Origin: a virus | Strand: one strand, 5' to 3' | IMG/VR virus record: IMGVR_UViG_3300042090_002000 | Location: 1 to 64,000 of that record | DNA: 64,000 nucleotides | In this document: in pieces, positions 1-64,000 of the stretch | Layout of the letters: each line of letters begins with the position of its first letter | Numbering within the stretch: position 1 is the stretch's first letter | Notes under the pieces: model-generated | Databases searched by the model: none | The model's input: the letters and a program-made list of their open reading frames with translations, nothing else | What the model was told of the DNA's origin: nothing | Position numbers and translations under genes: made by a program

Positions 1-2
1 GG

Positions 3-1730
3 TATCCACAAGGCCCGAACGGCTTGATTGTTGCTGACGGTGCCGTGGGATTTCAACTGAACGTCGACGCGACGGTCATTGCCGCTCCGTACGGTTTTGT
101 GTCGGGTTCGATTGAAGTAGTCTTTCAGTTCAATGCCGCTGGACAGATTCAACCGAATACGGGCGCGGCGGCCCAGATTTATAGCAACGCGGAATTGAAT
201 CCGCAAAACAGCGTGGGGCTGGGCACCTACTATCTCGTCACGTTCTATGACGCGAACGGTGCGCGGATCAACAAAGTTCCGATGTGGTGGCAGTTTCCCG
301 AATCTAGTGGGGCGACAGTCGATATCAGTAAGGTGACCCCGATATCGACGGTGGGAGGCAATATCATATTCTATCCAACAGATTTTGGCGGCACAGGTAC
401 GGTGACCAGCGTCGCGTTCGTCGGCGACGGAACTGTCTTGTCCGCAACTCCTTCGACGCCTGTGACAACGTCGGGTGATCTCATCGCGACTCTGTTGACG
501 CAGAACGCGAATACAATTCTTGCAGGGCCGACAACCGGTGCAGCAGCGGCTCCGACATTCCGCGCGCTTGTCGCAGCGGATATTCCGTCCGTCACTGTGC
601 CGTGGAATAGCATTGCAAATGCAACCGGGGTTTTGACTTTAGCGAACTCCACTTTTGGGACCACATTTAATCACACGTCTGCTGTTACATGGGAGTGGGC
701 AAACACTACTGCCTCGACCAGCGGAGCGAGTCAAAATTCTCCCATTCTTGTTCTGGCAGGTACCTACTGGAATGGATCGGCCAGCGCAGTGGATGATTGG
801 TCGATAGAAGTAGGGATTGCGAACGGCACAAACGGCGCATCTGTACTCGCGTTTACGCACTCCGGTTCGGGCAGTACTGCAAATGAGGTGGCTATCACGA
901 ACGCGAATGCAACAATCAGTGGGAATCTAACTGTCGGAGCCACGATTGTCGCTTCGCAAGTTGCTGCTGCGTTTGCCCAAGATGGATCAGGCATCACATA
1001 CCCCATCACGTCGGTGGCTACTTCTGTGGGATCGACGGCGGTTTATCAGGCCACTATTCCTGCAGGATCGGGGCTGACGGCAGGCATGCGAGTTACGGTG
1101 GCAGGTTTTGTGACACACACAAGCAATAACGGGTATTTCATTTTGGCGAGTGCCAACACTACGTCAATGACGCTCTACAATGCGTCAGCGGTATCCGAAA
1201 CTCATGTGGCCACGGGTGCGGTGGACGAGGGTTTCATCAACCAAGCGGGTTTTGCGGCCAACTTGGGCGTGGCGGCTATTTTCTCTATTGAGGGGACCGC
1301 CTATACGACTGAAGCAGGTTTCGAGGCATTGCCGGGCGGGCCTGCGATCACATTGAATTGCAAAGGCGATGCCGAAGATGCGGCGTATTTGCGCATATTG
1401 AATATCGGTAGCACCGGCGTTCATGGCTTGGAGATTGGCGCAATTGTTGATGGTACTGGCTTGAACCCGATCACGATTCAATTGGGTGATGTGAACGCAG
1501 GAGCGGCGGCAGTGATCATCAACGCGCCTCTTATGTTGAGCGGAGCAACACCAACTGGAACTACAGGGCAGTTGAGTTTTGGAACGACCGCTGGGATTGG
1601 AAATGGGTCTGCTACAAATATGCAGGCTCCGGCGCAAAACACAGGTACGGGTCCTGCTTCTCTTACGGCGGTTAAGTGGCTTGAACTTGATATCGCCGGG
1701 ACGAAATATTGGTATCCGCTGTTTCAGTAA
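3..1730 (+). CDS. Tail fibre/spike-like virion protein (5'-truncated by window edge)
   Basis: G/S/T/A-rich. The frame is open upstream of TTG24 (YPQGPNGLIVADG parallels VQTPASLIVPNG of the next gene). Shares a ~190-aa N-terminal module with 1739..4354. Confidence 0.75.
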   Translation, partial: YPQGPNGLIVADGAVGFQLNVDATVIAAPYGFVSGSIEVVFQFNAAGQIQPNTGAAAQIYSNAELNPQNSVGLGTYYLVTFYDANGARINKVPMWWQFPESSGATVDISKVTPISTVGGNIIFYPTDFGGTGTVTSVAFVGDGTVLSATPSTPVTTSGDLIATLLTQNANTILAGPTTGAAAAPTFRALVAADIPSVTVPWNSIANATGVLTLANSTFGTTFNHTSAVTWEWANTTASTSGASQNSPILVLAGTYWNGSASAVDDWSIEVGIANGTNGASVLAFTHSGSGSTANEVAITNANATISGNLTVGATIVASQVAAAFAQDGSGITYPITSVATSVGSTAVYQATIPAGSGLTAGMRVTVAGFVTHTSNNGYFILASANTTSMTLYNASAVSETHVATGAVDEGFINQAGFAANLGVAAIFSIEGTAYTTEAGFEALPGGPAITLNCKGDAEDAAYLRILNIGSTGVHGLEIGAIVDGTGLNPITIQLGDVNAGAAAVIINAPLMLSGATPTGTTGQLSFGTTAGIGNGSATNMQAPAQNTGTGPASLTAVKWLELDIAGTKYWYPLFQ

Positions 1731-1738
1731 GGTGATTT

Positions 1739-4354
1739 GTGATTACTCTGATAAATGGCAATGTACAAACTCCGGCGAGTCTGATCGTCCCGAATGGATC
1801 GATGACTCTGCAGTTGAATGTCGACGGAACCGTGATTGCGGCTCCGTATGGCATTGTGTTGGCCAATGAGCCTGTGTTGTTTCAATTTGACTCCACGGGA
1901 AACCTTCAGTCTGGCGCACAGATTTATAGCAACGCCGAATTGCAGCCGCAGAATTCGAATGGGCTGGGTACTTACTATCTCGTCACGTTCTATGACGCGA
2001 ACGGCGCTCGCATAAACAAGAATCCCATGTGGTGGCAGTTCACGGAACCTGCCAACTCCACTGTCAACATCAGCGCCATGACGCCATATATGGTCGCGGG
2101 CGGGAACATTATCTATTACCCGATTCCGGTGGGTGGCGACGGAACTGTTACGAGTGTCGCTTTTGTGGGTGATGGCACTATTTTTTCCACAACTCCTTCG
2201 ACCCCAGTGACGAGTGCGGGCGATATTGGGCCTACGCTGCTTACACAAAGCGCGAATACTTTTTTGGCGGGGCCGACATCGGGTGCTGCGGCTGATCCGA
2301 CATTTCGGGCGATTACCGCATCGGATATTTCTGGATTGGTGCCGGGGAGCAGCAACGATATCATTTATAACGAGAGCGGTGCGCTGGCGGCGAATAGCGC
2401 ATTTACCTTTACCCCAAGCACTTTTGCATTTCAGGTTTCGAACGGCGCAGTTGGGACGGCATATATCGGGGCGCTGGATTCTGTACTGGGAAATGTAAGT
2501 TTCCCTCCGGTGAATTTGGGAATCTCCGCGTCAACGGTAATTAACCGGATTGCTGTAGCGAACCAATTGACTGCGACCGGGAGTCCGTACATCGGGTTAG
2601 GCGTCATCAATCAAGATAACTTTGCGAATGATTCAACAGGCGGGATTACAGGATTATTGGTTGACGCGATCTCTAATAACTCCACGACGGTGGGGTATAA
2701 CTCCACGATTTTTCCTAGCGGGATAAATGGAGCATATATTCTCGCTACGCATATTGGAAGCGGCAATCTGACCGGAACAAATTTCGGAGTCGTGGCCTTA
2801 ACTTGTCGGGCGGCGGTTTTTACCAACACGACTGTTTCATCGGTCTGTTCTATCGTGGCTGATACCGGGCATGTGGCCGGAACTACAGTCGGTAAAGCAA
2901 CTGCGATTTGGATTCCCGGTTACACTGATGCCGGAGGGTCCATTGGTGTTGCTCAGGCAATTTATGTCGGACCCTATACGGCGACCGATATCACAACGGC
3001 ATGGGGTTTATATATTGACGGAGTTGCCACTCCGAATTTCTTCGGCGGCAATTCCACGCTGCAGGCTGTACAGATTTCAAACTTGACCGCCGCTACTTCA
3101 GGCGCGAATCAATCATCGCCGCTGGAATTGATTTCTGGGCAGTACTGGACAGGCACGGTGACCGCGACGGATGGGTGGACTTTCCAAGATGTGTTGGGGA
3201 CTGGAGCAAATCCAACCAGTAAGTTGGCGCTAGTGCATTCGGGATCGACGGGTGTGATCGCTTTGCAACTCCCTGCTGCGGCGTCTATCGAATTCGGTAC
3301 CGATACTGGACTTTCGCGCGCCTCTGCAGGTATAGTCGATGTCGGGAATGGGACGCCGGGCGACGCTTCTGGCACGATGAACGCGGCACAGTATAACGTG
3401 GCGGGTGTGCAGATCGCGGCATCAAATCTTTCCAATGGGACAACTGGTACGGGAGCAATCGTACTAGCGGCGTCACCGGCATTGACTGGGGCCCCGGCGA
3501 TAGCGGCAGCAACAGCCACTACACCCGCCACATCGGACAATAGCACTAATGTAGCGACAACGGCATATGTGCAGGCGCAGGGGTATGTTCCAAACGGGTC
3601 GTTTGTAATTGCCGGAATTGTGGTGCCGAACCCTAAACTAATCGGCTCATCTTTCGCTGTGACAGCGGGCAATAATGATGTCTATACGGTGCCTGCGAAT
3701 CGTCGCGCAATTTGGTATGGGACATGGATTGCAAATAACACCGGCACAACAGGCTCGTGGTATGCGTGTTTGAAAATCAGCGGGACCTACTATCAGATTC
3801 AACCATCACAATCTCTGACTGGGGGCGGGGCTACGCCCGGAAGTGTCAATACAGGAACGACAGATGCTTTTGCAATGATATTGGAGGCCGGACAATCCCT
3901 TTCATGGGTGGTTGCGACCAGCGGGGCTGGATACATATGGACCTCGATTTTAGAATTCGATAACACATCTCCGGTATCGCAGATTTTTATTCCTGCTTTA
4001 GTGACCGGCAACAACACCATTGCCACCGCACCTACAGGGAAACATATTACTATTTTGAATACTGCACAAGTAGTTGTAAACCAAGGGACGATTGCTGCTC
4101 AGAGTTTGTTTATATATAATAAATCAGGGTCGAGCATTACAGGAAACACTCTCACCATCACACCGAACGGTGGGTCAAACATAGTCATTGCGGCCACATT
4201 TACATCGAGTTCTTCGTCAGTTGGTGCAACTACGGTGGCCACAACCATAACGGCTCCCGGCCCTTTTACACTGAATGCGGGAGACTCTTTAATTCTTTCG
4301 GCAGGAACCGTCGCAGGCAGCGCATATTTGTGGGGATACCAACTGACGTATTAA
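1739..4354 (+). CDS. Tail fibre protein
   Basis: G/S/T-rich 871 aa; contains the fibre motif TPATSDNSTNVATTAYVQ; paralogous N-terminus. Confidence 0.8.
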   Translation: MITLINGNVQTPASLIVPNGSMTLQLNVDGTVIAAPYGIVLANEPVLFQFDSTGNLQSGAQIYSNAELQPQNSNGLGTYYLVTFYDANGARINKNPMWWQFTEPANSTVNISAMTPYMVAGGNIIYYPIPVGGDGTVTSVAFVGDGTIFSTTPSTPVTSAGDIGPTLLTQSANTFLAGPTSGAAADPTFRAITASDISGLVPGSSNDIIYNESGALAANSAFTFTPSTFAFQVSNGAVGTAYIGALDSVLGNVSFPPVNLGISASTVINRIAVANQLTATGSPYIGLGVINQDNFANDSTGGITGLLVDAISNNSTTVGYNSTIFPSGINGAYILATHIGSGNLTGTNFGVVALTCRAAVFTNTTVSSVCSIVADTGHVAGTTVGKATAIWIPGYTDAGGSIGVAQAIYVGPYTATDITTAWGLYIDGVATPNFFGGNSTLQAVQISNLTAATSGANQSSPLELISGQYWTGTVTATDGWTFQDVLGTGANPTSKLALVHSGSTGVIALQLPAAASIEFGTDTGLSRASAGIVDVGNGTPGDASGTMNAAQYNVAGVQIAASNLSNGTTGTGAIVLAASPALTGAPAIAAATATTPATSDNSTNVATTAYVQAQGYVPNGSFVIAGIVVPNPKLIGSSFAVTAGNNDVYTVPANRRAIWYGTWIANNTGTTGSWYACLKISGTYYQIQPSQSLTGGGATPGSVNTGTTDAFAMILEAGQSLSWVVATSGAGYIWTSILEFDNTSPVSQIFIPALVTGNNTIATAPTGKHITILNTAQVVVNQGTIAAQSLFIYNKSGSSITGNTLTITPNGGSNIVIAATFTSSSSSVGATTVATTITAPGPFTLNAGDSLILSAGTVAGSAYLWGYQLTY

Positions 4355-4370
4355 AGCGTCCGGAGTTGAG

Positions 4371-4580
4371 ATGAATAAAATCGGCAAATTCTTTTTGGTA
4401 GTATTTACCATGGCTGGGGCAGTCCTGACTATGGAACATACGATGTATTTTTTGACGAACCCTCCCGGGATTGAGCAATGGCGCTCACTCTGCGACGTGG
4501 CCGGATCGGCGTCTCTTCTTGTGATGGCATCTCTCGCGCTCACATATCTGCGGAAACAAGACTTCTCAAACCATAAGTAG
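4371..4580 (+). CDS. Small two-TM membrane protein
   Basis: GGAG RBS; two hydrophobic segments. Confidence 0.55.
   Translation: MNKIGKFFLVVFTMAGAVLTMEHTMYFLTNPPGIEQWRSLCDVAGSASLLVMASLALTYLRKQDFSNHK
4560..4579 (+). promoter_or_regulatory. Phage-specific late-gene element GACTT-N7-CATAAGTA
   Basis: gactt-ctcaaac-cataagta; one of ~10 copies. Confidence 0.65.
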
Positions 4581-4622
4581 AGGGTTCTTCCCTCTTCAAA
4601 TATATGAACTTGCGCCGCTCGA

Positions 4623-4706
4623 ATGAGAGGGAGAAAACTATCTCCTGAAACACGAGCAAAGATGTCTGCTTCGCATCAAAAACAGGATCAAACATATGGC
4701 TCGTAA
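4623..4706 (+). pseudogene. NUMOD3 remnant of a deleted homing endonuclease
   Basis: Translates to MRGRKLSPETRAKMSASHQKQDQTYGS*, a typical NUMOD3 motif; no nuclease domain. Confidence 0.55.
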
Positions 4707-7700
4707 AATCAGTCAACAAGACCCTGCGCTCGCCATTGAATTTTTTTTATCGGGCTTCTACACCCACAGGTCGCAGCTATTCGCACCCTTCAAAGGTGTG
4801 GGCGTAAACGTCATTTCGTTCCATGACCCCGTGATTGACGGGCACAACATGGAAGACACCGATCTATACGAGTGGACGCGCCGGGCCGGGTACTCGATCT
4901 TCTGTCCTATTGCTTTGCCCGATGGGGAAGTCGTCAATCAATACTACTCTTCTCGAAATTTGAACGGCACTGTGTTGCCGTGGGTGGACACGACTCGTCG
5001 GATCGCGCTGTTCTCTTCGACCAGTCTTACAACCGTTTTGAATAAGACGACGACTGCGCAGGGGTATGTCACAACCATTGGAAACATGACCTATCTTTCT
5101 GATGGTGCTTCTGCCGATCTTATGAAATTCGACGGCACGAATTTAAGCGTGTGGGGGCTTGCGGCTCCGACGACAATCCCTACGTCGACCGGGCTGGGAT
5201 TTTGGCAACCGGATACGCACTTCAGTTTGGGAAATTCAATTCAAGATACGAACGGAAACGTGGAATCGGTTTCTGCGATTCTTGTTCCGAATGGTGCCAT
5301 TGAGTCGCCAACGGCATTTTACAACCTCGCACTCGCGGGCAGCACCGGATCAGGCTGGACCGGTACGATTGGTCCCGGCGGAACAGTTTCGAATACCGTG
5401 TCGGTGACGCCGGGATATACCGACTATGTGTTTTTCGGAAATTGTAATTTGGGTGTTCCATCAGGCGCAACGATTTTAGGCGTGGTGATCAGCATTCCGA
5501 AAGAAATTTTGGGTGGCACTGCGGTTGATGAATCTGTGAAGCTGGTAATTGGCGGAGCCGTGGCCGGTGTAGAACACGCCTCTGCGACGCCATGGAACAC
5601 ATTGTCGTTGACGAGCACCACATACGGAACTCCGACAGATAACTGGGGTGGTTTGACTCCTTCGCAGGCGAATACAAATGGTGCGGGTGGGTTTGGTTTC
5701 GCCATTGCAGCCGATGTGCTCAGCACAACGAACTTCAATCTGATACAGAGCAACACGGCAAATAATATAGAAGCATCGACCACCCTCTGCGCGTTCAACA
5801 ATCCGGTGCAAGCAGGCAATACACTGGTGGTTTGTTACGCAGGATTCAATCAATCATTCGTCTCGATTCATGACACACTGGGCACCACATACACTTTAGC
5901 CGCCACATCGATAAATGGGGAAATGACTCTGCTCTGTTTTGTGGGCCATGTCGCCTCCGGCGGCCCTAACACGGTCACAGCATCGGTCAATAATCTCCAC
6001 TTCAATTCTTTCACGGCACTCAATATCCATGAGTTCAGCGGCATCGTTTCAGTCTCACCTATCGAAGTCACGGGCACACATAATTCCTTGCCCGCTCCGA
6101 ATCAATCTCCGTTTAATACCGGAACCGTGACGACGGCGAATGCGACTGACCTGTTATTTTCTATGGTGCAGGGCGGTACTGGCATCACACAACCCGCCGC
6201 GTATACATATGCGACGCAAAATGTGGTGAATGATACTCCGGGCAGTTTTATTACGACCATTGGGACCGCTTTTGCAGCACCGGGGGTAACTGGAACATTC
6301 TCACCAGAGTGGAGTGAAGGAAGCACGGGTTTGACTGTGGCACTTAAATCTGCGCAAACAGCCACAGCCGTTATTGGGGCAGGTAGTCCCAATCTTCCGA
6401 TTGTGACGATCTATTACAAATTGCCTTCGGGTGTTGGTCCCGGCTACTCAGGAAATACGGAACCGATCTGGCCGGTGAATCTTGGCACCAGTGTGAACGA
6501 TGGTGGTCTTGCGTGGACGAACTATGGTGCAGCGGCGGTGTGGTACCCCCTTACGAACTATCCGACACCCATCGTGATTTTGGATACGAACGGATTTTTG
6601 CAACTCGCAACAGCAGTTGCGAATCCTGTTCAGCCGTGGGCCAGTGGCACCACTTACGCAGTGGGCAATGTGGTCACATTCGGGGGAAATTTCTGGATTT
6701 CCACTGTCAACTCCAACACGGGAATTGCGCCGAATGCGAACTACAGTGTGGCGGTGACATCTGGCAGCACAGTGACGACGACCGCTTATTGGGCGCTCGC
6801 AAACAACCCAGTGCAGACAGGTTCGATTGCGCCGGTGTGGAATACCACTATTGGCGGCACGACAGTTGACGGCAGCTACACATGGACGAACATCGGGCAA
6901 GGTTCACAACTCGCAGTCACGGGATATGCCTACGTCTATGCTTTCCGCACGATCTATGGGCACTTGACGACCGCGAGTCCGTACAGCAACAACACAGGTG
7001 CAATTCTGGGACCGTTGAACGGAAGCATCTCTGGGTATTCAATCACCAGCGACGTGGTGACTTTCTTTGGAAGCAACAACTTCATTCCGGGGAACGTGTT
7101 CACGGTGCAGGGGCTGACGACTGGCGTGTATTTGAACGAGCAAGTGTTCACGGTTATCTCTGCGACCGACTCGCAGATTTTCCCGCTGACTTCGGTTGCG
7201 GTGAGTGCAGATGTTCTTACAATTCAAGCAATCAACAATCTTGTGGCAGGCCAGCAGGTGACGTTCAGTAGCGTCGGCACCGCGACGTTCTTGAATGGTG
7301 TGACCGTCACCGTGTTGTCCGGTGGTTTATCTGGTACGCAGTTCGAAGCGAATTTCACGCACACGAACTATGGGCCGACCGCCGATACGGGCGACGTGCT
7401 TTTGAACGGAAGTTGGACCGCGACATTCACTCACGCAGATACAGGTGGGCTAGTCGCTGACGCTGGGCAGGCTCTCCCGCTGATATCAACGGTGACGGGG
7501 ACAGGAACGGGCTCTCCGCTCTGTAATTCCGTGGCGAACATTACCGGGTTATCCGTGACAGACAACCTCGTGACGCTGATCGCCAGCAATAATTTTCAGC
7601 CGGGGATTTGGGTCACCATCGCGGGATTGACGACCGCGACGTATCTCAACGATCAACAATTTCAGGTGATCTCTGTCGACCAATTAGTCGGCACGCAGAA

Positions 7701-9573
7701 CACCCAGTTTCAAATTTTCTTTGAGACCGCGAACTCTGTTTTCACGGCGGATTCCGGCACAGCCACATTCAACGCGGTGGAGATTTATCGCACGTCGGAT
7801 GGCGGCGGTCAGTATTTGTTCGACGGCGCTGTGACGAATCCCGGCGCATTCCTGCCGTGGACCTTTGATGATTTCGTGCCCGATGCCGATCTCGATGTAG
7901 ATTTGGAAGCGGCACTGGACGATCAGAATGATCCCCCTCCGGGCGGCCCGGGCTCGACGATCACCACAACCGTGGGTACGATCTCTGCGTACTGGAATGG
8001 GCGTATCTGGTTGGTGGTGGGCAACTATGTTTATTTCGATGCGGGACCGGATTGCACAAACGGCATCCCTGAAGAATCATGGCCCCCGGGAAATCGATTC
8101 CAATTCGCAGGGCCGGTGATTGGGTTGGAGCCGATGCAAAGCGGAGCCGGGCTGATTGTTTACTTGGCCGACCGCGTCAACGTGATTTTGGGTGGACCAG
8201 AAACGATCAGTTTCTATCCCGATGATTTCTTGACCAATTTTGGTATTGCGAATCCGAACGCGGTGTTCAAAGATGGCTCCATGCTGGGCCAGTTCACCAC
8301 ACAGGCGTACTACACGGAATTGTCTGGGCGAGAGCGGCAGGAGATCGGCGAACACATCGCGGATTATTTGTCGGAGAATTTCACCCCGGCGAAGACGTAC
8401 GTCACGATGCACCGTAATGGACTCGATGTCGGAGTCTTCGTCAGCAACGGTGTGGATCAGATCGTGCGGTACGGGACAAACATCGGGGCATGGAGTGTTC
8501 CGGCGTATCCGATTTTTGGTGCGGGTGCGTTGAATTCGGTGGAGACTTCAGTTGGAATTTACAGCTTGATGACGGCATCGCCGACTGGTGGTGTGACGGG
8601 CGCAACAGCGGCGCTCAACCCCGGTTCTGGAGTTTCGGTGACGGGCACTGGCATCGCGTGGCTCAACCCCGGCAACATTACGGCGGGGAGCCCGACAAGT
8701 TATGCGACAGTGACATTCGCTGGCGCTGCTGCCGCTTCGCAGATTTTGCGCGCTGCTGCCTACGCACTCTCGACACTACCGTCGACCGCAGTTGTGCAAG
8801 GTATTCAAGTTGCGATCACCGGAAAGCAATCTGAGATTCTAGGTGATCTTTCTTTCACTATCGCCCCAACAAACGCGGTTGCTGGGGCCACGACGCACAC
8901 GGGGTCTTTTGGGACTTCGAATACTACGGTGGTTTTTGGTAGCGCCACGGACACATGGAACATGCCTGCATGGATGATTCCGACGAATTTGGTGAACGGC
9001 GCTTTGAGTTTTGATATTACCGCAAAATACACTGCAGCCAGCACACCGGAGATGTTCATATCCGAAGTGCAGGTGACGATCACATATCAGAATCCGGGCA
9101 ACTATCTTTATGCGCGCGATATCAACTCATGGGGCGATTGCGGCGGCTTCGGCCTGAACAACGGCACGCCGTACACGGACTGCGACATTGTGTTGGGTAG
9201 CATAACGCTGACTCAGCCGGGGGCACGGTTGATGTCTCTGCAGCACATCGTTGGATATTTCGATGCGGTTGGAAATCTTGGCACGCAGGACAACGGCGGC
9301 TCATCATATCCAGAAGTTTGGGTGATGCCCAATGAAATTTCGGATACGAAGGGAATTGGATTTATTCAATTACCTGATGTGACTCAAGAGCCGCCGGTCG
9401 GGCAGAACATCCCGTCGCAATCTCTTCTCGCTTTGCGCTGGCCAGTGAACATGATGAACTCGACGCTCGCCAGCCAACTGATGCACCATTTGCAAGTGCG
9501 AATTCTGTTCAACCCGGAAAATGCGCCGAACACGATCAAGGCGCTCGCATTTATGGAGAGTCAAGAAACTTGA
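4696..9573 (+). CDS. Large tail nozzle/head-stabilisation-like virion protein with inserted beta-rich domains
   Basis: 1625 aa; beta-propeller-like segments (e.g. YWNGRIWLVVGNYVYF); located before the ejection genes like P22 gp10/T7 gp12. Confidence 0.6.
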   Translation: MARKISQQDPALAIEFFLSGFYTHRSQLFAPFKGVGVNVISFHDPVIDGHNMEDTDLYEWTRRAGYSIFCPIALPDGEVVNQYYSSRNLNGTVLPWVDTTRRIALFSSTSLTTVLNKTTTAQGYVTTIGNMTYLSDGASADLMKFDGTNLSVWGLAAPTTIPTSTGLGFWQPDTHFSLGNSIQDTNGNVESVSAILVPNGAIESPTAFYNLALAGSTGSGWTGTIGPGGTVSNTVSVTPGYTDYVFFGNCNLGVPSGATILGVVISIPKEILGGTAVDESVKLVIGGAVAGVEHASATPWNTLSLTSTTYGTPTDNWGGLTPSQANTNGAGGFGFAIAADVLSTTNFNLIQSNTANNIEASTTLCAFNNPVQAGNTLVVCYAGFNQSFVSIHDTLGTTYTLAATSINGEMTLLCFVGHVASGGPNTVTASVNNLHFNSFTALNIHEFSGIVSVSPIEVTGTHNSLPAPNQSPFNTGTVTTANATDLLFSMVQGGTGITQPAAYTYATQNVVNDTPGSFITTIGTAFAAPGVTGTFSPEWSEGSTGLTVALKSAQTATAVIGAGSPNLPIVTIYYKLPSGVGPGYSGNTEPIWPVNLGTSVNDGGLAWTNYGAAAVWYPLTNYPTPIVILDTNGFLQLATAVANPVQPWASGTTYAVGNVVTFGGNFWISTVNSNTGIAPNANYSVAVTSGSTVTTTAYWALANNPVQTGSIAPVWNTTIGGTTVDGSYTWTNIGQGSQLAVTGYAYVYAFRTIYGHLTTASPYSNNTGAILGPLNGSISGYSITSDVVTFFGSNNFIPGNVFTVQGLTTGVYLNEQVFTVISATDSQIFPLTSVAVSADVLTIQAINNLVAGQQVTFSSVGTATFLNGVTVTVLSGGLSGTQFEANFTHTNYGPTADTGDVLLNGSWTATFTHADTGGLVADAGQALPLISTVTGTGTGSPLCNSVANITGLSVTDNLVTLIASNNFQPGIWVTIAGLTTATYLNDQQFQVISVDQLVGTQNTQFQIFFETANSVFTADSGTATFNAVEIYRTSDGGGQYLFDGAVTNPGAFLPWTFDDFVPDADLDVDLEAALDDQNDPPPGGPGSTITTTVGTISAYWNGRIWLVVGNYVYFDAGPDCTNGIPEESWPPGNRFQFAGPVIGLEPMQSGAGLIVYLADRVNVILGGPETISFYPDDFLTNFGIANPNAVFKDGSMLGQFTTQAYYTELSGRERQEIGEHIADYLSENFTPAKTYVTMHRNGLDVGVFVSNGVDQIVRYGTNIGAWSVPAYPIFGAGALNSVETSVGIYSLMTASPTGGVTGATAALNPGSGVSVTGTGIAWLNPGNITAGSPTSYATVTFAGAAAASQILRAAAYALSTLPSTAVVQGIQVAITGKQSEILGDLSFTIAPTNAVAGATTHTGSFGTSNTTVVFGSATDTWNMPAWMIPTNLVNGALSFDITAKYTAASTPEMFISEVQVTITYQNPGNYLYARDINSWGDCGGFGLNNGTPYTDCDIVLGSITLTQPGARLMSLQHIVGYFDAVGNLGTQDNGGSSYPEVWVMPNEISDTKGIGFIQLPDVTQEPPVGQNIPSQSLLALRWPVNMMNSTLASQLMHHLQVRILFNPENAPNTIKALAFMESQET

Positions 9574-9625
9574 TGGCTTACATTTTACGACTTTCTATGC
9601 TATAGTATCGGCATAGGAGATCGCC

Positions 9626-10186
9626 ATGTTTGTCTATGTGATTGTTTGCAGTGAGACGCAGAAGATTTATATCGGGCAGCATAAGCGGGATGACTTGCGC
9701 CACTACCTGCAGCAGAAGTGGTACGAGGCACATAACAATGTGAAACGGCGGTCGCATTTATATGCGGCGATGCGACGACACTCACGCGAGACGTGGAGCA
9801 TTCATTCTTTGGTTTCTGGGATTGAGACGCGGGCGGAAGTTGATGCGCTAGAAAAACATTTTATTCGGGCATTGAATACGCAACACCCTGAAGTTGGGTA
9901 CAACATTTGTGCAGGCGGAGAGGGGTTTGCGGGGGAGTTTACACCTGAACATCGCGCAAAACTTCGGGCTGCGATTGCGAATCGTGATCCAGCGGCGGAG
10001 GCGGAGCGGCGAAAACAAATCAGCGAAAAAATGAGTGTCATCATGCTTGGCAACACACATTATCGGGGGAACATTAAATCGTTGTGTAAATACGGACACC
10101 CGATCACAGAGCAGTACGGGAAAAGATTTTGTTTAACCTGCAGTCGAATTCAGTCGCGGGATTGGTATCGCGCTAGAAAGGCATAA
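9626..10186 (+). CDS. GIY-YIG homing endonuclease
   Basis: FVY...KIYIG, E-K-H-FI, GYNI.AGGEG and a NUMOD-like tail. Confidence 0.85.
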   Translation: MFVYVIVCSETQKIYIGQHKRDDLRHYLQQKWYEAHNNVKRRSHLYAAMRRHSRETWSIHSLVSGIETRAEVDALEKHFIRALNTQHPEVGYNICAGGEGFAGEFTPEHRAKLRAAIANRDPAAEAERRKQISEKMSVIMLGNTHYRGNIKSLCKYGHPITEQYGKRFCLTCSRIQSRDWYRARKA

Positions 10187-10189
10187 ACA

Positions 10190-10666
10190 ATGAATCAACA
10201 GGACACAATCGTCACGCCGCATCCGGGCAAGGTTCCCAGTACGCCGATTTTGTGGCCGGTCGATCAACACAAGTCGAACCAGATTCAGCAGACCAAAGGA
10301 TCGGCGAAGCCGCTGAGTACCAGCGTGCGCCCGACCACGCAACCGAACCAATCGCGCGTCTCGCCGCGCACGACCCCGAAGCCAGTCAACACTGTGCGGG
10401 TGGTGACGAAGCCAGCGGTGAACGGACAAAAAACCATTACGGTTCAGTTCAATCACCCGGGCGGAGATCAATATTTCGCCGGGGCCAACGTCTATTTGAA
10501 AAAGGGAAAGGGCCAGCCCGCGCAAGTCGCGAGCGGAGCCAAATCCCCGTTGTCGTTTACTGTGCCCGTTAGCACGGCTCCGCATACGATAGTGATCACG
10601 AGTGTAGGGAATTGGGGAGAAACTCCTGTCTTGTCAAGCCCGTCGGCGCGAGTTCGGTTGCAGTAA
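10190..10666 (+). CDS. Hypothetical virion protein with Ig/Fn3-like C-terminus
   Basis: Beta-sandwich-like C-terminal half; within the structural operon. Confidence 0.55.
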   Translation: MNQQDTIVTPHPGKVPSTPILWPVDQHKSNQIQQTKGSAKPLSTSVRPTTQPNQSRVSPRTTPKPVNTVRVVTKPAVNGQKTITVQFNHPGGDQYFAGANVYLKKGKGQPAQVASGAKSPLSFTVPVSTAPHTIVITSVGNWGETPVLSSPSARVRLQ

Positions 10667-10671
10667 ATTAA

Positions 10672-10691
10672 GACTTCTCGTGTCATAAGTA
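10672..10691 (+). promoter_or_regulatory. Late-gene element GACTT-N7-CATAAGTA
   Basis: gactt-ctcgtgt-cataagta directly followed by RBS AGGGG. Confidence 0.7.
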
Positions 10692-10702
10692 AGGGGCAAA
10701 CC

Positions 10703-11134
10703 ATGAGCGTGTGGGAGTTTAGGTTAGCTGGGCCTGATGATGCTGCAGCGTTTAGCAAATGGATCGGGGAAAACCAACAGATTCCCGATGCGGATAAGTT
10801 GGCTGCGCTGAAGACCAACAATCCGACCATTTTGTGGTTTGTGGAAACAAAGGATGGCGTTGCCCAGACTTTTGCGCCGGTCTATTTGCAGTTTGCGGTG
10901 CCGCATCTGGGATTCAATCCCGATGCTGATTCGCGAGACATCGCAGAAGGAATGCAGCGGCTAACAGACGGGATCGCCGGTTTTGCGGTCCAGTTTGGTA
11001 TTCGCGAGATCGTCACGCTCAGCGAAGAAAAATTGCCGATGGCGCGCTGGGCCATGAAGCATGATTTCGATTTGGAAAAACGGCAGACTCTGAAATTGAA
11101 TTTGAACAAAGTAATGGCGGGTGAGGTAAAGTAA
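10703..11134 (+). CDS. GNAT-fold-like virion assembly protein (P22 gp14/T7 gp13 position)
   Basis: FRLAGPDDAAAF N-terminus, size, and synteny before the ejection proteins. Confidence 0.5.
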   Translation: MSVWEFRLAGPDDAAAFSKWIGENQQIPDADKLAALKTNNPTILWFVETKDGVAQTFAPVYLQFAVPHLGFNPDADSRDIAEGMQRLTDGIAGFAVQFGIREIVTLSEEKLPMARWAMKHDFDLEKRQTLKLNLNKVMAGEVK

Positions 11135-11135
11135 A

Positions 11136-11834
11136 ATGTGTTGCTCTGGTGGAGAAGTTAGCGCAACTGACGAGGCACTGCAGCAATCGCAAGCCGCGAT
11201 GACGAATACGTTGAATAGCGATTATTCGACGACGTTCTCAGAGCAACAGCAGTTGTTGGCAAACCAGCAGGCCCGGTTGAGTGCGATTGCAGCAAACCCG
11301 ATGGGGTACACGACCGCCCAGTTGCATGACGCAACGACTAACATTAACGAGAACACCGCAACGGCAGCCAAGCAGGCGCTGGGTGCGGCAGCCGCATATT
11401 CGGCGGGACATGGCGCGGCAGATGTGGGCAGCGGGGTTGCGGGACAGATGGCGGCTGGAATTGAATCCGGCGCGGCTCAAAGCAAAGCCATGCAGTTGTC
11501 GCAGTTGAGCCAGCAAAACGAGGCCATGAAGCAAAACAATTTTTGGAACGCTATCGGTGGCTTGAACAGCGTCGGTAGTGAACTGGGCGGTCAAGGCGGC
11601 ACAGCAATCGGTGGCGCAGGAACGGCGGCCAACTCTTCGGTGGGCGCAGGTAGCGGCGCGTTGGCGGCGCAGCAGGCAGGATGGCAAGACGTGGCCGGAG
11701 TAATTGGTGCGGTCGGCAGTCTTGGAATGGCAGGTGCTGCCATAGGCAAGGATTTTAGCGGCGGGGGCAGCACCCCCGGCACGTTCACTGGCGCGACGAA
11801 CAACAACCCGTATTTTACGGGAGACACAGACTGA
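11136..11834 (+). CDS. DNA ejection (pilot) protein
   Basis: G/A/Q-rich with a glycine-zipper-like C-terminus; synteny. Confidence 0.6.
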   Translation: MCCSGGEVSATDEALQQSQAAMTNTLNSDYSTTFSEQQQLLANQQARLSAIAANPMGYTTAQLHDATTNINENTATAAKQALGAAAAYSAGHGAADVGSGVAGQMAAGIESGAAQSKAMQLSQLSQQNEAMKQNNFWNAIGGLNSVGSELGGQGGTAIGGAGTAANSSVGAGSGALAAQQAGWQDVAGVIGAVGSLGMAGAAIGKDFSGGGSTPGTFTGATNNNPYFTGDTD

Positions 11835-11844
11835 GGATTTTTCC

Positions 11845-12564
11845 ATGCCCGACAAAGTATCATTGCAGAACGATTATTCGAAACTGAACGAGGCGCTGAT
11901 CAAGCTGTTTGATGAATCGGGTGTGCGCCGCGCGTTCACGATCCCTTATATCGACGGGCAGTCCATGGCGGATCATATTTCCGCAGTGGGCCAGATCGGT
12001 GCGCAGCACGGTGGGATGACAAACAATTTGCTTACCTCCGCGCATCATTCGGAAGGTAAGGGTTACGGATCGGGCGAAGGACATACGGTAGGGCATCCCA
12101 GCGAGAAGCTGCGGACAACCACAATCCCCAAGAACGACGAGAATGCAAAAGCAGCCATCGCGGCATGCCAAAAATATTTTGATGACATTGGGTTTTTGAT
12201 TGGTGACGACGACCCTTCGCTAGTGACGGCGAACAGCCAACTGAAATTGCTGAAGAAATTTAATGGGGCTGGGATGACGCTATTTGATTTTGGCGTGATG
12301 CTGATTCAAATCGCACTTCCTCCGACGCAGGCCGCTGCGAAGCGGCATTCGCAGGCGCAGCACGGGCGAGTCCATCCGAAATTGACAGCCCCGCAGCAAT
12401 CGGGCGGGGGATCGGCGGATCAGCAGGCTCCCCAAGAGGGGCAGGATCAAGAGGAATCAGGGCAAGGTGAGGCTCCCGCAGGCGGGGAGGCCCCGGAAGG
12501 TCAAGCGGCGGCTCCAGAGGCTCCAGCAGCCCCGCAAAGCGAAGAACAGGCACAAGGACAATAA
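11845..12564 (+). CDS. Hypothetical protein with acidic Q/E/A/P tail
   Basis: GAGG RBS; within the operon. Confidence 0.6.
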   Translation: MPDKVSLQNDYSKLNEALIKLFDESGVRRAFTIPYIDGQSMADHISAVGQIGAQHGGMTNNLLTSAHHSEGKGYGSGEGHTVGHPSEKLRTTTIPKNDENAKAAIAACQKYFDDIGFLIGDDDPSLVTANSQLKLLKKFNGAGMTLFDFGVMLIQIALPPTQAAAKRHSQAQHGRVHPKLTAPQQSGGGSADQQAPQEGQDQEESGQGEAPAGGEAPEGQAAAPEAPAAPQSEEQAQGQ

Positions 12565-12567
12565 GTC

Positions 12568-14520
12568 ATGGCTGACCCGACAACGCAACCCACATCTACT
12601 CCCGTTACCGCAGCGCAACCCAGTGCGGCACCGGCGACCCCGGCGGCTCAACCCGCCGCTGCAGTCGCTCCGGCGTCTGCTCCGGCTGCCGCTTCGGCTC
12701 CGGCGGATACGACAGGAACTCCTGCCGCTGCTCCTGCTGCGGCTGCGGCACCAGCCGCTGCTCCTGCTGCGGCTGCGGCACCAGCCGCTGCCCCGGCCAA
12801 CGTGGGCGGCCATTCAAAACTGCTGGCAATGATACAGGGTTTGTCTGTGGGCCTTTCTGCTGCCGGAACATCTCTGGGAACACATGGTCGAGAGGGCGGC
12901 GCGCCAGAGGTTCAGGAATTTTATCAGAAGCAAGAACAGGGAAAACAACAGGCCGCGCAAGCTGCGCAGGCGCTAAAGAGTCAGCAACTGCAGAACCAGT
13001 TGACCAGCGCGCAAACCAACGAGGCGAATTTTCGTGTCCGCCAGATGCAGGGATCGTTTCATGACGAACAGGCGAAAACACATTTCGAACGAGTGAACGC
13101 GGAACAGGGTACGATTGGGCAGGCACAGGATATTCGAACGAAGGCGCTTCAGGATTTTACGGCAACCGGTGACATCGGGGCCTATCAGAAGACGCTTTCA
13201 CAATTGGATGCGGCAGGTGGTAGTGCGGCTCCGGCAGATCAGGGTGGGGCTCCAGCGGCTCCCGGGACAACTCCGGCAGGAACTCCTGCAGGTGCGGCTC
13301 CGGCTGCGCCTGTACAAGCGCCGGGTGCTCCGGTAGCGGGTGCGGCACCAGTAATTCCTCCGCAAGCGAAAGCGGTTTGGCAGAATTCCGTGGATTCGGC
13401 GGCATCTGCGTATCCGAACGATCCGCAGATTAAACAATACGCGCAGACGTTGACTGATCCGACCGCATCACCGATGCAGTTGGCTGCAGCGGCGAATGGC
13501 GCGAAGAACAGAATGGCGGCATTGGACGCGGGCACAGAGTCACGCACAAAGCAGGAAGCGGCTTTGGCGAACAGCCCGATCTCGAAGTTGTCGACGGCGG
13601 AAGCACTGGCTAATCCCGGGGCACAGGCCGCAATTCAGGCGAAGATTGATGATCCTACTACGAGCCGGGAAGATGTGTTGCGTCTGCGCGCATTGCTGCC
13701 GCAGGCGGCAGTGGCTCAAAATAATGCGGCAAATCTCAAAGCGAGGGAAGCCCGTTTGGTGCAGATTGCGAATGCGGGCGATCCGAAATTAGCAGGACGT
13801 ATGCTGGCAGATCGAACTTTGACTCTCGCCGAATTGAAAACCCGATTTACAAGGCCGGAAGATATCGAGACTGCTGTTGCAGCGGCTCAGAAAATCGATC
13901 CAAATTACAAACCAGCCATTGCAGATCGCGAAGCTGATCAAGCAGGGAGTGCTGAAAATACTCGCTTCTTTGGAAACACGGATTCTCTATTGGTCAAGGG
14001 TGGTTCGCTGGATCAATTGCAGCAGGCATATAAAAATTTGGGGAATACTGCGATCCCTGCAATCAACGATCTTGAAAATCTGCGCAAGGCCGCATTGGGT
14101 AGTGGCCCGATTGCGGACGCTTATGCGGCGCAGTTGGGTGTCGCCGACGATCTGGCGAAAGTTATCTCTGGCACAGGCGCAGGTTCCGATAAATCGCGCC
14201 AAGATGTTTTGAATATCATGAAGGCTGATCTATCTCCCGCAGGGCAGGCGGCATCAATCAACCGTCTTCGGGCAGTCGTGGAGTCGCAGCGAAATGGCCG
14301 CATTGGTATCAACCCGTACATGAAAGAACGCTTTCCTGATCCGTCTACGTTGCAAGAAACTCCGGGTGTGGCGGGAACACAGCGAGCCCCGCAGACAAAG
14401 GCTCCCAGCGGCAAAGCGGTGAGTTTAGCTGCGGCGCGTGCGCTCCCCATTAATAAGGGCAAGACTGACGCGGAAATTCGAGCACATATTCAGGCTCACG
14501 GATATCAGGTAGGAGAATAA
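12568..14520 (+). CDS. Putative DNA ejection/internal virion protein
   Basis: A/P/Q-rich and helical; synteny. Confidence 0.6.
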   Translation: MADPTTQPTSTPVTAAQPSAAPATPAAQPAAAVAPASAPAAASAPADTTGTPAAAPAAAAAPAAAPAAAAAPAAAPANVGGHSKLLAMIQGLSVGLSAAGTSLGTHGREGGAPEVQEFYQKQEQGKQQAAQAAQALKSQQLQNQLTSAQTNEANFRVRQMQGSFHDEQAKTHFERVNAEQGTIGQAQDIRTKALQDFTATGDIGAYQKTLSQLDAAGGSAAPADQGGAPAAPGTTPAGTPAGAAPAAPVQAPGAPVAGAAPVIPPQAKAVWQNSVDSAASAYPNDPQIKQYAQTLTDPTASPMQLAAAANGAKNRMAALDAGTESRTKQEAALANSPISKLSTAEALANPGAQAAIQAKIDDPTTSREDVLRLRALLPQAAVAQNNAANLKAREARLVQIANAGDPKLAGRMLADRTLTLAELKTRFTRPEDIETAVAAAQKIDPNYKPAIADREADQAGSAENTRFFGNTDSLLVKGGSLDQLQQAYKNLGNTAIPAINDLENLRKAALGSGPIADAYAAQLGVADDLAKVISGTGAGSDKSRQDVLNIMKADLSPAGQAASINRLRAVVESQRNGRIGINPYMKERFPDPSTLQETPGVAGTQRAPQTKAPSGKAVSLAAARALPINKGKTDAEIRAHIQAHGYQVGE

Positions 14521-14521
14521 A

Positions 14522-16261
14522 ATGCCGCCTCAAACATCAGCGGCTGCTGATCCGTACGCGAGCATCGCCACTCCGATTCCGGCTGCGGCTCCTGTAGCGG
14601 CTCCGACTGCACCATCGGCAGGAGACTCTGCCGATCCGTACGCTTCAATCGCTCAGCCTATCGCAGATACCACAACCACAACGCCACCTCCAGATCAATC
14701 ATGGCTGGAACGGGGCGCGAATGCGATTGGAGAAACCGGCGCGCATGTTGCGACAGGGTTTGCTAAAGGTATGGGAGACACAGTTTCTGGCGTCTCTCAT
14801 CTGATCAATAAAATTCCGGTTGTCGGTGAAACCCTTGCGCCATCGCAGGGAATTTCTGCGCTCGATAAAGTCGACACGACCCACGGCACGGCGGAAGCGG
14901 CAGGCAAGGGGTTGGAAGGGATTGCGGAATTTGCAACGGGCGATGAATTGATGGAGGGTTTGTCGAAAGGCGTAAAACTAGTTGCGCTTGCGAAAAAATA
15001 CCCGGCGGTTGCCGAAGCGTTGGATTTGGCAACACGCCATCCATGGCTTGCGAATATGATCACGAAAGGTGGCAAGGGTGCGGTTGTTGGAGGTGTTGAA
15101 GGTGCTGTGAAGGGCGCGCAGGAAGGGAATGTAACAAAAGGCGCGACTACTGGGGCACTGCTGGGCGGCGCGACTGGCGCAATTGAAGGCGGCGTTGACG
15201 CGGCGCGCGTAGCGAAAGCCTCGAAGCTGAACGTCAACCCGTATCGCAATGCCAGCAAGATCGAGCCCGCCATAGACGAGGCGGTAGCGAAAGCAGGCTT
15301 GCCCGCAGGAACACAGGGCGTGACGGAACAGGCGGCTGCGGAAGCAAACGCGGCGGCTAAGACAGAGGCGCAGGCGGCTACTCAACGCAATGTTGATCAG
15401 ACGCTTCAGGATATTACCCAACAGCATTCGACGACGCATGGTTTACCGGCTCCGAAGGCTGGGACGGCATCTCGCGATCTTCTGCAGAATAATGGAAACG
15501 CTCTCATCAATTCGGCAAAGAGCGACTATGCGGTTTTGGATAAATACACCGATGGGAAATTTACAAATGTCGCCAAAGAATTAAAAAACGCACAGGTCGA
15601 GCGTACGATGAATGCAGGCAAAACAGGCTTTGACGCGGACACTCTTGATACGAATGTCACGCGCGCTCAAATGAAATTAGATCAATTGTTTGACGACGCC
15701 GTGGCGAAAGGTATGCCGAAAGACGTGGCAGATACAGCCAAAGCGAAATTCACCGCTGGTAATGCGACGCTGGATATTGCGCACGATGTACGCATGGCGA
15801 ACAAGATTGCAGGCGACACCACTGCGAATGCCGGAGAGCGGATAACGAACCTGAGTGCGCTGGAGAACCGATGGCAGGCCCAGTACGATAGCGGACGACT
15901 TCAGCAGGCGCTAGGCGGCGAACAGCAAGCCACCGAAGCCATGAAGGCGCTTTCTTCTGCCCGTGCCACGGCGGAATTGACGGCGCAGATGCCGCCGACA
16001 GAGACGCAGGCGTTGCGTCAATTGATCGCGGACCACACCACCACAACCAAGGTGGGAGCCAAAACAAATTGGGGCGCGCTACGCGATGACTTCAGCAAGA
16101 TGTCTGATCGCGGCGCACGATTCTCTGACGTTGCGAAAGTGGAGAAATTCATTAACGATCAGGCCGCCACACAGAATTTGAAAAAGTGGGCGCTCCGCAC
16201 GGCAGTTTCTGCGCCGGTAGTTGGCGGTGGAGTTGCTGCCTATGAGAAATACGGGCACTAA
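14522..16261 (+). CDS. Putative DNA ejection/internal virion protein
   Basis: Repeated DPYASIA motif and glycine-zipper segments. Confidence 0.6.
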   Translation: MPPQTSAAADPYASIATPIPAAAPVAAPTAPSAGDSADPYASIAQPIADTTTTTPPPDQSWLERGANAIGETGAHVATGFAKGMGDTVSGVSHLINKIPVVGETLAPSQGISALDKVDTTHGTAEAAGKGLEGIAEFATGDELMEGLSKGVKLVALAKKYPAVAEALDLATRHPWLANMITKGGKGAVVGGVEGAVKGAQEGNVTKGATTGALLGGATGAIEGGVDAARVAKASKLNVNPYRNASKIEPAIDEAVAKAGLPAGTQGVTEQAAAEANAAAKTEAQAATQRNVDQTLQDITQQHSTTHGLPAPKAGTASRDLLQNNGNALINSAKSDYAVLDKYTDGKFTNVAKELKNAQVERTMNAGKTGFDADTLDTNVTRAQMKLDQLFDDAVAKGMPKDVADTAKAKFTAGNATLDIAHDVRMANKIAGDTTANAGERITNLSALENRWQAQYDSGRLQQALGGEQQATEAMKALSSARATAELTAQMPPTETQALRQLIADHTTTTKVGAKTNWGALRDDFSKMSDRGARFSDVAKVEKFINDQAATQNLKKWALRTAVSAPVVGGGVAAYEKYGH

Positions 16262-16348
16262 AATAGTTGGTGGTAAATGTGGTGTATGCAGACCACTATC
16301 CATGCCACGAGCGCCAAGGTTCCCAGCACAATCCCGGCGAATTCCAAT

Positions 16349-16522
16349 TTATAGAGCATCGGGATTAACACTCAGGATCGCAACTTCCGCGCCCTCGTTG
16401 GCTGGATCGGCGGCAAGAAAACGGTTCTCGAACTCTTCCGCGAAATCCCACTCTGCATCGTTGAATAGCGCGGTCTTGATCATCAGGGCCTCATCCACTG
16501 TCAATTCAATCTTTCGCTTCAT
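16349..16522 (-). CDS. Small acidic hypothetical protein (57 aa, not in ORF track)
   Basis: MKRKIELTVDEALMIK...VNPDAL*; AGGAG RBS; own promoter at 16553-16595. Confidence 0.6.
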   Translation of the reverse strand: MKRKIELTVDEALMIKTALFNDAEWDFAEEFENRFLAADPANEGAEVAILSVNPDAL

Positions 16523-17150
16523 GGTAACTCCTATGGGTTGAGTTGCAGGGTGAGAATACCGCGAACGCGGAATTTGTGCAATGGTACGAAAGTACTGTTT
16601 TTAATTGGGCTCTGAGCCGGTCGTTTTCTTGTTCTAAAGCTAAAGGATTGCAGCGCGCGTGTGTAAATCCATATATTTCGCCAGTTTCGTGATTATGATG
16701 TAGGTGTGGCGTTGTTGATTTGGATAAAAGGCTCCATGAGATGGGTTGCTGACATCGAACACACTCTGGTGCGGACATCATCTGGCGGATTATATTATGT
16801 GGAGTACTAAGGGCCATAGCCGTATATCCCTTGCGATATGCGCTTTTTTGACTGTTGAGCAGAATACTAGACACGCGACACATGAATCCTCGCACACTCC
16901 GGCAAGCAAATTGATTGTTGGATCGCGATTTGGGGAGAATCCCAACGCACCCACACGGAAAGCGGTGCATATCTCCTGCGATTTGCGAATTTCTAGGAGA
17001 GACCCCACCAAATCGTCGGGTGTACGCCCGCGCGGCTAATATGCAAGATTTACATTGGGTAGTGTGATTATCGCAGGTTTTTATGTTTCTGTAGAAGTGT
17101 TTGAGAACCTTTCGTTTATTGCATCGGGTGCATATTTTTGTTTTGGGCAC
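16506..17150 (-). CDS. Endonuclease VII-type homing endonuclease
   Basis: N-terminal CxxC; CVRC...HLHHNHETGEIYGFTHARCN. Confidence 0.8.
   Translation of the reverse strand: MPKTKICTRCNKRKVLKHFYRNIKTCDNHTTQCKSCILAARAYTRRFGGVSPRNSQIAGDMHRFPCGCVGILPKSRSNNQFACRSVRGFMCRVSSILLNSQKSAYRKGYTAMALSTPHNIIRQMMSAPECVRCQQPISWSLLSKSTTPHLHHNHETGEIYGFTHARCNPLALEQENDRLRAQLKTVLSYHCTNSAFAVFSPCNSTHRSYHEAKD
16553..16595 (-). promoter_or_regulatory. sigma70 promoter with GTAC-N4-GTAC box
   Basis: Minus strand: GTAC-tttc-GTAC-ca-TTGCAC-17-TATTCT. Confidence 0.65.
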
Positions 17151-17210
17151 AAGACACCTATAAAATAGATGGTATCATACCCCACTATGAGAAAGCAAGA
17201 ACTCGTTTCT

Positions 17211-17230
17211 GACTTTTGCTACTATAAGTA
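17211..17230 (+). promoter_or_regulatory. Late-gene element GACTT-N7-TATAAGTA
   Basis: gactt-ttgctac-tataagta. Confidence 0.65.
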
Positions 17231-17236
17231 GGATAG

Positions 17237-17452
17237 GTGACGGGCATGGACACTACCGCTTGGCCCAAAGTTTGCCCCGGATGTCTGTCAAAACACGAAG
17301 ACATTCGAGGGATGATTTATGCTGACGGTACTGCTGTTGGTGCTCGTTGTGAAAATGCTTGGCATAAAGGTCCCGGGTATGTGCCGGAAACGCTGAATCT
17401 GACAGACGACGACCGCGTATTCTTGCGGCAGAATCGGATTCGATCTTATTAA
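17237..17452 (+). CDS. Hypothetical Cys/His protein
   Basis: CPGC...CENAWH. Confidence 0.5.
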   Translation: MTGMDTTAWPKVCPGCLSKHEDIRGMIYADGTAVGARCENAWHKGPGYVPETLNLTDDDRVFLRQNRIRSY

Positions 17453-17460
17453 GGTGATTT

Positions 17461-17796
17461 ATGATTTCCCCGCAACAGATCGAAACAGTGCAGTGGGTGG
17501 ACACCGCGATTCGCATTATTGGCTGGCCGACAGTTTTAGGTATCGTGGTGTGGGTTGTGCGTAAGTGGGACGCCGGGCAGCGCGAATTGAAAGAGTTGCA
17601 CGTCAATGGCCGGGTGGCGGTCGAGACGATGAATTTGGTCAAGGCCGAAGTCGATACGATCAAGAATAACCACCTCGCACATCTTCAGACAGGCATCGAG
17701 CAGTTGGCGGGTAGTAACGACAAGGCCGTCGAAGTGCTCCAAGACATCAAAGCCGGAATCGGAATCCTAGTTGATCGCACCCCGCGAAAAGGTTAA
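17461..17796 (+). CDS. Holin/haemolysin-like single-TM coiled-coil protein
   Basis: N-terminal TM followed by a coiled coil with an IKNNHLAHL motif. Confidence 0.5.
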   Translation: MISPQQIETVQWVDTAIRIIGWPTVLGIVVWVVRKWDAGQRELKELHVNGRVAVETMNLVKAEVDTIKNNHLAHLQTGIEQLAGSNDKAVEVLQDIKAGIGILVDRTPRKG

Positions 17797-19181
17797 CTGA
17801 GTCGCAGACCCCAGAATTTTCGGTCAAGCATCGGCACGTTCGAAAGCCGCTTCACGCAAGAGGGATCGGCAGTCACGATAAATTTCTTGCCCGTGGGGAA
17901 ACTTACTTCGATTGTCAGTTCATCAGTGCTGGCGTTCATCTTTGTCACAGTCCCGCAATAACGAGCAGCAGGCCCAGTAAGAATTTCCACGAAATCTTGC
18001 AGATGCACTACTGGAAGTGGAGGGGCGTTAGATTTTTTCATCATTTCCTGAATGTCTGCGTGCGGCACAGTTACGGCCTGCACGAAATTCCCTTCGCCGT
18101 CGCAGAGAGATGCGATCTCAGAAATACCGCGTACGCGGAGCAGTCCACGTACAAGCGGTTGGCGCGAACAACGGGCAAAGATGTAGCCGAATGCGAGTTC
18201 GCCATCGTCGGTGACCGGTGCGAATATCTGCGCGGGATTTTTGCGGAATAGCTTCTTACCTTGATCGCGCAGAGCCGGGGCGATCTGCAGCATTCTGTGG
18301 TCTGATGAAATTTCCAGCATGCACCATGGCGTGTCTTGCAGATGACCTACAGGCCCGAACGAAAGGATCGGCGAGTTATCGGCAGGCGGCGCGTCGAAGC
18401 GGAAGACTTTGGCGCGATTCAGCCGGGCCAGATATCGCTTGCCCAGCCCCGCGCCGGTGAGTGACGCTTGGTGGGTGATGCTGCGCAGGTACGCGCCGAC
18501 CGCCACAGCCTTGACATCTTTGTCCGCCAGAAGCCGCTTGATCGCGGGCCGGAAAATTTTGCGGATCATGGGTACCGGTGTGTGGAATTTTTCCGCGACT
18601 ATGGCGTAGCTGCGGGATTCGGCATACGCGAAGATCATATCGGTTAAACTACCATGCGGGGTGGTCTCTAATTTAGCTTTGCGGAGAATAGGGCGGATAA
18701 TCTCCGCATCAGGTGCGGTGCCGATTAAGATCATAGAGCCGATGCTTTGCTCGATGATTCGGAGATTTTGCCAGACGCGGGTTTGAATGCAGCCGTGGGT
18801 TTTGCCGATGAATGTTTGAGACTTTTCGAGCAGGTAGTATTCAATGAAGAACTCCGCAAACTCTGGGCGCAGGTGAGCGAGCAGTGGCGCAAGTTTATTA
18901 GGATAGTCGTGGGCGAACGCTTTGAAGTCGATTAGGCTGCTGTTTTCGGGAAGCGCCTCCGCGCTCAACAGTGGATCAACTTCTTTACGGCGGAATGCTT
19001 CGAGGCTGGCCGCTTCGGACACATGGGTCATATAGTCGTGAATCCCGTGCGTCCGCTCATTGTGGGCGCGGCGTTTTATCTTGCTATGGGCTCCGCAATT
19101 GAAACTGCCGCGAGCCCGGCCATAACTGCGCCTGCCAAGATTATGCGCCAGAGTTCTCCAACCACACGATTTAATCTTCAT
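17793..19181 (-). CDS. Tandem sigma70-region-4-like HTH + NusG (NGN-KOW) fusion transcription factor
   Basis: HTH1 LAHLRPEFAEFFIEYYLLEKSQTFIGKTHGCIQTRVWQ; HTH2 YAESRSYAIVAEKFHTPVPMIRKIFRPAIKRL; NGN PWCMLE...LAFGYIFARC...VRGISEI...VPHADIQEM; KOW DFVEILTGPAARYCGTVTKM...LTIEVSF. Confidence 0.75.
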   Translation of the reverse strand: MKIKSCGWRTLAHNLGRRSYGRARGSFNCGAHSKIKRRAHNERTHGIHDYMTHVSEAASLEAFRRKEVDPLLSAEALPENSSLIDFKAFAHDYPNKLAPLLAHLRPEFAEFFIEYYLLEKSQTFIGKTHGCIQTRVWQNLRIIEQSIGSMILIGTAPDAEIIRPILRKAKLETTPHGSLTDMIFAYAESRSYAIVAEKFHTPVPMIRKIFRPAIKRLLADKDVKAVAVGAYLRSITHQASLTGAGLGKRYLARLNRAKVFRFDAPPADNSPILSFGPVGHLQDTPWCMLEISSDHRMLQIAPALRDQGKKLFRKNPAQIFAPVTDDGELAFGYIFARCSRQPLVRGLLRVRGISEIASLCDGEGNFVQAVTVPHADIQEMMKKSNAPPLPVVHLQDFVEILTGPAARYCGTVTKMNASTDELTIEVSFPTGKKFIVTADPSCVKRLSNVPMLDRKFWGLRLS

Positions 19182-19491
19182 GGATTTTTTTAAGCCCCCT
19201 GATGTTTTTGCGAGCGAGTCGCAGGTAGCGTCGCACTAAAATCTCAAATAGCGCGCCGTGGTTGAGTTCTGGTTCAGCAACGTGAAGCATTTCGTGGATT
19301 AATGTTTTGTCGTAACCTTTGTCGCGTTTGTTCAACACGATGATCGGTTTCGCGAACGGCACCGCATGAACAGTCATGCCGTAGTCGGTGGGAAGGGTTT
19401 CGTTGTCTACAAACTTCAACACGCCGGGTTCAGGAAGCCGGTCGTGCCAAATCAACGTGTTGACTCGTTTGTACGCCGTCGCCAGCCTCAT
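19171..19491 (-). CDS. SprT-like zinc metalloprotease
   Basis: AYKRVN...TLIHEMLH...HGALF. Confidence 0.75.
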   Translation of the reverse strand: MRLATAYKRVNTLIWHDRLPEPGVLKFVDNETLPTDYGMTVHAVPFAKPIIVLNKRDKGYDKTLIHEMLHVAEPELNHGALFEILVRRYLRLARKNIRGLKKIHED

Positions 19492-19533
19492 GGGGTGCTC
19501 CCAAAAGAAGGGTACCCCAACGACTAGAAGTTG

Positions 19534-19872
19534 TCAATCTTTTTTCTCCCAGCAATCGTGAATCGTGTTGACATACCCTCGCGCGATCAGGTCGCGTTCA
19601 AGTTCCGCTATATCCATTTGGGCATATTGCATTTGTGCGTAATACTCCCGTGAAAACAAACGCACAGGCACTGACCGCTCTGCCCAGTGGCGTTGAATCG
19701 CGTCGCGGAACTGTTTTTCGCGCACGTTCCCGGCCCAGCCTTGTTCATCTGTCCGCTGTTCGACACGTTCGTGCCAGTCGCGCACTTTGCCGGGCAGGCC
19801 CGGCGGGAATAAAATTGAAAGAAGCCAATTCATAAAACTCTCCTCAGTCGCTTTGGCCATGACATCCTCCAT
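19534..19872 (-). CDS. Hypothetical protein
   Basis: First gene after the GTAC-box promoter; GGAGG RBS before the second Met. Confidence 0.55.
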   Translation of the reverse strand: MEDVMAKATEESFMNWLLSILFPPGLPGKVRDWHERVEQRTDEQGWAGNVREKQFRDAIQRHWAERSVPVRLFSREYYAQMQYAQMDIAELERDLIARGYVNTIHDCWEKKD

Positions 19873-19878
19873 GACGCG

Positions 19879-19927
19879 AGAATAGCAGGATTTGGTTTTG
19901 ATTGCAATAGACCGCAGGTACTAGTAC
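19879..19927 (-). promoter_or_regulatory. sigma70 promoter with degenerate GTAC box
   Basis: Minus strand: GTAC-ctgc-GGTC-ta-TTGCAA-17-TATTCT (extended TG); drives the operon ending in the NusG fusion. Confidence 0.6.
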
Positions 19928-19944
19928 TGCATGGTTTTAATTAA

Positions 19945-19963
19945 GACTTTCGGTTACCAAATA
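19945..19963 (+). promoter_or_regulatory. Late-gene element variant (GACTT-N6-ACCAAATA)
   Basis: ttaagactttcggttaccaaata followed by GGGAGG. Confidence 0.5.
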
Positions 19964-19978
19964 GGGAGGATTTTTCCT

Positions 19979-20260
19979 ATGTCACACACAATCGCATTGA
20001 GTTGGACTGCAAGCACTGACGCAGTTCAAGGCTACAATGTTTATGAAGGAACCGCCGCCGGAAATGAGTCATCGACGCCGGTGAATGGAACAACACTGAT
20101 CACGGGAACCACTTACACTGTGACGGTTGCAGGGCCGGGGGTGTACAGCTTTGTGGTCAAGTCGGTCGAGAACGGTGCAGATTCCGTCAACTCGAACGAA
20201 GTGATCGCAACTGTACCTCCGTTTCCCCCAACCGGACTCACTGTGGGAGCGATTAATTAA
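19979..20260 (+). CDS. Fibronectin type III domain protein
   Basis: IALSWTAS..VQGYNVY...YSFVVKSV...SNEV. Confidence 0.8.
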   Translation: MSHTIALSWTASTDAVQGYNVYEGTAAGNESSTPVNGTTLITGTTYTVTVAGPGVYSFVVKSVENGADSVNSNEVIATVPPFPPTGLTVGAIN

Positions 20261-20315
20261 TTCCCTATGGTCCGCGTGGTATTCAGTAACACACATGTTT
20301 TAGGGAGATGCTGCC

Positions 20316-21794
20316 ATGGCGACATACTATATTTCGTACTCTGCAGGTTCCGATAGCAACAACGGATTGTCGAAAACAACGCCGTGGCAGCGTCACCCAT
20401 ACATGCGCAAATTTGCAGGCAAGTACACGCACGCTGCAGGTGACGTTTTTATTTTCAAGATGGGTGATAGCTGGCCGAACGCTTGCTTCGATATGGTGAT
20501 CGGCGCAGGCGGAACGAGCAGCACTCCTGATCAGTACACCTTCGATCCGACGTGGGGCACAAATCCCGGGACAGTTGGTAACACCGGGCAGACAGTCGGG
20601 GCTTACCAGTTCACCGCAGGCGGAGCCGCCATATCCGGCGGCGACGGATACAACAAATTTATTTTCAACGATGATGTGAACTACGTGACGTTCAATGGAA
20701 TCGAGTTCACGGGCATGGTGTGGACCGGGTCGCCCGCGTTCGGGAATCCGGCGATGATCGACTTGCAGCAGAGCACCAACGTGATTATCTCGAATTGCTA
20801 TTTTCACGGGTGGGCGCACTCCAACACAACATCGGACGCGCTGCTCTGTGTGCTGGGAAACGGGAACTCGCCGTACAACGCAGGCTGTCGCGTGACGGGC
20901 TGCGTATTCGATGGATTGAATTCCGGCGGCCCGGGCATCTCTGACAGCGGGTCGGCCACGTTTGCGATTCCTCTGTCCGACAACAACATCATTCGGAATA
21001 TGTCCAACGGACTTCTGTTGAATGCCAACGGAGTGGCCCATGACAATCTGATCGGGCCGATCAACCAGTCTTTCGATTCCACGAATCATGAGAATTGCAT
21101 TGAGCCCATCGACATGATCCCCGGGGGAACGTCGACGGTTTATATTTATAACAACGTGATTCATGACGCAACAGCCGCGATGATTTTGTGCCAAGGTGCG
21201 GCTCCGAACAATGGCGCGGAGATCGACTACGTTTGGAATAACGTGTTTTACGTGGGGACGGATGCCAATCCACCGATCCCACTGCAGTTCGATTCTATAT
21301 CCACGAACATGGCGAACTGTCAAGTCCACGCATGGAACAACACCATCGTGGGCGGCGCAGGTGCGTGCATGCGTACTGTCAGTCGCGGCAATGGAAATTT
21401 CGGAGTGCTGGATATTCAGAATAACCACTGCATCTCCGACACGGCAGCGCCCGGGGGCATCATCGAATTGGGCGTGACAGGTACCACCCTGAAAAATAAC
21501 AACAACGTCCTGCAGACGCAGAAGGCAGCGGCTGCGCAGGGATACAGCAACACAGAGAAATTTTTCTACAGTCCGACTGCGGGCGGCGCAACGATTGGTG
21601 CGGGCGCGAACCTAGAAAGTCTGGCGACCGGCGCACTGGCTTCGTTGGCGCAGGACACAGGATACGCCGGAGAGCGCACTACTGTTGCCCGACCGACAAG
21701 TGGGGCGTGGGATGCTGGCGCATATCAATTCGCGGCGGGTACAGGTACCGCACCAACACCGCCGACAAATCTTGAAATTGAGAACGTCGCTTAA
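20316..21794 (+). CDS. Right-handed beta-helix (pectin lyase-like) protein, possible depolymerase
   Basis: TYYIS...GSDSNNGLSKTTPW N-terminus, Asn-ladder repeats, WDAGAYQF near the C-terminus. Confidence 0.75.
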   Translation: MATYYISYSAGSDSNNGLSKTTPWQRHPYMRKFAGKYTHAAGDVFIFKMGDSWPNACFDMVIGAGGTSSTPDQYTFDPTWGTNPGTVGNTGQTVGAYQFTAGGAAISGGDGYNKFIFNDDVNYVTFNGIEFTGMVWTGSPAFGNPAMIDLQQSTNVIISNCYFHGWAHSNTTSDALLCVLGNGNSPYNAGCRVTGCVFDGLNSGGPGISDSGSATFAIPLSDNNIIRNMSNGLLLNANGVAHDNLIGPINQSFDSTNHENCIEPIDMIPGGTSTVYIYNNVIHDATAAMILCQGAAPNNGAEIDYVWNNVFYVGTDANPPIPLQFDSISTNMANCQVHAWNNTIVGGAGACMRTVSRGNGNFGVLDIQNNHCISDTAAPGGIIELGVTGTTLKNNNNVLQTQKAAAAQGYSNTEKFFYSPTAGGATIGAGANLESLATGALASLAQDTGYAGERTTVARPTSGAWDAGAYQFAAGTGTAPTPPTNLEIENVA

Positions 21795-21800
21795 AAAGGC

Positions 21801-21829
21801 TTGACACCTTTTCGTGGATGTAGTAGGAT
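21801..21829 (+). promoter_or_regulatory. sigma70 promoter for the ncRNA/tmRNA operon
   Basis: TTGACA-17-TAGGAT. Confidence 0.75.
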
Positions 21830-21835
21830 CGCGGT

Positions 21836-22044
21836 GTCGGACCTACTCACGGGGATGCCACCGCCATCAGGACGTGCATAACGACCGGATGGCAAGCGTA
21901 CCGTTAACTGCGACTTGAAGGTGTCTCCCTGAGTAGGCCTGACTGGTGGAGGTGAAATGGTTCCACTGGGATGTTCGTCGGTCACTGAACCAAGCCATGC
22001 ATGCATGAAACTCATCCGGTCTGCTGCCGAACATCCCAGTGGGG
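21836..22044 (+). ncRNA. Unidentified structured RNA (two long stem-loops)
   Basis: Stem A 21836-21943; stem B 21961-21977/22028-22044; begins at the predicted TSS. Confidence 0.55.
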
Positions 22045-22046
22045 CC

Positions 22047-22396
22047 GTTTCGCTCCGAAAGTTACGCTCGTAGAAAGGTCATGACTGCCTAAGTGGAAGG
22101 GAGTTCAACTCTCCCCCGATCCACCCGATGAGTGATGCGCCATGGGTTTCGTGAAACCCGCCATCTGTTTGTGATCACTCATTCGGTGGGTCGGACGGGT
22201 TTCGACACATAGGTCGAGAAGTGACGCTAGTTCGAGTCGAAGTGAACGCGACGTAATCGCGTATCAAACGATAGACGCCAAAACTAAAATGGCTAAGGTC
22301 CTTGCGTTCCCAGCAATGCGAACTGTGGCTCCGGCCCGACAGTTTGCGCTGGCTGCGTAAGAGCCGCCCGGGAGTGGCCGAAAGCTGCTCCCGGGA
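22047..22396 (+). ncRNA. ssrA: Circularly permuted (two-piece) tmRNA
   Basis: T-arm GGGAG-TTCAACT-CTCCC and acceptor 3' strand CCGATCC-A-CC (22099-22125) precede the 5' strand GGGTCGG-ACGGGTTTCGAC (from 22188); G3:U70 pair; tag 22277-22360 AKTKMAKVLAFPAMRTVAPARQFALAA*. Confidence 0.9.
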
Positions 22397-22406
22397 TTTT
22401 AATTTT

Positions 22407-22907
22407 ATGACAAAAAGTCTTGCAAAACAGAAAGAGTACCGCGACCGGCGAACTGCTGCCGGAATTTGCGTTGCTTGTGGTGGGTTATTATCAAGGAAGA
22501 CCGTGATTTGTGCATCGTGTCAAGAAACACGCAATACGTATCGTCGTACTCGTCGAGCAGATCGCAAGAAAAAAGGGTTGTGTCCAGAATGTGGTGAGGT
22601 TGCTCCTAATGGGCGCACATACTGTTTGGATTGTGTTTTTCTGCATAGACTGGATTTATTAAAATTATCGCCTGAAGAGACGGAGCGAGCCGTTAAGGCA
22701 TGGAATTCATTTCAGGGCGCATGCGAGTGTTGTGGGACTACTCAACCGCCAAAGCGGGGCTGGTTTATGGATCACGATCACAAAGCGAAAAAATTTCGAG
22801 GGATTATATGTCAATTTTGTAATACAGGATTAGGGTATTTTTTCGACGATGTGACCAAACTTCACGCCGCAATCGAATATATAAAAAGGAGTCAAAATCG
22901 TGCCTAG
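22407..22907 (+). CDS. Endonuclease VII-type homing endonuclease
   Basis: Zn-finger repeats; CECC...MDHDHKAKKFRGIICQFCNTGLG. Confidence 0.85.
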   Translation: MTKSLAKQKEYRDRRTAAGICVACGGLLSRKTVICASCQETRNTYRRTRRADRKKKGLCPECGEVAPNGRTYCLDCVFLHRLDLLKLSPEETERAVKAWNSFQGACECCGTTQPPKRGWFMDHDHKAKKFRGIICQFCNTGLGYFFDDVTKLHAAIEYIKRSQNRA

Positions 22908-23133
22908 TCATCGTTTCGAGGGCTTTACGCCGGTTACTGATAGCACGCACATGGATGGGTACAAGTATGATCCGGTGGGAAAAAAACTCACGGTGCGATT
23001 CAAGAACGGTTACGTTTACGAGGCCAGCGGCGTGTCGTCGGAGACGCATCAAGCATTCGTGTCTGCGCCATCACAGGGCACGCACTGGCATTGGGTCATC
23101 AAGGATAATCACAACATCACACGGGTAAAGTAG
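22900..23133 (+). CDS. KTSC domain protein
   Basis: YDPVGKKLTVRFKNGYVY...GVS...AFVSAPSQG. Confidence 0.85.
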   Translation: MPSHRFEGFTPVTDSTHMDGYKYDPVGKKLTVRFKNGYVYEASGVSSETHQAFVSAPSQGTHWHWVIKDNHNITRVK

Positions 23134-23353
23134 GGCGTTCGTTCTCGAACGGCGCGAAACCATCCATTGTTATGTCTATATCGGCATCGGCGGCGTCATG
23201 ACACTCTTCGTGCATACGCCAATTTTGAAATTCGCTCTCCCACATCCCGACAAACTGATAGTGAACCTCTCCCGCCGGAATGGATTGGCCACACCACGCG
23301 CAGCGATAGTTTTTCATTGCCCGTGGGTGTGACGATCTTCCGAAGTCGCTCAT
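23117..23353 (-). CDS. Hypothetical Zn-finger phage protein
   Basis: RCAWCGQSIPAGE...HEEC. Confidence 0.65.
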   Translation of the reverse strand: MSDFGRSSHPRAMKNYRCAWCGQSIPAGEVHYQFVGMWESEFQNWRMHEECHDAADADIDITMDGFAPFENERPTLPV

Positions 23354-23562
23354 CAGTCGTTCTCCGGGCGCGCGAGTTCTCCGTAGATAACGGTTGGCTC
23401 TGGTGGTTGTGCCGGACGGTAGAATGGCAAGCTGGCGCGGAACGAGTAGACCACCATTTGATCCCCTTCCAAACTAGAGAGCATCTTCGCCAGTCGTCTG
23501 CGCATGTCATGCACAGAGACGAGAGTTCCTTCACAATCCACATTGATGTTCAGTTGAGCCAT
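23353..23562 (-). CDS. Hypothetical protein
   Basis: GAGGAG RBS; coupled to its neighbours. Confidence 0.5.
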   Translation of the reverse strand: MAQLNINVDCEGTLVSVHDMRRRLAKMLSSLEGDQMVVYSFRASLPFYRPAQPPEPTVIYGELARPEND

Positions 23563-23569
23563 ATTCTCC

Positions 23570-24589
23570 TCATTCCATTGATTTGATGATGTCCGAAAGT
23601 TCTTGCCGACCTGCAGAAGTCAGAGAATAACCCCACCGTTTCTCGAATTGCTTCAGACGCTCAACCGGCGACTCGTGATTCGGAATGAACCATGAGCCCA
23701 CGCGCGTCAGAAGGTCTTTCACTTTTTCGGGCACGAGAACCCACTTGACCCCGGCGACCGTGGCACGCTTGATTTCTTCCTGTGTGGTTACGGGCACCGC
23801 GTCATATCCATTACGCGCCACATAATAGTTGTAGTGGCGATTCACGAAGTCCGATCCGGCATAGGTATGCGACGAGACGTACTCGACATCCGGGGCTCCA
23901 GCCTCCATCAGTTCGGAACAACGCTCATCATGGCCGCGCAGAATCCAAAGCTGCGAAGTCTCCCATGCGAGATCGAAGCCGTCGACCATGCCGCGATCCC
24001 TGTCGAGTTTGATTCGTCCCGGGCGAAACGCATAGCCGCATTTGAATCCCTTGACCGTTGCCACGTAGAGGCCGCCCACGTAGATGCGCCCGCGCTGCGC
24101 CGGTTCATCCAGAATCATATTAGGAGCGTCGGGTGTGAAGATGTTCGGGGTGATTGTTCTCCACGTCTCTTCGGAGATGTCAGAAATGTAGAAGTGAACA
24201 CCTGTGATTGATTTGGCTGCCATGACGTGGACGCACAGCACAGTTGCGTCGAAGGTGATATCGTGTTCCAGTTTGGCTATCCAGATGGTGTCGCCGGTGT
24301 GGATGACGACTTTATATTTCATGCGGGTGAGGGCAAGTAACGCGATCTTGTACCCCTCGCCGAATTTGCCGCGCTTGGATAGATCATCTCGTTTTGACGA
24401 TGTACCCAGCACGAGCGACGACGGCGTGAGTTGGCCGGTTGCGGACGAAATCTCGATGCGTTTTGCGGCGGGGTTGTATTGGATCGAGGCCCCGCCTTCG
24501 TCGAGGGCGTTCTGGTAAATTTCGCGCACGGCTTCCCAGAGGCCCCAGTGAGCGCAGTACGTCTCCGCGATAGGAAGCGTATACTTCAC
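23570..24589 (-). CDS. GHKL (HATPase_c) ATPase domain protein
   Basis: AVREIYQNALD, GTSSK, RGKFGEGYK motifs. Confidence 0.8.
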   Translation of the reverse strand: MKYTLPIAETYCAHWGLWEAVREIYQNALDEGGASIQYNPAAKRIEISSATGQLTPSSLVLGTSSKRDDLSKRGKFGEGYKIALLALTRMKYKVVIHTGDTIWIAKLEHDITFDATVLCVHVMAAKSITGVHFYISDISEETWRTITPNIFTPDAPNMILDEPAQRGRIYVGGLYVATVKGFKCGYAFRPGRIKLDRDRGMVDGFDLAWETSQLWILRGHDERCSELMEAGAPDVEYVSSHTYAGSDFVNRHYNYYVARNGYDAVPVTTQEEIKRATVAGVKWVLVPEKVKDLLTRVGSWFIPNHESPVERLKQFEKRWGYSLTSAGRQELSDIIKSME

Positions 24590-25152
24590 AGTGAGAATTC
24601 TCCCATGACGTTCTCCGCCAGATCGCGGGCTTGTTCGAGTAGATCATCATCTTCCGCCGGTGAGTCGGCTTCGGAATCTTCCGGCACATCGGAGTCGGTT
24701 GACGACTCTTCGAGCCCGCGAACTTCTTGCGCCGCGTTGTTGAGGGTGTCGACGTATTCCGTGAGCCCGTCGATTTTTTCTTGGATATTTGATCCCTGAT
24801 CCCCTTCCTGAAAGCCTTGGGGCAGGTTGTCGAAAGATTCCTGATATTCGTCGCGGACGCTTTCGATATCGCTGGCTGTCTCTTCGAGAGCCACGGCGAT
24901 ATCTTCGATGGTGATCTTCTCTTCGGCGATCCGGTCTTCGAGGGACTCGTTTGCAGCGTACGCGCTGGACATTTTGGAACCTGTTAGCTCGCTCTGCCGG
25001 GGGTGATGATCTTTACACCGAATCTGTTTTGCGCCCCGGAAGCCAACGGCGAAATAAAAATATTTGTCGCCGGGCTGGATCACTGCTTGGCAGCGTCCGC
25101 ACTTGATTTCGTTACCGGCTTTCGACTTTTTTGCTTCGAAACATTTAGCCAC
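24586..25152 (-). CDS. Hypothetical protein (Zn finger + acidic coiled coil)
   Basis: CGRC...C..H; EYQESFDNLPQGFQ. Confidence 0.65.
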   Translation of the reverse strand: MAKCFEAKKSKAGNEIKCGRCQAVIQPGDKYFYFAVGFRGAKQIRCKDHHPRQSELTGSKMSSAYAANESLEDRIAEEKITIEDIAVALEETASDIESVRDEYQESFDNLPQGFQEGDQGSNIQEKIDGLTEYVDTLNNAAQEVRGLEESSTDSDVPEDSEADSPAEDDDLLEQARDLAENVMGEFSL

Positions 25153-25194
25153 GTTTCACCTCGCTGGGAAGAGTCCCATAGATTTACTTTTGTG

Positions 25195-25752
25195 TCAAGC
25201 AAAAACTAGACTGTTCATCGCGTCTTGCGCAAGCACATTATCATTCTCGCGAAGATATACGAAAGCCGACGCAGCGGATTTGTGTGCCAGAAACTCAGTG
25301 ACTGCGCCGATGCGTTGTGTTGCGTCGAAGATGGCCATCGCGGCGCTGTGGCGGAACATGTGCGAGTGCGCGAAGCTGGTGTGGATTCCCGCAAGCACGC
25401 ATGCCTTCTCAATCATCGCGTTGAAGTAGTCGCGCGACAGGCCGTCGAAGAGTCGCGAGGTACGCTTGATCTGAGCCATGGTGATCATTGGCGTCATATC
25501 GAATGCCGGGTCGTCGCAGATATGGAGCGCCCGCACGACTTTCTTGCCGCGCTTTGCCGCCGGAACCAAGATCACCCACTTACCGTCGATCTGACAAACA
25601 TCTTCGCCGCAGAGAGACAACATTTGCGAGACGCGGGTCCCCGTAAAAAACATCGTCAACATGGCCATGTGGTGCAGGCGGCTTTTGAGTGTGTCTGCAT
25701 CGTACGCGGCCCGGAAGACTTTCGCAAGATCACTGATCGGCAGATATTCCAT
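25195..25752 (-). CDS. Minimal tyrosine recombinase (catalytic domain only)
   Basis: TGTRVSQ, K, HMFRHS, LAHKS, Y catalytic set in 185 aa. Confidence 0.85.
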   Translation of the reverse strand: MEYLPISDLAKVFRAAYDADTLKSRLHHMAMLTMFFTGTRVSQMLSLCGEDVCQIDGKWVILVPAAKRGKKVVRALHICDDPAFDMTPMITMAQIKRTSRLFDGLSRDYFNAMIEKACVLAGIHTSFAHSHMFRHSAAMAIFDATQRIGAVTEFLAHKSAASAFVYLRENDNVLAQDAMNSLVFA

Positions 25753-25776
25753 GTCCGCTATCTCCTCTCTACGCGA

Positions 25777-26010
25777 TCAGAATAGCAAGAACCTAATCCT
25801 ATTTGCAATGGTACTTTCGGTTCGTTTTTGCGATGGTACTTCAACTTCGAGATTGATGGCGGCCTCAACCATTCGCATGGTGTTGCGCAGGCCGCAGGTG
25901 CAGAACTCCGTCATTTCGATTTCACAACTTGCGCGATGCTCCCGAAAAGCGGCGAGGACGTTGATTACTTGTTCGAGTTTTTCAATCTTCACTTCGGCGG
26001 TCACTTTCAT
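25777..26010 (-). CDS. Hypothetical protein
   Basis: GGGAG RBS; H...C...CTCGL motif. Confidence 0.5.
   Translation of the reverse strand: MKVTAEVKIEKLEQVINVLAAFREHRASCEIEMTEFCTCGLRNTMRMVEAAINLEVEVPSQKRTESTIANRIRFLLF
25779..25822 (-). promoter_or_regulatory. sigma70 promoter with half GTAC box upstream of the recombinase
   Basis: Minus strand: AACC-gaaa-GTAC-ca-TTGCAA-18-TATTCT. Confidence 0.5.
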
Positions 26011-26232
26011 AGGTGCTCCCTTGGAGTGCTGATCACGACACCAATCAGCACCAGCATTACGAATGTGCAAATCCAGAAACCGATCATATAATTCGGACCG
26101 CGATCATGATACCTGTCGCGGATACCCAGTACAAGGTTCGCTTCCAATCCCCCTGCAGCGCGTAGCCGACGACCGCCATCACGTCGACGCCGATACCGAT
26201 GTTCACGGCGATCTGGCCCCAGTTGCGATGCA

Positions 26233-26820
26233 CTATCGCCTCCCAGCCAGCGCGAGAATCTTCGGGACGTAGAAGTCATCGCACGTCGCGCAGCCCACGC
26301 CGTCACCTTGGTAGCGCCGGACGCCTTCGAGCGTGCCGTATTGTTTGATGAGGCTCCCCAGAATTGTGGCCCCGGCATGCAGGTTGTCGGCAGGATTGAG
26401 CAGGTTTGTCTTGCCCGCAAAGTCGAATTTATCTTTCCAGACTTTCGCGCGAACTTGCGTCAAGCCGATAGCGCCCCGATTGCTCACGGCCATGGGATCG
26501 CAGGATGACTCGACTGCGACAAGTGCCGCGAGGATACGCGGATCGGTGTTTGAGGCGATGGCTTCGGCTGCAATATCATTGATCAACTTCGGGTCTGCAT
26601 CTGCGCAGCCTTGCGAGCGACCGAACACGCGGGCAACATCGAGAGACGCGGCGAACTGTTTTGTCTGGTACATCGGCTGGTCAGCGGCAGCCGCATGAAT
26701 AATGGGAGCCATCGGGCGTACGTGTGGATCAGTTTTCGCGGCATAGAAGACGATGCTGCCCAACATCACCAGAATCATTGGAAGTGCAATTGCGCGAGCC
26801 GTGCTTTTTGAGAGTGTCAT
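26233..26820 (-). CDS. Lytic transglycosylase (SLT domain) with N-terminal TM
   Basis: AALVAVESS.DPMAVS.RGAIGLTQV, NLHAGA, Y.G; GGAGG RBS. Confidence 0.85.
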   Translation of the reverse strand: MTLSKSTARAIALPMILVMLGSIVFYAAKTDPHVRPMAPIIHAAAADQPMYQTKQFAASLDVARVFGRSQGCADADPKLINDIAAEAIASNTDPRILAALVAVESSCDPMAVSNRGAIGLTQVRAKVWKDKFDFAGKTNLLNPADNLHAGATILGSLIKQYGTLEGVRRYQGDGVGCATCDDFYVPKILALAGRR

Positions 26821-26837
26821 TGTTTCCTCCGGCACGC

Positions 26838-26886
26838 ATAATCTCATGATTGCGACTAGAACACAATGGTACGAACGTACCAGTAC
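26838..26886 (-). promoter_or_regulatory. Promoter with GTAC-N4-GTAC box
   Basis: Minus strand: GTAC-gttc-GTAC-ca-TTGTGT-17-GATTAT. Confidence 0.5.
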
Positions 26887-26897
26887 CAAAATTTCGC

Positions 26898-26925
26898 TTG
26901 ACAGAAAATCCAGATATGATAAAGT
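26898..26925 (+). promoter_or_regulatory. sigma70 promoter
   Basis: TTGACA-16-TAAAGT with extended TG. Confidence 0.55.
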
Positions 26926-26934
26926 GGCTGCACG

Positions 26935-27025
26935 GTGGCTCGACTGAGCCCGGCAGCACCACCCTGTAGCCAGCATGGCCGGGGAGGCAGGCACCGGGCT
27001 CCAGCGGCCTTCGTGGGGAAGCCAC
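26935..27025 (+). ncRNA. Candidate small structured RNA or leader
   Basis: GTGGCT/AGCCAC and GAGCCCGG/CCGGGCTC nested stems immediately after the promoter. Confidence 0.4.
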
Positions 27026-27206
27026 TAATCTAATGAACTCCAATGGATCGCTGCTTCCTTAATTCGAGGAGACAATGTGGATATGTTAGATTGGGGTCTT
27101 TTGTTGGGCGGTATCTGGCTCTTAGGGGCCGCAGTGCTGGCGTTGCTGATTGGGCCGGTGATGCGCGAAGACAAATATCTTTTCGGTTTCTGCATTCGGA
27201 GGGATC

Positions 27207-27392
27207 GTGACGATTCCTAAGTTCGAGCCGGGCGATCTGAATTCTATTATGGCGTGGTATCTGACGGGCAAGGTTACCATGTCTCAACTGTGTGATGAAT
27301 TGAACGCCCGCCTGCAAGAAAAAGCGGAACGCGAACACGACGCAGCGTTGGCCGACGCGCGCCGACGAGGTTTCCGACCCAATTGTTATTAG
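27207..27392 (+). CDS. Hypothetical protein
   Basis: GGAGG RBS. Confidence 0.45.
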   Translation: MTIPKFEPGDLNSIMAWYLTGKVTMSQLCDELNARLQEKAEREHDAALADARRRGFRPNCY

Positions 27393-27403
27393 AGGAGAGT
27401 GTT

Positions 27404-27994
27404 ATGAGCGATCAATGCCAAAGCTGCGGCTCGTACCAGAATCTGAAAATTTGTGCGCTGTGCGCCGCCTCGCTGATCTGTGATCGCTGTCGTGGGCATC
27501 ACGAGTTCGGCTGCAAGGAAGCCCAAGAAAAGAAGGCGCGCGGACAGGGAAAAACTGTGCGCGAGATCGGGCGGTCCGACGTAGTGATTCCGCCGATGGC
27601 TGGTCGACAGATTCAATCTCCAGAAGCAACTCGTCCCGGCAATATGAATCCCGGGATTGGCGAGACGAGGCAGCTATCCGTTTCAGCACGGTTGCCGGAA
27701 CCAATCAAGGTTGCAAGTCAGATTCAGGACCCGGTCGACGAGACCGCGCAGAATGAGGCATTCAACGCGGCGATGGATGTCGCGCGGCAACTGCAGATCG
27801 ATATCGCGGCGAGCATGATCGGCGCGGAAGTTGTCTTGCCCGCTGGACCGGAGCCGGATGTCGACGAAATCAACATGCAGATCGCGGAAGCGGTCGCCGC
27901 TGATGATGGGATGCCACTGCCAAATTTCGAAGAGATTGATGCTGTGATTGCAGAAGCTGAACAGGCTGCAGCGTCCAGCACGAACGAGAATTGA
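27404..27994 (+). CDS. Hypothetical Zn-finger protein with acidic tail
   Basis: CxxC...CxxC...CxxC..H..C; GAGGAG RBS. Confidence 0.6.
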   Translation: MSDQCQSCGSYQNLKICALCAASLICDRCRGHHEFGCKEAQEKKARGQGKTVREIGRSDVVIPPMAGRQIQSPEATRPGNMNPGIGETRQLSVSARLPEPIKVASQIQDPVDETAQNEAFNAAMDVARQLQIDIAASMIGAEVVLPAGPEPDVDEINMQIAEAVAADDGMPLPNFEEIDAVIAEAEQAAASSTNEN

Positions 27995-28075
27995 GTCGAA
28001 CCAGACGAGGAGTGAAATCCAAGCGGCATATGTTTGGCTCAAGAGTTTTTGTTAAATCTACGTTTGGAGGAAACA

Positions 28076-28792
28076 ATGAGAGGCCGTAAACTTCTGAGCA
28101 TTTTATTTTTGATGATGGCGCTTCTGTTCGTGATCCCGGTGCATGCGCAGACGCGCGTGCTGCTGGGTGTGAACGGCGGGCAAGATTTTGACAACTCGAA
28201 CGTCGGCGGCACGCTGGGCTTCGAAGTTCCGTTCCTGCATCATTACGAGTTGGATTTGACCGACACATTCTCGCCGATTGAGTCCCACGTTTCGCTGGGC
28301 GGTGGGCGCGCTAATATCGTGAGTGCAGGCGGCCATATTTGGTTGACGAAGTCGTTCGGTCTCGTCGGTAGCGCGGAAGATTCTGCGTACAACGTGACGA
28401 AGGTTTCGAAGGATGACGACTACGCGCTGGGCGGCTTCGCATGGCGCGGGCTCGTTGGTGGCGCGCCAACGCGCTTCCAGCTTCAGTTCATAGACGAGTT
28501 CAACAACGGCATCAACTCGACCGGGCTTGAGACTCCGCATCTGCAGGGCGTCGACTTCGGATTTACGATGCGCTTCGGCTGCGTCAGTTTCTTCTGTGTC
28601 CGCAACTCCGAAGACTTTGTTGCTGGGGCTGTCAAAACCCAATCAAATCCCGCCTGTGATGGAACATACGGGATTACGGGGGGACCAAATGGTGGGCCTT
28701 GCCCTCGTGCTACGGCCTTTGGTGGAGGGGTAACAGGCTCTGTGGTTTTTGAGTTTCCGCGCCATCGCGCTATTGAAAATGATGCCTTCTAA
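28076..28792 (+). CDS. Secreted outer-membrane beta-barrel-like protein
   Basis: Signal peptide ending VHA|Q; amphipathic beta strands. Confidence 0.55.
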   Translation: MRGRKLLSILFLMMALLFVIPVHAQTRVLLGVNGGQDFDNSNVGGTLGFEVPFLHHYELDLTDTFSPIESHVSLGGGRANIVSAGGHIWLTKSFGLVGSAEDSAYNVTKVSKDDDYALGGFAWRGLVGGAPTRFQLQFIDEFNNGINSTGLETPHLQGVDFGFTMRFGCVSFFCVRNSEDFVAGAVKTQSNPACDGTYGITGGPNGGPCPRATAFGGGVTGSVVFEFPRHRAIENDAF

Positions 28793-29360
28793 GATCACTC
28801 GCGCGCATAACTATCAAGACTGGACAGGGCGGGTTGTAGGCCACGTCACGGTGTTGGAACGCGGACCCAATGACGCACACGGGTCCGCGCAGTGGTGGGT
28901 CAAGAACGCTCTGAATGTGAATCCCGACGAAGCATATTTGCTGCCACGGCGCACACTTTGGCGAAAGTGTACTGGACGGCGTCCGCGAGTGGGAGACGGT
29001 TTTCAAAAGAAACATGCGGCGGTCTATCGGTCGGTCATAAACCATTTCAAGTGGATTTATAATCCACACAACCCGGCAAGGTATCACGGGTACAAAGGAA
29101 TGCCCGCATACAGTCCATGGAATCCGGCAGGCGGGCCGTTGGCCATCGCAAAAGCCGTGCGGGCCATTCTTACGGAGATCGGTGATAAACCGGGACGAGA
29201 CTACAATCTACACATCATTGACAAACGTGTGGGGTTCTGGCCCGGGAATCTGATGTGGATTCCGGTAGTAGAGCACAAGCGGGCAGAGTTATTGAACCGA
29301 TTGATTGAAGAGAACCGTCGGCTGCGGAAAGAAATTGCGGTTTTGCGAGGTGATCAGTGA
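28779..29360 (+). CDS. Degenerate HNH-type homing endonuclease
   Basis: DWTGRVVGHVTVL; IGDKPGRDYNLHIIDKRVGFWPGNLMW resembles the ...MGERP..SIDRID..GY.PGNCRW family. Confidence 0.65.
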   Translation: MMPSKITRAHNYQDWTGRVVGHVTVLERGPNDAHGSAQWWVKNALNVNPDEAYLLPRRTLWRKCTGRRPRVGDGFQKKHAAVYRSVINHFKWIYNPHNPARYHGYKGMPAYSPWNPAGGPLAIAKAVRAILTEIGDKPGRDYNLHIIDKRVGFWPGNLMWIPVVEHKRAELLNRLIEENRRLRKEIAVLRGDQ

Positions 29361-29722
29361 GCGCGCTACCTTTTTCTGAGAGAACAACGTCTTCCGTAGC
29401 GGTTTTCGCGTGCATCTTCATTGCTTCGCCGCAGGGCGCGCAGTCTTTGTCACCATCTGTGCCGTTGCTGAGCGCGCTGGCTCTGGAGTACGCGCAGCTT
29501 ACGAACATATACCCCACGCTCATACACCAAGACGTTGCGAACCAGCAAGTGAAGCTGCAGGCTGCGATCACGTCGGCAATCGCCATAGTCACGTCGCTGG
29601 TCACAACTCTGCTGAATATGACGGCCACCGGCGACAATCTTTTTGTGCTGGAACATTACCAGATCGTCGCGACAAACGCACTGACGAATCTAAAAGCGGC
29701 GCTGGTTGTCGGAACGGAGTAG
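29357..29722 (+). CDS. Hypothetical protein
   Basis: Translationally coupled ORF. Confidence 0.5.
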   Translation: MSALPFSERTTSSVAVFACIFIASPQGAQSLSPSVPLLSALALEYAQLTNIYPTLIHQDVANQQVKLQAAITSAIAIVTSLVTTLLNMTATGDNLFVLEHYQIVATNALTNLKAALVVGTE

Positions 29723-29725
29723 GGG

Positions 29726-30076
29726 ATGAACGCCACGACAGGTTCTATCTGCCCGCACTGCAACTATCATGTGTTCCTGAGTGAGCGTGAGATTTTTCTG
29801 AACGTATGTTATGTGTGCCGTCGGTATGGCCTGTTATTGGGCCGCTGGCCAAATCCATTGGAGGCAAAAAACATGGTAATCCAATTGACAGACGAACAAA
29901 TTTCTCGCGTGTTGTTTTTATGCAATTTGATCGGAGCCATCTACTATTCGGTGCCACAGCCGCCGAAGGGTGTCGGCATGGCCGCGACCTCTGATCTCGA
30001 AATTGCCAAGATCGTTCGTGCCAGCCTTGAACACGAGAACGACGCCCTGCTTGAACTTGGCGCGCTGCTACGGTAA
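29726..30076 (+). CDS. Hypothetical protein
   Basis: ORF in operon; CxxC pairs. Confidence 0.45.
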   Translation: MNATTGSICPHCNYHVFLSEREIFLNVCYVCRRYGLLLGRWPNPLEAKNMVIQLTDEQISRVLFLCNLIGAIYYSVPQPPKGVGMAATSDLEIAKIVRASLEHENDALLELGALLR

Positions 30077-30330
30077 TGCTGTGTTCTTCAGGCAAGGTTC
30101 TTTATGGCAATCAGGCCGCAGCATGGAATGCGGCGGCGGTCTGCATTTCGAAGGGGGTTTTGTCGGACATGCAGATTTACGTCTGTCCGTTTTGTAGACA
30201 CTATCATTTGCGAACGGCTAAGGTACAATTGCATGAATGGTGGTGGCGGCCCGCGTCTTGGGTAATGCGCCCAAAGATTCGGAACTGGTTTCGTCAACGA
30301 GGCACTATTGATCAATGGGATAACGATTGA
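30076..30330 (+). CDS. Small Zn-binding phage protein
   Basis: CSSGKVLY...AA...YVCPFCRHYHL. Confidence 0.6.
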   Translation: MLCSSGKVLYGNQAAAWNAAAVCISKGVLSDMQIYVCPFCRHYHLRTAKVQLHEWWWRPASWVMRPKIRNWFRQRGTIDQWDND

Positions 30331-30388
30331 CATGTTTTGCTTGACAAACCACCCACGATAGTGCAGTATATCTGAGAGGAGAACATAT

Positions 30389-30631
30389 ATGTTTCAGTTT
30401 TTCAAGGATGTGTGGGAGGCTGTCCGTGAGTGTCGAATCACTCATGAACAGATTTTGTGGGAAGACGCTGTGAAGCAATTTCTGCTGAACGATGGTGCGG
30501 ACTGGCCGGGCGGTGATGAAATGAAGATTGCGCTGGGAGAGACCATCTATATGATGAGACTGCATGAGTCACCCTGCAAAGAGCGGGCGCTGGCGCGCTC
30601 GAACCTGTCATACAGGTGGGTGCTTGGATGA
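30389..30631 (+). CDS. Small protein paralogous to part of the scaffold protein
   Basis: WEDAVKQFLLNDGADWPGGD vs scaffold WVHATDQFLQGAGADWPGGD; GAGGAG RBS. Confidence 0.65.
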   Translation: MFQFFKDVWEAVRECRITHEQILWEDAVKQFLLNDGADWPGGDEMKIALGETIYMMRLHESPCKERALARSNLSYRWVLG

Positions 30632-31510
30632 TTGTGGCGATCACGACTGTCTCGCATTCCGCGATGCGGCATACGAGTTGCTGGCTGCAGTCGATCTCGC
30701 GAAAACTCGCTCTCTAAAAAACCCCATCACAAGGGATGAGTTGCGCGAGGAACTTACGAAAGCTGGTCGATCTTTTGATGGTCGCGTCACGAATGGGAGC
30801 TTGGCGGCACAGATGCGCGTGCTTGAAACGCGCCCAGTTTGAAGGCTCATCCCACCCAAAAAATTCAATGAGAAAAATTGAAAAGTGAATTTCCTTTTTT
30901 ACTTTTTTCAAAACGGACTTATCTCCTTGAAATTTCCCGGCGTGGTTCAGTACCGGTACTCCTGCACGTCGAGGGCCGTTTTTTCGCAAGCATTTTCAGG
31001 GCCAATCCGCAAATCCTTGATTCGGCGCATGTTAGCCCAAATGCGCCCGCGCGCCCGCTCCGCCGGGCTTCAAACCGCGTTTAGACAGACTCCCAGAGCG
31101 GGCGGAATTCGCGAGGATACCGGGTGCGGCGCGTACTTCGGCGCGCGTCTGGGCTTCCAGCCCATACCGCTAGGTTTCGATGCGCCTAGCAGGCTGCAAA
31201 CGCGAAATGCCACCCCGCCGGGCTGCTGGGAGTCCGCCGGGCCATTGTATCGAGTCCAATCATCTGTGCCCGAAAAATCGGGAGTCTGGGTTTCGCAGTC
31301 TTCCGCATGGGCTCGATCAATTGAAAACGGGGATGTCGCATGCTGGGAGTACTCCCCTAAATCCGATGTGTCTGGGCTTTCATCACACTGTGAAATGATT
31401 TGTACTGATATGATGCGTTTGCCGTTTTTCATGGCGCGTCTGTCCCTTCTTAGTCGAATTGGAGCGGGTGTGCTCCGCAAGGGACTCCAGAGAGTCCGAT
31501 GCGCAGAACA

Positions 31511-31954
31511 TCACGCGGGGTTAATTTCTTTGCCCGTTTCCACAGAATAGACGGGGTACGGCGCGCGGGTCTCTTCGAACCAATCATGGCCCAGACAAAA
31601 AGTTTTGATTCCATCGGGCATGGGGTTATCAAGGTTACCCGCGCCGGGCACGCACGGGGAGCAAAATTGCGCAAACGTGTAGTATGGGGATTTGATAACG
31701 AAGACATCACTATCAAGACAGTCGCATAATTGGTAACCCCCGGATTCATAGGAAAAGCCTAGCAATTCATCTGAGAATACCTCGGATGAATCAAGGTACA
31801 TTTTACAGGATTCGCAAGCGTAATCTGCACACGCGTGTCGATCACTATCATACCCGTAATGTTTTTCTTCCTCGAATGTTACCGCGTTATTGCCACAGTA
31901 CGGACAGTGTGGAGTCCCATAATCTTGCTCGAATGTGTCCATGCATTCCGCCAT
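31511..31954 (-). CDS. Hypothetical Cys-rich early protein
   Basis: CPYC, CESC, FCSPCVPGAGNLD. Confidence 0.6.
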   Translation of the reverse strand: MAECMDTFEQDYGTPHCPYCGNNAVTFEEEKHYGYDSDRHACADYACESCKMYLDSSEVFSDELLGFSYESGGYQLCDCLDSDVFVIKSPYYTFAQFCSPCVPGAGNLDNPMPDGIKTFCLGHDWFEETRAPYPVYSVETGKEINPA

Positions 31955-32125
31955 GATGGAATGCAGAGAGATTACCCCGTAGCGGATACCGCTTGCTGTG
32001 TCAATATTGCTCTGGCCCCGGCCATAATCAATTCCAGCATATGCCGTGTTAGGTACCCCGTTAGATTAGATGTGTGCTCCGCGATTGGCACGGAAGGGTC
32101 CGCACCGCACGCGCAACACACTAGG

Positions 32126-32929
32126 TTAATTGTGATTCTCAGCTTCAATCCGCGTAAGATAAAAATGAATTCCACCTGCGCATTCTTGCCAGCGATCATT
32201 ACACCATTTATCACAGGTGACCGTCTGTCCTTTGGTATAGGTTACGGATGAGTCATGTTGAGATATTCCTATGGTAGCGCCGAATACCTCTACAACGCGA
32301 ACCGATTGGGCGCGGCATTTTCGGCTGGTTGCGTTAGAGCGGGGAGTTTTTGCGGAGATTAACAATTTGACAATAACATTGTTTCGGCATTTTTTCCACC
32401 CAATGATTACCCCTTCGGGCAAAATGTTAGATTGTGCATCAGCAAGAGCGGAAATATTTTTCGCGCCGTACAGGTTCGCGCGGTTCAGGTTCGCGTCGCT
32501 CAGGTCCGCGCGGCTCAGGTTCGCGCCGATCAGGTCCGCGCCGTACAGGTTCGCGCGGTTCAGGTTCGCGTCGCTCAGGTCCGCGCGGCTCAGGTTCGCG
32601 CCGATCAGGTCCGCGCGGCTCAGGTTCGCGCCGATCAGGTCCGCGTCGCTCAGGTCCGCGCGGCTCAGGTTCGCGCCGATCAGGTCCGCGCGGCTCAGGT
32701 TCGCGCCGATCAGGTCCGCGCCGATCAGGTTCGCGCCGTTCAGGTTCGCGTCGCTCAGGTCCGCGTCGCTCAGGTCCGCGCCGATCAGGTTCGCGCCGAT
32801 CAGGTTCGCGCCGTTCAGGTTCGCGCCGTTCAGGTTCGCGCTAGATTTGATTGCTTCTATCAATAGATCTTTAATTGTGGTAACTGCCGCTGAAAAAACA
32901 ATGGTTCCATAAACATTTTGTAAATCCAT
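32126..32929 (-). CDS. Pentapeptide-repeat protein with DUF5758-like C-terminus
   Basis: A(N/D)LxG/R repeats; GWKKC...RKCRA...W.ECAGGIHF. Confidence 0.9.
   Translation of the reverse strand: MDLQNVYGTIVFSAAVTTIKDLLIEAIKSSANLNGANLNGANLIGANLIGADLSDADLSDANLNGANLIGADLIGANLSRADLIGANLSRADLSDADLIGANLSRADLIGANLSRADLSDANLNRANLYGADLIGANLSRADLSDANLNRANLYGAKNISALADAQSNILPEGVIIGWKKCRNNVIVKLLISAKTPRSNATSRKCRAQSVRVVEVFGATIGISQHDSSVTYTKGQTVTCDKWCNDRWQECAGGIHFYLTRIEAENHN
32468..32841. repeat. 15-bp coding tandem repeats (pentapeptide)
   Basis: Recurring caggt(t/c)cgcg.... units. Confidence 0.9.
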
Positions 32930-33000
32930 TTGGTGTCCTCTTTTCTGAAACGCCGTGCGTTTCGGGAAACCCTCATAGACTGAGGGAAACCCGGAAAGCA

Positions 33001-34020
33001 TTACGCTTCCGTTTCTTCACAGTCCGCCGGTATATTCAAGGCTTCCAATTCGGGCGCGATGCGTTCAATTTCCGAATAGGGGATGACATGGCATCCGGCA
33101 TGTAGAGTCCCGTCTGCATCGATTCGATCAATCGGATAGTGGACCAAATGCAGAGTGTGGCCGTTCCGCACATACGGGACTTGCTTCGCCATAACGGCGC
33201 GCACGAATCGCAACCCGCGCGCCGCGTGTTCAATCGGCACCTGTGCGCCGAGCGAAGTTTCGACAACGGATGTTTGCGCCGTTTCTCCATATGCAATGCG
33301 GAGCATTACCGGGAGTCCGCCTAGACAGCTTGAAACGTGCGCGCCGTTTCGCCATTCTTGCGCACATTCCGCCCTGCGTTTCTCACGCGCGATATTTTCC
33401 TGCTTGGTTTGTTCCGCACGTTCGGCGGATTTTTTCGCCTCTCTAGCCTTGACCGCTTCCAATTCTTTGGAGTCCAGAGCGGGCACAACTGGCAAGGCGG
33501 GTAGTGCAAGCCCGAAAAACTGAGCGTATGCGGTCACTTCCGAAACGAGTTTTTCTGCCGTGTCGTGTGCCCATTGTTTGTTCCAAGACGAGCGGGCGCG
33601 CGCCGAAGTGACTATTTCCGTTTCGATACGCTTCAGGTAGTCCGCGATATTTTCATCATGGCGGAATTTCGCTGGCCCGTTGTTAGAAACCATAACATTA
33701 GGGACATGGAAGCGGATAGTAGATTCTGGAATAGCGGAGCGGACCGCCGATTGATGCCCGGAAGTGGTAACGCTGTATGATGCCGTGTTTATCGTGACCG
33801 CAGTCCGGCCCGCTTCGTTTGTGACGTGGTGTGCGATTGGGAAGTGTGAGCCATATGAAAAAATGGTTTCATTTTCGAAGTACAGCGAACGATTCGAATT
33901 GCGCCCGCTCGCCTGTGTCTTGTGGAACCACAGGTGCGGAATTTCGCCAGATGCGAATACTTGCTTTCCGCGCGGGCTTGCTACCGGGGGATTCTCTGAT
34001 CGTCTACGCTTTATGCTCAT
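33001..34020 (-). CDS. Hypothetical early protein
   Basis: IFSYGSHFPIA...YSVTTSGHQ...AGCHVIPYSEIER; GGAG RBS. Confidence 0.7.
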   Translation of the reverse strand: MSIKRRRSENPPVASPRGKQVFASGEIPHLWFHKTQASGRNSNRSLYFENETIFSYGSHFPIAHHVTNEAGRTAVTINTASYSVTTSGHQSAVRSAIPESTIRFHVPNVMVSNNGPAKFRHDENIADYLKRIETEIVTSARARSSWNKQWAHDTAEKLVSEVTAYAQFFGLALPALPVVPALDSKELEAVKAREAKKSAERAEQTKQENIAREKRRAECAQEWRNGAHVSSCLGGLPVMLRIAYGETAQTSVVETSLGAQVPIEHAARGLRFVRAVMAKQVPYVRNGHTLHLVHYPIDRIDADGTLHAGCHVIPYSEIERIAPELEALNIPADCEETEA

Positions 34021-34272
34021 TGTTCATTTGCTCCGATGTGAATTTTTACTCTCAGCTACCAGCAATTCAAATGCCAAGCACATGATTTGTATCATCGAAC
34101 GCAACGCGCGAGGATTCTACCCATAACTGGCCCTGCCCGTCTACGGGCGTCACCTGAAAGTCTGTGCGCCCGAATGTAACGCGCACGTCCATGACTGTGA
34201 CGCGCACGCGCAAAGTCTGAATGGTTAAGAGTCCCGTTTTGCCAATGTTAACGGCCATCTCACGTACGCTCA

Positions 34273-34590
34273 CTATCGCACCGCCTTGGAGAATTTTTTG
34301 GGAACGCGAAACCCGAAAAGCGTACGCGGCATAACTGGCCCATGCGCAATGTTGGCCAGCATGATAAACGGCAGGCCGGTAAAGACAAGCCCAAGGCATA
34401 GCGCCGCGCGGACTGTGAAACGCGGGCGCGCGATAGGCGCGGAAGGAATCGCTGATAGGGTTTCCGCTTCGTCCATCTCGCACGCGGCGCGGAACAAATC
34501 CAACGCGCGATTAGGTTCCGTTTGAATCAAGTCTATTGCGTGGCGAGTGATAAAATCCTTGCGCCGTTCCGTTCCCTTATAGGTGTCCAT
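34273..34590 (-). CDS. Hypothetical membrane protein
   Basis: GGAG RBS; one TM. Confidence 0.45.
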   Translation of the reverse strand: MDTYKGTERRKDFITRHAIDLIQTEPNRALDLFRAACEMDEAETLSAIPSAPIARPRFTVRAALCLGLVFTGLPFIMLANIAHGPVMPRTLFGFRVPKKFSKAVR

Positions 34591-34701
34591 TAGATAAGCT
34601 CCAATCCTTTGAGTATGCAGAACAAAAACCAACTGATTGCCGCACCGATGAGAATGTATTCCATGTTGCTTGTGCTCCCTTGCGTTTCTTATTACTCTAC
34701 C

Positions 34702-34744
34702 AGTATAAGTATGTGGCTAATGAAACGCAATAGTACCAAGGTAC
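34702..34744 (-). promoter_or_regulatory. sigma70 promoter with GTAC-N4-GTAC box
   Basis: Minus strand: GTAC-cttg-GTAC-ta-TTGCGT-17-TATACT. Confidence 0.7.
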
Positions 34745-34760
34745 TGATTTTTAGCCTAAC

Positions 34761-35078
34761 TTAGTCCGGCAAACTCTCGATTGCATCCCAGACGAGGGTA
34801 ACAATCCCTTCCGCGTTGCTGGCCACCCATCGCAGATGTTCGGCGCGGGCTTCCGCGTCTACTATGGCGTTTTGAATGGACACGCGCAAGGCGCGGGCGG
34901 GCGCGGATTCGTACTCTTTTTCTGTGACCGTCTGACACTGCCCGAAGGATTCATCCAATGCGTGCTTTAGATTCCACATACGGGACATATCATGCCGGGC
35001 GCATTTGATGGCCACTTCTAGCGCGCGGATAATCTGCTCGCCTTGCCTTGCTGATTTGATTCTAATGGGATTGCTCAT
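34761..35078 (-). CDS. Hypothetical early protein
   Basis: GGGAG RBS. Confidence 0.55.
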   Translation of the reverse strand: MSNPIRIKSARQGEQIIRALEVAIKCARHDMSRMWNLKHALDESFGQCQTVTEKEYESAPARALRVSIQNAIVDAEARAEHLRWVASNAEGIVTLVWDAIESLPD

Positions 35079-35775
35079 TATCTTTTTCTCCCGATTTGAT
35101 TTTACTCTCTGCTACCGGGCGCGCGTGCTAGACCGCTTGAAGATTCGATGTGTGAATTTGAACGGACCGATTCGTCCCATCCCACAAAACGCGGACATAT
35201 ACATACCATTGCGCGTATCCGCCGGTATCAATGGCCGTGACTGTCCCCCGTTTTTCAGGGTAGAGCGGATGACAAACTCGCGCACCTAGTTGGAATTTTC
35301 GCATCGTATTTTCCCTCTCTCTCTCTCTCTGGGCGGTCTTAAACCCGCTCCGCATAGTTGGCCGCTAGGTATTGGTAGGTTTCGGATTCGCGCATCTCAT
35401 TGCAAATCGTTGACGAAAAATTGCACGGGCCCAGACGGCAGAGCAGGCGGTACCCCCTGCTCCATTGTCCCCCGTGATAATCCATTAGAAAAACGGCCAA
35501 TTCAGAGTAATTTTCCTTCCGAATTTTTCGCATATCGTTTCCTTTCTTCGTGCGGTCCGCTTTCCAGTTGGTCCGCTCCGATTGCATTCAAAATGCGCGC
35601 TTCGAATTCAAACCGCATCCCGCCACAGTTGGACAGGGTTAATACTTGACACATGGCGGGCCGGTATATTGGTTGCGCCCGCAGTATGGACAGATAGCTA
35701 CCGCTTGCCGGGCTTGTTCGGCACGTTTCGCGATCGCAGAGAAGAGGGTTTCCAATGCTTGATAGATTCGAATTT

Positions 35776-36009
35776 TCATGGTTTCATCTCCTCAGTGTCG
35801 GGCAGGTTGTGCCGTTGATAGGTTAAGCCAATGCGCTCCGCTTGTGGGGGCCGATTGCCATTAGCCCATATAACATCTGAGTTTCCGGCCCTATAGCCCG
35901 TCAAGTAATCGAAGGCATAAATGCCAACTACACCTACCGGGCCGGGTTCATACTTCCGCTCTCTATGGGCTTTGGCATCCGCATACCCCGCTTGCCATGC
36001 TGCGTTCAT
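35776..36009 (-). CDS. Hypothetical early protein
   Basis: First gene after the 36048 promoter; GAGG RBS. Confidence 0.55.
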   Translation of the reverse strand: MNAAWQAGYADAKAHRERKYEPGPVGVVGIYAFDYLTGYRAGNSDVIWANGNRPPQAERIGLTYQRHNLPDTEEMKP

Positions 36010-36047
36010 TTTTGTATCCTCTCAATTGGCGTTCCTATTACTCTGCT

Positions 36048-36090
36048 AGTGTACGTTTGCCTGTAATGAATTGCAATAGTACTTTGGTAC
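36048..36090 (-). promoter_or_regulatory. sigma70 promoter with GTAC-N4-GTAC box
   Basis: Minus strand: GTAC-caaa-GTAC-ta-TTGCAA-17-TACACT. Confidence 0.7.
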
Positions 36091-36580
36091 TGATTTTCGA
36101 TAGTACTCGCTGGCCCAGCGCATCGCGCGGTCCGCGTTCCATAGGGGATGCCGGGCGCGCTGGGAATGTCGCGCTATCGAAGCCACGCGCCGCGCCACAG
36201 TTGGGCACACAAGGTTAATCCTCATGCCCGCACAGACAGAGTTAGTAGAGAGCACAGGACAGGTACAGCAGATAGGTTAGGGTAAAGGGATAGGTGAATG
36301 GGTTTGTGAGTGTGGCTAGGCTGCTATTCGCAGTGCGGGCCATTTGTGGCAGGTGTTGCGAGTCTGTGGGACAGACTACCGTGCGTTTGTCGCACGGCGG
36401 ACCGATAGTGCGGACTCATACCGGTATCGGTGGGATGCGCCGTGGTGCGCACGACACCACATAGCTATAGACGGGTTTGCACTGCGATAGCAGGTGCGGC
36501 GTGTAATTTTTGCGTGGTGCGGCATGATGCGGAGTTCCACACTTTTGTGTCTAAATGATACAAAATTGTGTCTTTTTTGC

Positions 36581-36645
36581 CTATGAAAATCCATATATTT
36601 CCGAAATCACCTATGATTTTTCATATATTCTATGGTTTTTCATAG
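36581..36645. repeat. Three CTATG-N6-CATA(T/G) palindromic repeats in an AT-rich tract
   Basis: Copies start at 36581, 36611 and 36630. Confidence 0.65.
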
Positions 36646-36712
36646 ATTGCGTGGTTTGCTAAGTCTTCTATCATCATGAAACTATTACAATTCTCTTTTT
36701 TGTCGTACTTTT

Positions 36713-37096
36713 GTGGGAATACATCGGCACAAACTAATAGACTTAGCGTTTCATAAACAGAGGGGATTTATGAGAGCGAAATGTTTGCACACCGTTGACC
36801 GCGTTCCCGATTCCAAGGGCGCGATGATATGCCCGCAATGTCGGAGCATTTGGCGTAGACAGCGCCGCAATCAAAAGACAGGCTTTGCGGCGATATGGGA
36901 TGCCCAGCACGGCCTGTGCGCGTTCTGCGGGCTTTTGTTGGCCGACAATCGCACCACGCATCGAGACCATAATCATGTGACCGGTGCAACGCGCGGGCTT
37001 GTGCATAGTGAATGTAATCAGATGATTGGCAGGATTGAGAATGCTGTGGCGCAAGTCGGATGGGCTCGCATCAAGGCATACATCGGGCGCGCATAG
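36713..37096 (+). CDS. Endonuclease VII-type homing endonuclease
   Basis: QHGLCAFC...DHNHVTGATRGLVHSECN. Confidence 0.85.
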   Translation: MGIHRHKLIDLAFHKQRGFMRAKCLHTVDRVPDSKGAMICPQCRSIWRRQRRNQKTGFAAIWDAQHGLCAFCGLLLADNRTTHRDHNHVTGATRGLVHSECNQMIGRIENAVAQVGWARIKAYIGRA

Positions 37097-37324
37097 ACTT
37101 TGCTCGCTGCTCCACCCAGCGCCCGCGTTGCGTGTTCGATGTGTACTGATTACAAAGCACTTAGTGATGGCTATTCGATTGCAGGGCGGAGTTTGGCAGG
37201 GAAATTGCAGGGGGTCCCTTGGGGTACTAGTACGGGATAAAAACGCCCCAAGGTCCCCGGGTGCCCAGCGTAGCTTGACTACACCCCCCTTACACATACA
37301 CTTACAGTCGGTTACATTTTTTCC

Positions 37325-37353
37325 TTGACAATTTCCGCAGGGACCCGCATAAT
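37325..37353 (+). promoter_or_regulatory. sigma70 promoter of the rightward operon
   Basis: TTGACA-17-CATAAT. Confidence 0.7.
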
Positions 37354-37413
37354 CCCACATGTTGCATGGGTCCCATCTGAAGGGTCCCATCTCGCACCGT
37401 AAGGAGCACGCAC

Positions 37414-37689
37414 ATGATCAGAAGATTCTTGGATTGGCTGGAAACATGGGCATTCGATGAAGACAACATCTTCATTGGATGCGGGAAGATTTTATTGATT
37501 TGCACTATCGTGATTGCGATCATCGCTGTTCCGTTGGTCATTTGGGATGACAGTCGGCCCTCGTTCACTCTGCAGAAAAGGGAATGGTCCTGCACAGAGT
37601 CGCATGAAGAGTGGCGCGATGTTCCGATGGGCCGAACAGTGGTACCACAAGTCGTTTCGGTGTGTGACAACTATCGTCGAGTGAGGTGA
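37414..37689 (+). CDS. Hypothetical membrane protein
   Basis: AAGGAG RBS; one TM. Confidence 0.6.
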   Translation: MIRRFLDWLETWAFDEDNIFIGCGKILLICTIVIAIIAVPLVIWDDSRPSFTLQKREWSCTESHEEWRDVPMGRTVVPQVVSVCDNYRRVR

Positions 37690-37692
37690 TCT

Positions 37693-37890
37693 ATGCATAT
37701 TGGGAGTAATCTCAACGCCCCGGCGCAAGTTTTGGCTGCGCGCTTGCAGGTTTTATATAACGATCAAAATAATGCCAAGCAGACTTTGATGGACCAAGAG
37801 AAGCGACTTGCAAAGATCAATGCCGAAATTGAGGGAACGAATCGAGCGATCAAAATTTTGAATGATGCGTCTCATCAGGAGAAACCATGA
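37693..37890 (+). CDS. Coiled-coil hypothetical protein
   Basis: GAGGTG RBS. Confidence 0.55.
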   Translation: MHIGSNLNAPAQVLAARLQVLYNDQNNAKQTLMDQEKRLAKINAEIEGTNRAIKILNDASHQEKP

Positions 37891-38056
37891 ACGACGTGGC
37901 GGTGTTCAACGCGGAAGATGGCCTGTGGTATAAGCAAGGCACCAATTATGGTGGCGTGAAGGCGGCCACTTACCCCGACGCTGTCGAACAACTCTACGGC
38001 CATGCTCCGGTGATCCCACCGGTCAAGCGCGAGGCCCGGCGAAAGGAAGAGGCAGC

Positions 38057-38422
38057 ATGAAAGTTTATTACGCACACTGCATGGCGCTCTACAACACCCC
38101 GCAGGAACGCCGCGATCTGGAAACACTGGCGGCGATGGGCTTCGAGGTTGTCAACCCCAACTCTCCGTGGATCGAAGCGGAGATGGCGAAACTGACGCCG
38201 GACGCGCGCATGTTTTGGTTCGAGCGTTTCGCGGACGAGTGTGACGCTATCGCGTTTCGCGGTCTACCTTCGTCGGACAAGATTCCTTCTGGCGTCGCGA
38301 CGGAAATTAATTGGTTCTACCGCCGCCAGAAACCAGTGATCGAATTGCCGTCGCTGGCGGGAGCGCGCGTCATGACTCTCGAAGATACGCGAATCTATTT
38401 GCGAGAGGTAGGACAGCGATGA
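38057..38422 (+). CDS. Nucleoside 2-deoxyribosyltransferase-like (NDT) protein
   Basis: KVYYAH, GFEVVNP, CDAIAF, SGVATEINW...KPV. Confidence 0.65.
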   Translation: MKVYYAHCMALYNTPQERRDLETLAAMGFEVVNPNSPWIEAEMAKLTPDARMFWFERFADECDAIAFRGLPSSDKIPSGVATEINWFYRRQKPVIELPSLAGARVMTLEDTRIYLREVGQR

Positions 38423-38787
38423 CGCCGGAAGAAATTCAACGTAATCCTGATAGCGACGCCCTCATCTTCTGGCTCAAAGAGATCGCGTATCAACTCGCGG
38501 TTATGAATGAGCGAAATGCGCCGCCTGCGAACAATGTTGTCTGGCCCGGGACAACTACCTCAATGCAGCCCGGCGAGACTTTCGAAGTCAAAATTACTTC
38601 AGTGGGTACCGAAGAACCGATTCACGACTGCCGCTGGCACACGTCGCCAGAACCTGTCGATGACCGATGTAGGGGTGTAGCATTCCGCCTTAACACGTCG
38701 GCGTATGAATTTCCCCCTTGTATTCACATGCCCATGGGTGGTAGAGTGCAATGCGCCGTCTGCTACAAGATGAAAGGGCACGCATGA
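38419..38787 (+). CDS. Hypothetical protein
   Basis: ATGA overlap with the upstream gene. Confidence 0.5.
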   Translation: MTPEEIQRNPDSDALIFWLKEIAYQLAVMNERNAPPANNVVWPGTTTSMQPGETFEVKITSVGTEEPIHDCRWHTSPEPVDDRCRGVAFRLNTSAYEFPPCIHMPMGGRVQCAVCYKMKGHA

Positions 38788-39417
38788 TTTTGTTTCTCCA
38801 GTCGGAAACGCTTTGGTCGATCCTCTGCAGCCCGGCGCATTGGATCGCGGAGATCGTGATTACCGTTCTCATTGACGGCGTGCTGCTGGGTTTATTCTGG
38901 CCAGTGGTTCGCAACTGCTGGCTGGTGTGGCGCGGACAGGATTGGGCCAAACGGGTACGTGCGACTGACGAACAGATGCTGTATAATTTTAAGAACAGTG
39001 CAGTCTCAACGCATTGCGACAAGCCGCGCGTGCATCTCGATACGTCGGTCGACATCTGCACCGGCTGCGGTGATGTGAAAGTTGCGCCCAGCCGAAAATC
39101 TATGGACACGTACGGAGCGAGAAATGATTACTAAGCTGCTGGTTTACTTCTTTAGCAAGACTGAACCCATCGAGATCGTATCGACGCCGGACAAGAACAT
39201 CGTCAATGCGTGCGAGCGTGGGTCGTTCTACACGGTGTTGTTCAGCAACGACGAGTCGTACGCATTTCCGATCCAGCACATCTACCGCATCAAGACATTT
39301 CGCGCAAAGAACTTTCCGCCGGTTCGTTCGTGACATCGGCGTTACTCATTGTTACAAAAGTGACTTTTCATTTCCAAGCATGCGCCGATTCCTGATGGAG
39401 TTGGCGGGAGCAAGCCA

Positions 39418-39831
39418 GTGAGCAGACTGCGCGAGTTATTTAATTGCGGGTGGTTCAAATCACAACCCCAAGGCATTGAGAAGCCCGCACCCACATTTGC
39501 CGATCTTCAGCAACACCTGAGCGTGAATCAGTACCTGCGCGATTCGCTGGCCGAAGCCAACGTCACCATCGCCCAGTTATCGTTTCTATTGTCCGCCGCT
39601 CCGATGATCGACATGTTCCCTTACGATTGGACTGGACAAACGCGCATGGCTACGGTACAATCCCCCTTCGCGTACGTTCATCCCAAAACACTGGCTCCGT
39701 TCGTGCAGGGCAACCCGCCCAGCCGGTGGTACAGTTTCTCCGGGTCGCGGACGAAATGGATTCCCATGTCGAGCATGCCGGAGGGCCGGGTGATCTTCTC
39801 CCCGTCATCAATTCCGGGGGTAACAGTCTGA
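39418..39831 (+). CDS. Hypothetical protein
   Basis: GGGAG RBS. Confidence 0.5.
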   Translation: MSRLRELFNCGWFKSQPQGIEKPAPTFADLQQHLSVNQYLRDSLAEANVTIAQLSFLLSAAPMIDMFPYDWTGQTRMATVQSPFAYVHPKTLAPFVQGNPPSRWYSFSGSRTKWIPMSSMPEGRVIFSPSSIPGVTV

Positions 39832-40164
39832 TGTGGCACGGACCACTTTTCGTGAGTAAGCGCCGCGATCCTGTGTTCTCTGCGGTGTTGAAATCGGATG
39901 TGGTGTTCGAGAACAACTACATCTATGATGAGCGACAAGTGTTGATCGAGGCTATTGAGAAATGGCTGGCAACACCAGCGGAGCAATGGATTGTATGCGG
40001 CGATCAAAATATCGTATCGTGGTCGACGGTGAGTCATACTTTGTGACAGAGCGCCCCGGCTATTTGAAAGCGGATTTGGATGGATTCGGCGGCTGGACTT
40101 CCGTCTGGTCCGACACCGTTCCTAATCTCATGCGACGCATTCGGCAGGCGCGACGAGGCGGACA

Positions 40165-40422
40165 ATGATCATCCATAAGTACGGCACCGTGACCTTGCGG
40201 GAGGGATTACCGCCGCTGGTCGAGAACTGGAACGTCGAGCGCGAGCCGGAAGACCCGACCGACGCCACGGACGAACAGTTGCTGCTGGGCTTCGCTATCA
40301 CATGGGCGAAAGAAAGATTTCAGGCTGCAGTCAACATGGCCGTTCTGGATGTATTCCGCCAGCGCGCGGCTAAGCAGGCCGCCGACAAAGCGGCTTCAAA
40401 TCCGACAACGAAGGGGAATTAA
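40165..40422 (+). CDS. Hypothetical protein
   Basis: Coupled ORF. Confidence 0.5.
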   Translation: MIIHKYGTVTLREGLPPLVENWNVEREPEDPTDATDEQLLLGFAITWAKERFQAAVNMAVLDVFRQRAAKQAADKAASNPTTKGN

Positions 40423-40423
40423 A

Positions 40424-40666
40424 ATGGCATTCAAAACCGGCGATATAGTACAACTGAAAAGCGGCGGTCCGGCGATGACGGTTGAACAGGTCGTGAACAG
40501 AACCGTTGACGCAGTTTGGTTCTTCAAGGGTGAGCGTCGCAGAACAATGTTTCACGAAGACACACTGATGCGGCTGCCTTCGCTCAATGGCGGCCTTGTC
40601 CCTGCGGAGAGTGCCGACCTGTACAAAAAGGCGCAGGAGCAGGCTGACCAACAGCCATCTTTCTAA
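40424..40666 (+). CDS. DUF2158/YodC family protein
   Basis: FKTGDIVQLKSGGPAMTV...WF. Confidence 0.85.
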   Translation: MAFKTGDIVQLKSGGPAMTVEQVVNRTVDAVWFFKGERRRTMFHEDTLMRLPSLNGGLVPAESADLYKKAQEQADQQPSF

Positions 40667-40971
40667 TGAAATACATCGTGCGGCTCAACCCGAAGGCGAT
40701 CAATCCGCTGACGCACAAACTCACTTTGGCACGCCTTTGGGAAGTTGAGCAGTGCGAGAGTACAGGCCGCAGCGGACGGGTCGACAGCGAGAAAGTTATC
40801 TGGCACTGCGCGGACGTGAGGATCGACGACAAACCGATCCGCGAGTTGTTCACCTTGCCCGCGCCCGGCAGCACAGAGCCTTGGAAGGTTGAGTGTCACG
40901 GAATTGTAGTTCGAGGCCAAGACAACGCGATTGAAATACACACGGGAGCCCACGATGCGAGCGGCAATTAA
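40666..40971 (+). CDS. Hypothetical protein
   Basis: Coupled ORF. Confidence 0.55.
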   Translation: MKYIVRLNPKAINPLTHKLTLARLWEVEQCESTGRSGRVDSEKVIWHCADVRIDDKPIRELFTLPAPGSTEPWKVECHGIVVRGQDNAIEIHTGAHDASGN

Positions 40972-41492
40972 GCGATTAAAACTACGGATTCGAAAGTGGC
41001 CGAAGCGGTGTTTAGCACTGCTGGACAAAGTGATTGTTATTCGATTGCCTAAACGACATGCCGATTTCGTTAAGGCCGCTGCACTGATTGATCGTATCTG
41101 CCCGAATGCGTCCCCTACGGAGATCATGGTCACATGGCGCGATATAATGTTGCGGCGTGGGAAGTGCGGAAGTGATGAATTTCGGAAGTGATGAATTTCG
41201 GAAGGCTTTGGATACCTCGTGGGATAACAGTTTGCAGGGGGATTGGTGGTATAAGCGTTTCGGACGTTCAATTCACAACGCGGGCGTGGCAGAGACCATC
41301 GCTGCGCATATGCAACACTTTCAAACGGAAGAACAGATCGCGCAAGCCGAAAATCAATCGAGAGATCGAGTGCGAGGGTCTGCCGCGCGCGCCTTGTATT
41401 TTGAGATGCAGAAGGTTCCGGCGAATATTCGTCCTCAAGTCATTCAAGGCGTTTTGGAAGAACTGGACCGGCGCAGTCAAACAGGAGCGTAA
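40955..41492 (+). pseudogene. Gene split by a 16-bp tandem duplication
   Basis: CGGAAGTGATGAATTT x2 at 41167-41198; both ORF halves contain GSDEFRK. Confidence 0.6.
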
Positions 41493-41493
41493 C

Positions 41494-41814
41494 ATGTTTG
41501 GGGCACTTGCACGGATGGCGAAAGCCGATATTCGTAAGGCGCGTGATGCCTACAACGGGTTGGGTATAGTGGCCTCATTCTTCTCGTTCTTGCAGGGCCG
41601 CGCCACAGCGTTCGCCATCATCTTCACGGTTTGTGGTCTGATTGGATTCTTCAAAAAGTACGATCTCACGTCGTATGCGCTGTTCGTTGGCGCAATTTTT
41701 ACCGGCGTAGTCGGGCACAGTTTGAAGGAAGATTATTTTGAGTATCGGCATCGCGTTTTGGATTTGCAGCAAACCCCGCCAGCGCCAACACCGCCAGCGG
41801 CATCTGACAAGTGA
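41494..41814 (+). CDS. Two-TM membrane protein (holin-like)
   Basis: Two hydrophobic helices; AGGAG RBS. Confidence 0.5.
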   Translation: MFGALARMAKADIRKARDAYNGLGIVASFFSFLQGRATAFAIIFTVCGLIGFFKKYDLTSYALFVGAIFTGVVGHSLKEDYFEYRHRVLDLQQTPPAPTPPAASDK

Positions 41815-41822
41815 GGTGCTTT

Positions 41823-42176
41823 ATGAAGAGACTGTTCGGTCTGATGTTGGTGGCAGTACTGCTATTTCGGGCCGGATCGGTGACCGGAGTGATCGGTCAG
41901 ACCGTGCCTGAAGTGAAAAAGATCACGCATTTTCTCGCGTTTGATCTTGACAAGCAGGATTTTGCGCCATACGATAGTACGGAAGAGAAACAGATTTACG
42001 TGGTGACGCCGGAAGGTATTCAGCCGGGGGTTGTCGTCGGCGAGTCAGATGATAGCAAGGGTGTGTTGGTAGTATGGCCTGAACTGGCGACCAAAATATT
42101 GCACAAGGGTGCGCCGGATGATCCTCTCGCGACTCCTGCAGAACCAACAGAGCCGTTGAAACAAACGGAGAAGTAA
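41823..42176 (+). CDS. Secreted hypothetical protein
   Basis: Signal-like N-terminus. Confidence 0.5.
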   Translation: MKRLFGLMLVAVLLFRAGSVTGVIGQTVPEVKKITHFLAFDLDKQDFAPYDSTEEKQIYVVTPEGIQPGVVVGESDDSKGVLVVWPELATKILHKGAPDDPLATPAEPTEPLKQTEK

Positions 42177-42484
42177 ATGACATTCGAGAACATCAATCGG
42201 TCGTGGGAAGCGCCAGTAGGATTCGAGTTTGATGGCGTGTGGCCATCTGGCGCTTTCTTGAAAGTTGTTTTCCGGCGGGTAGACGAATGCTCGCAGGTGA
42301 CGCGGAAATTCTCCCTGATCGAAATTTACATCAACGATATGGGGCGCGAAGTGTTCCGCACTGACCACACAGAAACGTACTATTCTGATCCGCCAGCACC
42401 GCCTGCTTGCGAGCCGGTTCGTTCGTGGTTTCGATTTAAGGCGGCATTCGAATTGGTCCTACTGGGCCTACAGGAGATGGGAAA

Positions 42485-42784
42485 ATGTCTCAGCAAGTCC
42501 TAAGCCAAAAGATTGAACGCACCTGCGAAGGGTGCGGAGTGACAGTCGTATTCGAAATGGTCAACCCGACGGATGACGCAGTCACCGCCATGACCCGCTG
42601 GTACACCATCGTGCGGGAAATCGCGGATTCTGCGACCGGACGATTCCAGAAGCTGATGGTGCAAGCCTGCTCGCTGCCTTGCGTCAACGTCGCCGCACTA
42701 AAGTTGGAAGTGATTCCTTCGAATGCCCCGGACGACATTGATTTGAGCGCGTTGCGGCAATCCAGCGATCCATCTGCGAACTAA
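42485..42784 (+). CDS. Hypothetical Zn-binding protein
   Basis: CEGC...CSLPC. Confidence 0.55.
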   Translation: MSQQVLSQKIERTCEGCGVTVVFEMVNPTDDAVTAMTRWYTIVREIADSATGRFQKLMVQACSLPCVNVAALKLEVIPSNAPDDIDLSALRQSSDPSAN

Positions 42785-42794
42785 CGAGGAGACC

Positions 42795-44393
42795 ATGAGC
42801 AAACACACTCAGTACGGCGCGGACGCGCGAGACGCGATCCTGCGTGGCGTGGATTTCCTTGTTGACGCTGTTGCATTGACTGAAGGGCCGCGTGGAAGAA
42901 ATGTCATCATGGGGCAACGCGCGTTGGGTCAAACGCCGAAAGTTTCGCGCGACGGCGTGACCGTTGCGAACTATGTCGATCCGGTTGACCCCACTGAACA
43001 GATGGGCGCTGATCTGATCCGCGAGGCTTGCCAGAAAACCGACAACGTCGTTGGCGACGGCACGACCTGCACGGCTGTTCTTGCCCGCGCTATGATTCAC
43101 GCTGGCTTTGATTTGATCACCAAGGGTGCGAACCCTTTGGCCATGGAGCGCGGCATTCATAAGGCCACGGCGCTTGTGATTGACCGGCTGCGCAAGATGG
43201 CTGTAGAAGTCTCCGGGGACAAAGTCTTTCAAGTTGCCACGGTGTCTGCGCACGGGGACACGGAGATCGGATGGCTTGTCGCGGAGGCTGTTGAGAAAGC
43301 GGGCAAGGATGGAATTGTGACGGCGGAACCATCCGTGACAGCGAAGACGTTTGTTGAGAACGCGCCCGGGCTGGAGTTGGAAAAATCGAATCTGCTTTCG
43401 CCGGTGTTCATCACGCACCCAGAGGAAATGAAAGCGGAGTTGCCGAATTGTCGCATCCTGTTGTGGGAAGGTGTGATCTCGTCTGCCAAGGCGGTTGTGC
43501 CGATCTTGTCGCAAGTCAAGGCCGATAACACCCCGCTGCTGATCATTGCCGGAGGATACGAGGCCGAAGCATTGGCGTGCATCATCAAGAACAAGGCCGC
43601 GTTGGCGCTGCCAGTGAACGCAGTGCGCATGGAAGCCTACGGTGACCGGCGCAAGGAAGTGATGCGCGATATTGCCGCGCTAGTCGGCGGCACCGCGTAC
43701 ACGGAAGACATGGGAATGAAAATCGAAACGGTCGATCTGAAAAAGCTGGGTGTGGCGCGCAAGGTTGTCACCACCATGGCCAAAACGCAGATCATCGACG
43801 GCAAGGGCAGCCAAGTGGAATTGGCCGGGCGCATTGCCCATATCCGTACCGCTATCGAAGCGGCGGCTCCGGCGGAGCAACCCCCGCTGAAAACGCGACT
43901 GGCGGCGCTGCTGGGCGGCATCACGATCATCAAAGTGGGCGGCACGACCGTCACGGAGATGGAAGAGAAGCGCGACCGTGTTGTCGATGCACTATCGGCG
44001 GCGAAGGCTGCGGTTGAGTCTGGCGTGGTCGCGGGCGGTGGCACTGCCATCTTCAATGCGGCATTTGGATTGAGTGAACGTACTCCACCCGTAGCGAGCG
44101 AAGAGGGACCCGGATTTTCTGTTGTGGCCAGCGCAGGGCGCGCGGTGGTCCGGCAGATCGCAGAGAACGCGGGCGTCAACGCGAACGAGATAATCGGTAC
44201 TCTTTTATCAAGTCATGAGGGGCTGGGCTACAATGCGGTGACCGGAGAATTTGAAAATTTGGTTAACGCAGGAATTATCGATCCCGTGAAAGTTGTGATC
44301 GAAGCCCTGAAGAACGCGGCAGCGGTGGCTTGCAGCATCCTCACCATGGGAGCCACGGTGAGCGAAATTAAACAGGAGAAACAAAATGGATAG
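42795..44393 (+). CDS. groEL: Chaperonin GroEL homologue
   Basis: GPRGRNV, SRDGVTVA, VGDGTT, GVVAGGG, GIIDPVKV. Confidence 0.95.
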   Translation: MSKHTQYGADARDAILRGVDFLVDAVALTEGPRGRNVIMGQRALGQTPKVSRDGVTVANYVDPVDPTEQMGADLIREACQKTDNVVGDGTTCTAVLARAMIHAGFDLITKGANPLAMERGIHKATALVIDRLRKMAVEVSGDKVFQVATVSAHGDTEIGWLVAEAVEKAGKDGIVTAEPSVTAKTFVENAPGLELEKSNLLSPVFITHPEEMKAELPNCRILLWEGVISSAKAVVPILSQVKADNTPLLIIAGGYEAEALACIIKNKAALALPVNAVRMEAYGDRRKEVMRDIAALVGGTAYTEDMGMKIETVDLKKLGVARKVVTTMAKTQIIDGKGSQVELAGRIAHIRTAIEAAAPAEQPPLKTRLAALLGGITIIKVGGTTVTEMEEKRDRVVDALSAAKAAVESGVVAGGGTAIFNAAFGLSERTPPVASEEGPGFSVVASAGRAVVRQIAENAGVNANEIIGTLLSSHEGLGYNAVTGEFENLVNAGIIDPVKVVIEALKNAAAVACSILTMGATVSEIKQEKQNG

Positions 44394-44592
44394 GCTAGGA
44401 TTCGGCGACAATAAAATTCCAAATGTTCGCCCCGGGCAGACTGTGTACTTCTGGTCAGTTTTATTGCCCAGCGGCGAAGAACTACAGATAGTAACGCAGC
44501 GGCCTATTCCAACTGATGTGTGCGATGACATCAACTCCCGCGAAATCCTTGCGGCGCAAATATATCCCCGGAGGCTAGACGCCAATGTCTAA
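44386..44592 (+). CDS. Hypothetical protein between groEL and groES
   Basis: Overlaps both neighbours. Confidence 0.45.
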   Translation: MDRLGFGDNKIPNVRPGQTVYFWSVLLPSGEELQIVTQRPIPTDVCDDINSREILAAQIYPRRLDANV

Positions 44593-44866
44593 GACTCGAT
44601 TAGAACCAATGGGTGATTATTTATTGGTGACGGACAATAAGAGAACCACCACTCTGGATGGGATCGAATTGCCGGACAACGTCAGGCAACAGGAGATGTG
44701 CTTTGGATTTGTGGTGGCAGTTGGCCCGCTTTGTGGTACACTAAAACAGCAGGATCGCATCTGCTACGGACCCTACGCGGGAAAGACGGTGGCACTCGAT
44801 GGATTCGAATTTAGACTTTTGCGAGAAGGTCAAGTTGAAGGGCGGCTCATCACCGCAGACGAATAG
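44585..44866 (+). CDS. groES: Co-chaperonin GroES homologue
   Basis: LEPMGDYLLV, GIELPD, VVAVGP, YAG. Confidence 0.9.
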   Translation: MSKTRLEPMGDYLLVTDNKRTTTLDGIELPDNVRQQEMCFGFVVAVGPLCGTLKQQDRICYGPYAGKTVALDGFEFRLLREGQVEGRLITADE

Positions 44867-45359
44867 GTGCGCCAATCCTTTGTGTTCTAATGGGGTGGTG
44901 CCAAATAAATATCACCCAACTAGGACAAAATATTGCACGCCTGTTTGTCGCATGCAACATCGTAATAGAGTGTTTGGACAACAGGATCGAGAAAAATGGA
45001 AACGTGATCATCCAGAAAACTACAAGGCATCCATGAGTCGGCGCAAACAAAAAGAAAAAGATGATCCAGAAACCAAATTGGTTCGGTCTCGCGCAAATCG
45101 TGATAGTAAATGCAAAAAGGCGTATGGAATTACGCTGGAACAAAAAGAACAGCGGATTGCGGCCCAAGATTTTCGATGTGCAAATCCGGGTTGTCGTTCC
45201 ACTGATCCCCATGGAAAGGGTTGGGTTTCGGATCATTCGCACAAGACAGGAAAGTTGCGCGGTGAACTTTGCAACTGCTGTAATGTGGCGCTTGGGATGG
45301 TACACGATGATCTTGTAGTTCTAGACGGGCTGATGAGGTATTTAAGATTTTATGAATAA
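44799..45359 (+). CDS. Endonuclease VII-type homing endonuclease
   Basis: YGITLE, DHSHKTGKLRGELCNCCN. Confidence 0.85.
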   Translation: MDSNLDFCEKVKLKGGSSPQTNRCANPLCSNGVVPNKYHPTRTKYCTPVCRMQHRNRVFGQQDREKWKRDHPENYKASMSRRKQKEKDDPETKLVRSRANRDSKCKKAYGITLEQKEQRIAAQDFRCANPGCRSTDPHGKGWVSDHSHKTGKLRGELCNCCNVALGMVHDDLVVLDGLMRYLRFYE

Positions 45360-45858
45360 CGAATTGAGACGAAAGCTAACTTTGGATGAAGTTATGGAGA
45401 CGCCTGAATATCGCGCGCTCACACCCAAACAACAGCTTTTTTGTGCAACTTATATTGCCGGAGGATTGGCCACGGGGGTTTATGATCGCCTCGACGCGAC
45501 GCAGAAGGCGTACGTCTGCAAAGACGCGGAATCGGTGCGCGTGATGTCCTACGCGATGATGGGAAACATCCGGGTGATCGAAGCGTTGAATAGGCATTTC
45601 AATACAGATCCAGTCGAAGAGTTTTTGCAAGAGGTGTCCCGCGCCATTCACAATCGTCGGCTCTCTATTGCGCAGGTGCAGGCCCTGAAGATCAAGGCTG
45701 ACCTATTGGGATACGCCGCAAAGCTGCCCGGCGCGACGCCTAATGTTCCGTCCGCCAGCGCCATGATGGACGCGGCCAAGAATCCGCGCAAAGCCAAGAG
45801 CAAACCTTCCGCCCGCAAACCAACCCCCGCCAAAATCAACCACGATTACGAATTTTAA
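45352..45858 (+). CDS. terS: Probable terminase small subunit
   Basis: LTPKQQLFC..Y...AT..AY motif. Confidence 0.55.
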   Translation: MNNELRRKLTLDEVMETPEYRALTPKQQLFCATYIAGGLATGVYDRLDATQKAYVCKDAESVRVMSYAMMGNIRVIEALNRHFNTDPVEEFLQEVSRAIHNRRLSIAQVQALKIKADLLGYAAKLPGATPNVPSASAMMDAAKNPRKAKSKPSARKPTPAKINHDYEF

Positions 45859-45878
45859 GACTTTCCTTTTCTCAAATA
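45859..45878 (+). promoter_or_regulatory. Late-gene element variant GACTT-N7-CTCAAATA
   Basis: Followed by GGGGAG. Confidence 0.55.
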
Positions 45879-45891
45879 GGGGAGTCTTGTT

Positions 45892-46293
45892 GTGAACACA
45901 TCCCATCCATATTCTAAGAAAAAAGCGAAGTATGATAAACAGTGGCGACAAAATCATAAGCCTGAGCGGATTGCTTATCGAAAAGCGTATGATCCTCTTT
46001 GGCGCACCACTGCGGCTGGTCGCTGGTCTATTTTTAGAGCCCGCGCAAAACAGCGAAAGTTGCGAGTGGGTATATCTCTAGAAGAATTTCTAGGTCTTGC
46101 GCCCGATCCCTGTTTTTATTGTGGCAGAGACCGCAGCGATACATGGGGACTGGACCGGATTGATAGTGCTGGGGAATACACGCTGAATAATGTGCGTCCA
46201 TGTTGTCGAACCTGCAACTTAGCAAAAAACGATATGACTGTGGAAGAGTTTAGAACATGGGCCACTGCTTTGGCAAGACACTGGAATTTATGA
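45892..46293 (+). CDS. HNH-type homing endonuclease
   Basis: CFYCG...GLDRIDS..EYTLNNVRPCCRTCNLAK. Confidence 0.85.
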   Translation: MNTSHPYSKKKAKYDKQWRQNHKPERIAYRKAYDPLWRTTAAGRWSIFRARAKQRKLRVGISLEEFLGLAPDPCFYCGRDRSDTWGLDRIDSAGEYTLNNVRPCCRTCNLAKNDMTVEEFRTWATALARHWNL

Positions 46294-46309
46294 CTTTTTG
46301 TTCACAAGT

Positions 46310-46621
46310 ATGGACTTCACTATACCCGGAACGGATATGCTGGGACAGCCGCGTCATGGGTCGATCTATGACGAGACTGGGACTCCCGAATCTGGATACG
46401 GCGAATGCGGGCCGTACCATTGTGAAGATTGCGTTCACAAGCCCGCGCCGGATGAACCTTATTGTATCCACCCGCGCGTGGTTGACGATTTTTGTATGCA
46501 GGATAAGTTGGTTATGATCGGCGGACGACCGGCTATCAAGATCAATCTGGAGCATGGGTGCTGCCGTTTCGTACGACCCCCTGCTGAGAAATGTGAGGAT
46601 CACGAACATGGCAACAATTGA
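46310..46621 (+). CDS. Cys/His-rich hypothetical protein
   Basis: CEDCVH, CIHP, GCCRF. Confidence 0.5.
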   Translation: MDFTIPGTDMLGQPRHGSIYDETGTPESGYGECGPYHCEDCVHKPAPDEPYCIHPRVVDDFCMQDKLVMIGGRPAIKINLEHGCCRFVRPPAEKCEDHEHGNN

Positions 46622-46859
46622 AGATTCCATCGCGCAGTTGCAATCTGAAGTGGCGGATTTGAAAGCACAGGTTGCTGAACTTCAAAATCATCTAGGTGCG
46701 CAACAGATCGGACTCGAATCCGCGCAGAATACTCTTCACGATCATGCGCAGCAAATCGCCGCGATTGCCGCGACACCAGCAGCAAAGCCAATTAATATCG
46801 TGACGAAGCCTTTGGGAGAAGTTCCTTCCCGCAGTCCGCTACAACCACTGGCGAGGTAA
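46608..46859 (+). CDS. Coiled-coil hypothetical protein
   Basis: GAGG RBS; heptad pattern. Confidence 0.5.
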   Translation: MATIEDSIAQLQSEVADLKAQVAELQNHLGAQQIGLESAQNTLHDHAQQIAAIAATPAAKPINIVTKPLGEVPSRSPLQPLAR

Positions 46860-46863
46860 TGTC

Positions 46864-47028
46864 GTGGCCGACATGTCTAAAGCACAGGCGTTTCATGAAG
46901 TCTATGCAAAGACGCCAAAGACGGTCACGGCCACAGGCAAGACTGGTGAAGCGAGGCGGAAGATGATGATCGCTGTTGCGCTCAGCAAGGCGGGGCTCTC
47001 GAAGCCCGGGAAGAACCACAAGGGGTAA
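46864..47028 (+). CDS. Small basic protein (not in ORF track)
   Basis: ...RKMMIAVALSKAGLSKPGKNHKG*. Confidence 0.55.
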   Translation: MADMSKAQAFHEVYAKTPKTVTATGKTGEARRKMMIAVALSKAGLSKPGKNHKG

Positions 47029-47033
47029 TTGAC

Positions 47034-48164
47034 ATGCGTACCCATATGCACACATTTTCGTCGGGTGGCGGCTCTGGAAGCGGCTCGTCCTCTTCGGTCA
47101 TGTCCGAAGTTTCCGCGGCGTCTGTTGCGACTCGTGCGATTGGCACCGTTTATCAAAACACAACAGGCAAGCCTTTGCTTGTGAGCGTAGCCGCGCAAAA
47201 TAGCGGCACCAATGGATGTATTACCGCGAACACCGGCGCAACATCATCTCCCGCAACTCCAGTTGCGCAAATGTCGGGACAGCAAAACGGCGATGGTTTG
47301 ACGAACTTGCAGTTTTTTGTACTCCTCGGAAATTATTACGAAGTGGTGGCGACAAACGGCACACAAACGCTTTTGATCTGGCGCGAATACGAACTTGCTT
47401 CTGGCACGTTCCTTGACAGCGGAGATATCGTTGGGACTCGTGTTTCTGGCACGATCTATCAGAACACTGGTGCGACTACGTTGTTTGTGGTGGCCCAATC
47501 GAACACTCTATCGACAGGCGATGAGATTAATTGCGTGTGCGATGGGAATGCGTCTCCGACTACAGTCGTGGATCAGCAAGTTATTTCAACCTACGGTGCT
47601 TACGGCGGCCCGCTCGCGATTTACTCCATGTTTCCTGTGCCTGCTGGGTATTATTACAAAGTTACGGTTACCACAAGTGGGTCGGGTGTTTTGGCACACT
47701 GGCATGAATACTCATGGGCTGTTCCTTGCTTGCAGTCTTTGAATTTACTTGGAGCTAATCCCGGGTCACTTCCAGCTACTGGCCAGCCCTATTCTGCGGG
47801 ACCTTATGCCCCGACAGTTCCACGAACACTCTTCGGTCCGACTGGTATTTCTACCCCATCGTTGGAGTCGAACGGCACAACGACTCAATGGGAGAACGCT
47901 TTCGGACTTCAGTCATGGCAAAATGGTTCAAAAATGACTTGGGTTGCAGTCATCAGTCAAGTGGCTGTTGGCGGCAACGCGGCTGCAATCTTGTCGGACA
48001 ATGGAATCCCTGCGTATCGGCCTGTGACGCTGGTCGGGGCGGGAAACGGTCTCTCTAAAACGCTGCGCGCGCCGGTGCTGCCAAATCAGTTTTACACATA
48101 CTGGGATTATTCATCATCCAACAACATCACAGGAATCGCGTGGATTGAGTACACGCTGGGGTAA
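47034..48164 (+). CDS. Virion/tail-fibre-like protein with tandem RxxGTxYQNT domains
   Basis: RAIGTVYQNTTGKP and RVSGTIYQNTG repeats, each with F.V..G.YY.V. Confidence 0.6.
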   Translation: MRTHMHTFSSGGGSGSGSSSSVMSEVSAASVATRAIGTVYQNTTGKPLLVSVAAQNSGTNGCITANTGATSSPATPVAQMSGQQNGDGLTNLQFFVLLGNYYEVVATNGTQTLLIWREYELASGTFLDSGDIVGTRVSGTIYQNTGATTLFVVAQSNTLSTGDEINCVCDGNASPTTVVDQQVISTYGAYGGPLAIYSMFPVPAGYYYKVTVTTSGSGVLAHWHEYSWAVPCLQSLNLLGANPGSLPATGQPYSAGPYAPTVPRTLFGPTGISTPSLESNGTTTQWENAFGLQSWQNGSKMTWVAVISQVAVGGNAAAILSDNGIPAYRPVTLVGAGNGLSKTLRAPVLPNQFYTYWDYSSSNNITGIAWIEYTLG

Positions 48165-48168
48165 GCAT

Positions 48169-48372
48169 ATGGCACACGATATTCACGGTGCATTGGCGGG
48201 ATTAAAGAAGCCCGGCCAAGGCCACAAACCGAAGGGAGCCCACGGGCGCGCGGCAGTTCACGCGCTGGGGCGTACGAAGACCACGGGGAATTTTGCTAAG
48301 ATCGAGAAGGCCAAAGGTAAGGGCGCGGCAATCGCGGCCTACCAAAACGCGCTAAAGGCGCACAAGGGGTAA
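48169..48372 (+). CDS. Small basic protein
   Basis: K/G/A/H-rich; ends HKG*. Confidence 0.6.
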   Translation: MAHDIHGALAGLKKPGQGHKPKGAHGRAAVHALGRTKTTGNFAKIEKAKGKGAAIAAYQNALKAHKG

Positions 48373-48376
48373 TACC

Positions 48377-48766
48377 ATGCCGCAGTCCAATGATCCAGTT
48401 GCCAAGGCGCTGGCCGGAGCCAAGGCCACACTCGCACACGCGAACGCTACATTCCCAAGCTCAGGAGCCCCGAAAGCTGCAGCTACGCCTGCCCCAGCAG
48501 TGGCTCCAAAAAAGGCTTCGATGAGTATCGGCGAGCCCGAAAAAGGGACCGCGAACGAATTGAAATCGAAAGCTGAAATGGTCGGCAAAGCCAAGACTGC
48601 GCTGGGTGATGCTCCCAAGATGCACAAGGGTGGCCCGGTAAAGAAAAGCGGAACCTACCAACTGCAGGCCGGGGAACACGTCCTCACCGCTCCTGAAGCC
48701 AAGACGGCCCGCAAACATGCGCTGATGATGTCCGGTATGAAGTCGCTCGCCAAGGCCGCGAAGTAA
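48377..48766 (+). CDS. Basic K/A-rich protein
   Basis: MHKGGPVKKSG...AGEHVL motif. Confidence 0.6.
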   Translation: MPQSNDPVAKALAGAKATLAHANATFPSSGAPKAAATPAPAVAPKKASMSIGEPEKGTANELKSKAEMVGKAKTALGDAPKMHKGGPVKKSGTYQLQAGEHVLTAPEAKTARKHALMMSGMKSLAKAAK

Positions 48767-48783
48767 TCTTGCCCGCAAATTAA

Positions 48784-48803
48784 GACTTCGGTTTCCATAA
48801 GTA
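48784..48803 (+). promoter_or_regulatory. Late-gene element GACTT-N7-CATAAGTA
   Basis: gactt-cggtttc-cataagta-ggag. Confidence 0.7.
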
Positions 48804-48817
48804 GGAGACTATTGGTC

Positions 48818-49099
48818 ATGGCAAAAGATATGGGGAAGGCTCTCTCTGGGCTCTCGAAGCCCGGCAAGACAGCGTCCGCCAAGCGCGGTACCGCGACTAT
48901 GACTATCGAGGCGATGCCTGCCAAACCGAAGACTTTTACAGATACGAATCTGGATGGCCGGTCGGCTCCGGGCGCGGCTACTGGCGAACAAACCATCGCA
49001 CCGAAGGCCAAACCGGGCGGATCGATCAAACCGGAAATGAACGCGACACCGAAGATGGGCGCGGGGTTTAAGGCCGCATCTGCGATTACAAAAGCATAA
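48818..49099 (+). CDS. Small basic protein
   Basis: SGLSKPGK motif. Confidence 0.6.
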   Translation: MAKDMGKALSGLSKPGKTASAKRGTATMTIEAMPAKPKTFTDTNLDGRSAPGAATGEQTIAPKAKPGGSIKPEMNATPKMGAGFKAASAITKA

Positions 49100-49113
49100 G
49101 AGAGGAAATTCCC

Positions 49114-49470
49114 ATGGTTGCCAAAGGATCACCCAAACCAGTTGTGACAGGCCGCAAAGGTAACGTCGGAGGGGTTTCTACCCCCGGGCGTCGCGGCGAT
49201 CATAAAGCCGCGATGATGGCGGGTATCAAGAATCTTGTTGCGCCGGGGCCGGGAACGGTCAAGACCGCGAAAATTTCGAACCTGTTGCGCAAAGACACGA
49301 ACCCCAAAATTGATGCGGGAAATGTGAAACCTGCGACCGGCACTTCGAAGCCTGCCGCTGGATCACCAAAAGATTTATCGCGTGGCTCTGGCCATGCTGG
49401 CGTCCATATGGGCGTAGGGACCGATCCTGCCACGAAACGGGATTCCGCGAGCGTCGCGAAGCCGAACTAA
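49114..49470 (+). CDS. Small basic protein
   Basis: K/G/P-rich; GAGG RBS. Confidence 0.6.
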   Translation: MVAKGSPKPVVTGRKGNVGGVSTPGRRGDHKAAMMAGIKNLVAPGPGTVKTAKISNLLRKDTNPKIDAGNVKPATGTSKPAAGSPKDLSRGSGHAGVHMGVGTDPATKRDSASVAKPN

Positions 49471-49492
49471 GATTTGAAGAGGGGATTTTACA

Positions 49493-50164
49493 ATGGGAAC
49501 ACCACGAACTCTTGGAGCCGTCACGATCTCTTCCTCGCCGATCCCGGCGATGTTGGCGGCATCGGGTTACACAGGCACAGTTATTGCCGCAGCTTCGTTT
49601 ACGATTACGAACGGAATTGCGACGATTTTCTTGGGCAGCACTCTGCCGACTGATGGATACAACGGACCGAATGGATACCCCACTTCGAATCCGACCACAC
49701 ACTCTGCGTTTGATATTTATGGTGGCGTCAGCGGACACAACAACGCCGGAGGCAACAATCAAGGCGGTAATGCAGCGGGCGGCCAGCAAGTTTGTTTGTG
49801 GGGTTTTGCAACAGCCACATATTTTAACGGATGCACGATCATTGTTCTTGATTGCAACCCGGCAACGAAATCATTTCGGTTTTATTTCAATCACGCGAAT
49901 GTCGCGAACACAGCGGACACCGGCAATACTGCGCCGACACCCAAGCAGTCGTACCGTGCTATTCGTATTGAGTGCAGCCAGACTATTGGCACCGACTTTA
50001 TTTACGTCGGCGATCTGAACGTATCCTCTTCGCGCTATATCGCGGCGCTGTCTTTGGCCGGTCAGATTGCGATTGAGATTTCGTCAGACAACTTGCGCGC
50101 AGATCGCATCATGCTCGCAAGCACTAGTACGTCGGACACGGCGCAGGTTTCTGTGATCTATTAA
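49493..50164 (+). CDS. Putative virion structural protein
   Basis: Shares a TATY(F/L)NG..F..NH.N...ADTG module with the nozzle protein. Confidence 0.55.
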   Translation: MGTPRTLGAVTISSSPIPAMLAASGYTGTVIAAASFTITNGIATIFLGSTLPTDGYNGPNGYPTSNPTTHSAFDIYGGVSGHNNAGGNNQGGNAAGGQQVCLWGFATATYFNGCTIIVLDCNPATKSFRFYFNHANVANTADTGNTAPTPKQSYRAIRIECSQTIGTDFIYVGDLNVSSSRYIAALSLAGQIAIEISSDNLRADRIMLASTSTSDTAQVSVIY

Positions 50165-50359
50165 AGGTGACGGATGCCTCTGATACCGGAAATTGAATTT
50201 ATTTTTCATCCACCAACGCCACCACCGCCATCCTCGGGAAAAGTGGTTGTGGTGAAGTATGGAACGAATCGATTCACGCCCCGGGTTATGTCTCCGCAGA
50301 CGGCGGAAATTGATACGGGACAGGATAATGGAACGAAGTCGTAAATTGGAGACTTAATC

Positions 50360-52111
50360 ATGTCGAATAATTATGTGCAGGTCCCTCCCAACAGTACTGG
50401 AGTGAAGCTGCAGACTTTTGAAAATACGATTGGTGGAAACGCTGTTGATGCTGAAGCTGTCTCTCTTGTAGACACTGCAGGTGCGTCGATACTTGGAACG
50501 GCGGGTTCTGCTAATGCAGATGTGCTAACAGTGCAGGGTATCACTGGAGCCACTGCTATTCCCATTACTGGAGCCAATGCTGCTGGAACTCAAGTCTCTC
50601 TCGCTACTCCGGTTTTAATAGCCGGAGGAGACGGTACAGATATTCGTACACTGTTGACCACCAGTAATGGTTCGCCCATTGTGGTAGGTGCGGGTAGCGC
50701 AGGAACTCCCAGTGGCGGTGTTATCACTGTTCAAGGTGTTACGAGTGGAACAGCTTTAAATACACAGGGTTTGGGAACTGCTGGTACATCTACAGGTGGT
50801 GTGCTGTCAGTTCAAGGTGTTTCCGGCGGAACCGCTGTTCCAGTCTCTGGAACTATCAGCACGATCACAAATCCAGTGACTGTAGTTGGTGATGCCGCGA
50901 ATGGTGCGGCTGTTGCGGGTAATCCGGTTCTTGTAGCTGGATCAGATGGAACTGACGCTCGTACTTTGGCAACTAATACATCCGGTCAAGCAGTTGTTGT
51001 GGGCGCTGGAACCGCAGGCTCTGCATCCGGCGGTGTTCTAACTGTTCAGGGCAGCGCTTCAGGCACTGCTATTCCTGTCGCTAACACTCCGGCATCCGGT
51101 GCGATTTTTGAAGTCTCTCCGACCACGGCTGCGAACACGACGACCAATCCGTTCTTTAATGCTGCGGGGACATTAGCTGAATCCACCGCAGCGTGGACGA
51201 GTGCGACGACTGTTAACACTGCGCTGCAAGTAAATACTGCAGGGTATACTACAATCGTTGTGACTTTGAGTCAGGGAACTACACTTACGGGCGGTGTAGT
51301 GACATTTGAAGCATCAGACACTACGGCATTTACAAACGCATATCCTGTCACTGCTATACAACTCGGATTAACTTCTGCGACGCCTACTTTAACATATACA
51401 CTAACAGCTTCTAGTAACGTATCTTTTGCTATACCTACAGCAGCCTGGGCAGCTGTAAGAGTTCGATTATCTACAGTCATTTCAGGCACAGGAACAGTTA
51501 ATATCGGAATGACGGCATCAGCTGCTCAAGATGGTGCAATTGTACAGGTAATACCGCTTCTAGTAAACACGAAAGTTAGTTCAGGTACATCTGCTACTGC
51601 AATTGCTGATAACCTAGCTAATGTCGATATTTTTCAATCTTCTACAAATCAAATTTTCGGTCTATATGTTGCTGATTCTGTCTATGGCGGTGCATTCAGT
51701 GGTACGGCCAACACCGCGCTCCAAGGTTGGAGTAAAGAACGTACTCCGACAGTCTTCAAAACGGTTCAAGCAACTGCGTCAGGTAACACTGCTGTCTGGA
51801 CTCCCGGTACAGGAAATAAGTTTCGTTTACTAAAGTTGTTTGTTGAAGTCACAGATAACGCATCATTGGCTTCCGGTGGAGTTCTGACGATCAACTTCCA
51901 AGATGCTACAACCTCAATTAACATTTCGTTCGATGTCTTTGTTCCAAGTACTGCTGTTACTACAGTTATTGGAGATGGACTTGAACAAGAGTTAGATTTG
52001 GGTAAGTTCGGAATTCTATCGGCAGCCGCTAATAATGCCTTAAATGTTAACTTATCCTCTGCCCTAGCTACGGGAAATGTCCGAGTTATCGCAATGGGAA
52101 CTGAGGAATAG
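50360..52111 (+). CDS. Putative tail/virion protein with G-T-A repeats
   Basis: Repeats G(T/S)AGxxSGGV(L/I)TVQG..GTA. Confidence 0.6.
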   Translation: MSNNYVQVPPNSTGVKLQTFENTIGGNAVDAEAVSLVDTAGASILGTAGSANADVLTVQGITGATAIPITGANAAGTQVSLATPVLIAGGDGTDIRTLLTTSNGSPIVVGAGSAGTPSGGVITVQGVTSGTALNTQGLGTAGTSTGGVLSVQGVSGGTAVPVSGTISTITNPVTVVGDAANGAAVAGNPVLVAGSDGTDARTLATNTSGQAVVVGAGTAGSASGGVLTVQGSASGTAIPVANTPASGAIFEVSPTTAANTTTNPFFNAAGTLAESTAAWTSATTVNTALQVNTAGYTTIVVTLSQGTTLTGGVVTFEASDTTAFTNAYPVTAIQLGLTSATPTLTYTLTASSNVSFAIPTAAWAAVRVRLSTVISGTGTVNIGMTASAAQDGAIVQVIPLLVNTKVSSGTSATAIADNLANVDIFQSSTNQIFGLYVADSVYGGAFSGTANTALQGWSKERTPTVFKTVQATASGNTAVWTPGTGNKFRLLKLFVEVTDNASLASGGVLTINFQDATTSINISFDVFVPSTAVTTVIGDGLEQELDLGKFGILSAAANNALNVNLSSALATGNVRVIAMGTEE

Positions 52112-52113
52112 TC

Positions 52114-52392
52114 ATGGCTGCAACACACACGTATGATGTCACAACAGCCAGTTATGTTGGCGATGTATGCACTATTGTAGGAACGGTCGATACAATTCCG
52201 TCAACGGGGCCTATAGCTGTCACCGTTGTACTAAATTATTCAGCAGTTACGCAAGCATGGGCCATTAGCGTGGCAAACGTAGAGGCATTAGTCGGTCGGG
52301 CTATGCTGAACGCCGCAGTTGCGAATGGGCTCCCGAATCCGAACCCACCGGCGACCGCGACGCAATTGCCGACAGGTTCATTCACGCTGTAG
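52114..52392 (+). CDS. Hypothetical protein
   Basis: GAGG RBS. Confidence 0.5.
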   Translation: MAATHTYDVTTASYVGDVCTIVGTVDTIPSTGPIAVTVVLNYSAVTQAWAISVANVEALVGRAMLNAAVANGLPNPNPPATATQLPTGSFTL

Positions 52393-52417
52393 GGTAACAA
52401 CATCGGGGAGCAGCCCC

Positions 52418-54367
52418 ATGGACAATCCAGCAACATTCGATTTCGATTCAGACATACCGCTCATCAAAAAATACCGCGAGTCCGTAGACCTTACGAACTT
52501 CCCCAAATGCTTTCTACAGGTATTCAATGATAACTGGGATCAGAAGACCCGCGACCGTTGGTATGCGGATCGATTCAAGTGTCTGAAGTACCATCTCTAT
52601 TTGGCCGGGTTCGCCGAAGAAACAAAAGACGGCGCTCCTGATCTTCCGCCGACGTACGTGCCGATCCTTGGCATGGACTTCCAGAAAAATCCTCATGAGC
52701 GTCTGTTCGCCCAGTATCTGCTGAAGCGACCCGGCGAGAACATTGTCTTGTCCGATCTCGATACGCTCACTAAGAAACGCATGATTCTGTGGCCTCGCGG
52801 TCTGTTCAAAACATCGTCGATCATCGTCGAGATTGTGCAAGACATTCTCAACTATCCGAACATCCGTATTTGCTTTTTGACCGGCGGAGACAACTTAGCA
52901 AAGCGTCAACTCTCGCGCGTGCGCCGCGTGTTCGAACGCCCCACTAAGCGATTCAAACTATTGTTCCCTGAGTTCTGTTTGGTGAGCAGGCCGCTGAAAA
53001 AACGTGGAAAGAAAAAATCGGAAGACGGTCTCGAAGATGTTGATGATATCGAGTACGATGATGTGACGCCGAAGTTTGGTACGGCGCACGAGTTCACTGT
53101 TCCGGCGCGGACAAACGACACTTTTGCTGAGCCGACGTTCGCGATTTCCACAGCGAAATCAGTTAAGGCCGGATCGCACTTTGACATGATCTTCATTGAC
53201 GACCTTGTGAACGATCAAAACTACCGCAGCGTCAAACTGCTGGAGAAGTGCTATCAGGACTATCTCGACATATGTCCGTTGCTGGAGCCCGCCGGATTCA
53301 TGATCATCACCGGAACGCGGTATTCATTCGGCGACACGTACGAGCGGTTGCAGGAGATGGCCAAGCAGGAAGAGAAAGAGCGCGGGCGCACGATTTGGAA
53401 ATTCTCTATTCGCGATTGCTGGAGCATGGGTTGCCAGAACTGCGTTCACACCGACGCGTATCATGATTACAGCATCAATGTGCTGGAGCCACCTTGCGTT
53501 GACCTGAATTGCAAGTGCCCGGGGTTTAAGGCGCGTGGAGATAAGGGCGTGCTGTTCCCGATGACCCGCACGCATGATGGACGTGAGATCGGGCACACTG
53601 TAGAATTCCTTGAGAATGCTCGACTGCAGTTGGGCGCGGAGTTTTTCGCGAACCAATATGAGAACAAACCAATCGCGACAGGCACCCAGACGTTCACAGA
53701 GGCGTTGCTGGGGAGACAAACGCTGCACCATGATGAGCAGTTGCCCACTTTTCATCAGGCGCGAACCTACGTCATCGGTGATCTGGCGTACGTGGGGCAG
53801 GAAGGGCGCGACTACTCCGTCATTTTCATTGTCCGCGTGTTCCAAGGGCAGATTTTTGTGGTCGATTGTTTCTTCGGGAACTGGGATTCGAACGCGGTCG
53901 CCGAAAATACGTTCCGAATTTTAATGAAACACCGCCCGGAGAAACTTTTTTACGAAAAATTCAATGGTTGGGAGGCATACAACAACGTCATCACGGCCTA
54001 CTGCAAGGAAAAAGGGCTTGATTCTGTGCCGCTGGAGTGGCTGAAAGGCTCGCAAGCGAACAACGCGAAGCTGATTCGGATTGGGGCCGCGAAGGGACCG
54101 CTGCAGCAACGGCGGCTTTGGTTGTTTGCCCTCATGCCGGGGTACTCAATCCTGTCAAACCAGCTTATTAAGTGGCCAAAGTTGGGGCGACACGATGATT
54201 TTGCGGACTGTCTGGGCATGGTGGTGGCCGCGCCAACGGGATACGAACAACAAAACCCACCGCAGATAGAAAATCCTCTGCATTGGCTCAATAGGTTACA
54301 CCAAGTCCAGCCCCTTGACGACTCCTACGGAGATTCTGGCTGCGGCACGGGCATCAATTGCGGGTAG
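52418..54367 (+). CDS. terL: Terminase large subunit
   Basis: Walker A-like PRGLFKTS, Walker B IFIDD, TGTRY, nuclease GDLA and HDDFAD. Confidence 0.9.
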   Translation: MDNPATFDFDSDIPLIKKYRESVDLTNFPKCFLQVFNDNWDQKTRDRWYADRFKCLKYHLYLAGFAEETKDGAPDLPPTYVPILGMDFQKNPHERLFAQYLLKRPGENIVLSDLDTLTKKRMILWPRGLFKTSSIIVEIVQDILNYPNIRICFLTGGDNLAKRQLSRVRRVFERPTKRFKLLFPEFCLVSRPLKKRGKKKSEDGLEDVDDIEYDDVTPKFGTAHEFTVPARTNDTFAEPTFAISTAKSVKAGSHFDMIFIDDLVNDQNYRSVKLLEKCYQDYLDICPLLEPAGFMIITGTRYSFGDTYERLQEMAKQEEKERGRTIWKFSIRDCWSMGCQNCVHTDAYHDYSINVLEPPCVDLNCKCPGFKARGDKGVLFPMTRTHDGREIGHTVEFLENARLQLGAEFFANQYENKPIATGTQTFTEALLGRQTLHHDEQLPTFHQARTYVIGDLAYVGQEGRDYSVIFIVRVFQGQIFVVDCFFGNWDSNAVAENTFRILMKHRPEKLFYEKFNGWEAYNNVITAYCKEKGLDSVPLEWLKGSQANNAKLIRIGAAKGPLQQRRLWLFALMPGYSILSNQLIKWPKLGRHDDFADCLGMVVAAPTGYEQQNPPQIENPLHWLNRLHQVQPLDDSYGDSGCGTGINCG

Positions 54368-54390
54368 TCCAGTTTTAAGTTCAACTTTAA

Positions 54391-54410
54391 GACTTCTTTC
54401 ATCATAAGTA
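54391..54410 (+). promoter_or_regulatory. Late-gene element GACTT-N7-CATAAGTA
   Basis: gactt-ctttcat-cataagta-gaggtg. Confidence 0.7.
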
Positions 54411-54420
54411 GAGGTGTACG

Positions 54421-54939
54421 ATGGCGTCTTTTTACGCATATCTATGGCTCCGTGAAGATCGGACGCCTTACTATGCGGGCAAAGGATGCGGCAATCGTGC
54501 GTTTATCAAAGGAATTGGACACCGGCAGTACCCGCCGGAGGATCGTTCCCGTATTCTCATATTTCCGACTGTATCTGAGGCCGCCGCATTTGCATTAGAG
54601 CGCGCGCTGATTCGCTTTTTTGGTCGTAAAGATCGGTCTGCCGGATGTTTACGCAACGTCACGAACGGTGGTGAGGGGATTAGCGGTTACAAGCATCGCC
54701 CAGAAGCGCGCATGCGCATGGCGCAGTCCCGCATCGGCAATACATGCGGCGTCGGGTCGGTGCGATCCGACGAGTTTAAACAAAATCTTTCCGCGCTGCA
54801 TCAAGGGCGCAAATGGTCGGCGGACGCGATTGCAAAAAGAGTGGCTACACGCCGCGCAAGAGGCGGTTTTGCCTTATCCGCTGAATCACGAGCGAAGGAA
54901 TCGCTTACGAAATTTCTGAAAACGGTTGCGTGGGGATAA
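54421..54939 (+). CDS. GIY-YIG-like/NUMOD3 homing endonuclease
   Basis: YAYLWLREDRTPYYAGKG..R; LRNVTNGGEG. Confidence 0.85.
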   Translation: MASFYAYLWLREDRTPYYAGKGCGNRAFIKGIGHRQYPPEDRSRILIFPTVSEAAAFALERALIRFFGRKDRSAGCLRNVTNGGEGISGYKHRPEARMRMAQSRIGNTCGVGSVRSDEFKQNLSALHQGRKWSADAIAKRVATRRARGGFALSAESRAKESLTKFLKTVAWG

Positions 54940-54940
54940 T

Positions 54941-57175
54941 ATGGCTGACGGGAACAACTCCGATATCAAAAAAACCACCCATTTTGAAAACATGGGACAG
55001 ATGTCAATTCAAGAACTCCCCGGAGCCGTGCCTTACGGAGAGACTGCACTTCCGATTGGACAAACAGAGGTCGCTTTTGAGGATCAAAGCCGGTCAGATT
55101 TAAGCCTTATGAAAGAGGCAAATCTGAACCGCGAGGAATCAGAGAGTTTCATCGCCACTCGCGGGTTGATCGGACGTTGGAACACTGCCGAATTGATGTT
55201 GCGGGCATGGGTGGAGCCGGTTAAGTGGAAGGGTAGCGAGCAGTTCCGATCTCATCTTGGAATTCCTCTCGTCGCGGAGCAATTTTACAGCATTCACAGC
55301 GTTGTGAACCAGACTTTGTTCGGGGGATACAAAATTTTTCAGGTCGACCCGACTTCTGGCACCGATATAAAGTGTGCCGAAGCGCAACAGGCGATTTTGA
55401 ACGCACAGTTGAAGACGTGCGGTTACAAAGGCGTGTCCGCGAAGACGGAATTCCGCGAGATCACATACGACGGACTTTTTTACGGCTTCGGTGTTGCCCA
55501 TTACGGTTGGACGAAGATCAAAAAGACCACGATTAAGCGCGTGCAGAAGATGCACATGCAGACAATCTCTGTTAACGGAAATTTGGTGCAGATTCCGGTC
55601 GCTGAAGACGAAGATGATATCGAGGAAGTGCCCCACATCGTTGAAATCAATCAACCGAAACTCGAACATGTGCCGATTCGCCGCGCGCGTTACGCGCCGG
55701 ACCTTCGCCGGGCTGATCCGCGCGTTGCGGAGTGGTTCGGACGCATAATTTATTGCACTGGATACGATCTCGATGCGTTGCGGAACACCGCTGGATGGAA
55801 AATTCCGTCACGCGAGGATTTGGTGAAGATCACCACGCCGCAAATGCAGTCACAGTCGGCGACGAACCCACTGGAGACGATGGGATCGAACACAGGCAAC
55901 CCAATTTTTCAGCAAACTACTACGCCGCAGAAGGCGTATCCTGAAAATTACACTGAACGCACACAGCACGATCCGCTGGGCCGCAAATTCGAACTATTCG
56001 ATTACTGGACCGGCTTCAGGCATGTGATCGTGCTCAATAAAGAATACCCGATTCTGAACGAGACGCACAAATTCGGGCGTCCGCCGTTTTTGGGCTTCGC
56101 TTTTCGCAGCGCGCCCGACTCCGCGCATGGTTACGGCATCGCATACTGGCTGACAGACTTCCAGCGCGTGTGCCAAGGCATCATCAACGCTTATTTCGAC
56201 GATTTGAACTTGAATTTGATGGGGACTTACACATCACCCGCTGGGACAAACAACACGGCGCAGGCGCAGTGGATTTTCCCGGGAAAAGTCTTCAAAAACG
56301 ACGGCGCGAACAAGGTCGAAGCCCTTACCCGCAATTCGATTGATGCGAAAGAGCCGTTGACGATCATCGGGCAGATAAAAGCATGGGCTTCCATGATCAG
56401 TGGCGCAGGCCCGGGCACTTTGGGCTCGAATCCCGGCGCGGCTGGGGATATGCGCACTCCCGGTGGCGTCGAAGCGATTACCGGTGGCGAAAACACCAAG
56501 CTATCTGATTTGATCGACGTAATTTCGGAACAAGTGTTCGTTCCGTTCCTCGAATTCTGCATCGACGAGAATCAGAAGCTGAAGCCGTCGCAAATTCGCT
56601 CGATGCTTTCCGAAGCGTTGGGAGATGCGTTCAAAGCGACGCCGCTGGACATCATCAACGGCCAATACAAGGTGGATATTTCCGCCGGAGCGAAACTCGC
56701 GGCGCGCGAAAACATCAACAAGTTGCTGATGCTGCTGTCGTCTATTTTGCAGTCACCCAATACCGTGGAAGCCCTCGCGGTGCAGGCCATGAAGATTGAT
56801 TTCAACGCGATGTACTCCGCGATGTGCGATTCGTTCAACATTCCGTACCGCGAACAAATTTTCGTGGCACAGAACGACGAAGATAAGGCTCGCGCAGCGG
56901 CGGAGACACAACAGGCCGCAATGCAGGGCAAGGCCGGGATCGTGCAATTGCAGGGTCAAGTGAAAAAGGATATCGACAACAACCAGTCTGAAAATCGTAT
57001 GCTATTGGAGACTGGCAAACATACGTTGAAAGAGCAGGGCAAGGGATCGGACCAGCAAAACGATTTGGAACTGCAGCGCGAGAAGGCCGCAGCCCAAACG
57101 CCGGTGGCGCAGGGATTGGACCGCGCGACCAAAGGTGAGTTTGCCTCCCTTGACAAGACGGCGTTCGGACAATAA
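54941..57175 (+). CDS. Portal protein
   Basis: ~745 aa after TerL; DGLFYGFGV, PF, HGYGI and PGKVF features of podovirus portals. Confidence 0.8.
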   Translation: MADGNNSDIKKTTHFENMGQMSIQELPGAVPYGETALPIGQTEVAFEDQSRSDLSLMKEANLNREESESFIATRGLIGRWNTAELMLRAWVEPVKWKGSEQFRSHLGIPLVAEQFYSIHSVVNQTLFGGYKIFQVDPTSGTDIKCAEAQQAILNAQLKTCGYKGVSAKTEFREITYDGLFYGFGVAHYGWTKIKKTTIKRVQKMHMQTISVNGNLVQIPVAEDEDDIEEVPHIVEINQPKLEHVPIRRARYAPDLRRADPRVAEWFGRIIYCTGYDLDALRNTAGWKIPSREDLVKITTPQMQSQSATNPLETMGSNTGNPIFQQTTTPQKAYPENYTERTQHDPLGRKFELFDYWTGFRHVIVLNKEYPILNETHKFGRPPFLGFAFRSAPDSAHGYGIAYWLTDFQRVCQGIINAYFDDLNLNLMGTYTSPAGTNNTAQAQWIFPGKVFKNDGANKVEALTRNSIDAKEPLTIIGQIKAWASMISGAGPGTLGSNPGAAGDMRTPGGVEAITGGENTKLSDLIDVISEQVFVPFLEFCIDENQKLKPSQIRSMLSEALGDAFKATPLDIINGQYKVDISAGAKLAARENINKLLMLLSSILQSPNTVEALAVQAMKIDFNAMYSAMCDSFNIPYREQIFVAQNDEDKARAAAETQQAAMQGKAGIVQLQGQVKKDIDNNQSENRMLLETGKHTLKEQGKGSDQQNDLELQREKAAAQTPVAQGLDRATKGEFASLDKTAFGQ

Positions 57176-57199
57176 GAAAAAGTAGGGTAATTTTTCTTA

Positions 57200-57592
57200 G
57201 TGGAGGGAGCAATGAGCAGTCGAGCGGCGTATGACCATGCCAAATATATTCTCAGAAAAGCCATGCCCGGATATAAGGAACAGCGCGCGGCTGCGTTTGC
57301 GCGTTGGGCCGCAAAAGGTGGTCGAGCCCAAATAAAAATCGAAGTTCTCTCGCACTACGGCCCAGACGGGAAACTGCAGTGCTGTTGGCCGGGCTGCGAA
57401 GTCGCCGACATCGACATGCTATCTCTCGATCATGTCCGCAACGATGGCGCGAAAGACAGAAACACGCATCGCGGAGCCGGAGGAGTTGTGCTTTATCAAC
57501 GACTGCTTCGTGCAGGTTTCCCTGACGGATTTCAGACGTTGTGTCATAATCATCAATGGAAGAAAGAATTGATGCGGCGTAGAGGAGAATAA
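57200..57592 (+). CDS. HNH-like homing endonuclease
   Basis: VLSHYG..C...LSLDHVRNDG...FQTLCHNH. Confidence 0.8.
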   Translation: MEGAMSSRAAYDHAKYILRKAMPGYKEQRAAAFARWAAKGGRAQIKIEVLSHYGPDGKLQCCWPGCEVADIDMLSLDHVRNDGAKDRNTHRGAGGVVLYQRLLRAGFPDGFQTLCHNHQWKKELMRRRGE

Positions 57593-57594
57593 GT

Positions 57595-58065
57595 ATGTCC
57601 AGCAATCCAATTCCGGTCGAGCCGGAACGCGCACCATTTGTTCCTACGACTACCCCCGCGATTGATCGTGCAAATCGTTTGATGGGCCTTCGGTCTCACC
57701 CGGGGTACATGGACCTTGTCCGCATCATCAATGAGATTGTGCAAGACTCCGTTGATGCCACGTCGGACTATCCCGGCTGGGATTCCCAGATCATTGTCAT
57801 TTTGAAAGTAAAACAACAGGCGGCTAAGGAATTCCCAATAGCTTTGGCGAAGCGAATCAACCAAGCGATTGAGGAAGGAATTAGCGACGCGCGTACGCAG
57901 GCCGAAGCCCAGATTAATCCACCCAAGTCTGCCGAAGACGCGGTTGATCAAGGTGACTTCGTGCGCCAGCGCGTGCTTCAGAATTTCGAAGAAATGGAGT
58001 CGCGGATCGCCGGGTCTTATGAGGCGAAGCCGGACGATCCCAATCCATACAGCTTCGAACAGTAG
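57595..58065 (+). CDS. Head-associated hypothetical protein
   Basis: Located between portal and scaffold. Confidence 0.6.
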   Translation: MSSNPIPVEPERAPFVPTTTPAIDRANRLMGLRSHPGYMDLVRIINEIVQDSVDATSDYPGWDSQIIVILKVKQQAAKEFPIALAKRINQAIEEGISDARTQAEAQINPPKSAEDAVDQGDFVRQRVLQNFEEMESRIAGSYEAKPDDPNPYSFEQ

Positions 58066-58091
58066 CTGCTGACATCTTATTACATGTTTTT

Positions 58092-58111
58092 GACTTCCTG
58101 TTTCATAAGTG
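58092..58111 (+). promoter_or_regulatory. Late-gene element GACTT-N7-CATAAGTG
   Basis: Upstream of the scaffold gene. Confidence 0.65.
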
Positions 58112-58140
58112 TATGTTGATTTTGAATTGAGGAGCATTCG

Positions 58141-59223
58141 ATGAGCACAACTCCGGCACCACTCAACGTTGAGATGAACGAAGAACTGCTGAAAGCGATC
58201 AATGCGTCGCTGGACCCAGAGCAGTTGAAGTCTTCTATTTTGGCTGAAGCCCAGAAACAGCTTGCCGCCAATGAAGCCGCCAACGCAACCCACAAAGCGG
58301 AGCAGGAAGCTGCTGCCGCCCGATTGGCTGAAGCCCAGCGCGCGGCGGCTGCAGAACCCACGCAGTTCAGCCACACAGAGAATATCGCGGGCAAGGATTT
58401 TATCTTTACCGGTGCATCGCAGGCTGAGATCGACTCGCAAGTCGCTGCGGCCTATCGCGTGGCTTTTGCGATTCAGCAACCCACAGAGCAGGCTGAACCA
58501 ACCGTTGACCCTGCGGTCGCGGCTGCTGCTGCGGAAGCTGAAGCTGCCGCAAAGATTGCGCTGCAGGAACAGTTCAGGAACGGTACCATCTCCGCCGAAG
58601 AGTACCTTGAAAAATCAGGCGCGATCAACAACTATCTCGAAAGACAGGGGCTTTCCGTCGAAACCCTCAAAGCCACTGTCGAGCATTCGCAACTGGACCC
58701 ATGGGTTCACGCCACCGATCAGTTCCTGCAAGGCGCTGGTGCGGACTGGCCGGGCGGTGACAAGAATCGCGAAATCTTGGGCCTGCGCATTCAGGCACTG
58801 GGGCTTGTCGACGCCGAAGACAAAGTTGCTGCCATGTCGCAAGCGTGGAATGACATGAAGCGTGACAAGATGTATTTCCCGGCAGGACACCCGCTGGCTG
58901 CTGCAGCGGCTCCTGAAGTCGTGACTGATTCTGCCGCTGCTCCTGTTGTTCCGCCTGCTGCGGTTCCGGCCCCGGTTGTTCCGACGGCTCCGCCAGCGCC
59001 CCCGGCACCGCCCGCTCGCGCCGCCGCATCGTCGTCTTCGCTCTTTGATCGAAGCACCGGCGTCGCTGATTTCGTCGCGCAACCAGACAAAGCCAAACCG
59101 GCAGAGTTTGTCGTGCCCGATAGCGCCACGCCCCAGCAAATCATGGATGCGTACAAAAAGTTTCAAGTTGCAAACGGCCTCGATCCAAACTCTGCGTTCA
59201 TGCAGCAATATCGCGGCAAGTAA
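58141..59223 (+). CDS. Probable capsid scaffolding protein
   Basis: Acidic, A/P-rich, helical; lies before the MCP. Confidence 0.65.
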   Translation: MSTTPAPLNVEMNEELLKAINASLDPEQLKSSILAEAQKQLAANEAANATHKAEQEAAAARLAEAQRAAAAEPTQFSHTENIAGKDFIFTGASQAEIDSQVAAAYRVAFAIQQPTEQAEPTVDPAVAAAAAEAEAAAKIALQEQFRNGTISAEEYLEKSGAINNYLERQGLSVETLKATVEHSQLDPWVHATDQFLQGAGADWPGGDKNREILGLRIQALGLVDAEDKVAAMSQAWNDMKRDKMYFPAGHPLAAAAAPEVVTDSAAAPVVPPAAVPAPVVPTAPPAPPAPPARAAASSSSLFDRSTGVADFVAQPDKAKPAEFVVPDSATPQQIMDAYKKFQVANGLDPNSAFMQQYRGK

Positions 59224-59310
59224 GCCACCCCTTGGTATTTCTCTCCGTTAGGCGCGTGAAGGGGTCGTGAAATAGCGACCCCCGCGCAGCCCCTCCCAAA
59301 AAAAGTTTTT

Positions 59311-59330
59311 GACTAACGAATCCATAAGTG
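59311..59330 (+). promoter_or_regulatory. Late-gene element variant GACTA-N7-CATAAGTG
   Basis: Upstream of the HNH-MCP unit. Confidence 0.6.
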
Positions 59331-59360
59331 TAGGGCATTGACGAATGCTTTGCACGGTGC

Positions 59361-59401
59361 GGAAGGTGCCTATCACACCTTCCAAAACCAACTCTGATAG
59401 G
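59361..59401 (+). promoter_or_regulatory. H-type pseudoknot overlapping the RBS of the HNH gene
   Basis: GGAAGGTG/CACCTTCC stem; loop CCTATCA complementary to TGATAGG. Confidence 0.55.
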
Positions 59402-59408
59402 GGGTCTG

Positions 59409-59786
59409 ATGCCAAAACCGATTAGCCGATATCGAGAGACTCGACAACGATATAAGGCGCAAGACCCTGAACGATGGAAGCGATATTCTAGGGAGTATGG
59501 TTGGCGGCATCGGGAAGCCCTTCGAGTTGAAGTATTGACTCAGTACAGCCCGCAACAGATTTTAGGGTGTTCTTGGGCAGATTGTTTTGTAACAGACTCA
59601 GACATGTTGGTTCTTGACCATGTGGCTGATGACGGGGCTCAACAAAGACGGATGTTGAGTTTGCGGGGCTGGAATTTTTATCGGTGGCTCAAAAGCCACA
59701 AATTTCCAGTTGGATATCAAACCCTCTGTTGCAATCATAATCATAAAAAAGAAATGGTTCGGCAAAGAACCCAACGAGTTTCATAG
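59409..59786 (+). CDS. HNH-like homing endonuclease (paralogue of 57200..57592)
   Basis: LVLDHVADDG...YQTLCCNHNHKK. Confidence 0.8.
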   Translation: MPKPISRYRETRQRYKAQDPERWKRYSREYGWRHREALRVEVLTQYSPQQILGCSWADCFVTDSDMLVLDHVADDGAQQRRMLSLRGWNFYRWLKSHKFPVGYQTLCCNHNHKKEMVRQRTQRVS

Positions 59787-59816
59787 AACCGATTACGGTT
59801 CAAGAGGAGAACGACC

Positions 59817-60812
59817 ATTATTCTACCCCCCGGAGTTCAGAGTACCACACTTGCTGCGTTTCCGCAGATTGCCTATGATCGTCAAGCCATCATGGAATGG
59901 CAATTCAACACACCGTTCCTTGAGGAACTGTGCGATTTTCGTCCTCTGCCGCGTCGGTCTGGCCGGACACTTCAGTTCTACGGACAAACTCCGTACGCTG
60001 CCGCGACCTATGACCTGTCAGAAGGAATTCCGGGTCCGTCGCTCCAGTTGACCCAAGTTTTCAGCGACGCTTTCGCCGACGAATACGGCGACTGGATCGG
60101 CATTTCGAATGTGGCTCAGCAAATGTTCCTCGCGGACATTACGCTGGATGCCAGCCGCAACTTGTCTTATCGCGGCGCGCTGACCAGCAACCTGATCGCG
60201 ATCAACGGCTTTGAAGCCGCTGCTACCGCGCAGGCTTCGGCCCGCATCGATTTGCTCGACAACGAGTTCATGCTGTCCAACACGATCCGCAAGAGCGAGT
60301 CCCAGTTGATGGGCAACGCTGTTCCGGGCCGCGACGGCGGGCTCTACACGTCGGCCATGCACCCGTACGTTGTGTACGACTTCATGTCGGACAACAGCGC
60401 AGGGTCGGCTGTCGACACACTCAAGCGGTCCACCGAAGGCGCGTCGGTTCTCAAGTCCGACATGACTCGCGGCTACACCGTTCTGGAATGGGCCGGTGTT
60501 CGCATTATCCGCACCCAGACCGTGCCGACGTACTCCAACTATCCTTCCGTCGGTAAGACGGGATACGCGACCTATATCGTTGGTCGCGAGGCAATGATGG
60601 CCTCTGAATTGCTGGGCAACCGCGTTCCGCGCAACCCCAGTTTCAAGGTGAACGTCAAGACCTTCGGCGATAACGACATTGATCTCTCGAACCCAATGCT
60701 CCAGACTCGCGCCATCGTGAGTTATGACTGGTTCTTGGGAGTTGTGGCGCGCCCCAACACCAATAATACCGCAGGCTTTAGGCGCGTAAGAGGTGAAGTT
60801 TCAGCGGTTTAA
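59817..60812 (+). CDS. Major capsid protein, N4-gp56-like (probable ATT start; first ATG at 59892)
   Basis: YDR...RPLPRRSGRTLQF, EYGDW, HPYVVYDF, LSNPMLQ; GAGGAG 7 nt before ATT59817. Confidence 0.85.
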   Translation: MILPPGVQSTTLAAFPQIAYDRQAIMEWQFNTPFLEELCDFRPLPRRSGRTLQFYGQTPYAAATYDLSEGIPGPSLQLTQVFSDAFADEYGDWIGISNVAQQMFLADITLDASRNLSYRGALTSNLIAINGFEAAATAQASARIDLLDNEFMLSNTIRKSESQLMGNAVPGRDGGLYTSAMHPYVVYDFMSDNSAGSAVDTLKRSTEGASVLKSDMTRGYTVLEWAGVRIIRTQTVPTYSNYPSVGKTGYATYIVGREAMMASELLGNRVPRNPSFKVNVKTFGDNDIDLSNPMLQTRAIVSYDWFLGVVARPNTNNTAGFRRVRGEVSAV

Positions 60813-60831
60813 CGAACTTTGAACTTTTCGC

Positions 60832-60860
60832 TTGACAAGTTTCTTGGTGTTGTTTAGAAT
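60832..60860 (+). promoter_or_regulatory. sigma70 promoter of an endonuclease gene
   Basis: TTGACA-17-TAGAAT. Confidence 0.7.
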
Positions 60861-60877
60861 GGGTCTTGGAGGCAATC

Positions 60878-61510
60878 ATGCCATACAAGGACCCACAGAA
60901 ACAAAAAGAATACCAAGAGCGCTGGAAGGCCGCACACCCGGATAAAGTTCGGGAGTATGGACAAGAATCGGAAAAAAGGGAGTCCATTAAGGAAACCCGA
61001 AAACGATACCAGCAAAGCGAAGCGGGAAAAGAAAGTTCAAAACGCAGGCAAGAAAAGTATCGCGGGACCGAAAAGTCAAAAGAACGGTTCAAGCGGTATC
61101 GGGAACGGCACCCCGGCTTAGGACGCGAGAACTGGTATAAAGGCCAGTACGGCGTTACGCCAGAAGAGTTTGAAGCACAGGTTGCGAAGCAAAACAATCT
61201 GTGCCCCATAGGAAACCATCCCTTTGGGCCTCGTGGCAGACAGGCAGATTCACCCTGTCAAGACCACGACCACAGGACCGGCGAGAATCGAGCCATCTTG
61301 TGCAAGAATCACAACTCGATGCTCGGTTTGGCTAACGACTCGGTTGATGATTTAGAATCAGCAATTTCGTACTTGAATTTGTTTAAAAAGGAAAACGACA
61401 ATGTCCAACGCTTCAACAATTCGACGGCAGATCGCGGGAACTCAGCAACTGACGCTGGCTCCTCTTTCTGGAACGACGATCACGACAACTCCGACCGCGT
61501 TCCAACTTAA
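60878..61510 (+). CDS. Endonuclease VII-type homing endonuclease
   Basis: YGVTPEEF..QNNLCPI..DHDHRTGENRAILC. Confidence 0.8.
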   Translation: MPYKDPQKQKEYQERWKAAHPDKVREYGQESEKRESIKETRKRYQQSEAGKESSKRRQEKYRGTEKSKERFKRYRERHPGLGRENWYKGQYGVTPEEFEAQVAKQNNLCPIGNHPFGPRGRQADSPCQDHDHRTGENRAILCKNHNSMLGLANDSVDDLESAISYLNLFKKENDNVQRFNNSTADRGNSATDAGSSFWNDDHDNSDRVPT

Positions 61511-62024
61511 CAACAACGGGCTGACGCTGACTGGCGGGGGCGTTATTCCTCTGTCCGCCGGTGTGACTGGGCTGTATGCGGGTACTGGACAGGTTCTTTG
61601 GGTCCATGCCGCTGGCCAGTTAACTGGCGGGACGGTTAGCTCCACCACTCTGATCATCAAGCTGTATCAAGTTCCTGCGTCTTTGCTCCCGATTGCCAAT
61701 ACACTCTCTGGCGCACAGACGTTCACGAACTGGAACCTGCTTGCCACGGGACCAACGGGTACGCTGGGCTCCACTGAAACACAAGGGTCGTTCACTCTTG
61801 ACGCATATCTTCAGTTGGATGGCCAAGGAAATTTGGACGGCAACTTCCAGGCCCTGAGTTTGAACAATTTCGGGACTTCGGCAGGCGCGGTGCCTACCAA
61901 GACGACATTGGCCACAGGTTTGGTCGGCGAAGCCGATCTGAACTTCGTGATCGTGGCTGTTCTTGGGGGAACGGAAACCGGCGTCGTGCTGACGCTCGAT
62001 GAATTCTCGCTGAACTACGTGTAA
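61401..62024 (+). CDS. Putative capsid decoration/minor structural protein
   Basis: T/G/L-rich beta protein after the MCP; AAGG RBS. Confidence 0.6.
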   Translation: MSNASTIRRQIAGTQQLTLAPLSGTTITTTPTAFQLNNNGLTLTGGGVIPLSAGVTGLYAGTGQVLWVHAAGQLTGGTVSSTTLIIKLYQVPASLLPIANTLSGAQTFTNWNLLATGPTGTLGSTETQGSFTLDAYLQLDGQGNLDGNFQALSLNNFGTSAGAVPTKTTLATGLVGEADLNFVIVAVLGGTETGVVLTLDEFSLNYV

Positions 62025-62062
62025 TCGTCCGCGAACAACATTTTCGGGCGAAAGCCCAAATC

Positions 62063-62100
62063 ACCCCTTGGGCTGGAAGGCTCAAGGGGTTTTCTTTTTC
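62063..62100 (+). terminator. Intrinsic terminator
   Basis: CCCCTTGGGC-tggaag-GCTCAAGGGG followed by a T tract. Confidence 0.75.
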
Positions 62101-62180
62101 TTGGGTATTACACCCACGGGCGGCGCGCGGCGGCATGAACAGGCTTCGGTAACCGGGCCGTCGCGCAGACCGTCAAATTT

Positions 62181-62254
62181 AGATCGGTAAGATAGTGGAA
62201 GTCTAGCCGCCTCCAAATCGGCGAGCGGAGGTTCGATTCCTCCCTGATCTGCCA
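62181..62254 (+). tRNA. tRNA-Trp(CCA)
   Basis: Cloverleaf; loop CTCCAAA; T-loop TTCGATT; G73-CCA encoded. Confidence 0.85.
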
Positions 62255-62256
62255 AC

Positions 62257-62313
62257 GGCGGGACATCAGTCGGGCTTTGAAACCCGGCGTCGGCTAGACC
62301 GACCCCGCCACCA
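62257..62313 (+). ncRNA. D-armless tRNA-like RNA ending ACCA
   Basis: GGCGGG/CCCGCC-A-CCA; GTCGGG-CTTTGAAA-CCCGGC; GTCGG-CTAGA-CCGAC. Confidence 0.6.
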
Positions 62314-62361
62314 ATTTTGCAAACGCATCGCCGTCGCGTGAATGCAGGAGTTTACGGCGCA

Positions 62362-62435
62362 GAGCGGGCACGCACTTGGGTGTAGTTCGGGCGGCCACCC
62401 GGATGGCGGTTCGAATCCGCGAGAAGCCCGCTCCA
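62362..62435 (+). ncRNA. Aberrant tRNA-like RNA
   Basis: GAGCGGGC/GCCCGCTC closing stem; three hairpins including GCGG-TTCGAAT-CCGC; ends in CCA. Confidence 0.55.
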
Positions 62436-62481
62436 TTTTTGGGAATTATATAGTTGACTCCCTCATGAAAACAGGAGATTT

Positions 62482-62943
62482 ATGAACGAAACGAAATCAT
62501 TACGACAACATCCCTTTGTGCTGGCATGGATAGCTGAATTCCAGAAAGATCCTTGGCATACTAAGTATCCCGATTGTCGCCGCTGTGGGTTTCCGCACAG
62601 CGATGTTCTGCTTTGCAACGGAGCACCCTTCGGTTGTCTTTACATTGGAGGAGAGCCCTACTCTGTTGATATTTCAAATGTTGCTTGGATGGTGCAGTTC
62701 AGAGAGCAGAGTAGGCCCGGATTTCATCGGCGAGACGATATTTATTTTCAAAGGATGGATGACGGCAGTGTTCGCGTTACATCCTTTTGGCAGTATAACA
62801 ACTGCCCGCAAGAAAAGGTGTGGACAATCCCCAGTTCCGAATGGGCGTCTATAGTAAGTTCGGTGAGTACGGCGGGAGAAACCACTGAATCCTATCAACA
62901 GGCGTTGGAGTTTCACGGCAAATCGAGGGATTCATCTATATAA
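62482..62943 (+). CDS. Hypothetical protein
   Basis: AGGAG RBS; YFQRMDDGSVRV...WASIVSSVS. Confidence 0.6.
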   Translation: MNETKSLRQHPFVLAWIAEFQKDPWHTKYPDCRRCGFPHSDVLLCNGAPFGCLYIGGEPYSVDISNVAWMVQFREQSRPGFHRRDDIYFQRMDDGSVRVTSFWQYNNCPQEKVWTIPSSEWASIVSSVSTAGETTESYQQALEFHGKSRDSSI

Positions 62944-62990
62944 TTCCCCCATTTTTTGCTTGACGGCATGCCATGAGCGTGCTATGATTC

Positions 62991-63065
62991 GCAGGGCTGG
63001 CTCAATGGCACAGCAGGAGTTTTGTAAACTCCCATTTCGCGGTTCAAGTCCGCGGCCCTGCCCCA
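62991..63065 (+). tRNA. tRNA-Thr(TGT)
   Basis: GCAGGGC/GCCCTGC acceptor; loop TTTGTAA; TTCAAGT T-loop; CCA encoded. Confidence 0.85.
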
Positions 63066-63077
63066 GATCGAGGGAGC

Positions 63078-63560
63078 ATGATTCGAGTGAATCTGTTGCG
63101 GCGAGTGAAAGCGATCAAATATCGCGGACACCATAAACGAGACGCGGTAGGGAATGTCGTCTCCCGCGCGGCGGAAACGCGCAGACACCGCCTCGCGCAC
63201 CCCGGGCAGCGAAAAAGATGGGATACAACCTATCGGCAATCGGAAGCTGGGGAAGCCAGCCATCAAAAATATAACGATTCAGAGAAAGGCCAGCGCGCGG
63301 CTCAGAATCAATATCTGCAATGGAAGTATGGTAAAGGATTGGCAGATAAAGCGGAGCAGCATGAAAAACAACAGGGTTTGTGTGGCGTTTGTGGCAAGCC
63401 GCTTTCTGTGAATTTGGATGAATGCCACTGGGACCACAACCATAAAACAGGGGAGCTACGCGACGTGGTGCATCCTCGATGCAACATCGCTATAGGGTTC
63501 ATTGAAAGTGAGTTGTTGACGCCTGTTTTAACGTATTTGAAGAGGCACGATAATGTATGA
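63078..63560 (+). CDS. Endonuclease VII-type homing endonuclease
   Basis: QQGLCGVC...WDHNHKTGELRDVVHPRCN. Confidence 0.85.
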   Translation: MIRVNLLRRVKAIKYRGHHKRDAVGNVVSRAAETRRHRLAHPGQRKRWDTTYRQSEAGEASHQKYNDSEKGQRAAQNQYLQWKYGKGLADKAEQHEKQQGLCGVCGKPLSVNLDECHWDHNHKTGELRDVVHPRCNIAIGFIESELLTPVLTYLKRHDNV

Positions 63561-64000
63561 CTTTGATCCAAAGAAACAGCTAATTGCCTACCTTGTAAGA
63601 CATGGCGAGTTAGTCAATATGCGTTGCTGGGATGGGTGGGGTAACTACGAATTATCGGACGAAGGTCACCAGCAGGCCGAACGCGCCGCGCAATGGCTCT
63701 CTTTCGAGCGCATAGGCCGGGTCATCTCCTCCGACGTACCGCGCACCATGCAGACAGCGCAATACCTCATGAACACGGGTTGTGTTCTTTGCCCGTTCCT
63801 CAGTACTGATCCGAATTTGCGCCCATGGAACGTCGCAGGTTTCACAGGCAAGCAAAAGACGCCGGAGCGCATCGCGGAGTTCGCGAAATACATGGTCGAC
63901 CCGACGCTCGTAATTCCCGATGGCGAGAGCCGCCAGCAGTTGGATCAGCGTGTTCAGGTCATCTACCAGTACGCCACGGTGCCTTATAAGGGGTGCCCGA
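63553..64000 (+). CDS. Histidine phosphatase (phosphoglycerate mutase family), 3'-truncated
   Basis: Manual translation MYDFDPKKQLIAYLVRHGE...LSDEGHQQA...SSDVPRTMQTA...PDGES. Confidence 0.85.
   Translation, partial: MYDFDPKKQLIAYLVRHGELVNMRCWDGWGNYELSDEGHQQAERAAQWLSFERIGRVISSDVPRTMQTAQYLMNTGCVLCPFLSTDPNLRPWNVAGFTGKQKTPERIAEFAKYMVDPTLVIPDGESRQQLDQRVQVIYQYATVPYKGCP

Follow-up and report, generated by a model that had tools for sequence, protein, structure and literature searches.

A spaced two-block motif that probably acts as a promoter of rightward transcription units in an uncultured wetland phage

The DNA of an uncultured wetland phage carries the same short motif at many gene boundaries, and the question is what kind of signal this motif is and what reads it. 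The source phage has a genome of 97 kb; its record covers 77.7 kb (~78% complete), and the window, the whole stretch of DNA that was analysed, comprises 64,000 nt. GACTT, seven free bases and CATAAGTA make up a 30-base signal, which heads most rightward transcription units in this phage and its relatives. The consensus of the motif is GACT(T/A)-N7-(C/T)ATAAGT(A/G), with an A/T tract immediately 5′ and a purine-rich GAGG immediately 3′. The motif is very probably a promoter, with no 5′ end mapped. As the best overall explanation we propose, with some confidence but with reserve, that it is the promoter of rightward middle and late units and that the host polymerase is redirected to it by a phage protein of 462 aa. 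That this protein itself reads the motif is untested and its binding is inferred; we regard this part as finely balanced, leaning slightly towards no.

The window contains 11 copies of the motif, which lie on the + strand only and are nearly all intergenic. The original prediction listed ten of them, and each was found again at its position; the two N6 variants (19945, 46292) and the CTCAAATA form (45859) are likewise real. The added site is at 36740. No copy was found in the final 13.7 kb of the 77.7-kb record. A search of the window for GACTT-N7-CATAAGTA with up to two mismatches gave nine matches where 0.54 were expected, and no shuffle exceeded two; all nine are on the + strand. Seven of the nine weight-matrix matches lie entirely outside called ORFs, in a fraction that makes up only 7.7% of the record, and the remaining two overlap doubtful small ORFs only. 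The AT-rich tract proposed to precede the motif was borne out: A or T stands directly 5′ of the first G in all 47 strict sites, and positions −3 and −4 are A/T in 46 of them. The ribosome-binding site often adjoins the motif, as had been predicted. A start codon lies within 20 nt 3′ of the motif at 30 of the 47 sites (five contigs), where GAGG or GGAG usually adjoins the motif, and GAG or GAA adjoins it even in 10 of the 17 sites without a nearby start codon.

In the left part of the window, the copy GACTT-N7-CATAAGTA at 4560..4579 (39.4 bits) is located 116 nt 5′ of the gene for a 1625-aa modular virion protein (4696–9573), with a small hairpin, GAGGG-ttctt-CCCTC, directly 3′ of it. The copy at 10672..10691 occupies the 36-nt gap between genes 10190–10666 and 10703–11134, and a Shine-Dalgarno sequence adjoins it. 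The orthologs of these two sites in the related genome G007 are at 44172 and 49719. A CTATAAGTA form (17211..17230, 25.8 bits) precedes the small genes 17237–17452 and 17461–17796. The N6 variant GACTT-N6-ACCAAATA (19945..19963) heads a gene with its ATG at 19979 and stands back to back with a leftward early promoter, and the weaker copy GACTT-N7-CATAAACA (36740..36759, 19.4 bits) lies 10 nt 5′ of the ATG at 36770, in the first gene of a rightward block. Neither of these last two sites has a + strand gene upstream. The CTCAAATA copy (45859..45878, 18.6 bits) is 5′ of gene 45892–46293. The last A of the other N6 variant (46292..46310) is, as predicted, the A of the in-frame ATG of gene 46310–46621, and in five genomes this start codon directly adjoins the motif, a layout without a leader. 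A perfect copy at 48784..48803 is 5′ of a gene with its ATG at 48818.

The remaining copies belong to the virion genes, whose portal and adaptor resemble those of SU10 and phiEco32 in type. A perfect copy (54391..54410) lies between the terminase large subunit gene (52319–54367) and a 172-aa gene followed by the portal gene (54926–57175); its orthologs are at 92455 in G007, 47601 in G011 and 11246 in G014. A copy with CATAAGTG (58092..58111) is 5′ of a 360-aa gene (58141–59223), and an additional upstream element, CTTATTACA, is present there at 58076. A copy of the form GACTA...CATAAGTG (59311..59330) heads the unit of the major head protein (gene 59892–60812). The predicted location of the motif ahead of portal, scaffold and capsid units agrees with the sites at 54391, 58092 and 59311, the scaffold being recognised only by the position of the 360-aa gene. 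The motif also heads units of small genes without known function and, in G007, a nuclease/primase-helicase unit. The proposed name of a late-gene element therefore stands as far as a promoter-like signal is concerned, but "late" is too narrow.

The motif is conserved in related phages. In nine related phage contigs (670 kb), the weight matrix matched 98 times on the coding strand and once on the opposite strand, with approximately one match in simulated sequence. The four contigs that were left out of matrix training gave 44 matches on the coding strand and none on the opposite strand. The idea would have been refuted by a motif equally common inside genes or on both strands, and this was not the case. 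The spacer in strict sites was 7 nt in 75 cases, 6 nt in three and 8 nt in none. Each genome has 10–16 sites. Relatives with proteins 55–75% identical retain both blocks at orthologous sites, but the bases of the spacer change. This conservation of the blocks and of the 7-nt spacing supports the earlier inference of a transcription signal specific to this phage clade. The motif is absent from the cultured, distantly related phage Tunturi_3. It is also rare in more distant phages, a point against the best explanation: there, 61 loci with a stand-alone HTH-HTH protein gave 28 weak matrix matches, many of them the same stretch repeated across near-identical loci, and four unique strict sites.

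RNA data were available as wetland metatranscriptome contigs, which start 10–26 nt past the motif end at four sites. Among those listed (29 of 64 records, from four metatranscriptomes), five of the 29 left ends fall in this interval (P = 6.6e-6). They are located at 46330 (46292 site), 48829 (48784 site), 58134 (58092 site) and, in contigs from two studies, 59340 and 59343 (59311 site). These contigs are assembled and strandless, and they do not show true ends. The RNA depth jumps to 50x across the head-protein unit and drops after ~62.1–62.5 kb, near a strong intrinsic terminator with a 12-bp stem and a T run (62063..62090, + strand), which closes the unit opened at 59311.

The transcription start is most likely the last purine of the motif, because the RNA contigs begin 10–26 nt downstream, the Shine-Dalgarno sequence adjoins the motif and the gene at 46310 has a leaderless layout. 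Being directly 3′ of the motif, the Shine-Dalgarno sequence must be within the mRNA. The exact start is inferred, and the predicted start at or near the last purine is thus supported indirectly only, by contig starts, Shine-Dalgarno position and the layout kept in five genomes. With this start, GACTT would occupy roughly −19 to −15 and CATAAGT −7 to −1; the mRNAs would begin with the Shine-Dalgarno sequence, except that of one gene, which would lack a leader. The −10-type elements of bacterial multisubunit polymerases end ~6–7 nt before +1. For such enzymes a start immediately 3′ of the conserved block, typical of single-subunit phage polymerases, is unusual and speaks against our explanation.

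A polymerase or sigma factor of the phage itself was not recognised. PF00940 gave no match at E values up to 10 in six records (G000, G007 and G016–G019), two of which are 100% complete by estimate or terminal repeats, whereas the T7 genome control gave 9.9e-110. Six-frame searches of G000, G007 and G011 with Sigma70_r2, r4 and r4_2 had no match. RNA polymerase and sigma families are absent among the Pfam families listed (25 of 27, over 122 ORFs), and a sigma-like family is likewise missing from the Pfam and PHROG listings that covered all ORFs (PHROG: 25 of 93 families). No T7-type B+C motif pair or DFDGD-type motif is conserved outside DNA polymerase. The 772-aa protein was rejected as an RNA polymerase, being a family A DNA polymerase. 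The largest unknown, the 1625-aa protein, is a mosaic of which relatives share 12–55%, with carbohydrate-binding-type domains like those of receptor-binding proteins, and the other large unknown proteins are only 27–42% conserved. The incompleteness of the record (~78%) is mitigated by relatives that are 97–100% complete. The absence of a phage RNA polymerase or sigma, first proposed for the window, now extends to the whole record and to relatives at least 97% complete. With no phage RNA polymerase or recognisable sigma, it is probably the host polymerase that is redirected.

The candidate reader is the 462-aa protein, encoded by an early gene on the − strand (17793..19181). Each of the six relatives compared has it, and no other sizeable early protein is kept throughout; most early genes are not shared. 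Its domains are a sigma-region-4-like HTH (~92–154), a second HTH (~168–239), a NusG NGN domain (~283–388) and a KOW domain (~392–446), in an AF2 model with a pLDDT of 78.8. The NGN and KOW part matched NusG, Spt5 and RfaH in Foldseek (E ~1e-5, probability 1.0) and gave VIA-align Z scores of 8.4–8.6 with an rmsd of 2.7 Å across 96 residues; sequence matches to KOW and NusG were weak. Residues 92–154 align with region 4 of ~20 sigma factors (Z 5.4–6.8, rmsd 0.9–2.7 Å). These matches are modest (~60 residues), and those of the second HTH are weaker still. P0147, a stand-alone relative of the N-terminal half, has a Sigma70_r4_2 score of 25.9 bits against a Pfam cut-off of 25.7, and stand-alone relatives of this half also gave near-threshold matches to Phage_antitermQ. 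Comparison of folds thus bears out the HTH-HTH-NusG architecture proposed from the sequence, with clear support for the NusG part and the first HTH and weaker support for the second HTH.

With an NGN followed by a KOW domain, the modelled protein qualifies as a member of the NusG/Spt5 family, and its polymerase binding is inferred. The sigma region 4 HTH is likewise supported by the model at the level of fold only, with DNA binding inferred. No region-2-like fold was found among the structural matches of the protein, nor a Sigma70_r2 match; the protein therefore falls outside the sigma family, although the NGN of its relatives binds the polymerase surface used by sigma region 2. The NGN of the NusG/Spt5 family binds the clamp helices and gate loop of RNA polymerase (PMC7819879).

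The leftward operon in which the 462-aa gene comes last has a sigma70-type early promoter, TTGCAA-17 nt-TATTCT (19879..19907, − strand), read from the sequence. A GTAC-type palindrome is located just upstream of this promoter, and the same promoter class elsewhere bears GTAC-N4-GTAC boxes. Sigma70-like promoters elsewhere in the genome also head leftward units.

We propose that infection would begin with the host sigma-A holoenzyme transcribing the leftward early operons from TTGCAA-17-TAnnnT promoters, one of which would yield the 462-aa protein. The HTH domains of this protein would then bind the motif and its NGN the RNA polymerase, so that the motif-bearing units are switched on, and the protein may remain on the polymerase as an antiterminator. 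The link between protein and motif is inferred and rests only on their co-occurrence in one clade, on timing and on domain content. It also counts against this explanation that all NusG paralogues known so far act in elongation and none in initiation.

The motif could also be the promoter of an unrecognised phage RNA polymerase, either a divergent single-subunit, a split or a non-canonical two-barrel enzyme, hidden among the unknown proteins. Many ORFs have no assigned function, and the layout is T7-like, on one strand, intergenic, with an A/T tract, GACT, an A/T-rich block up to the inferred start and a purine-rich initial transcript. Motif copies with TATAAGTA equal the yeast mitochondrial nonamer, a resemblance in sequence only, which also counts for such an enzyme. 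We nevertheless consider it unlikely in view of the negative PF00940 and B+C/DFDGD searches, and the large proteins also count against it: the 1625-aa protein is a mosaic with domains like those of receptor-binding proteins, the 772-aa protein is a DNA polymerase and the others are poorly conserved. Just as unlikely, in our view, is a loading site of the RfaH ops or lambda Q QBE type, at which the HTH-NusG protein boards a polymerase started upstream and antiterminates the rightward operons. In its favour, the NusG paralogues characterised so far all work in elongation or antitermination and are recruited by a specific DNA element close to where the operon begins (PMC7819879), the Phage_antitermQ matches point the same way, and the rightward genes form a very long array with few interruptions. 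However, no conserved promoter lies upstream of the sites, and those at 19945 and 36740 have no + strand gene upstream. The RNA contigs begin just 3′ of the motif without run-through, where the depth jumps, and the leaderless gene at 46310 requires a 5′ end at the motif. A motif that is promoter and loading site at once is compatible with the best explanation.

There is only a slim chance that the motif acts in RNA, as an endoribonuclease cleavage site or translation signal by which polycistronic transcripts are cut before each ribosome-binding site. Its strand specificity, its position directly 5′ of ribosome-binding sites and a potential 4-bp stem between ACUU and AAGU would suit such a role, and contig ends do not separate processing from initiation. 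However, this short stem is invariant and therefore lacks covariation, and the G-poor spacer (G at 17 of 329 positions) has no pairing pattern. The A/T tract and the strict 7-nt spacing of a drifting sequence fit a DNA-binding protein. We prefer a promoter to an RNA site because the sites at 19945 and 36740 head + strand units that have no upstream transcript to process, and because an A/T tract lies upstream. Slimmer still is the chance that a host alternative sigma (ECF, sigma-28, sigma-54 or similar) reads the motif without any phage factor. GACTT is reminiscent of AACTT in ECF −35 elements, as is the 12-nt offset of the blocks of the −24/−12 geometry; yet no known sigma family matches the 7-nt spacing, the GG/GC dinucleotides expected for sigma-54 are missing, and the motif is clade-specific and missing in Tunturi_3.

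Within the best explanation, a promoter served by the 462-aa protein, this protein might be a new kind of initiation factor that replaces sigma. We think this rather improbable. In such a complex, the NGN would hold the beta-prime clamp helices at the site of sigma region 2 and recognise CATAAGT (−7 to −1) in its non-template strand, comparable to the reading of ops by RfaH when the complex is paused, while duplex GACTT (−19 to −15) would be read by the sigma-4-type HTH domains. If it remained bound afterwards, the factor could itself serve as an antiterminator. If true, a sigma-replacing factor would explain both the start that abuts the conserved block and the rigid spacing of the blocks.

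The motif was also compared with known systems. A sigma70 −35/−10 pair, already excluded in the original prediction, was rejected, as a gap of 7 nt and not of 16–18 nt separates the blocks in 75 of 78 strict sites; a generic sigma70 scan showed no enrichment. A sigma-54 promoter (−24/−12; TGGCAC-N5-TTGC) was also rejected, since the invariant bases here are GACT and ATAAGT and only the ~12-nt offset is similar. The promoters of T7, T3 and SP6 resemble the motif in being phage signals of 25–30 bp on one strand between genes, with an A/T-rich stretch upstream of a GACT core, an A/T-rich block that runs up to the start (inferred for the motif) and a transcript whose first bases are rich in purines. 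However, T7-type promoters are conserved throughout, whereas here two blocks are split by seven unconserved bases and a T7-like polymerase gene is absent; the PF00940 result in six records speaks against this class.

The T4 late promoter (TATAAATA; gp55, gp33 and gp45) also has an A/T-rich phage box that replaces the host −10/−35, a redirected polymerase and no −35 element. The box sequence differs, the motif needs another block upstream at a fixed distance, and the T4 start lies ~6 nt past the box whereas the inferred start here abuts it; no gp55- or gp33-like protein was detected, with 25 of 93 PHROG families listed. The parallels with T4 late and yeast mitochondrial promoters drawn earlier are resemblances only. 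T4 MotA/AsiA offers an early phage DNA-binding protein, a box replacing the −35 contact and a fixed spacing, as proposed here, but the MotA box is at −30 and is paired with a normal sigma70 −10; here both spacing and inferred start are different, and no MotA/AsiA homologue was seen. Phage phiEco32 likewise combines host sigma70 early promoters, a short phage-specific element for middle and late genes and a similar portal/adaptor type. Its gp36-dependent middle/late promoters have AATGTA centred at −11.5 (PMC12276001). A promoter of the gp36 type was rejected, because consensus and position differ and no gp36-like sigma was found (six-frame Pfam; G000, G007, G011).

The lambdoid Q protein binds in or beside the late promoter at QBE and modifies the host polymerase, which is also proposed here. 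Q, however, uses a normal sigma70 promoter, a sigma-dependent pause and one site per genome, whereas the present genomes have 10–16 sites without sigma70 hexamers. RfaH/ops, LoaP, UpxY and ActX/PrfaH share the full NGN and KOW module with the candidate reader. NusG paralogues are recruited by a specific DNA element heading long operons, and the NGN can read the non-template strand (PMC7819879). The motif does not qualify as an RfaH/ops-type recruitment element, as no conserved separate promoter lies upstream, the sites at 19945 and 36740 head units without a + strand gene before them, and RNA contigs begin after it. The known paralogues have no fused DNA-binding HTH and act on the elongating polymerase inside the leader, whereas here the element appears at the start site.

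Every site listed in the original prediction, which had described a GACTT-N7 late-gene element, was present in the window. The motif reads GACT(T/A), a 7-nt spacer, a second block of the CATAAGT type and a purine, with positions numbered from its first G. With at most two mismatches, the window contained 9 matches, all on the + strand, versus 0.54 expected, and an additional copy at 36740 heads a rightward block. The profile, built from 47 strict copies in five contigs, showed A or T in each of the three positions just 5′ of GACTT, a spacer nearly without G (17/329 positions) whose last base is C, and then CATAAGT, an A (32 sites) or G (15 sites), and G-A-G-G. A matrix scan of nine contigs (669,830 bp) gave 98 matches on the coding strand and 1 on the opposite strand, with approximately 1 in simulated sequence. 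Five of these contigs had served for training; the four outside the training set gave 44 matches on the coding strand versus 0 on the opposite strand. Of the strict copies, 75 had a 7-nt spacer and 3 a 6-nt spacer; none had one of 8 nt. Seven of the nine matrix matches in the window lay wholly outside called ORFs, i.e., within 7.7% of the record. An equal frequency inside genes and on both strands would have refuted the prediction, and the 98/1 division by strand is not of this kind.

The whole record (G000) is linear, 77,724 bp long and approximately 78% complete according to CheckV. All genomes used are metagenomic with no known host, and gene calls were crude longest-ORF calls. Pfam and PHROG matches annotated an SU10/phiEco32-type portal (54926-57175), the terminase large subunit (52319-54367), the major head protein (59892-60812) and, elsewhere in the record, GroEL, RecA, ERF, SSB, an SLT lysozyme and a family A DNA polymerase (772-aa protein). 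The relative G007 is 96,667 bp and 97% complete, its portal is 74% identical to that of the window, and its gene order is colinear with that of G000. The approximately 19 kb missing from G000 corresponds to 23.1-42.2 kb of G007 (helicase with intein, nuclease, primase-helicase and adaptor). Further relatives among viral contigs were G011, G013 and G014, and G016-G019 were 96-100 kb and 97-100% complete, with terminal repeats in G019. Scanning viral contigs for the exact pattern produced mainly one chance match per contig, and contigs with at least two matches turned out to be relatives. No cultured phage matched the terminase/portal region in a megablast search, and a capsid-region protein query found no relative among viral contigs. 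The nearest cultured phage by portal was Tunturiibacter phage Tunturi_3 (24.7% identity), which has a different gene order and neither an annotated polymerase or sigma factor nor the motif; the portal likeness is only a weak pointer to the host.

Several other features of these genomes were observed. The major head protein was 90-96% identical among relatives versus 70-75% for the portal and approximately 59-66% for the terminase, an unusually strong conservation, and its transcript reached the highest abundance in the metatranscriptomes (50x). Eight to ten ORFs matched endonuclease VII or HNH-type homing endonuclease families (PHROG, Pfam PF02945), an unusually large paralogue set for a 78-kb record. 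Just before the terminase gene, a 583-aa ORF (50360-52111) is missing from most relatives and has an atypical third-codon-position GC of 0.32 versus approximately 0.6 elsewhere; it is probably a recent insertion. In G007, a 1917-aa ORF with DUF7178 (5563-11316) has no counterpart in G000, and the UvrD-type helicase gene (20927-23293) contains a Hint/intein module.

For at least seven window sites, G007 had a copy at the orthologous location, in which both blocks were preserved and the spacer differed. More distant relatives retained GACT(T/A), while the second block drifted by lineage (CATAGAT, CATGAGT, TATAGGT, TATAATT), with A14, T15 and T19 nearly fixed even there. Fourteen copies, found across all nine related contigs, carried an extra element CT(T/C)(A/G)TTACA(G/T) 4-7 nt upstream of GACT, approximately -35 to -26 relative to the inferred start (window 58076-58096, before the gene in scaffold position; G007 34283, 75687 and 95689). 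It may mark a stronger or separately regulated promoter subclass.

Three lines of evidence, namely position, RNA and coding layout, point to a DNA signal where RNAs begin, without any mapped 5′ end. By position, the copies at 19945 and 36740 head + strand units with no + strand gene upstream, and the 19945 copy stands back to back with a leftward TTGCAA-17-TATTCT promoter. The RNA data came from four wetland metatranscriptomes of four studies, with contigs at least 99% identical to the phage. Among the contigs listed for one run, 4 of 8 began at 46330, 48829, 58134 and 59343, which is 20, 26, 23 and 13 nt past the last motif base, respectively, and one contig of a second run began at 59340. 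Taking the runs together, 5 of 29 contig left ends (29 of 64 records being listed) lay no more than 30 nt past a motif (P = 6.6e-6). RNA depth jumped to 50x at 59343 across the head-protein unit and faded near a strong terminator at 62063-62090. The contig breaks are not repeat assembly artefacts, because the motif copies have no 31-mers in common, and the very uneven RNA cover argues against contaminating DNA. Parts of the window without RNA contig cover (e.g., 52963-54264) are uninformative. As these are contigs and not reads, their starts near the motif are supporting evidence and not mapped starts.

The coding layout concerns the bases that follow the motif. A start codon lay within 20 nt downstream in 30 of the 47 copies, with GAGG/GGAG directly 3′ of the motif; since this sequence adjoins the motif before the start codon, the RNA should begin at or before position 21. 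GAG/GAA also followed 10 of the 17 copies that lack a start codon nearby, which is what a preferred initial transcript would give. At the gene beginning at 46310, the start codon (ATG or GTG, then GAC) abuts the motif in five genomes (G000, G007, G011, G016 and G018), leaving no room for a ribosome-binding site, and the N-terminal residues are conserved. This leaderless arrangement needs a 5′ end at motif positions 19-22. A start at or near the last purine, as originally predicted, is thus backed indirectly by the Shine-Dalgarno position, the leaderless gene and the RNA contig starts. With position 20 as the inferred +1, GACTT would occupy -19 to -15 and CATAAGT -7 to -1.

We conclude that the motif constitutes a promoter class specific to the phage and serving most rightward units, a conclusion reached from indirect evidence of the 5′ ends. 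Copies in the window precede the 1625-aa modular virion protein gene, a series of structural genes starting at 10703, the unit that precedes the terminase region (motif at 48784), a 172-aa gene with the portal, the scaffold-position gene, the head-protein unit, and small unknown genes at 17237, 19979, 36770, 45892 and 46310. G007 also has a copy ahead of a 158-aa gene, behind which come a PD-(D/E)XK nuclease and a primase-helicase. The name late-gene element is therefore too narrow, given the small unknown genes and the nuclease/primase-helicase unit. A hairpin (GAGGG-loop-CCCTC) lies directly 3′ of the copy before the 1625-aa gene (4580-4600) and is kept in G007 (44192-44210) with a changed loop; it could stabilise the 5′ end of this long mRNA.

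The recombination and replication genes at 63-77 kb had no motif copy and appear to use sigma70-like promoters instead (e.g., 62960-62988 and 73242). The one at 62960-62988 (+ strand, TTGACG-17-TATGAT with TG) is near consensus and stands before this block, and another (TTGACA-17-TAGAAT, 60832-60860, + strand) lies just after the head-protein gene. RNA contigs were also seen to begin at approximately 60650-60750. Generic sigma70 and terminator scans showed no overall enrichment. Leftward genes have ordinary TTGCAA/TTGACA-17-TAnnnT promoters, one of which drives the operon ending in the gene of a 462-aa protein (17793-19181, - strand). Often a GTAC-N4-GTAC palindrome accompanies these promoters, directly upstream of the -35 in sigma70-like promoters (TATTGC-N17-TAnnnT), mostly at the heads of leftward units (window 16584, 26869, 34733 and 36079; record 73242, with a TTGACA promoter; eight sites in G007). 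The palindrome resembles an operator for a repressor of early genes and marks a second class of promoter in these phages.

The lack of a recognisable phage RNA polymerase or sigma factor, first noted for the window, was found to extend to the whole record and the relatives searched. PF00940 (T7-like polymerase) had no match in G000, G007 and G016-G019, while the same search of the T7 genome gave 9.9e-110. Six-frame searches of G000, G007 and G011 with Sigma70_r2, r4 and r4_2 had no match, and no sigma domain was among the Pfam families of 122 ORFs (25 of 27 families listed). Regular expressions for T7-type and DFDGD-type polymerase motifs found none conserved and matched only the DNA polymerase. 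Pfam analysis of ten leftward-strand proteins, including two of sigma-like size (185 and 188 aa), gave no sigma factor and one small tyrosine-recombinase fold. PDB sequence searches with the 772-, 462-, 1625-, 650- and 579-aa proteins gave nothing useful except weak KOW matches. Two candidate polymerases were rejected: the 772-aa protein is the DNA polymerase, and the 1625-aa protein is a mosaic of which relatives share only parts, some with PF11999, PF13385 or PF02839 (CBM_5_12), which suits a receptor-binding or tail protein. With no T7-like polymerase or sigma domain found, the host polymerase is likely the enzyme that transcribes from the motif.

The 462-aa protein is the sole obvious transcription protein and an undescribed fusion of sigma-type DNA-reading domains with NusG. 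To our knowledge, NusG is the one transcription factor common to all life and has so far been known only as an elongation factor. Public data contain at least 140 close relatives of the protein, which lie in phage contigs of approximately 97-107 kb, and the protein occurs in 6/6 related phages compared, which do not share most neighbouring early genes. In the AlphaFold2 model (pLDDT 78.8), the predicted NGN+KOW module matched NusG, Spt5 and RfaH in Foldseek (E ~1e-5, probability 1.0; VIA-align Z 8.4, rmsd 2.7 Å, 96 residues). The N-terminal HTH (residues 92-154) matched region 4 of approximately 20 sigma factors (Z 5.4-6.8, rmsd 0.9-2.7 Å), and a second HTH (approximately 168-239) matched more weakly. 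The HTH-HTH-NusG architecture originally proposed is thus supported at the level of the modelled fold, clearly for the first HTH and the NusG part and less so for the second HTH.

Both halves also exist as stand-alone proteins in a profile search of 1.8 billion representatives. One stand-alone N-half relative exceeded the Pfam Sigma70_r4_2 cut-off and others almost reached Phage_antitermQ; C-half relatives gave weak NusG and KOW matches. Single stand-alone halves used as queries found no viral loci. The HTH-HTH half stood alone in 61 viral contigs of 4-463 kb (loci L160-L220), and only 2 of these had a NusG-half gene within 10 kb at the sensitivity used, in both cases 1.7 kb downstream on the same strand (e.g., L170, 1419-2147 and 3847-4443). 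The motif was rare in these 61 loci, and therefore the link between protein and motif cannot be extended beyond the clade. Approximately 10 near-identical loci (L202-L214, near 10749) carried GACTA-N7-CATTAATG directly 3′ of the HTH-HTH gene. A literature search found no paper on this motif or on a sigma-4-NusG fusion.

We propose that the host sigma-A holoenzyme would carry out early transcription and so produce the fusion protein, whose tandem HTH domains would bind the motif while its NGN domain holds the polymerase. Transcription would then begin at the last purine, and the protein might remain bound as an antiterminator for long units. The rigid 7-nt spacer fits a single protein contacting both blocks. 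NGN domains contact RNA polymerase at its clamp helices and gate loop, and some of them read the non-template strand, as RfaH reads ops (PMC7819879). The start geometry is compatible with an NGN domain that reads this strand immediately upstream of the active site, although such a mechanism is a tentative and rather doubtful idea. The involvement of the 462-aa protein is inferred from co-occurrence, timing and domain content only, without binding data.

The inferred start abuts the conserved block, which differs from what sigma-type -10 recognition gives and is the behaviour of single-subunit polymerases. A hidden phage polymerase with the motif as its promoter therefore stays a rival, but the lack of any PF00940 match or conserved T7- or DFDGD-type motif makes it quite improbable. 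The motif could otherwise be a pure loading site, like ops or QBE, or an RNA processing site; copies that head units and RNA contigs that begin after the motif make both less likely. Under the preferred reading, with the fusion protein acting on the host polymerase, the motif offers that protein a concrete candidate target of approximately 30 bp. If the link holds, the protein would be a loader of the Q/RfaH type that brings its own DNA-binding module, or else a factor for sigma-independent promoter-specific initiation. For annotation, the motif also serves as a practical marker of transcription units across a large clade of soil and wetland phages.

Signals of this kind, phage-specific middle and late promoters, are already known. 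The motif is unusual among them on three counts: it is bipartite with a rigid 7-nt spacer, its inferred start abuts the conserved block, and no phage polymerase or sigma factor was found. The phiEco32 promoter element is AATGTA centred at -11.5 (PMC12276001). The motif departs from the signals of the T4, phiEco32 and T7 families in block spacing and sequence, and gp55 (T4), gp36 (phiEco32) and a T7-like polymerase were not found in these phages. The parallel originally drawn with the yeast mitochondrial nonamer holds for the TATAAGTA copies, which match it, and remains a resemblance only. That with the T4 late box is likewise a resemblance only: the box sequence differs, a second block is required, and no sigma-like family was among the Pfam and PHROG families listed (25 of 93 for PHROG). 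Like the signals of T4, phiEco32 and the T7 group, the motif most likely works as a phage-specific middle/late promoter.

Follow-up and report, generated by a model that had tools for sequence, protein, structure and literature searches.

Does a wetland phage carry a working tmRNA gene whose two halves stand in reversed order, and where did that order come from? The question is raised by a locus in a 64,000-nucleotide stretch of DNA (the window; positions 1 to 64,000 of IMG/VR virus record IMGVR_UViG_3300042090_002000), in which a preliminary description, made from the letters alone, had proposed a permuted two-piece tmRNA with a long tag. The virus record is 77.7 kb long and encodes portal, adaptor, and terminase homologues. 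We found that positions 22066 to 22400 of the plus strand form a circularly permuted two-piece tmRNA gene on this wetland phage; the two-piece tmRNA is real and well supported, and its anatomy and conservation indicate that it is probably functional.

Gene order and anatomy of the locus

Gene calling and covariance models, which the preliminary description had named as checks, agreed with its reading. ARAGORN called a permuted tmRNA (its tmRNA* class) at 22034-22451 with the tag AKTKMAKVLAFPAMRTVAPARQFALAA followed by a stop, identical over all 27 residues to the tag first proposed. A search of the whole window with the Rfam family RF04321 (tmRNA_permuted; gathering threshold, 47 bits) matched 22066-22360 at 57.1 bits (E value, 1.9e-8), and the models of the individual permuted lineages (RF01849, RF01850, and RF01851) stayed below threshold. 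The whole tmRNA region folds with a z score of -5.8 relative to shuffles. The RF04321 score is not decisive alone, since one-piece tmRNAs score 50 to 65 bits too: across 151 sampled Pseudomonadota genomes, the genuinely permuted genes scored 113 to 162 bits, and 12 matches at 50 to 65 bits (L360 to L371; tags such as ANDEHYAPVLAAA) were one-piece tmRNAs by ARAGORN. Thus, the verdict of a permuted gene rests on the explicit anatomy, the permuted call by ARAGORN, and covariation. The same result exposes an annotation pitfall, in that an RF04321 match of 50 to 65 bits may be an ordinary one-piece tmRNA and the gene order needs checking. The features of the locus are as follows.

21801-21829 (+): sigma70-like promoter (TTGACA, 17-nt spacer, TAGGAT; 10/12 in a consensus scan), with a predicted start near 21836
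21836-22065 (+): structured 5' leader, transcribed with the tmRNA; long hairpins, the motif UGGUGGAGG at 21944-21952, fold of -115.9 kcal/mol
22066-22125 (+): acceptor piece; helix-2 5' strands at 22066-22095, T-arm, CCGAUCC, discriminator A, CC
22126-22187 (+): intervening segment of 62 nt; in the fold a hairpin continuing the acceptor stem, predicted to be removed in maturation
22188-22276 (+): 5' part of the coding piece; GGGUCGG, GGGUUUCGAC, helix-2 3' strands at 22206-22237, hairpin at 22243-22266, AUAGAC resume context
22277-22360 (+): tag reading frame; resume codon GCC at 22277, 27 codons, stop codon UAA at 22358-60
22367-22400 (+): intrinsic terminator; 12-bp GC-rich stem with a 5-nt loop (22367-22395), then AUUUU; marks the 3' end of the coding piece

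Within the tRNA-like domain, the 3' portion precedes the 5' portion, and the intervening segment separates the two. The T-arm at 22099-22115 (GGGAG-UUCAACU-CUCCC) has a 5-bp T-stem and a 7-nt T-loop and is followed by the 3' acceptor strand CCGAUCC (22116-22122), the discriminator A (22123), and CC (22124-25). The 5' acceptor strand GGGUCGG follows at 22188-22194, preceded by a U at position -1 of the coding piece, and pairs with CCGAUCC at 7/7 positions, G3:U70 included; GGGUUUCGAC occupies 22197-22206. Downstream of the tag, no T-arm and no acceptor strand were found, and the terminator is followed there by a protein gene. The base after CC is C, so that the terminal A of CCA is not encoded and maturation depends on a host repair step. 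The hairpin at 22243-22266 sits at the position of PK1 and is supported as a hairpin only, not as a pseudoknot. A cofold of the two predicted mature pieces gave 27 intermolecular pairs, and Rfam identified no riboswitch in the window. The preliminary description had anticipated most of this anatomy, namely, the acceptor piece upstream of the coding piece, a hairpin of about 61 nt extending the acceptor stem, the intact G3:U70 determinant, the recoverable helix-2 pairings, the 27-residue tag ending in FALAA, the GC hairpin and T tract after it, and the unencoded terminal A, and each of these was recovered with the coordinates given here.

A homologous permuted gene (71.1 bits; 27-residue tag AKRKLAQVIAFPGVFAVASARPQALAA) was found on a 74.9-kb contig, G005, whose flanking genes are common with those of the window at 36 to 62% identity. 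The G3:U pair is also present there, and the intervening segment, not conserved in sequence, still forms a stem-extending hairpin. A perfect TTGACA with a 17-nt spacer likewise precedes the homologous genes in G005 and in a second relative, L168. The distance from the -10 element to the first helix-2 segment, P2a, is 236 nt in the window, 59 nt in G005, and 80 nt in L168.

Several further observations were made around the gene. The window leader is about 175 nt longer than the leaders in G005 and L168, the extra part (21836-22056) forming a very stable double hairpin. A 38-codon frame at 21957-22073 (+) begins with an ATG 4 nt past the GGAGG of the leader motif and closes at a TAG within the acceptor piece's part of helix 2; it has no obvious equivalent in G005 or L168 and may therefore be a chance frame. 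Within the intervening segment, a terminator-like hairpin of 7 pairs at 22143-22160 (+) is followed by CCAUCUGUUU. The protein gene that begins 7 nt after the terminator (22407-22907 [+], 166 amino acids) encodes a zinc-ribbon-like N terminus and an Endonuclease VII domain (Pfam PF02945; E value, 6e-14); its conservation at this site does not extend to G005 or L168, and it may thus be a mobile nuclease.

Relatives, covariation, and RNA-library contigs

The gene belongs to a lineage of soil and wetland podophages with a common terminase and portal. The permuted genes L168 and L182 encode a 32-amino-acid tag, and L139 is a further family member; the terminases and portals of the phages carrying L168 and L139 are 26 to 48% identical to those of the window phage, so the gene tracks the phage lineage. 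Among isolated phages, the window terminase and portal have distant homologues, the best being those of Tunturiibacter phage Tunturi_3 (about 24% identity). This cultured phage of Acidobacteriota also carries a permuted tmRNA gene (63.3 bits; PP885686.1 88172-88396 [-], corresponding to L029 1501-1725 [-]), with the acceptor strands GGGCUUG/CAAGUCC-A-CCA, a 26-nt spacer, GUC as the resume codon, and a tag, about 29 residues long, with the C terminus AQFATMLAA. The Tunturi_3 gene is absent from the GenBank annotation, received no ARAGORN call, and is not mentioned in the paper describing the phage, which reports three tRNAs only. Both Tunturi_3 and its host are cultured, and processing, tagging, and any effect on fitness are thus directly testable.

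Searches by similarity outside this family returned little. The gene and 20 kb around it gave no blastn match among INPHARED phages, exact or over-specified IUPAC patterns retrieved G005 alone or nothing from IMG/VR, and, when the window was compared with other tmRNA loci, flanking genes were common to G005 only. Distant relatives reached through the neighboring 492-amino-acid protein were without a tmRNA. A scan for the permuted motif in bacterial genomes (the genome_contigs collection, one genome per species) gave no near copy, its four hits being chance matches in coding sequence. Two routes to the host were tried and rejected: the best matches of the GroEL protein were about 40% identical and came from unrelated bacteria, and the T-arm/acceptor pattern returned mainly unrelated matches in diverse bacteria.

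Comparison among the relatives revealed covariation in the structure and constraint on the reading frame. Between the window and G005, the acceptor stem differs by three two-sided compensatory pairs and keeps G3:U. Across four long-tag genes, 88% of cells in helix 2 pair, compared with 29 to 43% in shifted controls, and two-sided changes occur in all four segments, P2a to P2d; homologues with compensatory changes come from four related phages, Tunturi_3 among them. Differences between the window and G005 tags fall 9/5/14 on codon positions 1/2/3, an excess at the third position. Furthermore, a strain variant present in one RNA run and one DNA run carries A22245G and T22264C together; the two bases form a pair in the hairpin that precedes the resume codon, and the change from A:U to G:C preserves it. 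The same variant has two changes in the tag, one synonymous and one from L to I, the I being the residue found in G005. These substitution patterns show the tag frame to be under coding-like constraint.

The tmRNA sequence is also present, as assembled contigs, in two wetland metatranscriptome runs. Contig X4 of one run covers 22069-22406, almost exactly from helix 2 to the terminator, and the other run yielded contigs at 21850-22060 (211 nt of leader) and 22156-22306; these contigs indicate presence only, because an assembly shows neither ends nor strand and may include DNA carry-over, and uncovered stretches carry no meaning. DNA contigs bridge the 22060/22069 boundary, and the start of an RNA contig at 22069 faintly suggests processing at the junction of leader and acceptor piece. 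One contig spans the intervening segment and can thus represent a precursor at most.

Origin of the permuted order

Permuted tmRNAs of alphaproteobacteria, betaproteobacteria, and cyanobacteria have lineage models of their own, and the window gene is closest to the beta model, with all scores below threshold. The alpha model (RF01849; threshold, 50 bits) had no hit on the window at an E value of 10 or less, and the cyanobacterial model (RF01851; threshold, 70 bits) had none on the window gene and a partial match of 26.4 bits in G005. The T-loop GGCGGUA was found in 19/27 sampled alpha genes, and the window, beta, and phage genes have UUCRANY. Close identity to an alphaproteobacterial ssrA, which the preliminary description said would reduce the novelty of the locus, was not found, since the alpha model did not match and no bacterial near copy was recovered.

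A first tree (61 rows and 154 columns, without one-piece genes and with all IMG/VR sequences picked by the same T-arm string) split alpha genes from beta and phage genes at 100/100 and placed the phage permuted genes in one clade beside the beta genes. For later trees, 17 one-piece phage genes and 11 one-piece bacterial genes were added, and the selected columns were then dropped. In these trees, the genes of the window, G005, L168, Tunturi_3, and L139 clustered with a pair of one-piece phage genes (97/83*) within a larger group in which one-piece phage tmRNAs predominated, and thirteen other phage permuted genes with ANDEKFALAA-like tags stayed near the beta genes. Filing the gene as beta derived from the first tree was therefore overturned by adding one-piece genes and removing the selection columns. 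Forcing all non-alpha permuted genes together cost 33 and 22 log-likelihood units (p-AU of 0.10 and 0.07), a result that is suggestive, and not significant, against a single non-alpha origin of the permuted order; all trees were built without cyanobacterial sequences. The phylogenetic comparison with known two-piece lineages that the preliminary description had proposed thus places the gene apart from alpha, and its placement relative to beta varies with sampling.

Additional beta-type permuted motifs were seen in Burkholderiaceae and Oxalobacteraceae (Cupriavidus L053, L067, and L090; Herbaspirillum L086 and L099; Undibacterium L072). Several of these lie on very small scaffolds, and the first tree placed L067, whose tag is ANDEKFALAA, as sister to the phage clade; the motifs may be prophage-borne second copies. 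In Dechloromonas sp. ARDL1 (G007:C1), two permuted matches adjoin on opposite strands of one chromosome, at 3974388-3974617 (-) and 3974770-3974971 (+), with 159.9 and 113.2 bits.

Two readings of the origin have to be weighed. According to the first, a betaproteobacterial-type two-piece ssrA was captured once by phages and has since diverged, so that no separate permutation took place and the gene works as a functional ssrA. Such a capture would account for the full-length alignment of the beta model (RF01850) to G005 (51.5 bits) and Tunturi_3 (45.6 bits), although these scores remain below its threshold of 84 bits and the window match is partial at 29.2 bits. Common blocks (CCACC-AAG-GCA, GGUUUCGACA, the PK1 stem, and CCAUAAA-GCCAA) and a common architecture, with no pseudoknots 2 to 4 and the terminator directly after the tag, point the same way. 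The terminal A of CCA is unencoded in 60/64 bacterial beta genes, as in the window, but CCA is encoded by 4/5 family members. The tree without one-piece genes puts all phage permuted genes with beta, and a single non-alpha permuted clade is not rejected; however, once one-piece phage tmRNAs are included, the family groups among them and not with beta. Capture is further disfavored by the leaders of 59 to 236 nt, as the beta model has its promoter directly before helix 2, and by family tags that are unlike ANDE[RQ]FA[ILV]AA. Taken together, we regard capture from beta as plausible, at somewhat less than an even chance.

Alternatively, the lineage of the window phage, G005, L168, L139, and Tunturi_3 may have permuted its tmRNA independently of the alpha, beta, and cyanobacterial lineages, starting from a long-tag one-piece phage tmRNA, with a stub of the pseudoknot domain carrying UGGUGGAGG persisting as the 5' leader. 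The motif was found in 3/3 close relatives (window, G005, and L168) and in 0/22 other phage, 0/50 beta, and 0/25 alpha genes; it lies in leaders at 21944-21952 of the window, at about 1154-1164 of L011, and at about 6120-6131 of L168, and these leaders are otherwise unalignable. It recurs in the last pseudoknot region of L191, a one-piece phage tmRNA with a 30-residue tag, where its distance from the T-loop is similar (82 nt, against 70 and 89 nt). Comparison of the leader with the post-tag regions of one-piece genes gave a single match of 10 to 12 nt, that in L191; a leader that is the remnant of a pseudoknot domain would fit this single 12-mer. No terminase or portal match linked carriers of one-piece tmRNAs with the window phage, a null result that is uninformative because the carrier records are 6 to 84% complete. 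We put an independent permutation forward tentatively, as slightly less probable than capture from beta. If true, it would strengthen the case for repeated switching of tmRNA gene order in phages. Apart from the question of origin, the motif has a GGAGG core and includes UGGUGGA, which is fully complementary to UCCACCA, the invariant 3' end of the acceptor.

Function and comparison with known systems

Whatever its origin, the gene is probably a functional, phage-encoded, circularly permuted ssrA gene, judging from its completeness and its conservation across related phages. In the mechanism we propose, transcription by the host sigma70 RNA polymerase would run from the promoter at 21801 until the terminator at 22400, giving an RNA of about 565 nt. 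Maturation would involve cleavage by host RNase P before G22188 and, on the acceptor piece, trimming of the 3' end to ACC, after which the CCA-adding enzyme would supply the missing A. Pairing in the acceptor stem and in helix 2 (27 intermolecular pairs predicted) would keep the two RNAs in one complex, which host AlaRS would charge through G3:U70. No SmpB gene was found in four phage records, the complete Tunturi_3 genome included, so the tmRNA must use host SmpB, which, together with EF-Tu, would bring the charged tmRNA to stalled ribosomes. Translation would resume at GCC 22277, appending Ala and 27 residues that end in ALAA, an ending predicted to be of the protease-recognition type. The likely benefit is that ribosomes would be kept free while mRNAs are destroyed during infection. 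A role in topping up ribosome rescue fits the early-type promoter, the complete tag frame, and the dependence on host SmpB; redirection of tagged proteins by the phage's own tag would fit them equally well. The hypothetical role in countering mRNA- or tRNA-cleaving defenses, suggested in the preliminary description, would be compatible with such a rescue function.

A different function is conceivable, in which the RNA would be a decoy, its tRNA-like domain titrating SmpB away from the host machinery and thereby blocking trans-translation. This has been proposed for the tRNA-like-domain-only gene of mycobacteriophage DS6A (PMC4131195), and a phage RNA would indeed have to compete for the host protein, given that the phage records searched lack SmpB. 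Against a decoy stand the conserved context of the resume site, the preservation of the 27-codon frame in G005, and the long frames, with LAA at their ends, that L168 and Tunturi_3 have retained. Moreover, the tag differences favor third codon positions, the variant changes are conservative, and covariation extends through helix 2 and the region before the resume codon, which together make the decoy improbable. Least credible of all is a functionless remnant, such as a host ssrA fragment from imprecise excision or an attachment-site copy: ssrA fragments are known in prophages integrating into ssrA (PMC9004378), but this gene is complete with its own promoter and terminator, no bacterial genome of the one-per-species collection has a matching permuted motif, and compensatory evolution extends across phages at only 24 to 48% terminase/portal identity.

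Two-piece tmRNAs are a documented class among phages. In the survey by Buchholz et al. (2022; PMC9004378), 402 of 18,146 phage genomes had tmRNA genes, representing 133 unique forms; 53 of the 133 were two-piece, and 50 of these 53 came from marine or aquatic phages. At the 103 loci from our scan of IMG/VR with a T-arm pattern, ARAGORN made 32 permuted and 24 standard calls. Given these counts, the premise of the preliminary description that phage tmRNAs are mostly one-piece is overstated. A 2025 tmRNA database holds 79 phage sequences and, for Acidobacteriota, lists 1589 standard, 0 alpha, and 5 'beta' tmRNAs among 2144 genomes. The new elements here are thus a soil and wetland branch of the class, the long tags of this branch, and its occurrence in a cultured phage whose host phylum has one-piece tmRNA. 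The known range of phage two-piece tmRNAs, mostly marine or aquatic so far, now extends to soil and peat phages, and Tunturi_3, like Melnitz, carries the two-piece form though its host phylum, Acidobacteriota, uses the one-piece form. A permuted tmRNA on another IMG/VR phage contig (L165, 2893-3346 [-]) has two tRNA-like genes within its 154-nt intervening segment, between the 3' end of the acceptor and the 5' acceptor strand.

One close parallel is with the phage two-piece tmRNAs of the OM43 phage Melnitz, the pelagimyophages, and the cyanophages (PMC9004378), which, like the window gene, are complete permuted ssrA genes on lytic-type phages with an early sigma70-type promoter. They also encode a tag of their own and need not match the type of the host's own tmRNA. 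Those genes are, however, mostly from marine or aquatic phages, are of alpha or cyano type, and in some cases are accompanied by a glutamine riboswitch, whereas the present family comes from wetland and soil phages, and the window gene is matched by neither the alpha nor the cyano model, encodes a tag of 27 residues, and is preceded by a long structured leader. The beta two-piece tmRNA (RF01850; Dechloromonas, Azonexus, and Thauera of the Rhodocyclaceae) resembles the family in its UUCRANY T-loop and in the surroundings of the resume codon. It differs in that module identity is about 48 to 50%, with family scores of 29 to 52 bits against the threshold, and in its 10-residue tag and 24- to 50-nt spacer, compared with 27 residues and 62 nt in the window; furthermore, the present family is phage carried, and at least one of its phages infects a phylum with one-piece tmRNA. 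The alpha two-piece tmRNA (Caulobacter type, RF01849) has the same permuted order and pieces joined by the acceptor stem and helix 2, but it has a noncanonical T-loop, extra structure after the tag, and ANDN-type tags, in all of which the window gene differs. One-piece phage tmRNAs (the mycobacteriophage Bxz1 group [PMC4131195] and L191, L142, L173, and L128) resemble the window gene in the tRNA-like domain and the 5' region, and several have long tags of 21 to 30 residues; they keep the standard order with a pseudoknot domain after the tag, where the window gene has the permuted order and ends in a terminator.
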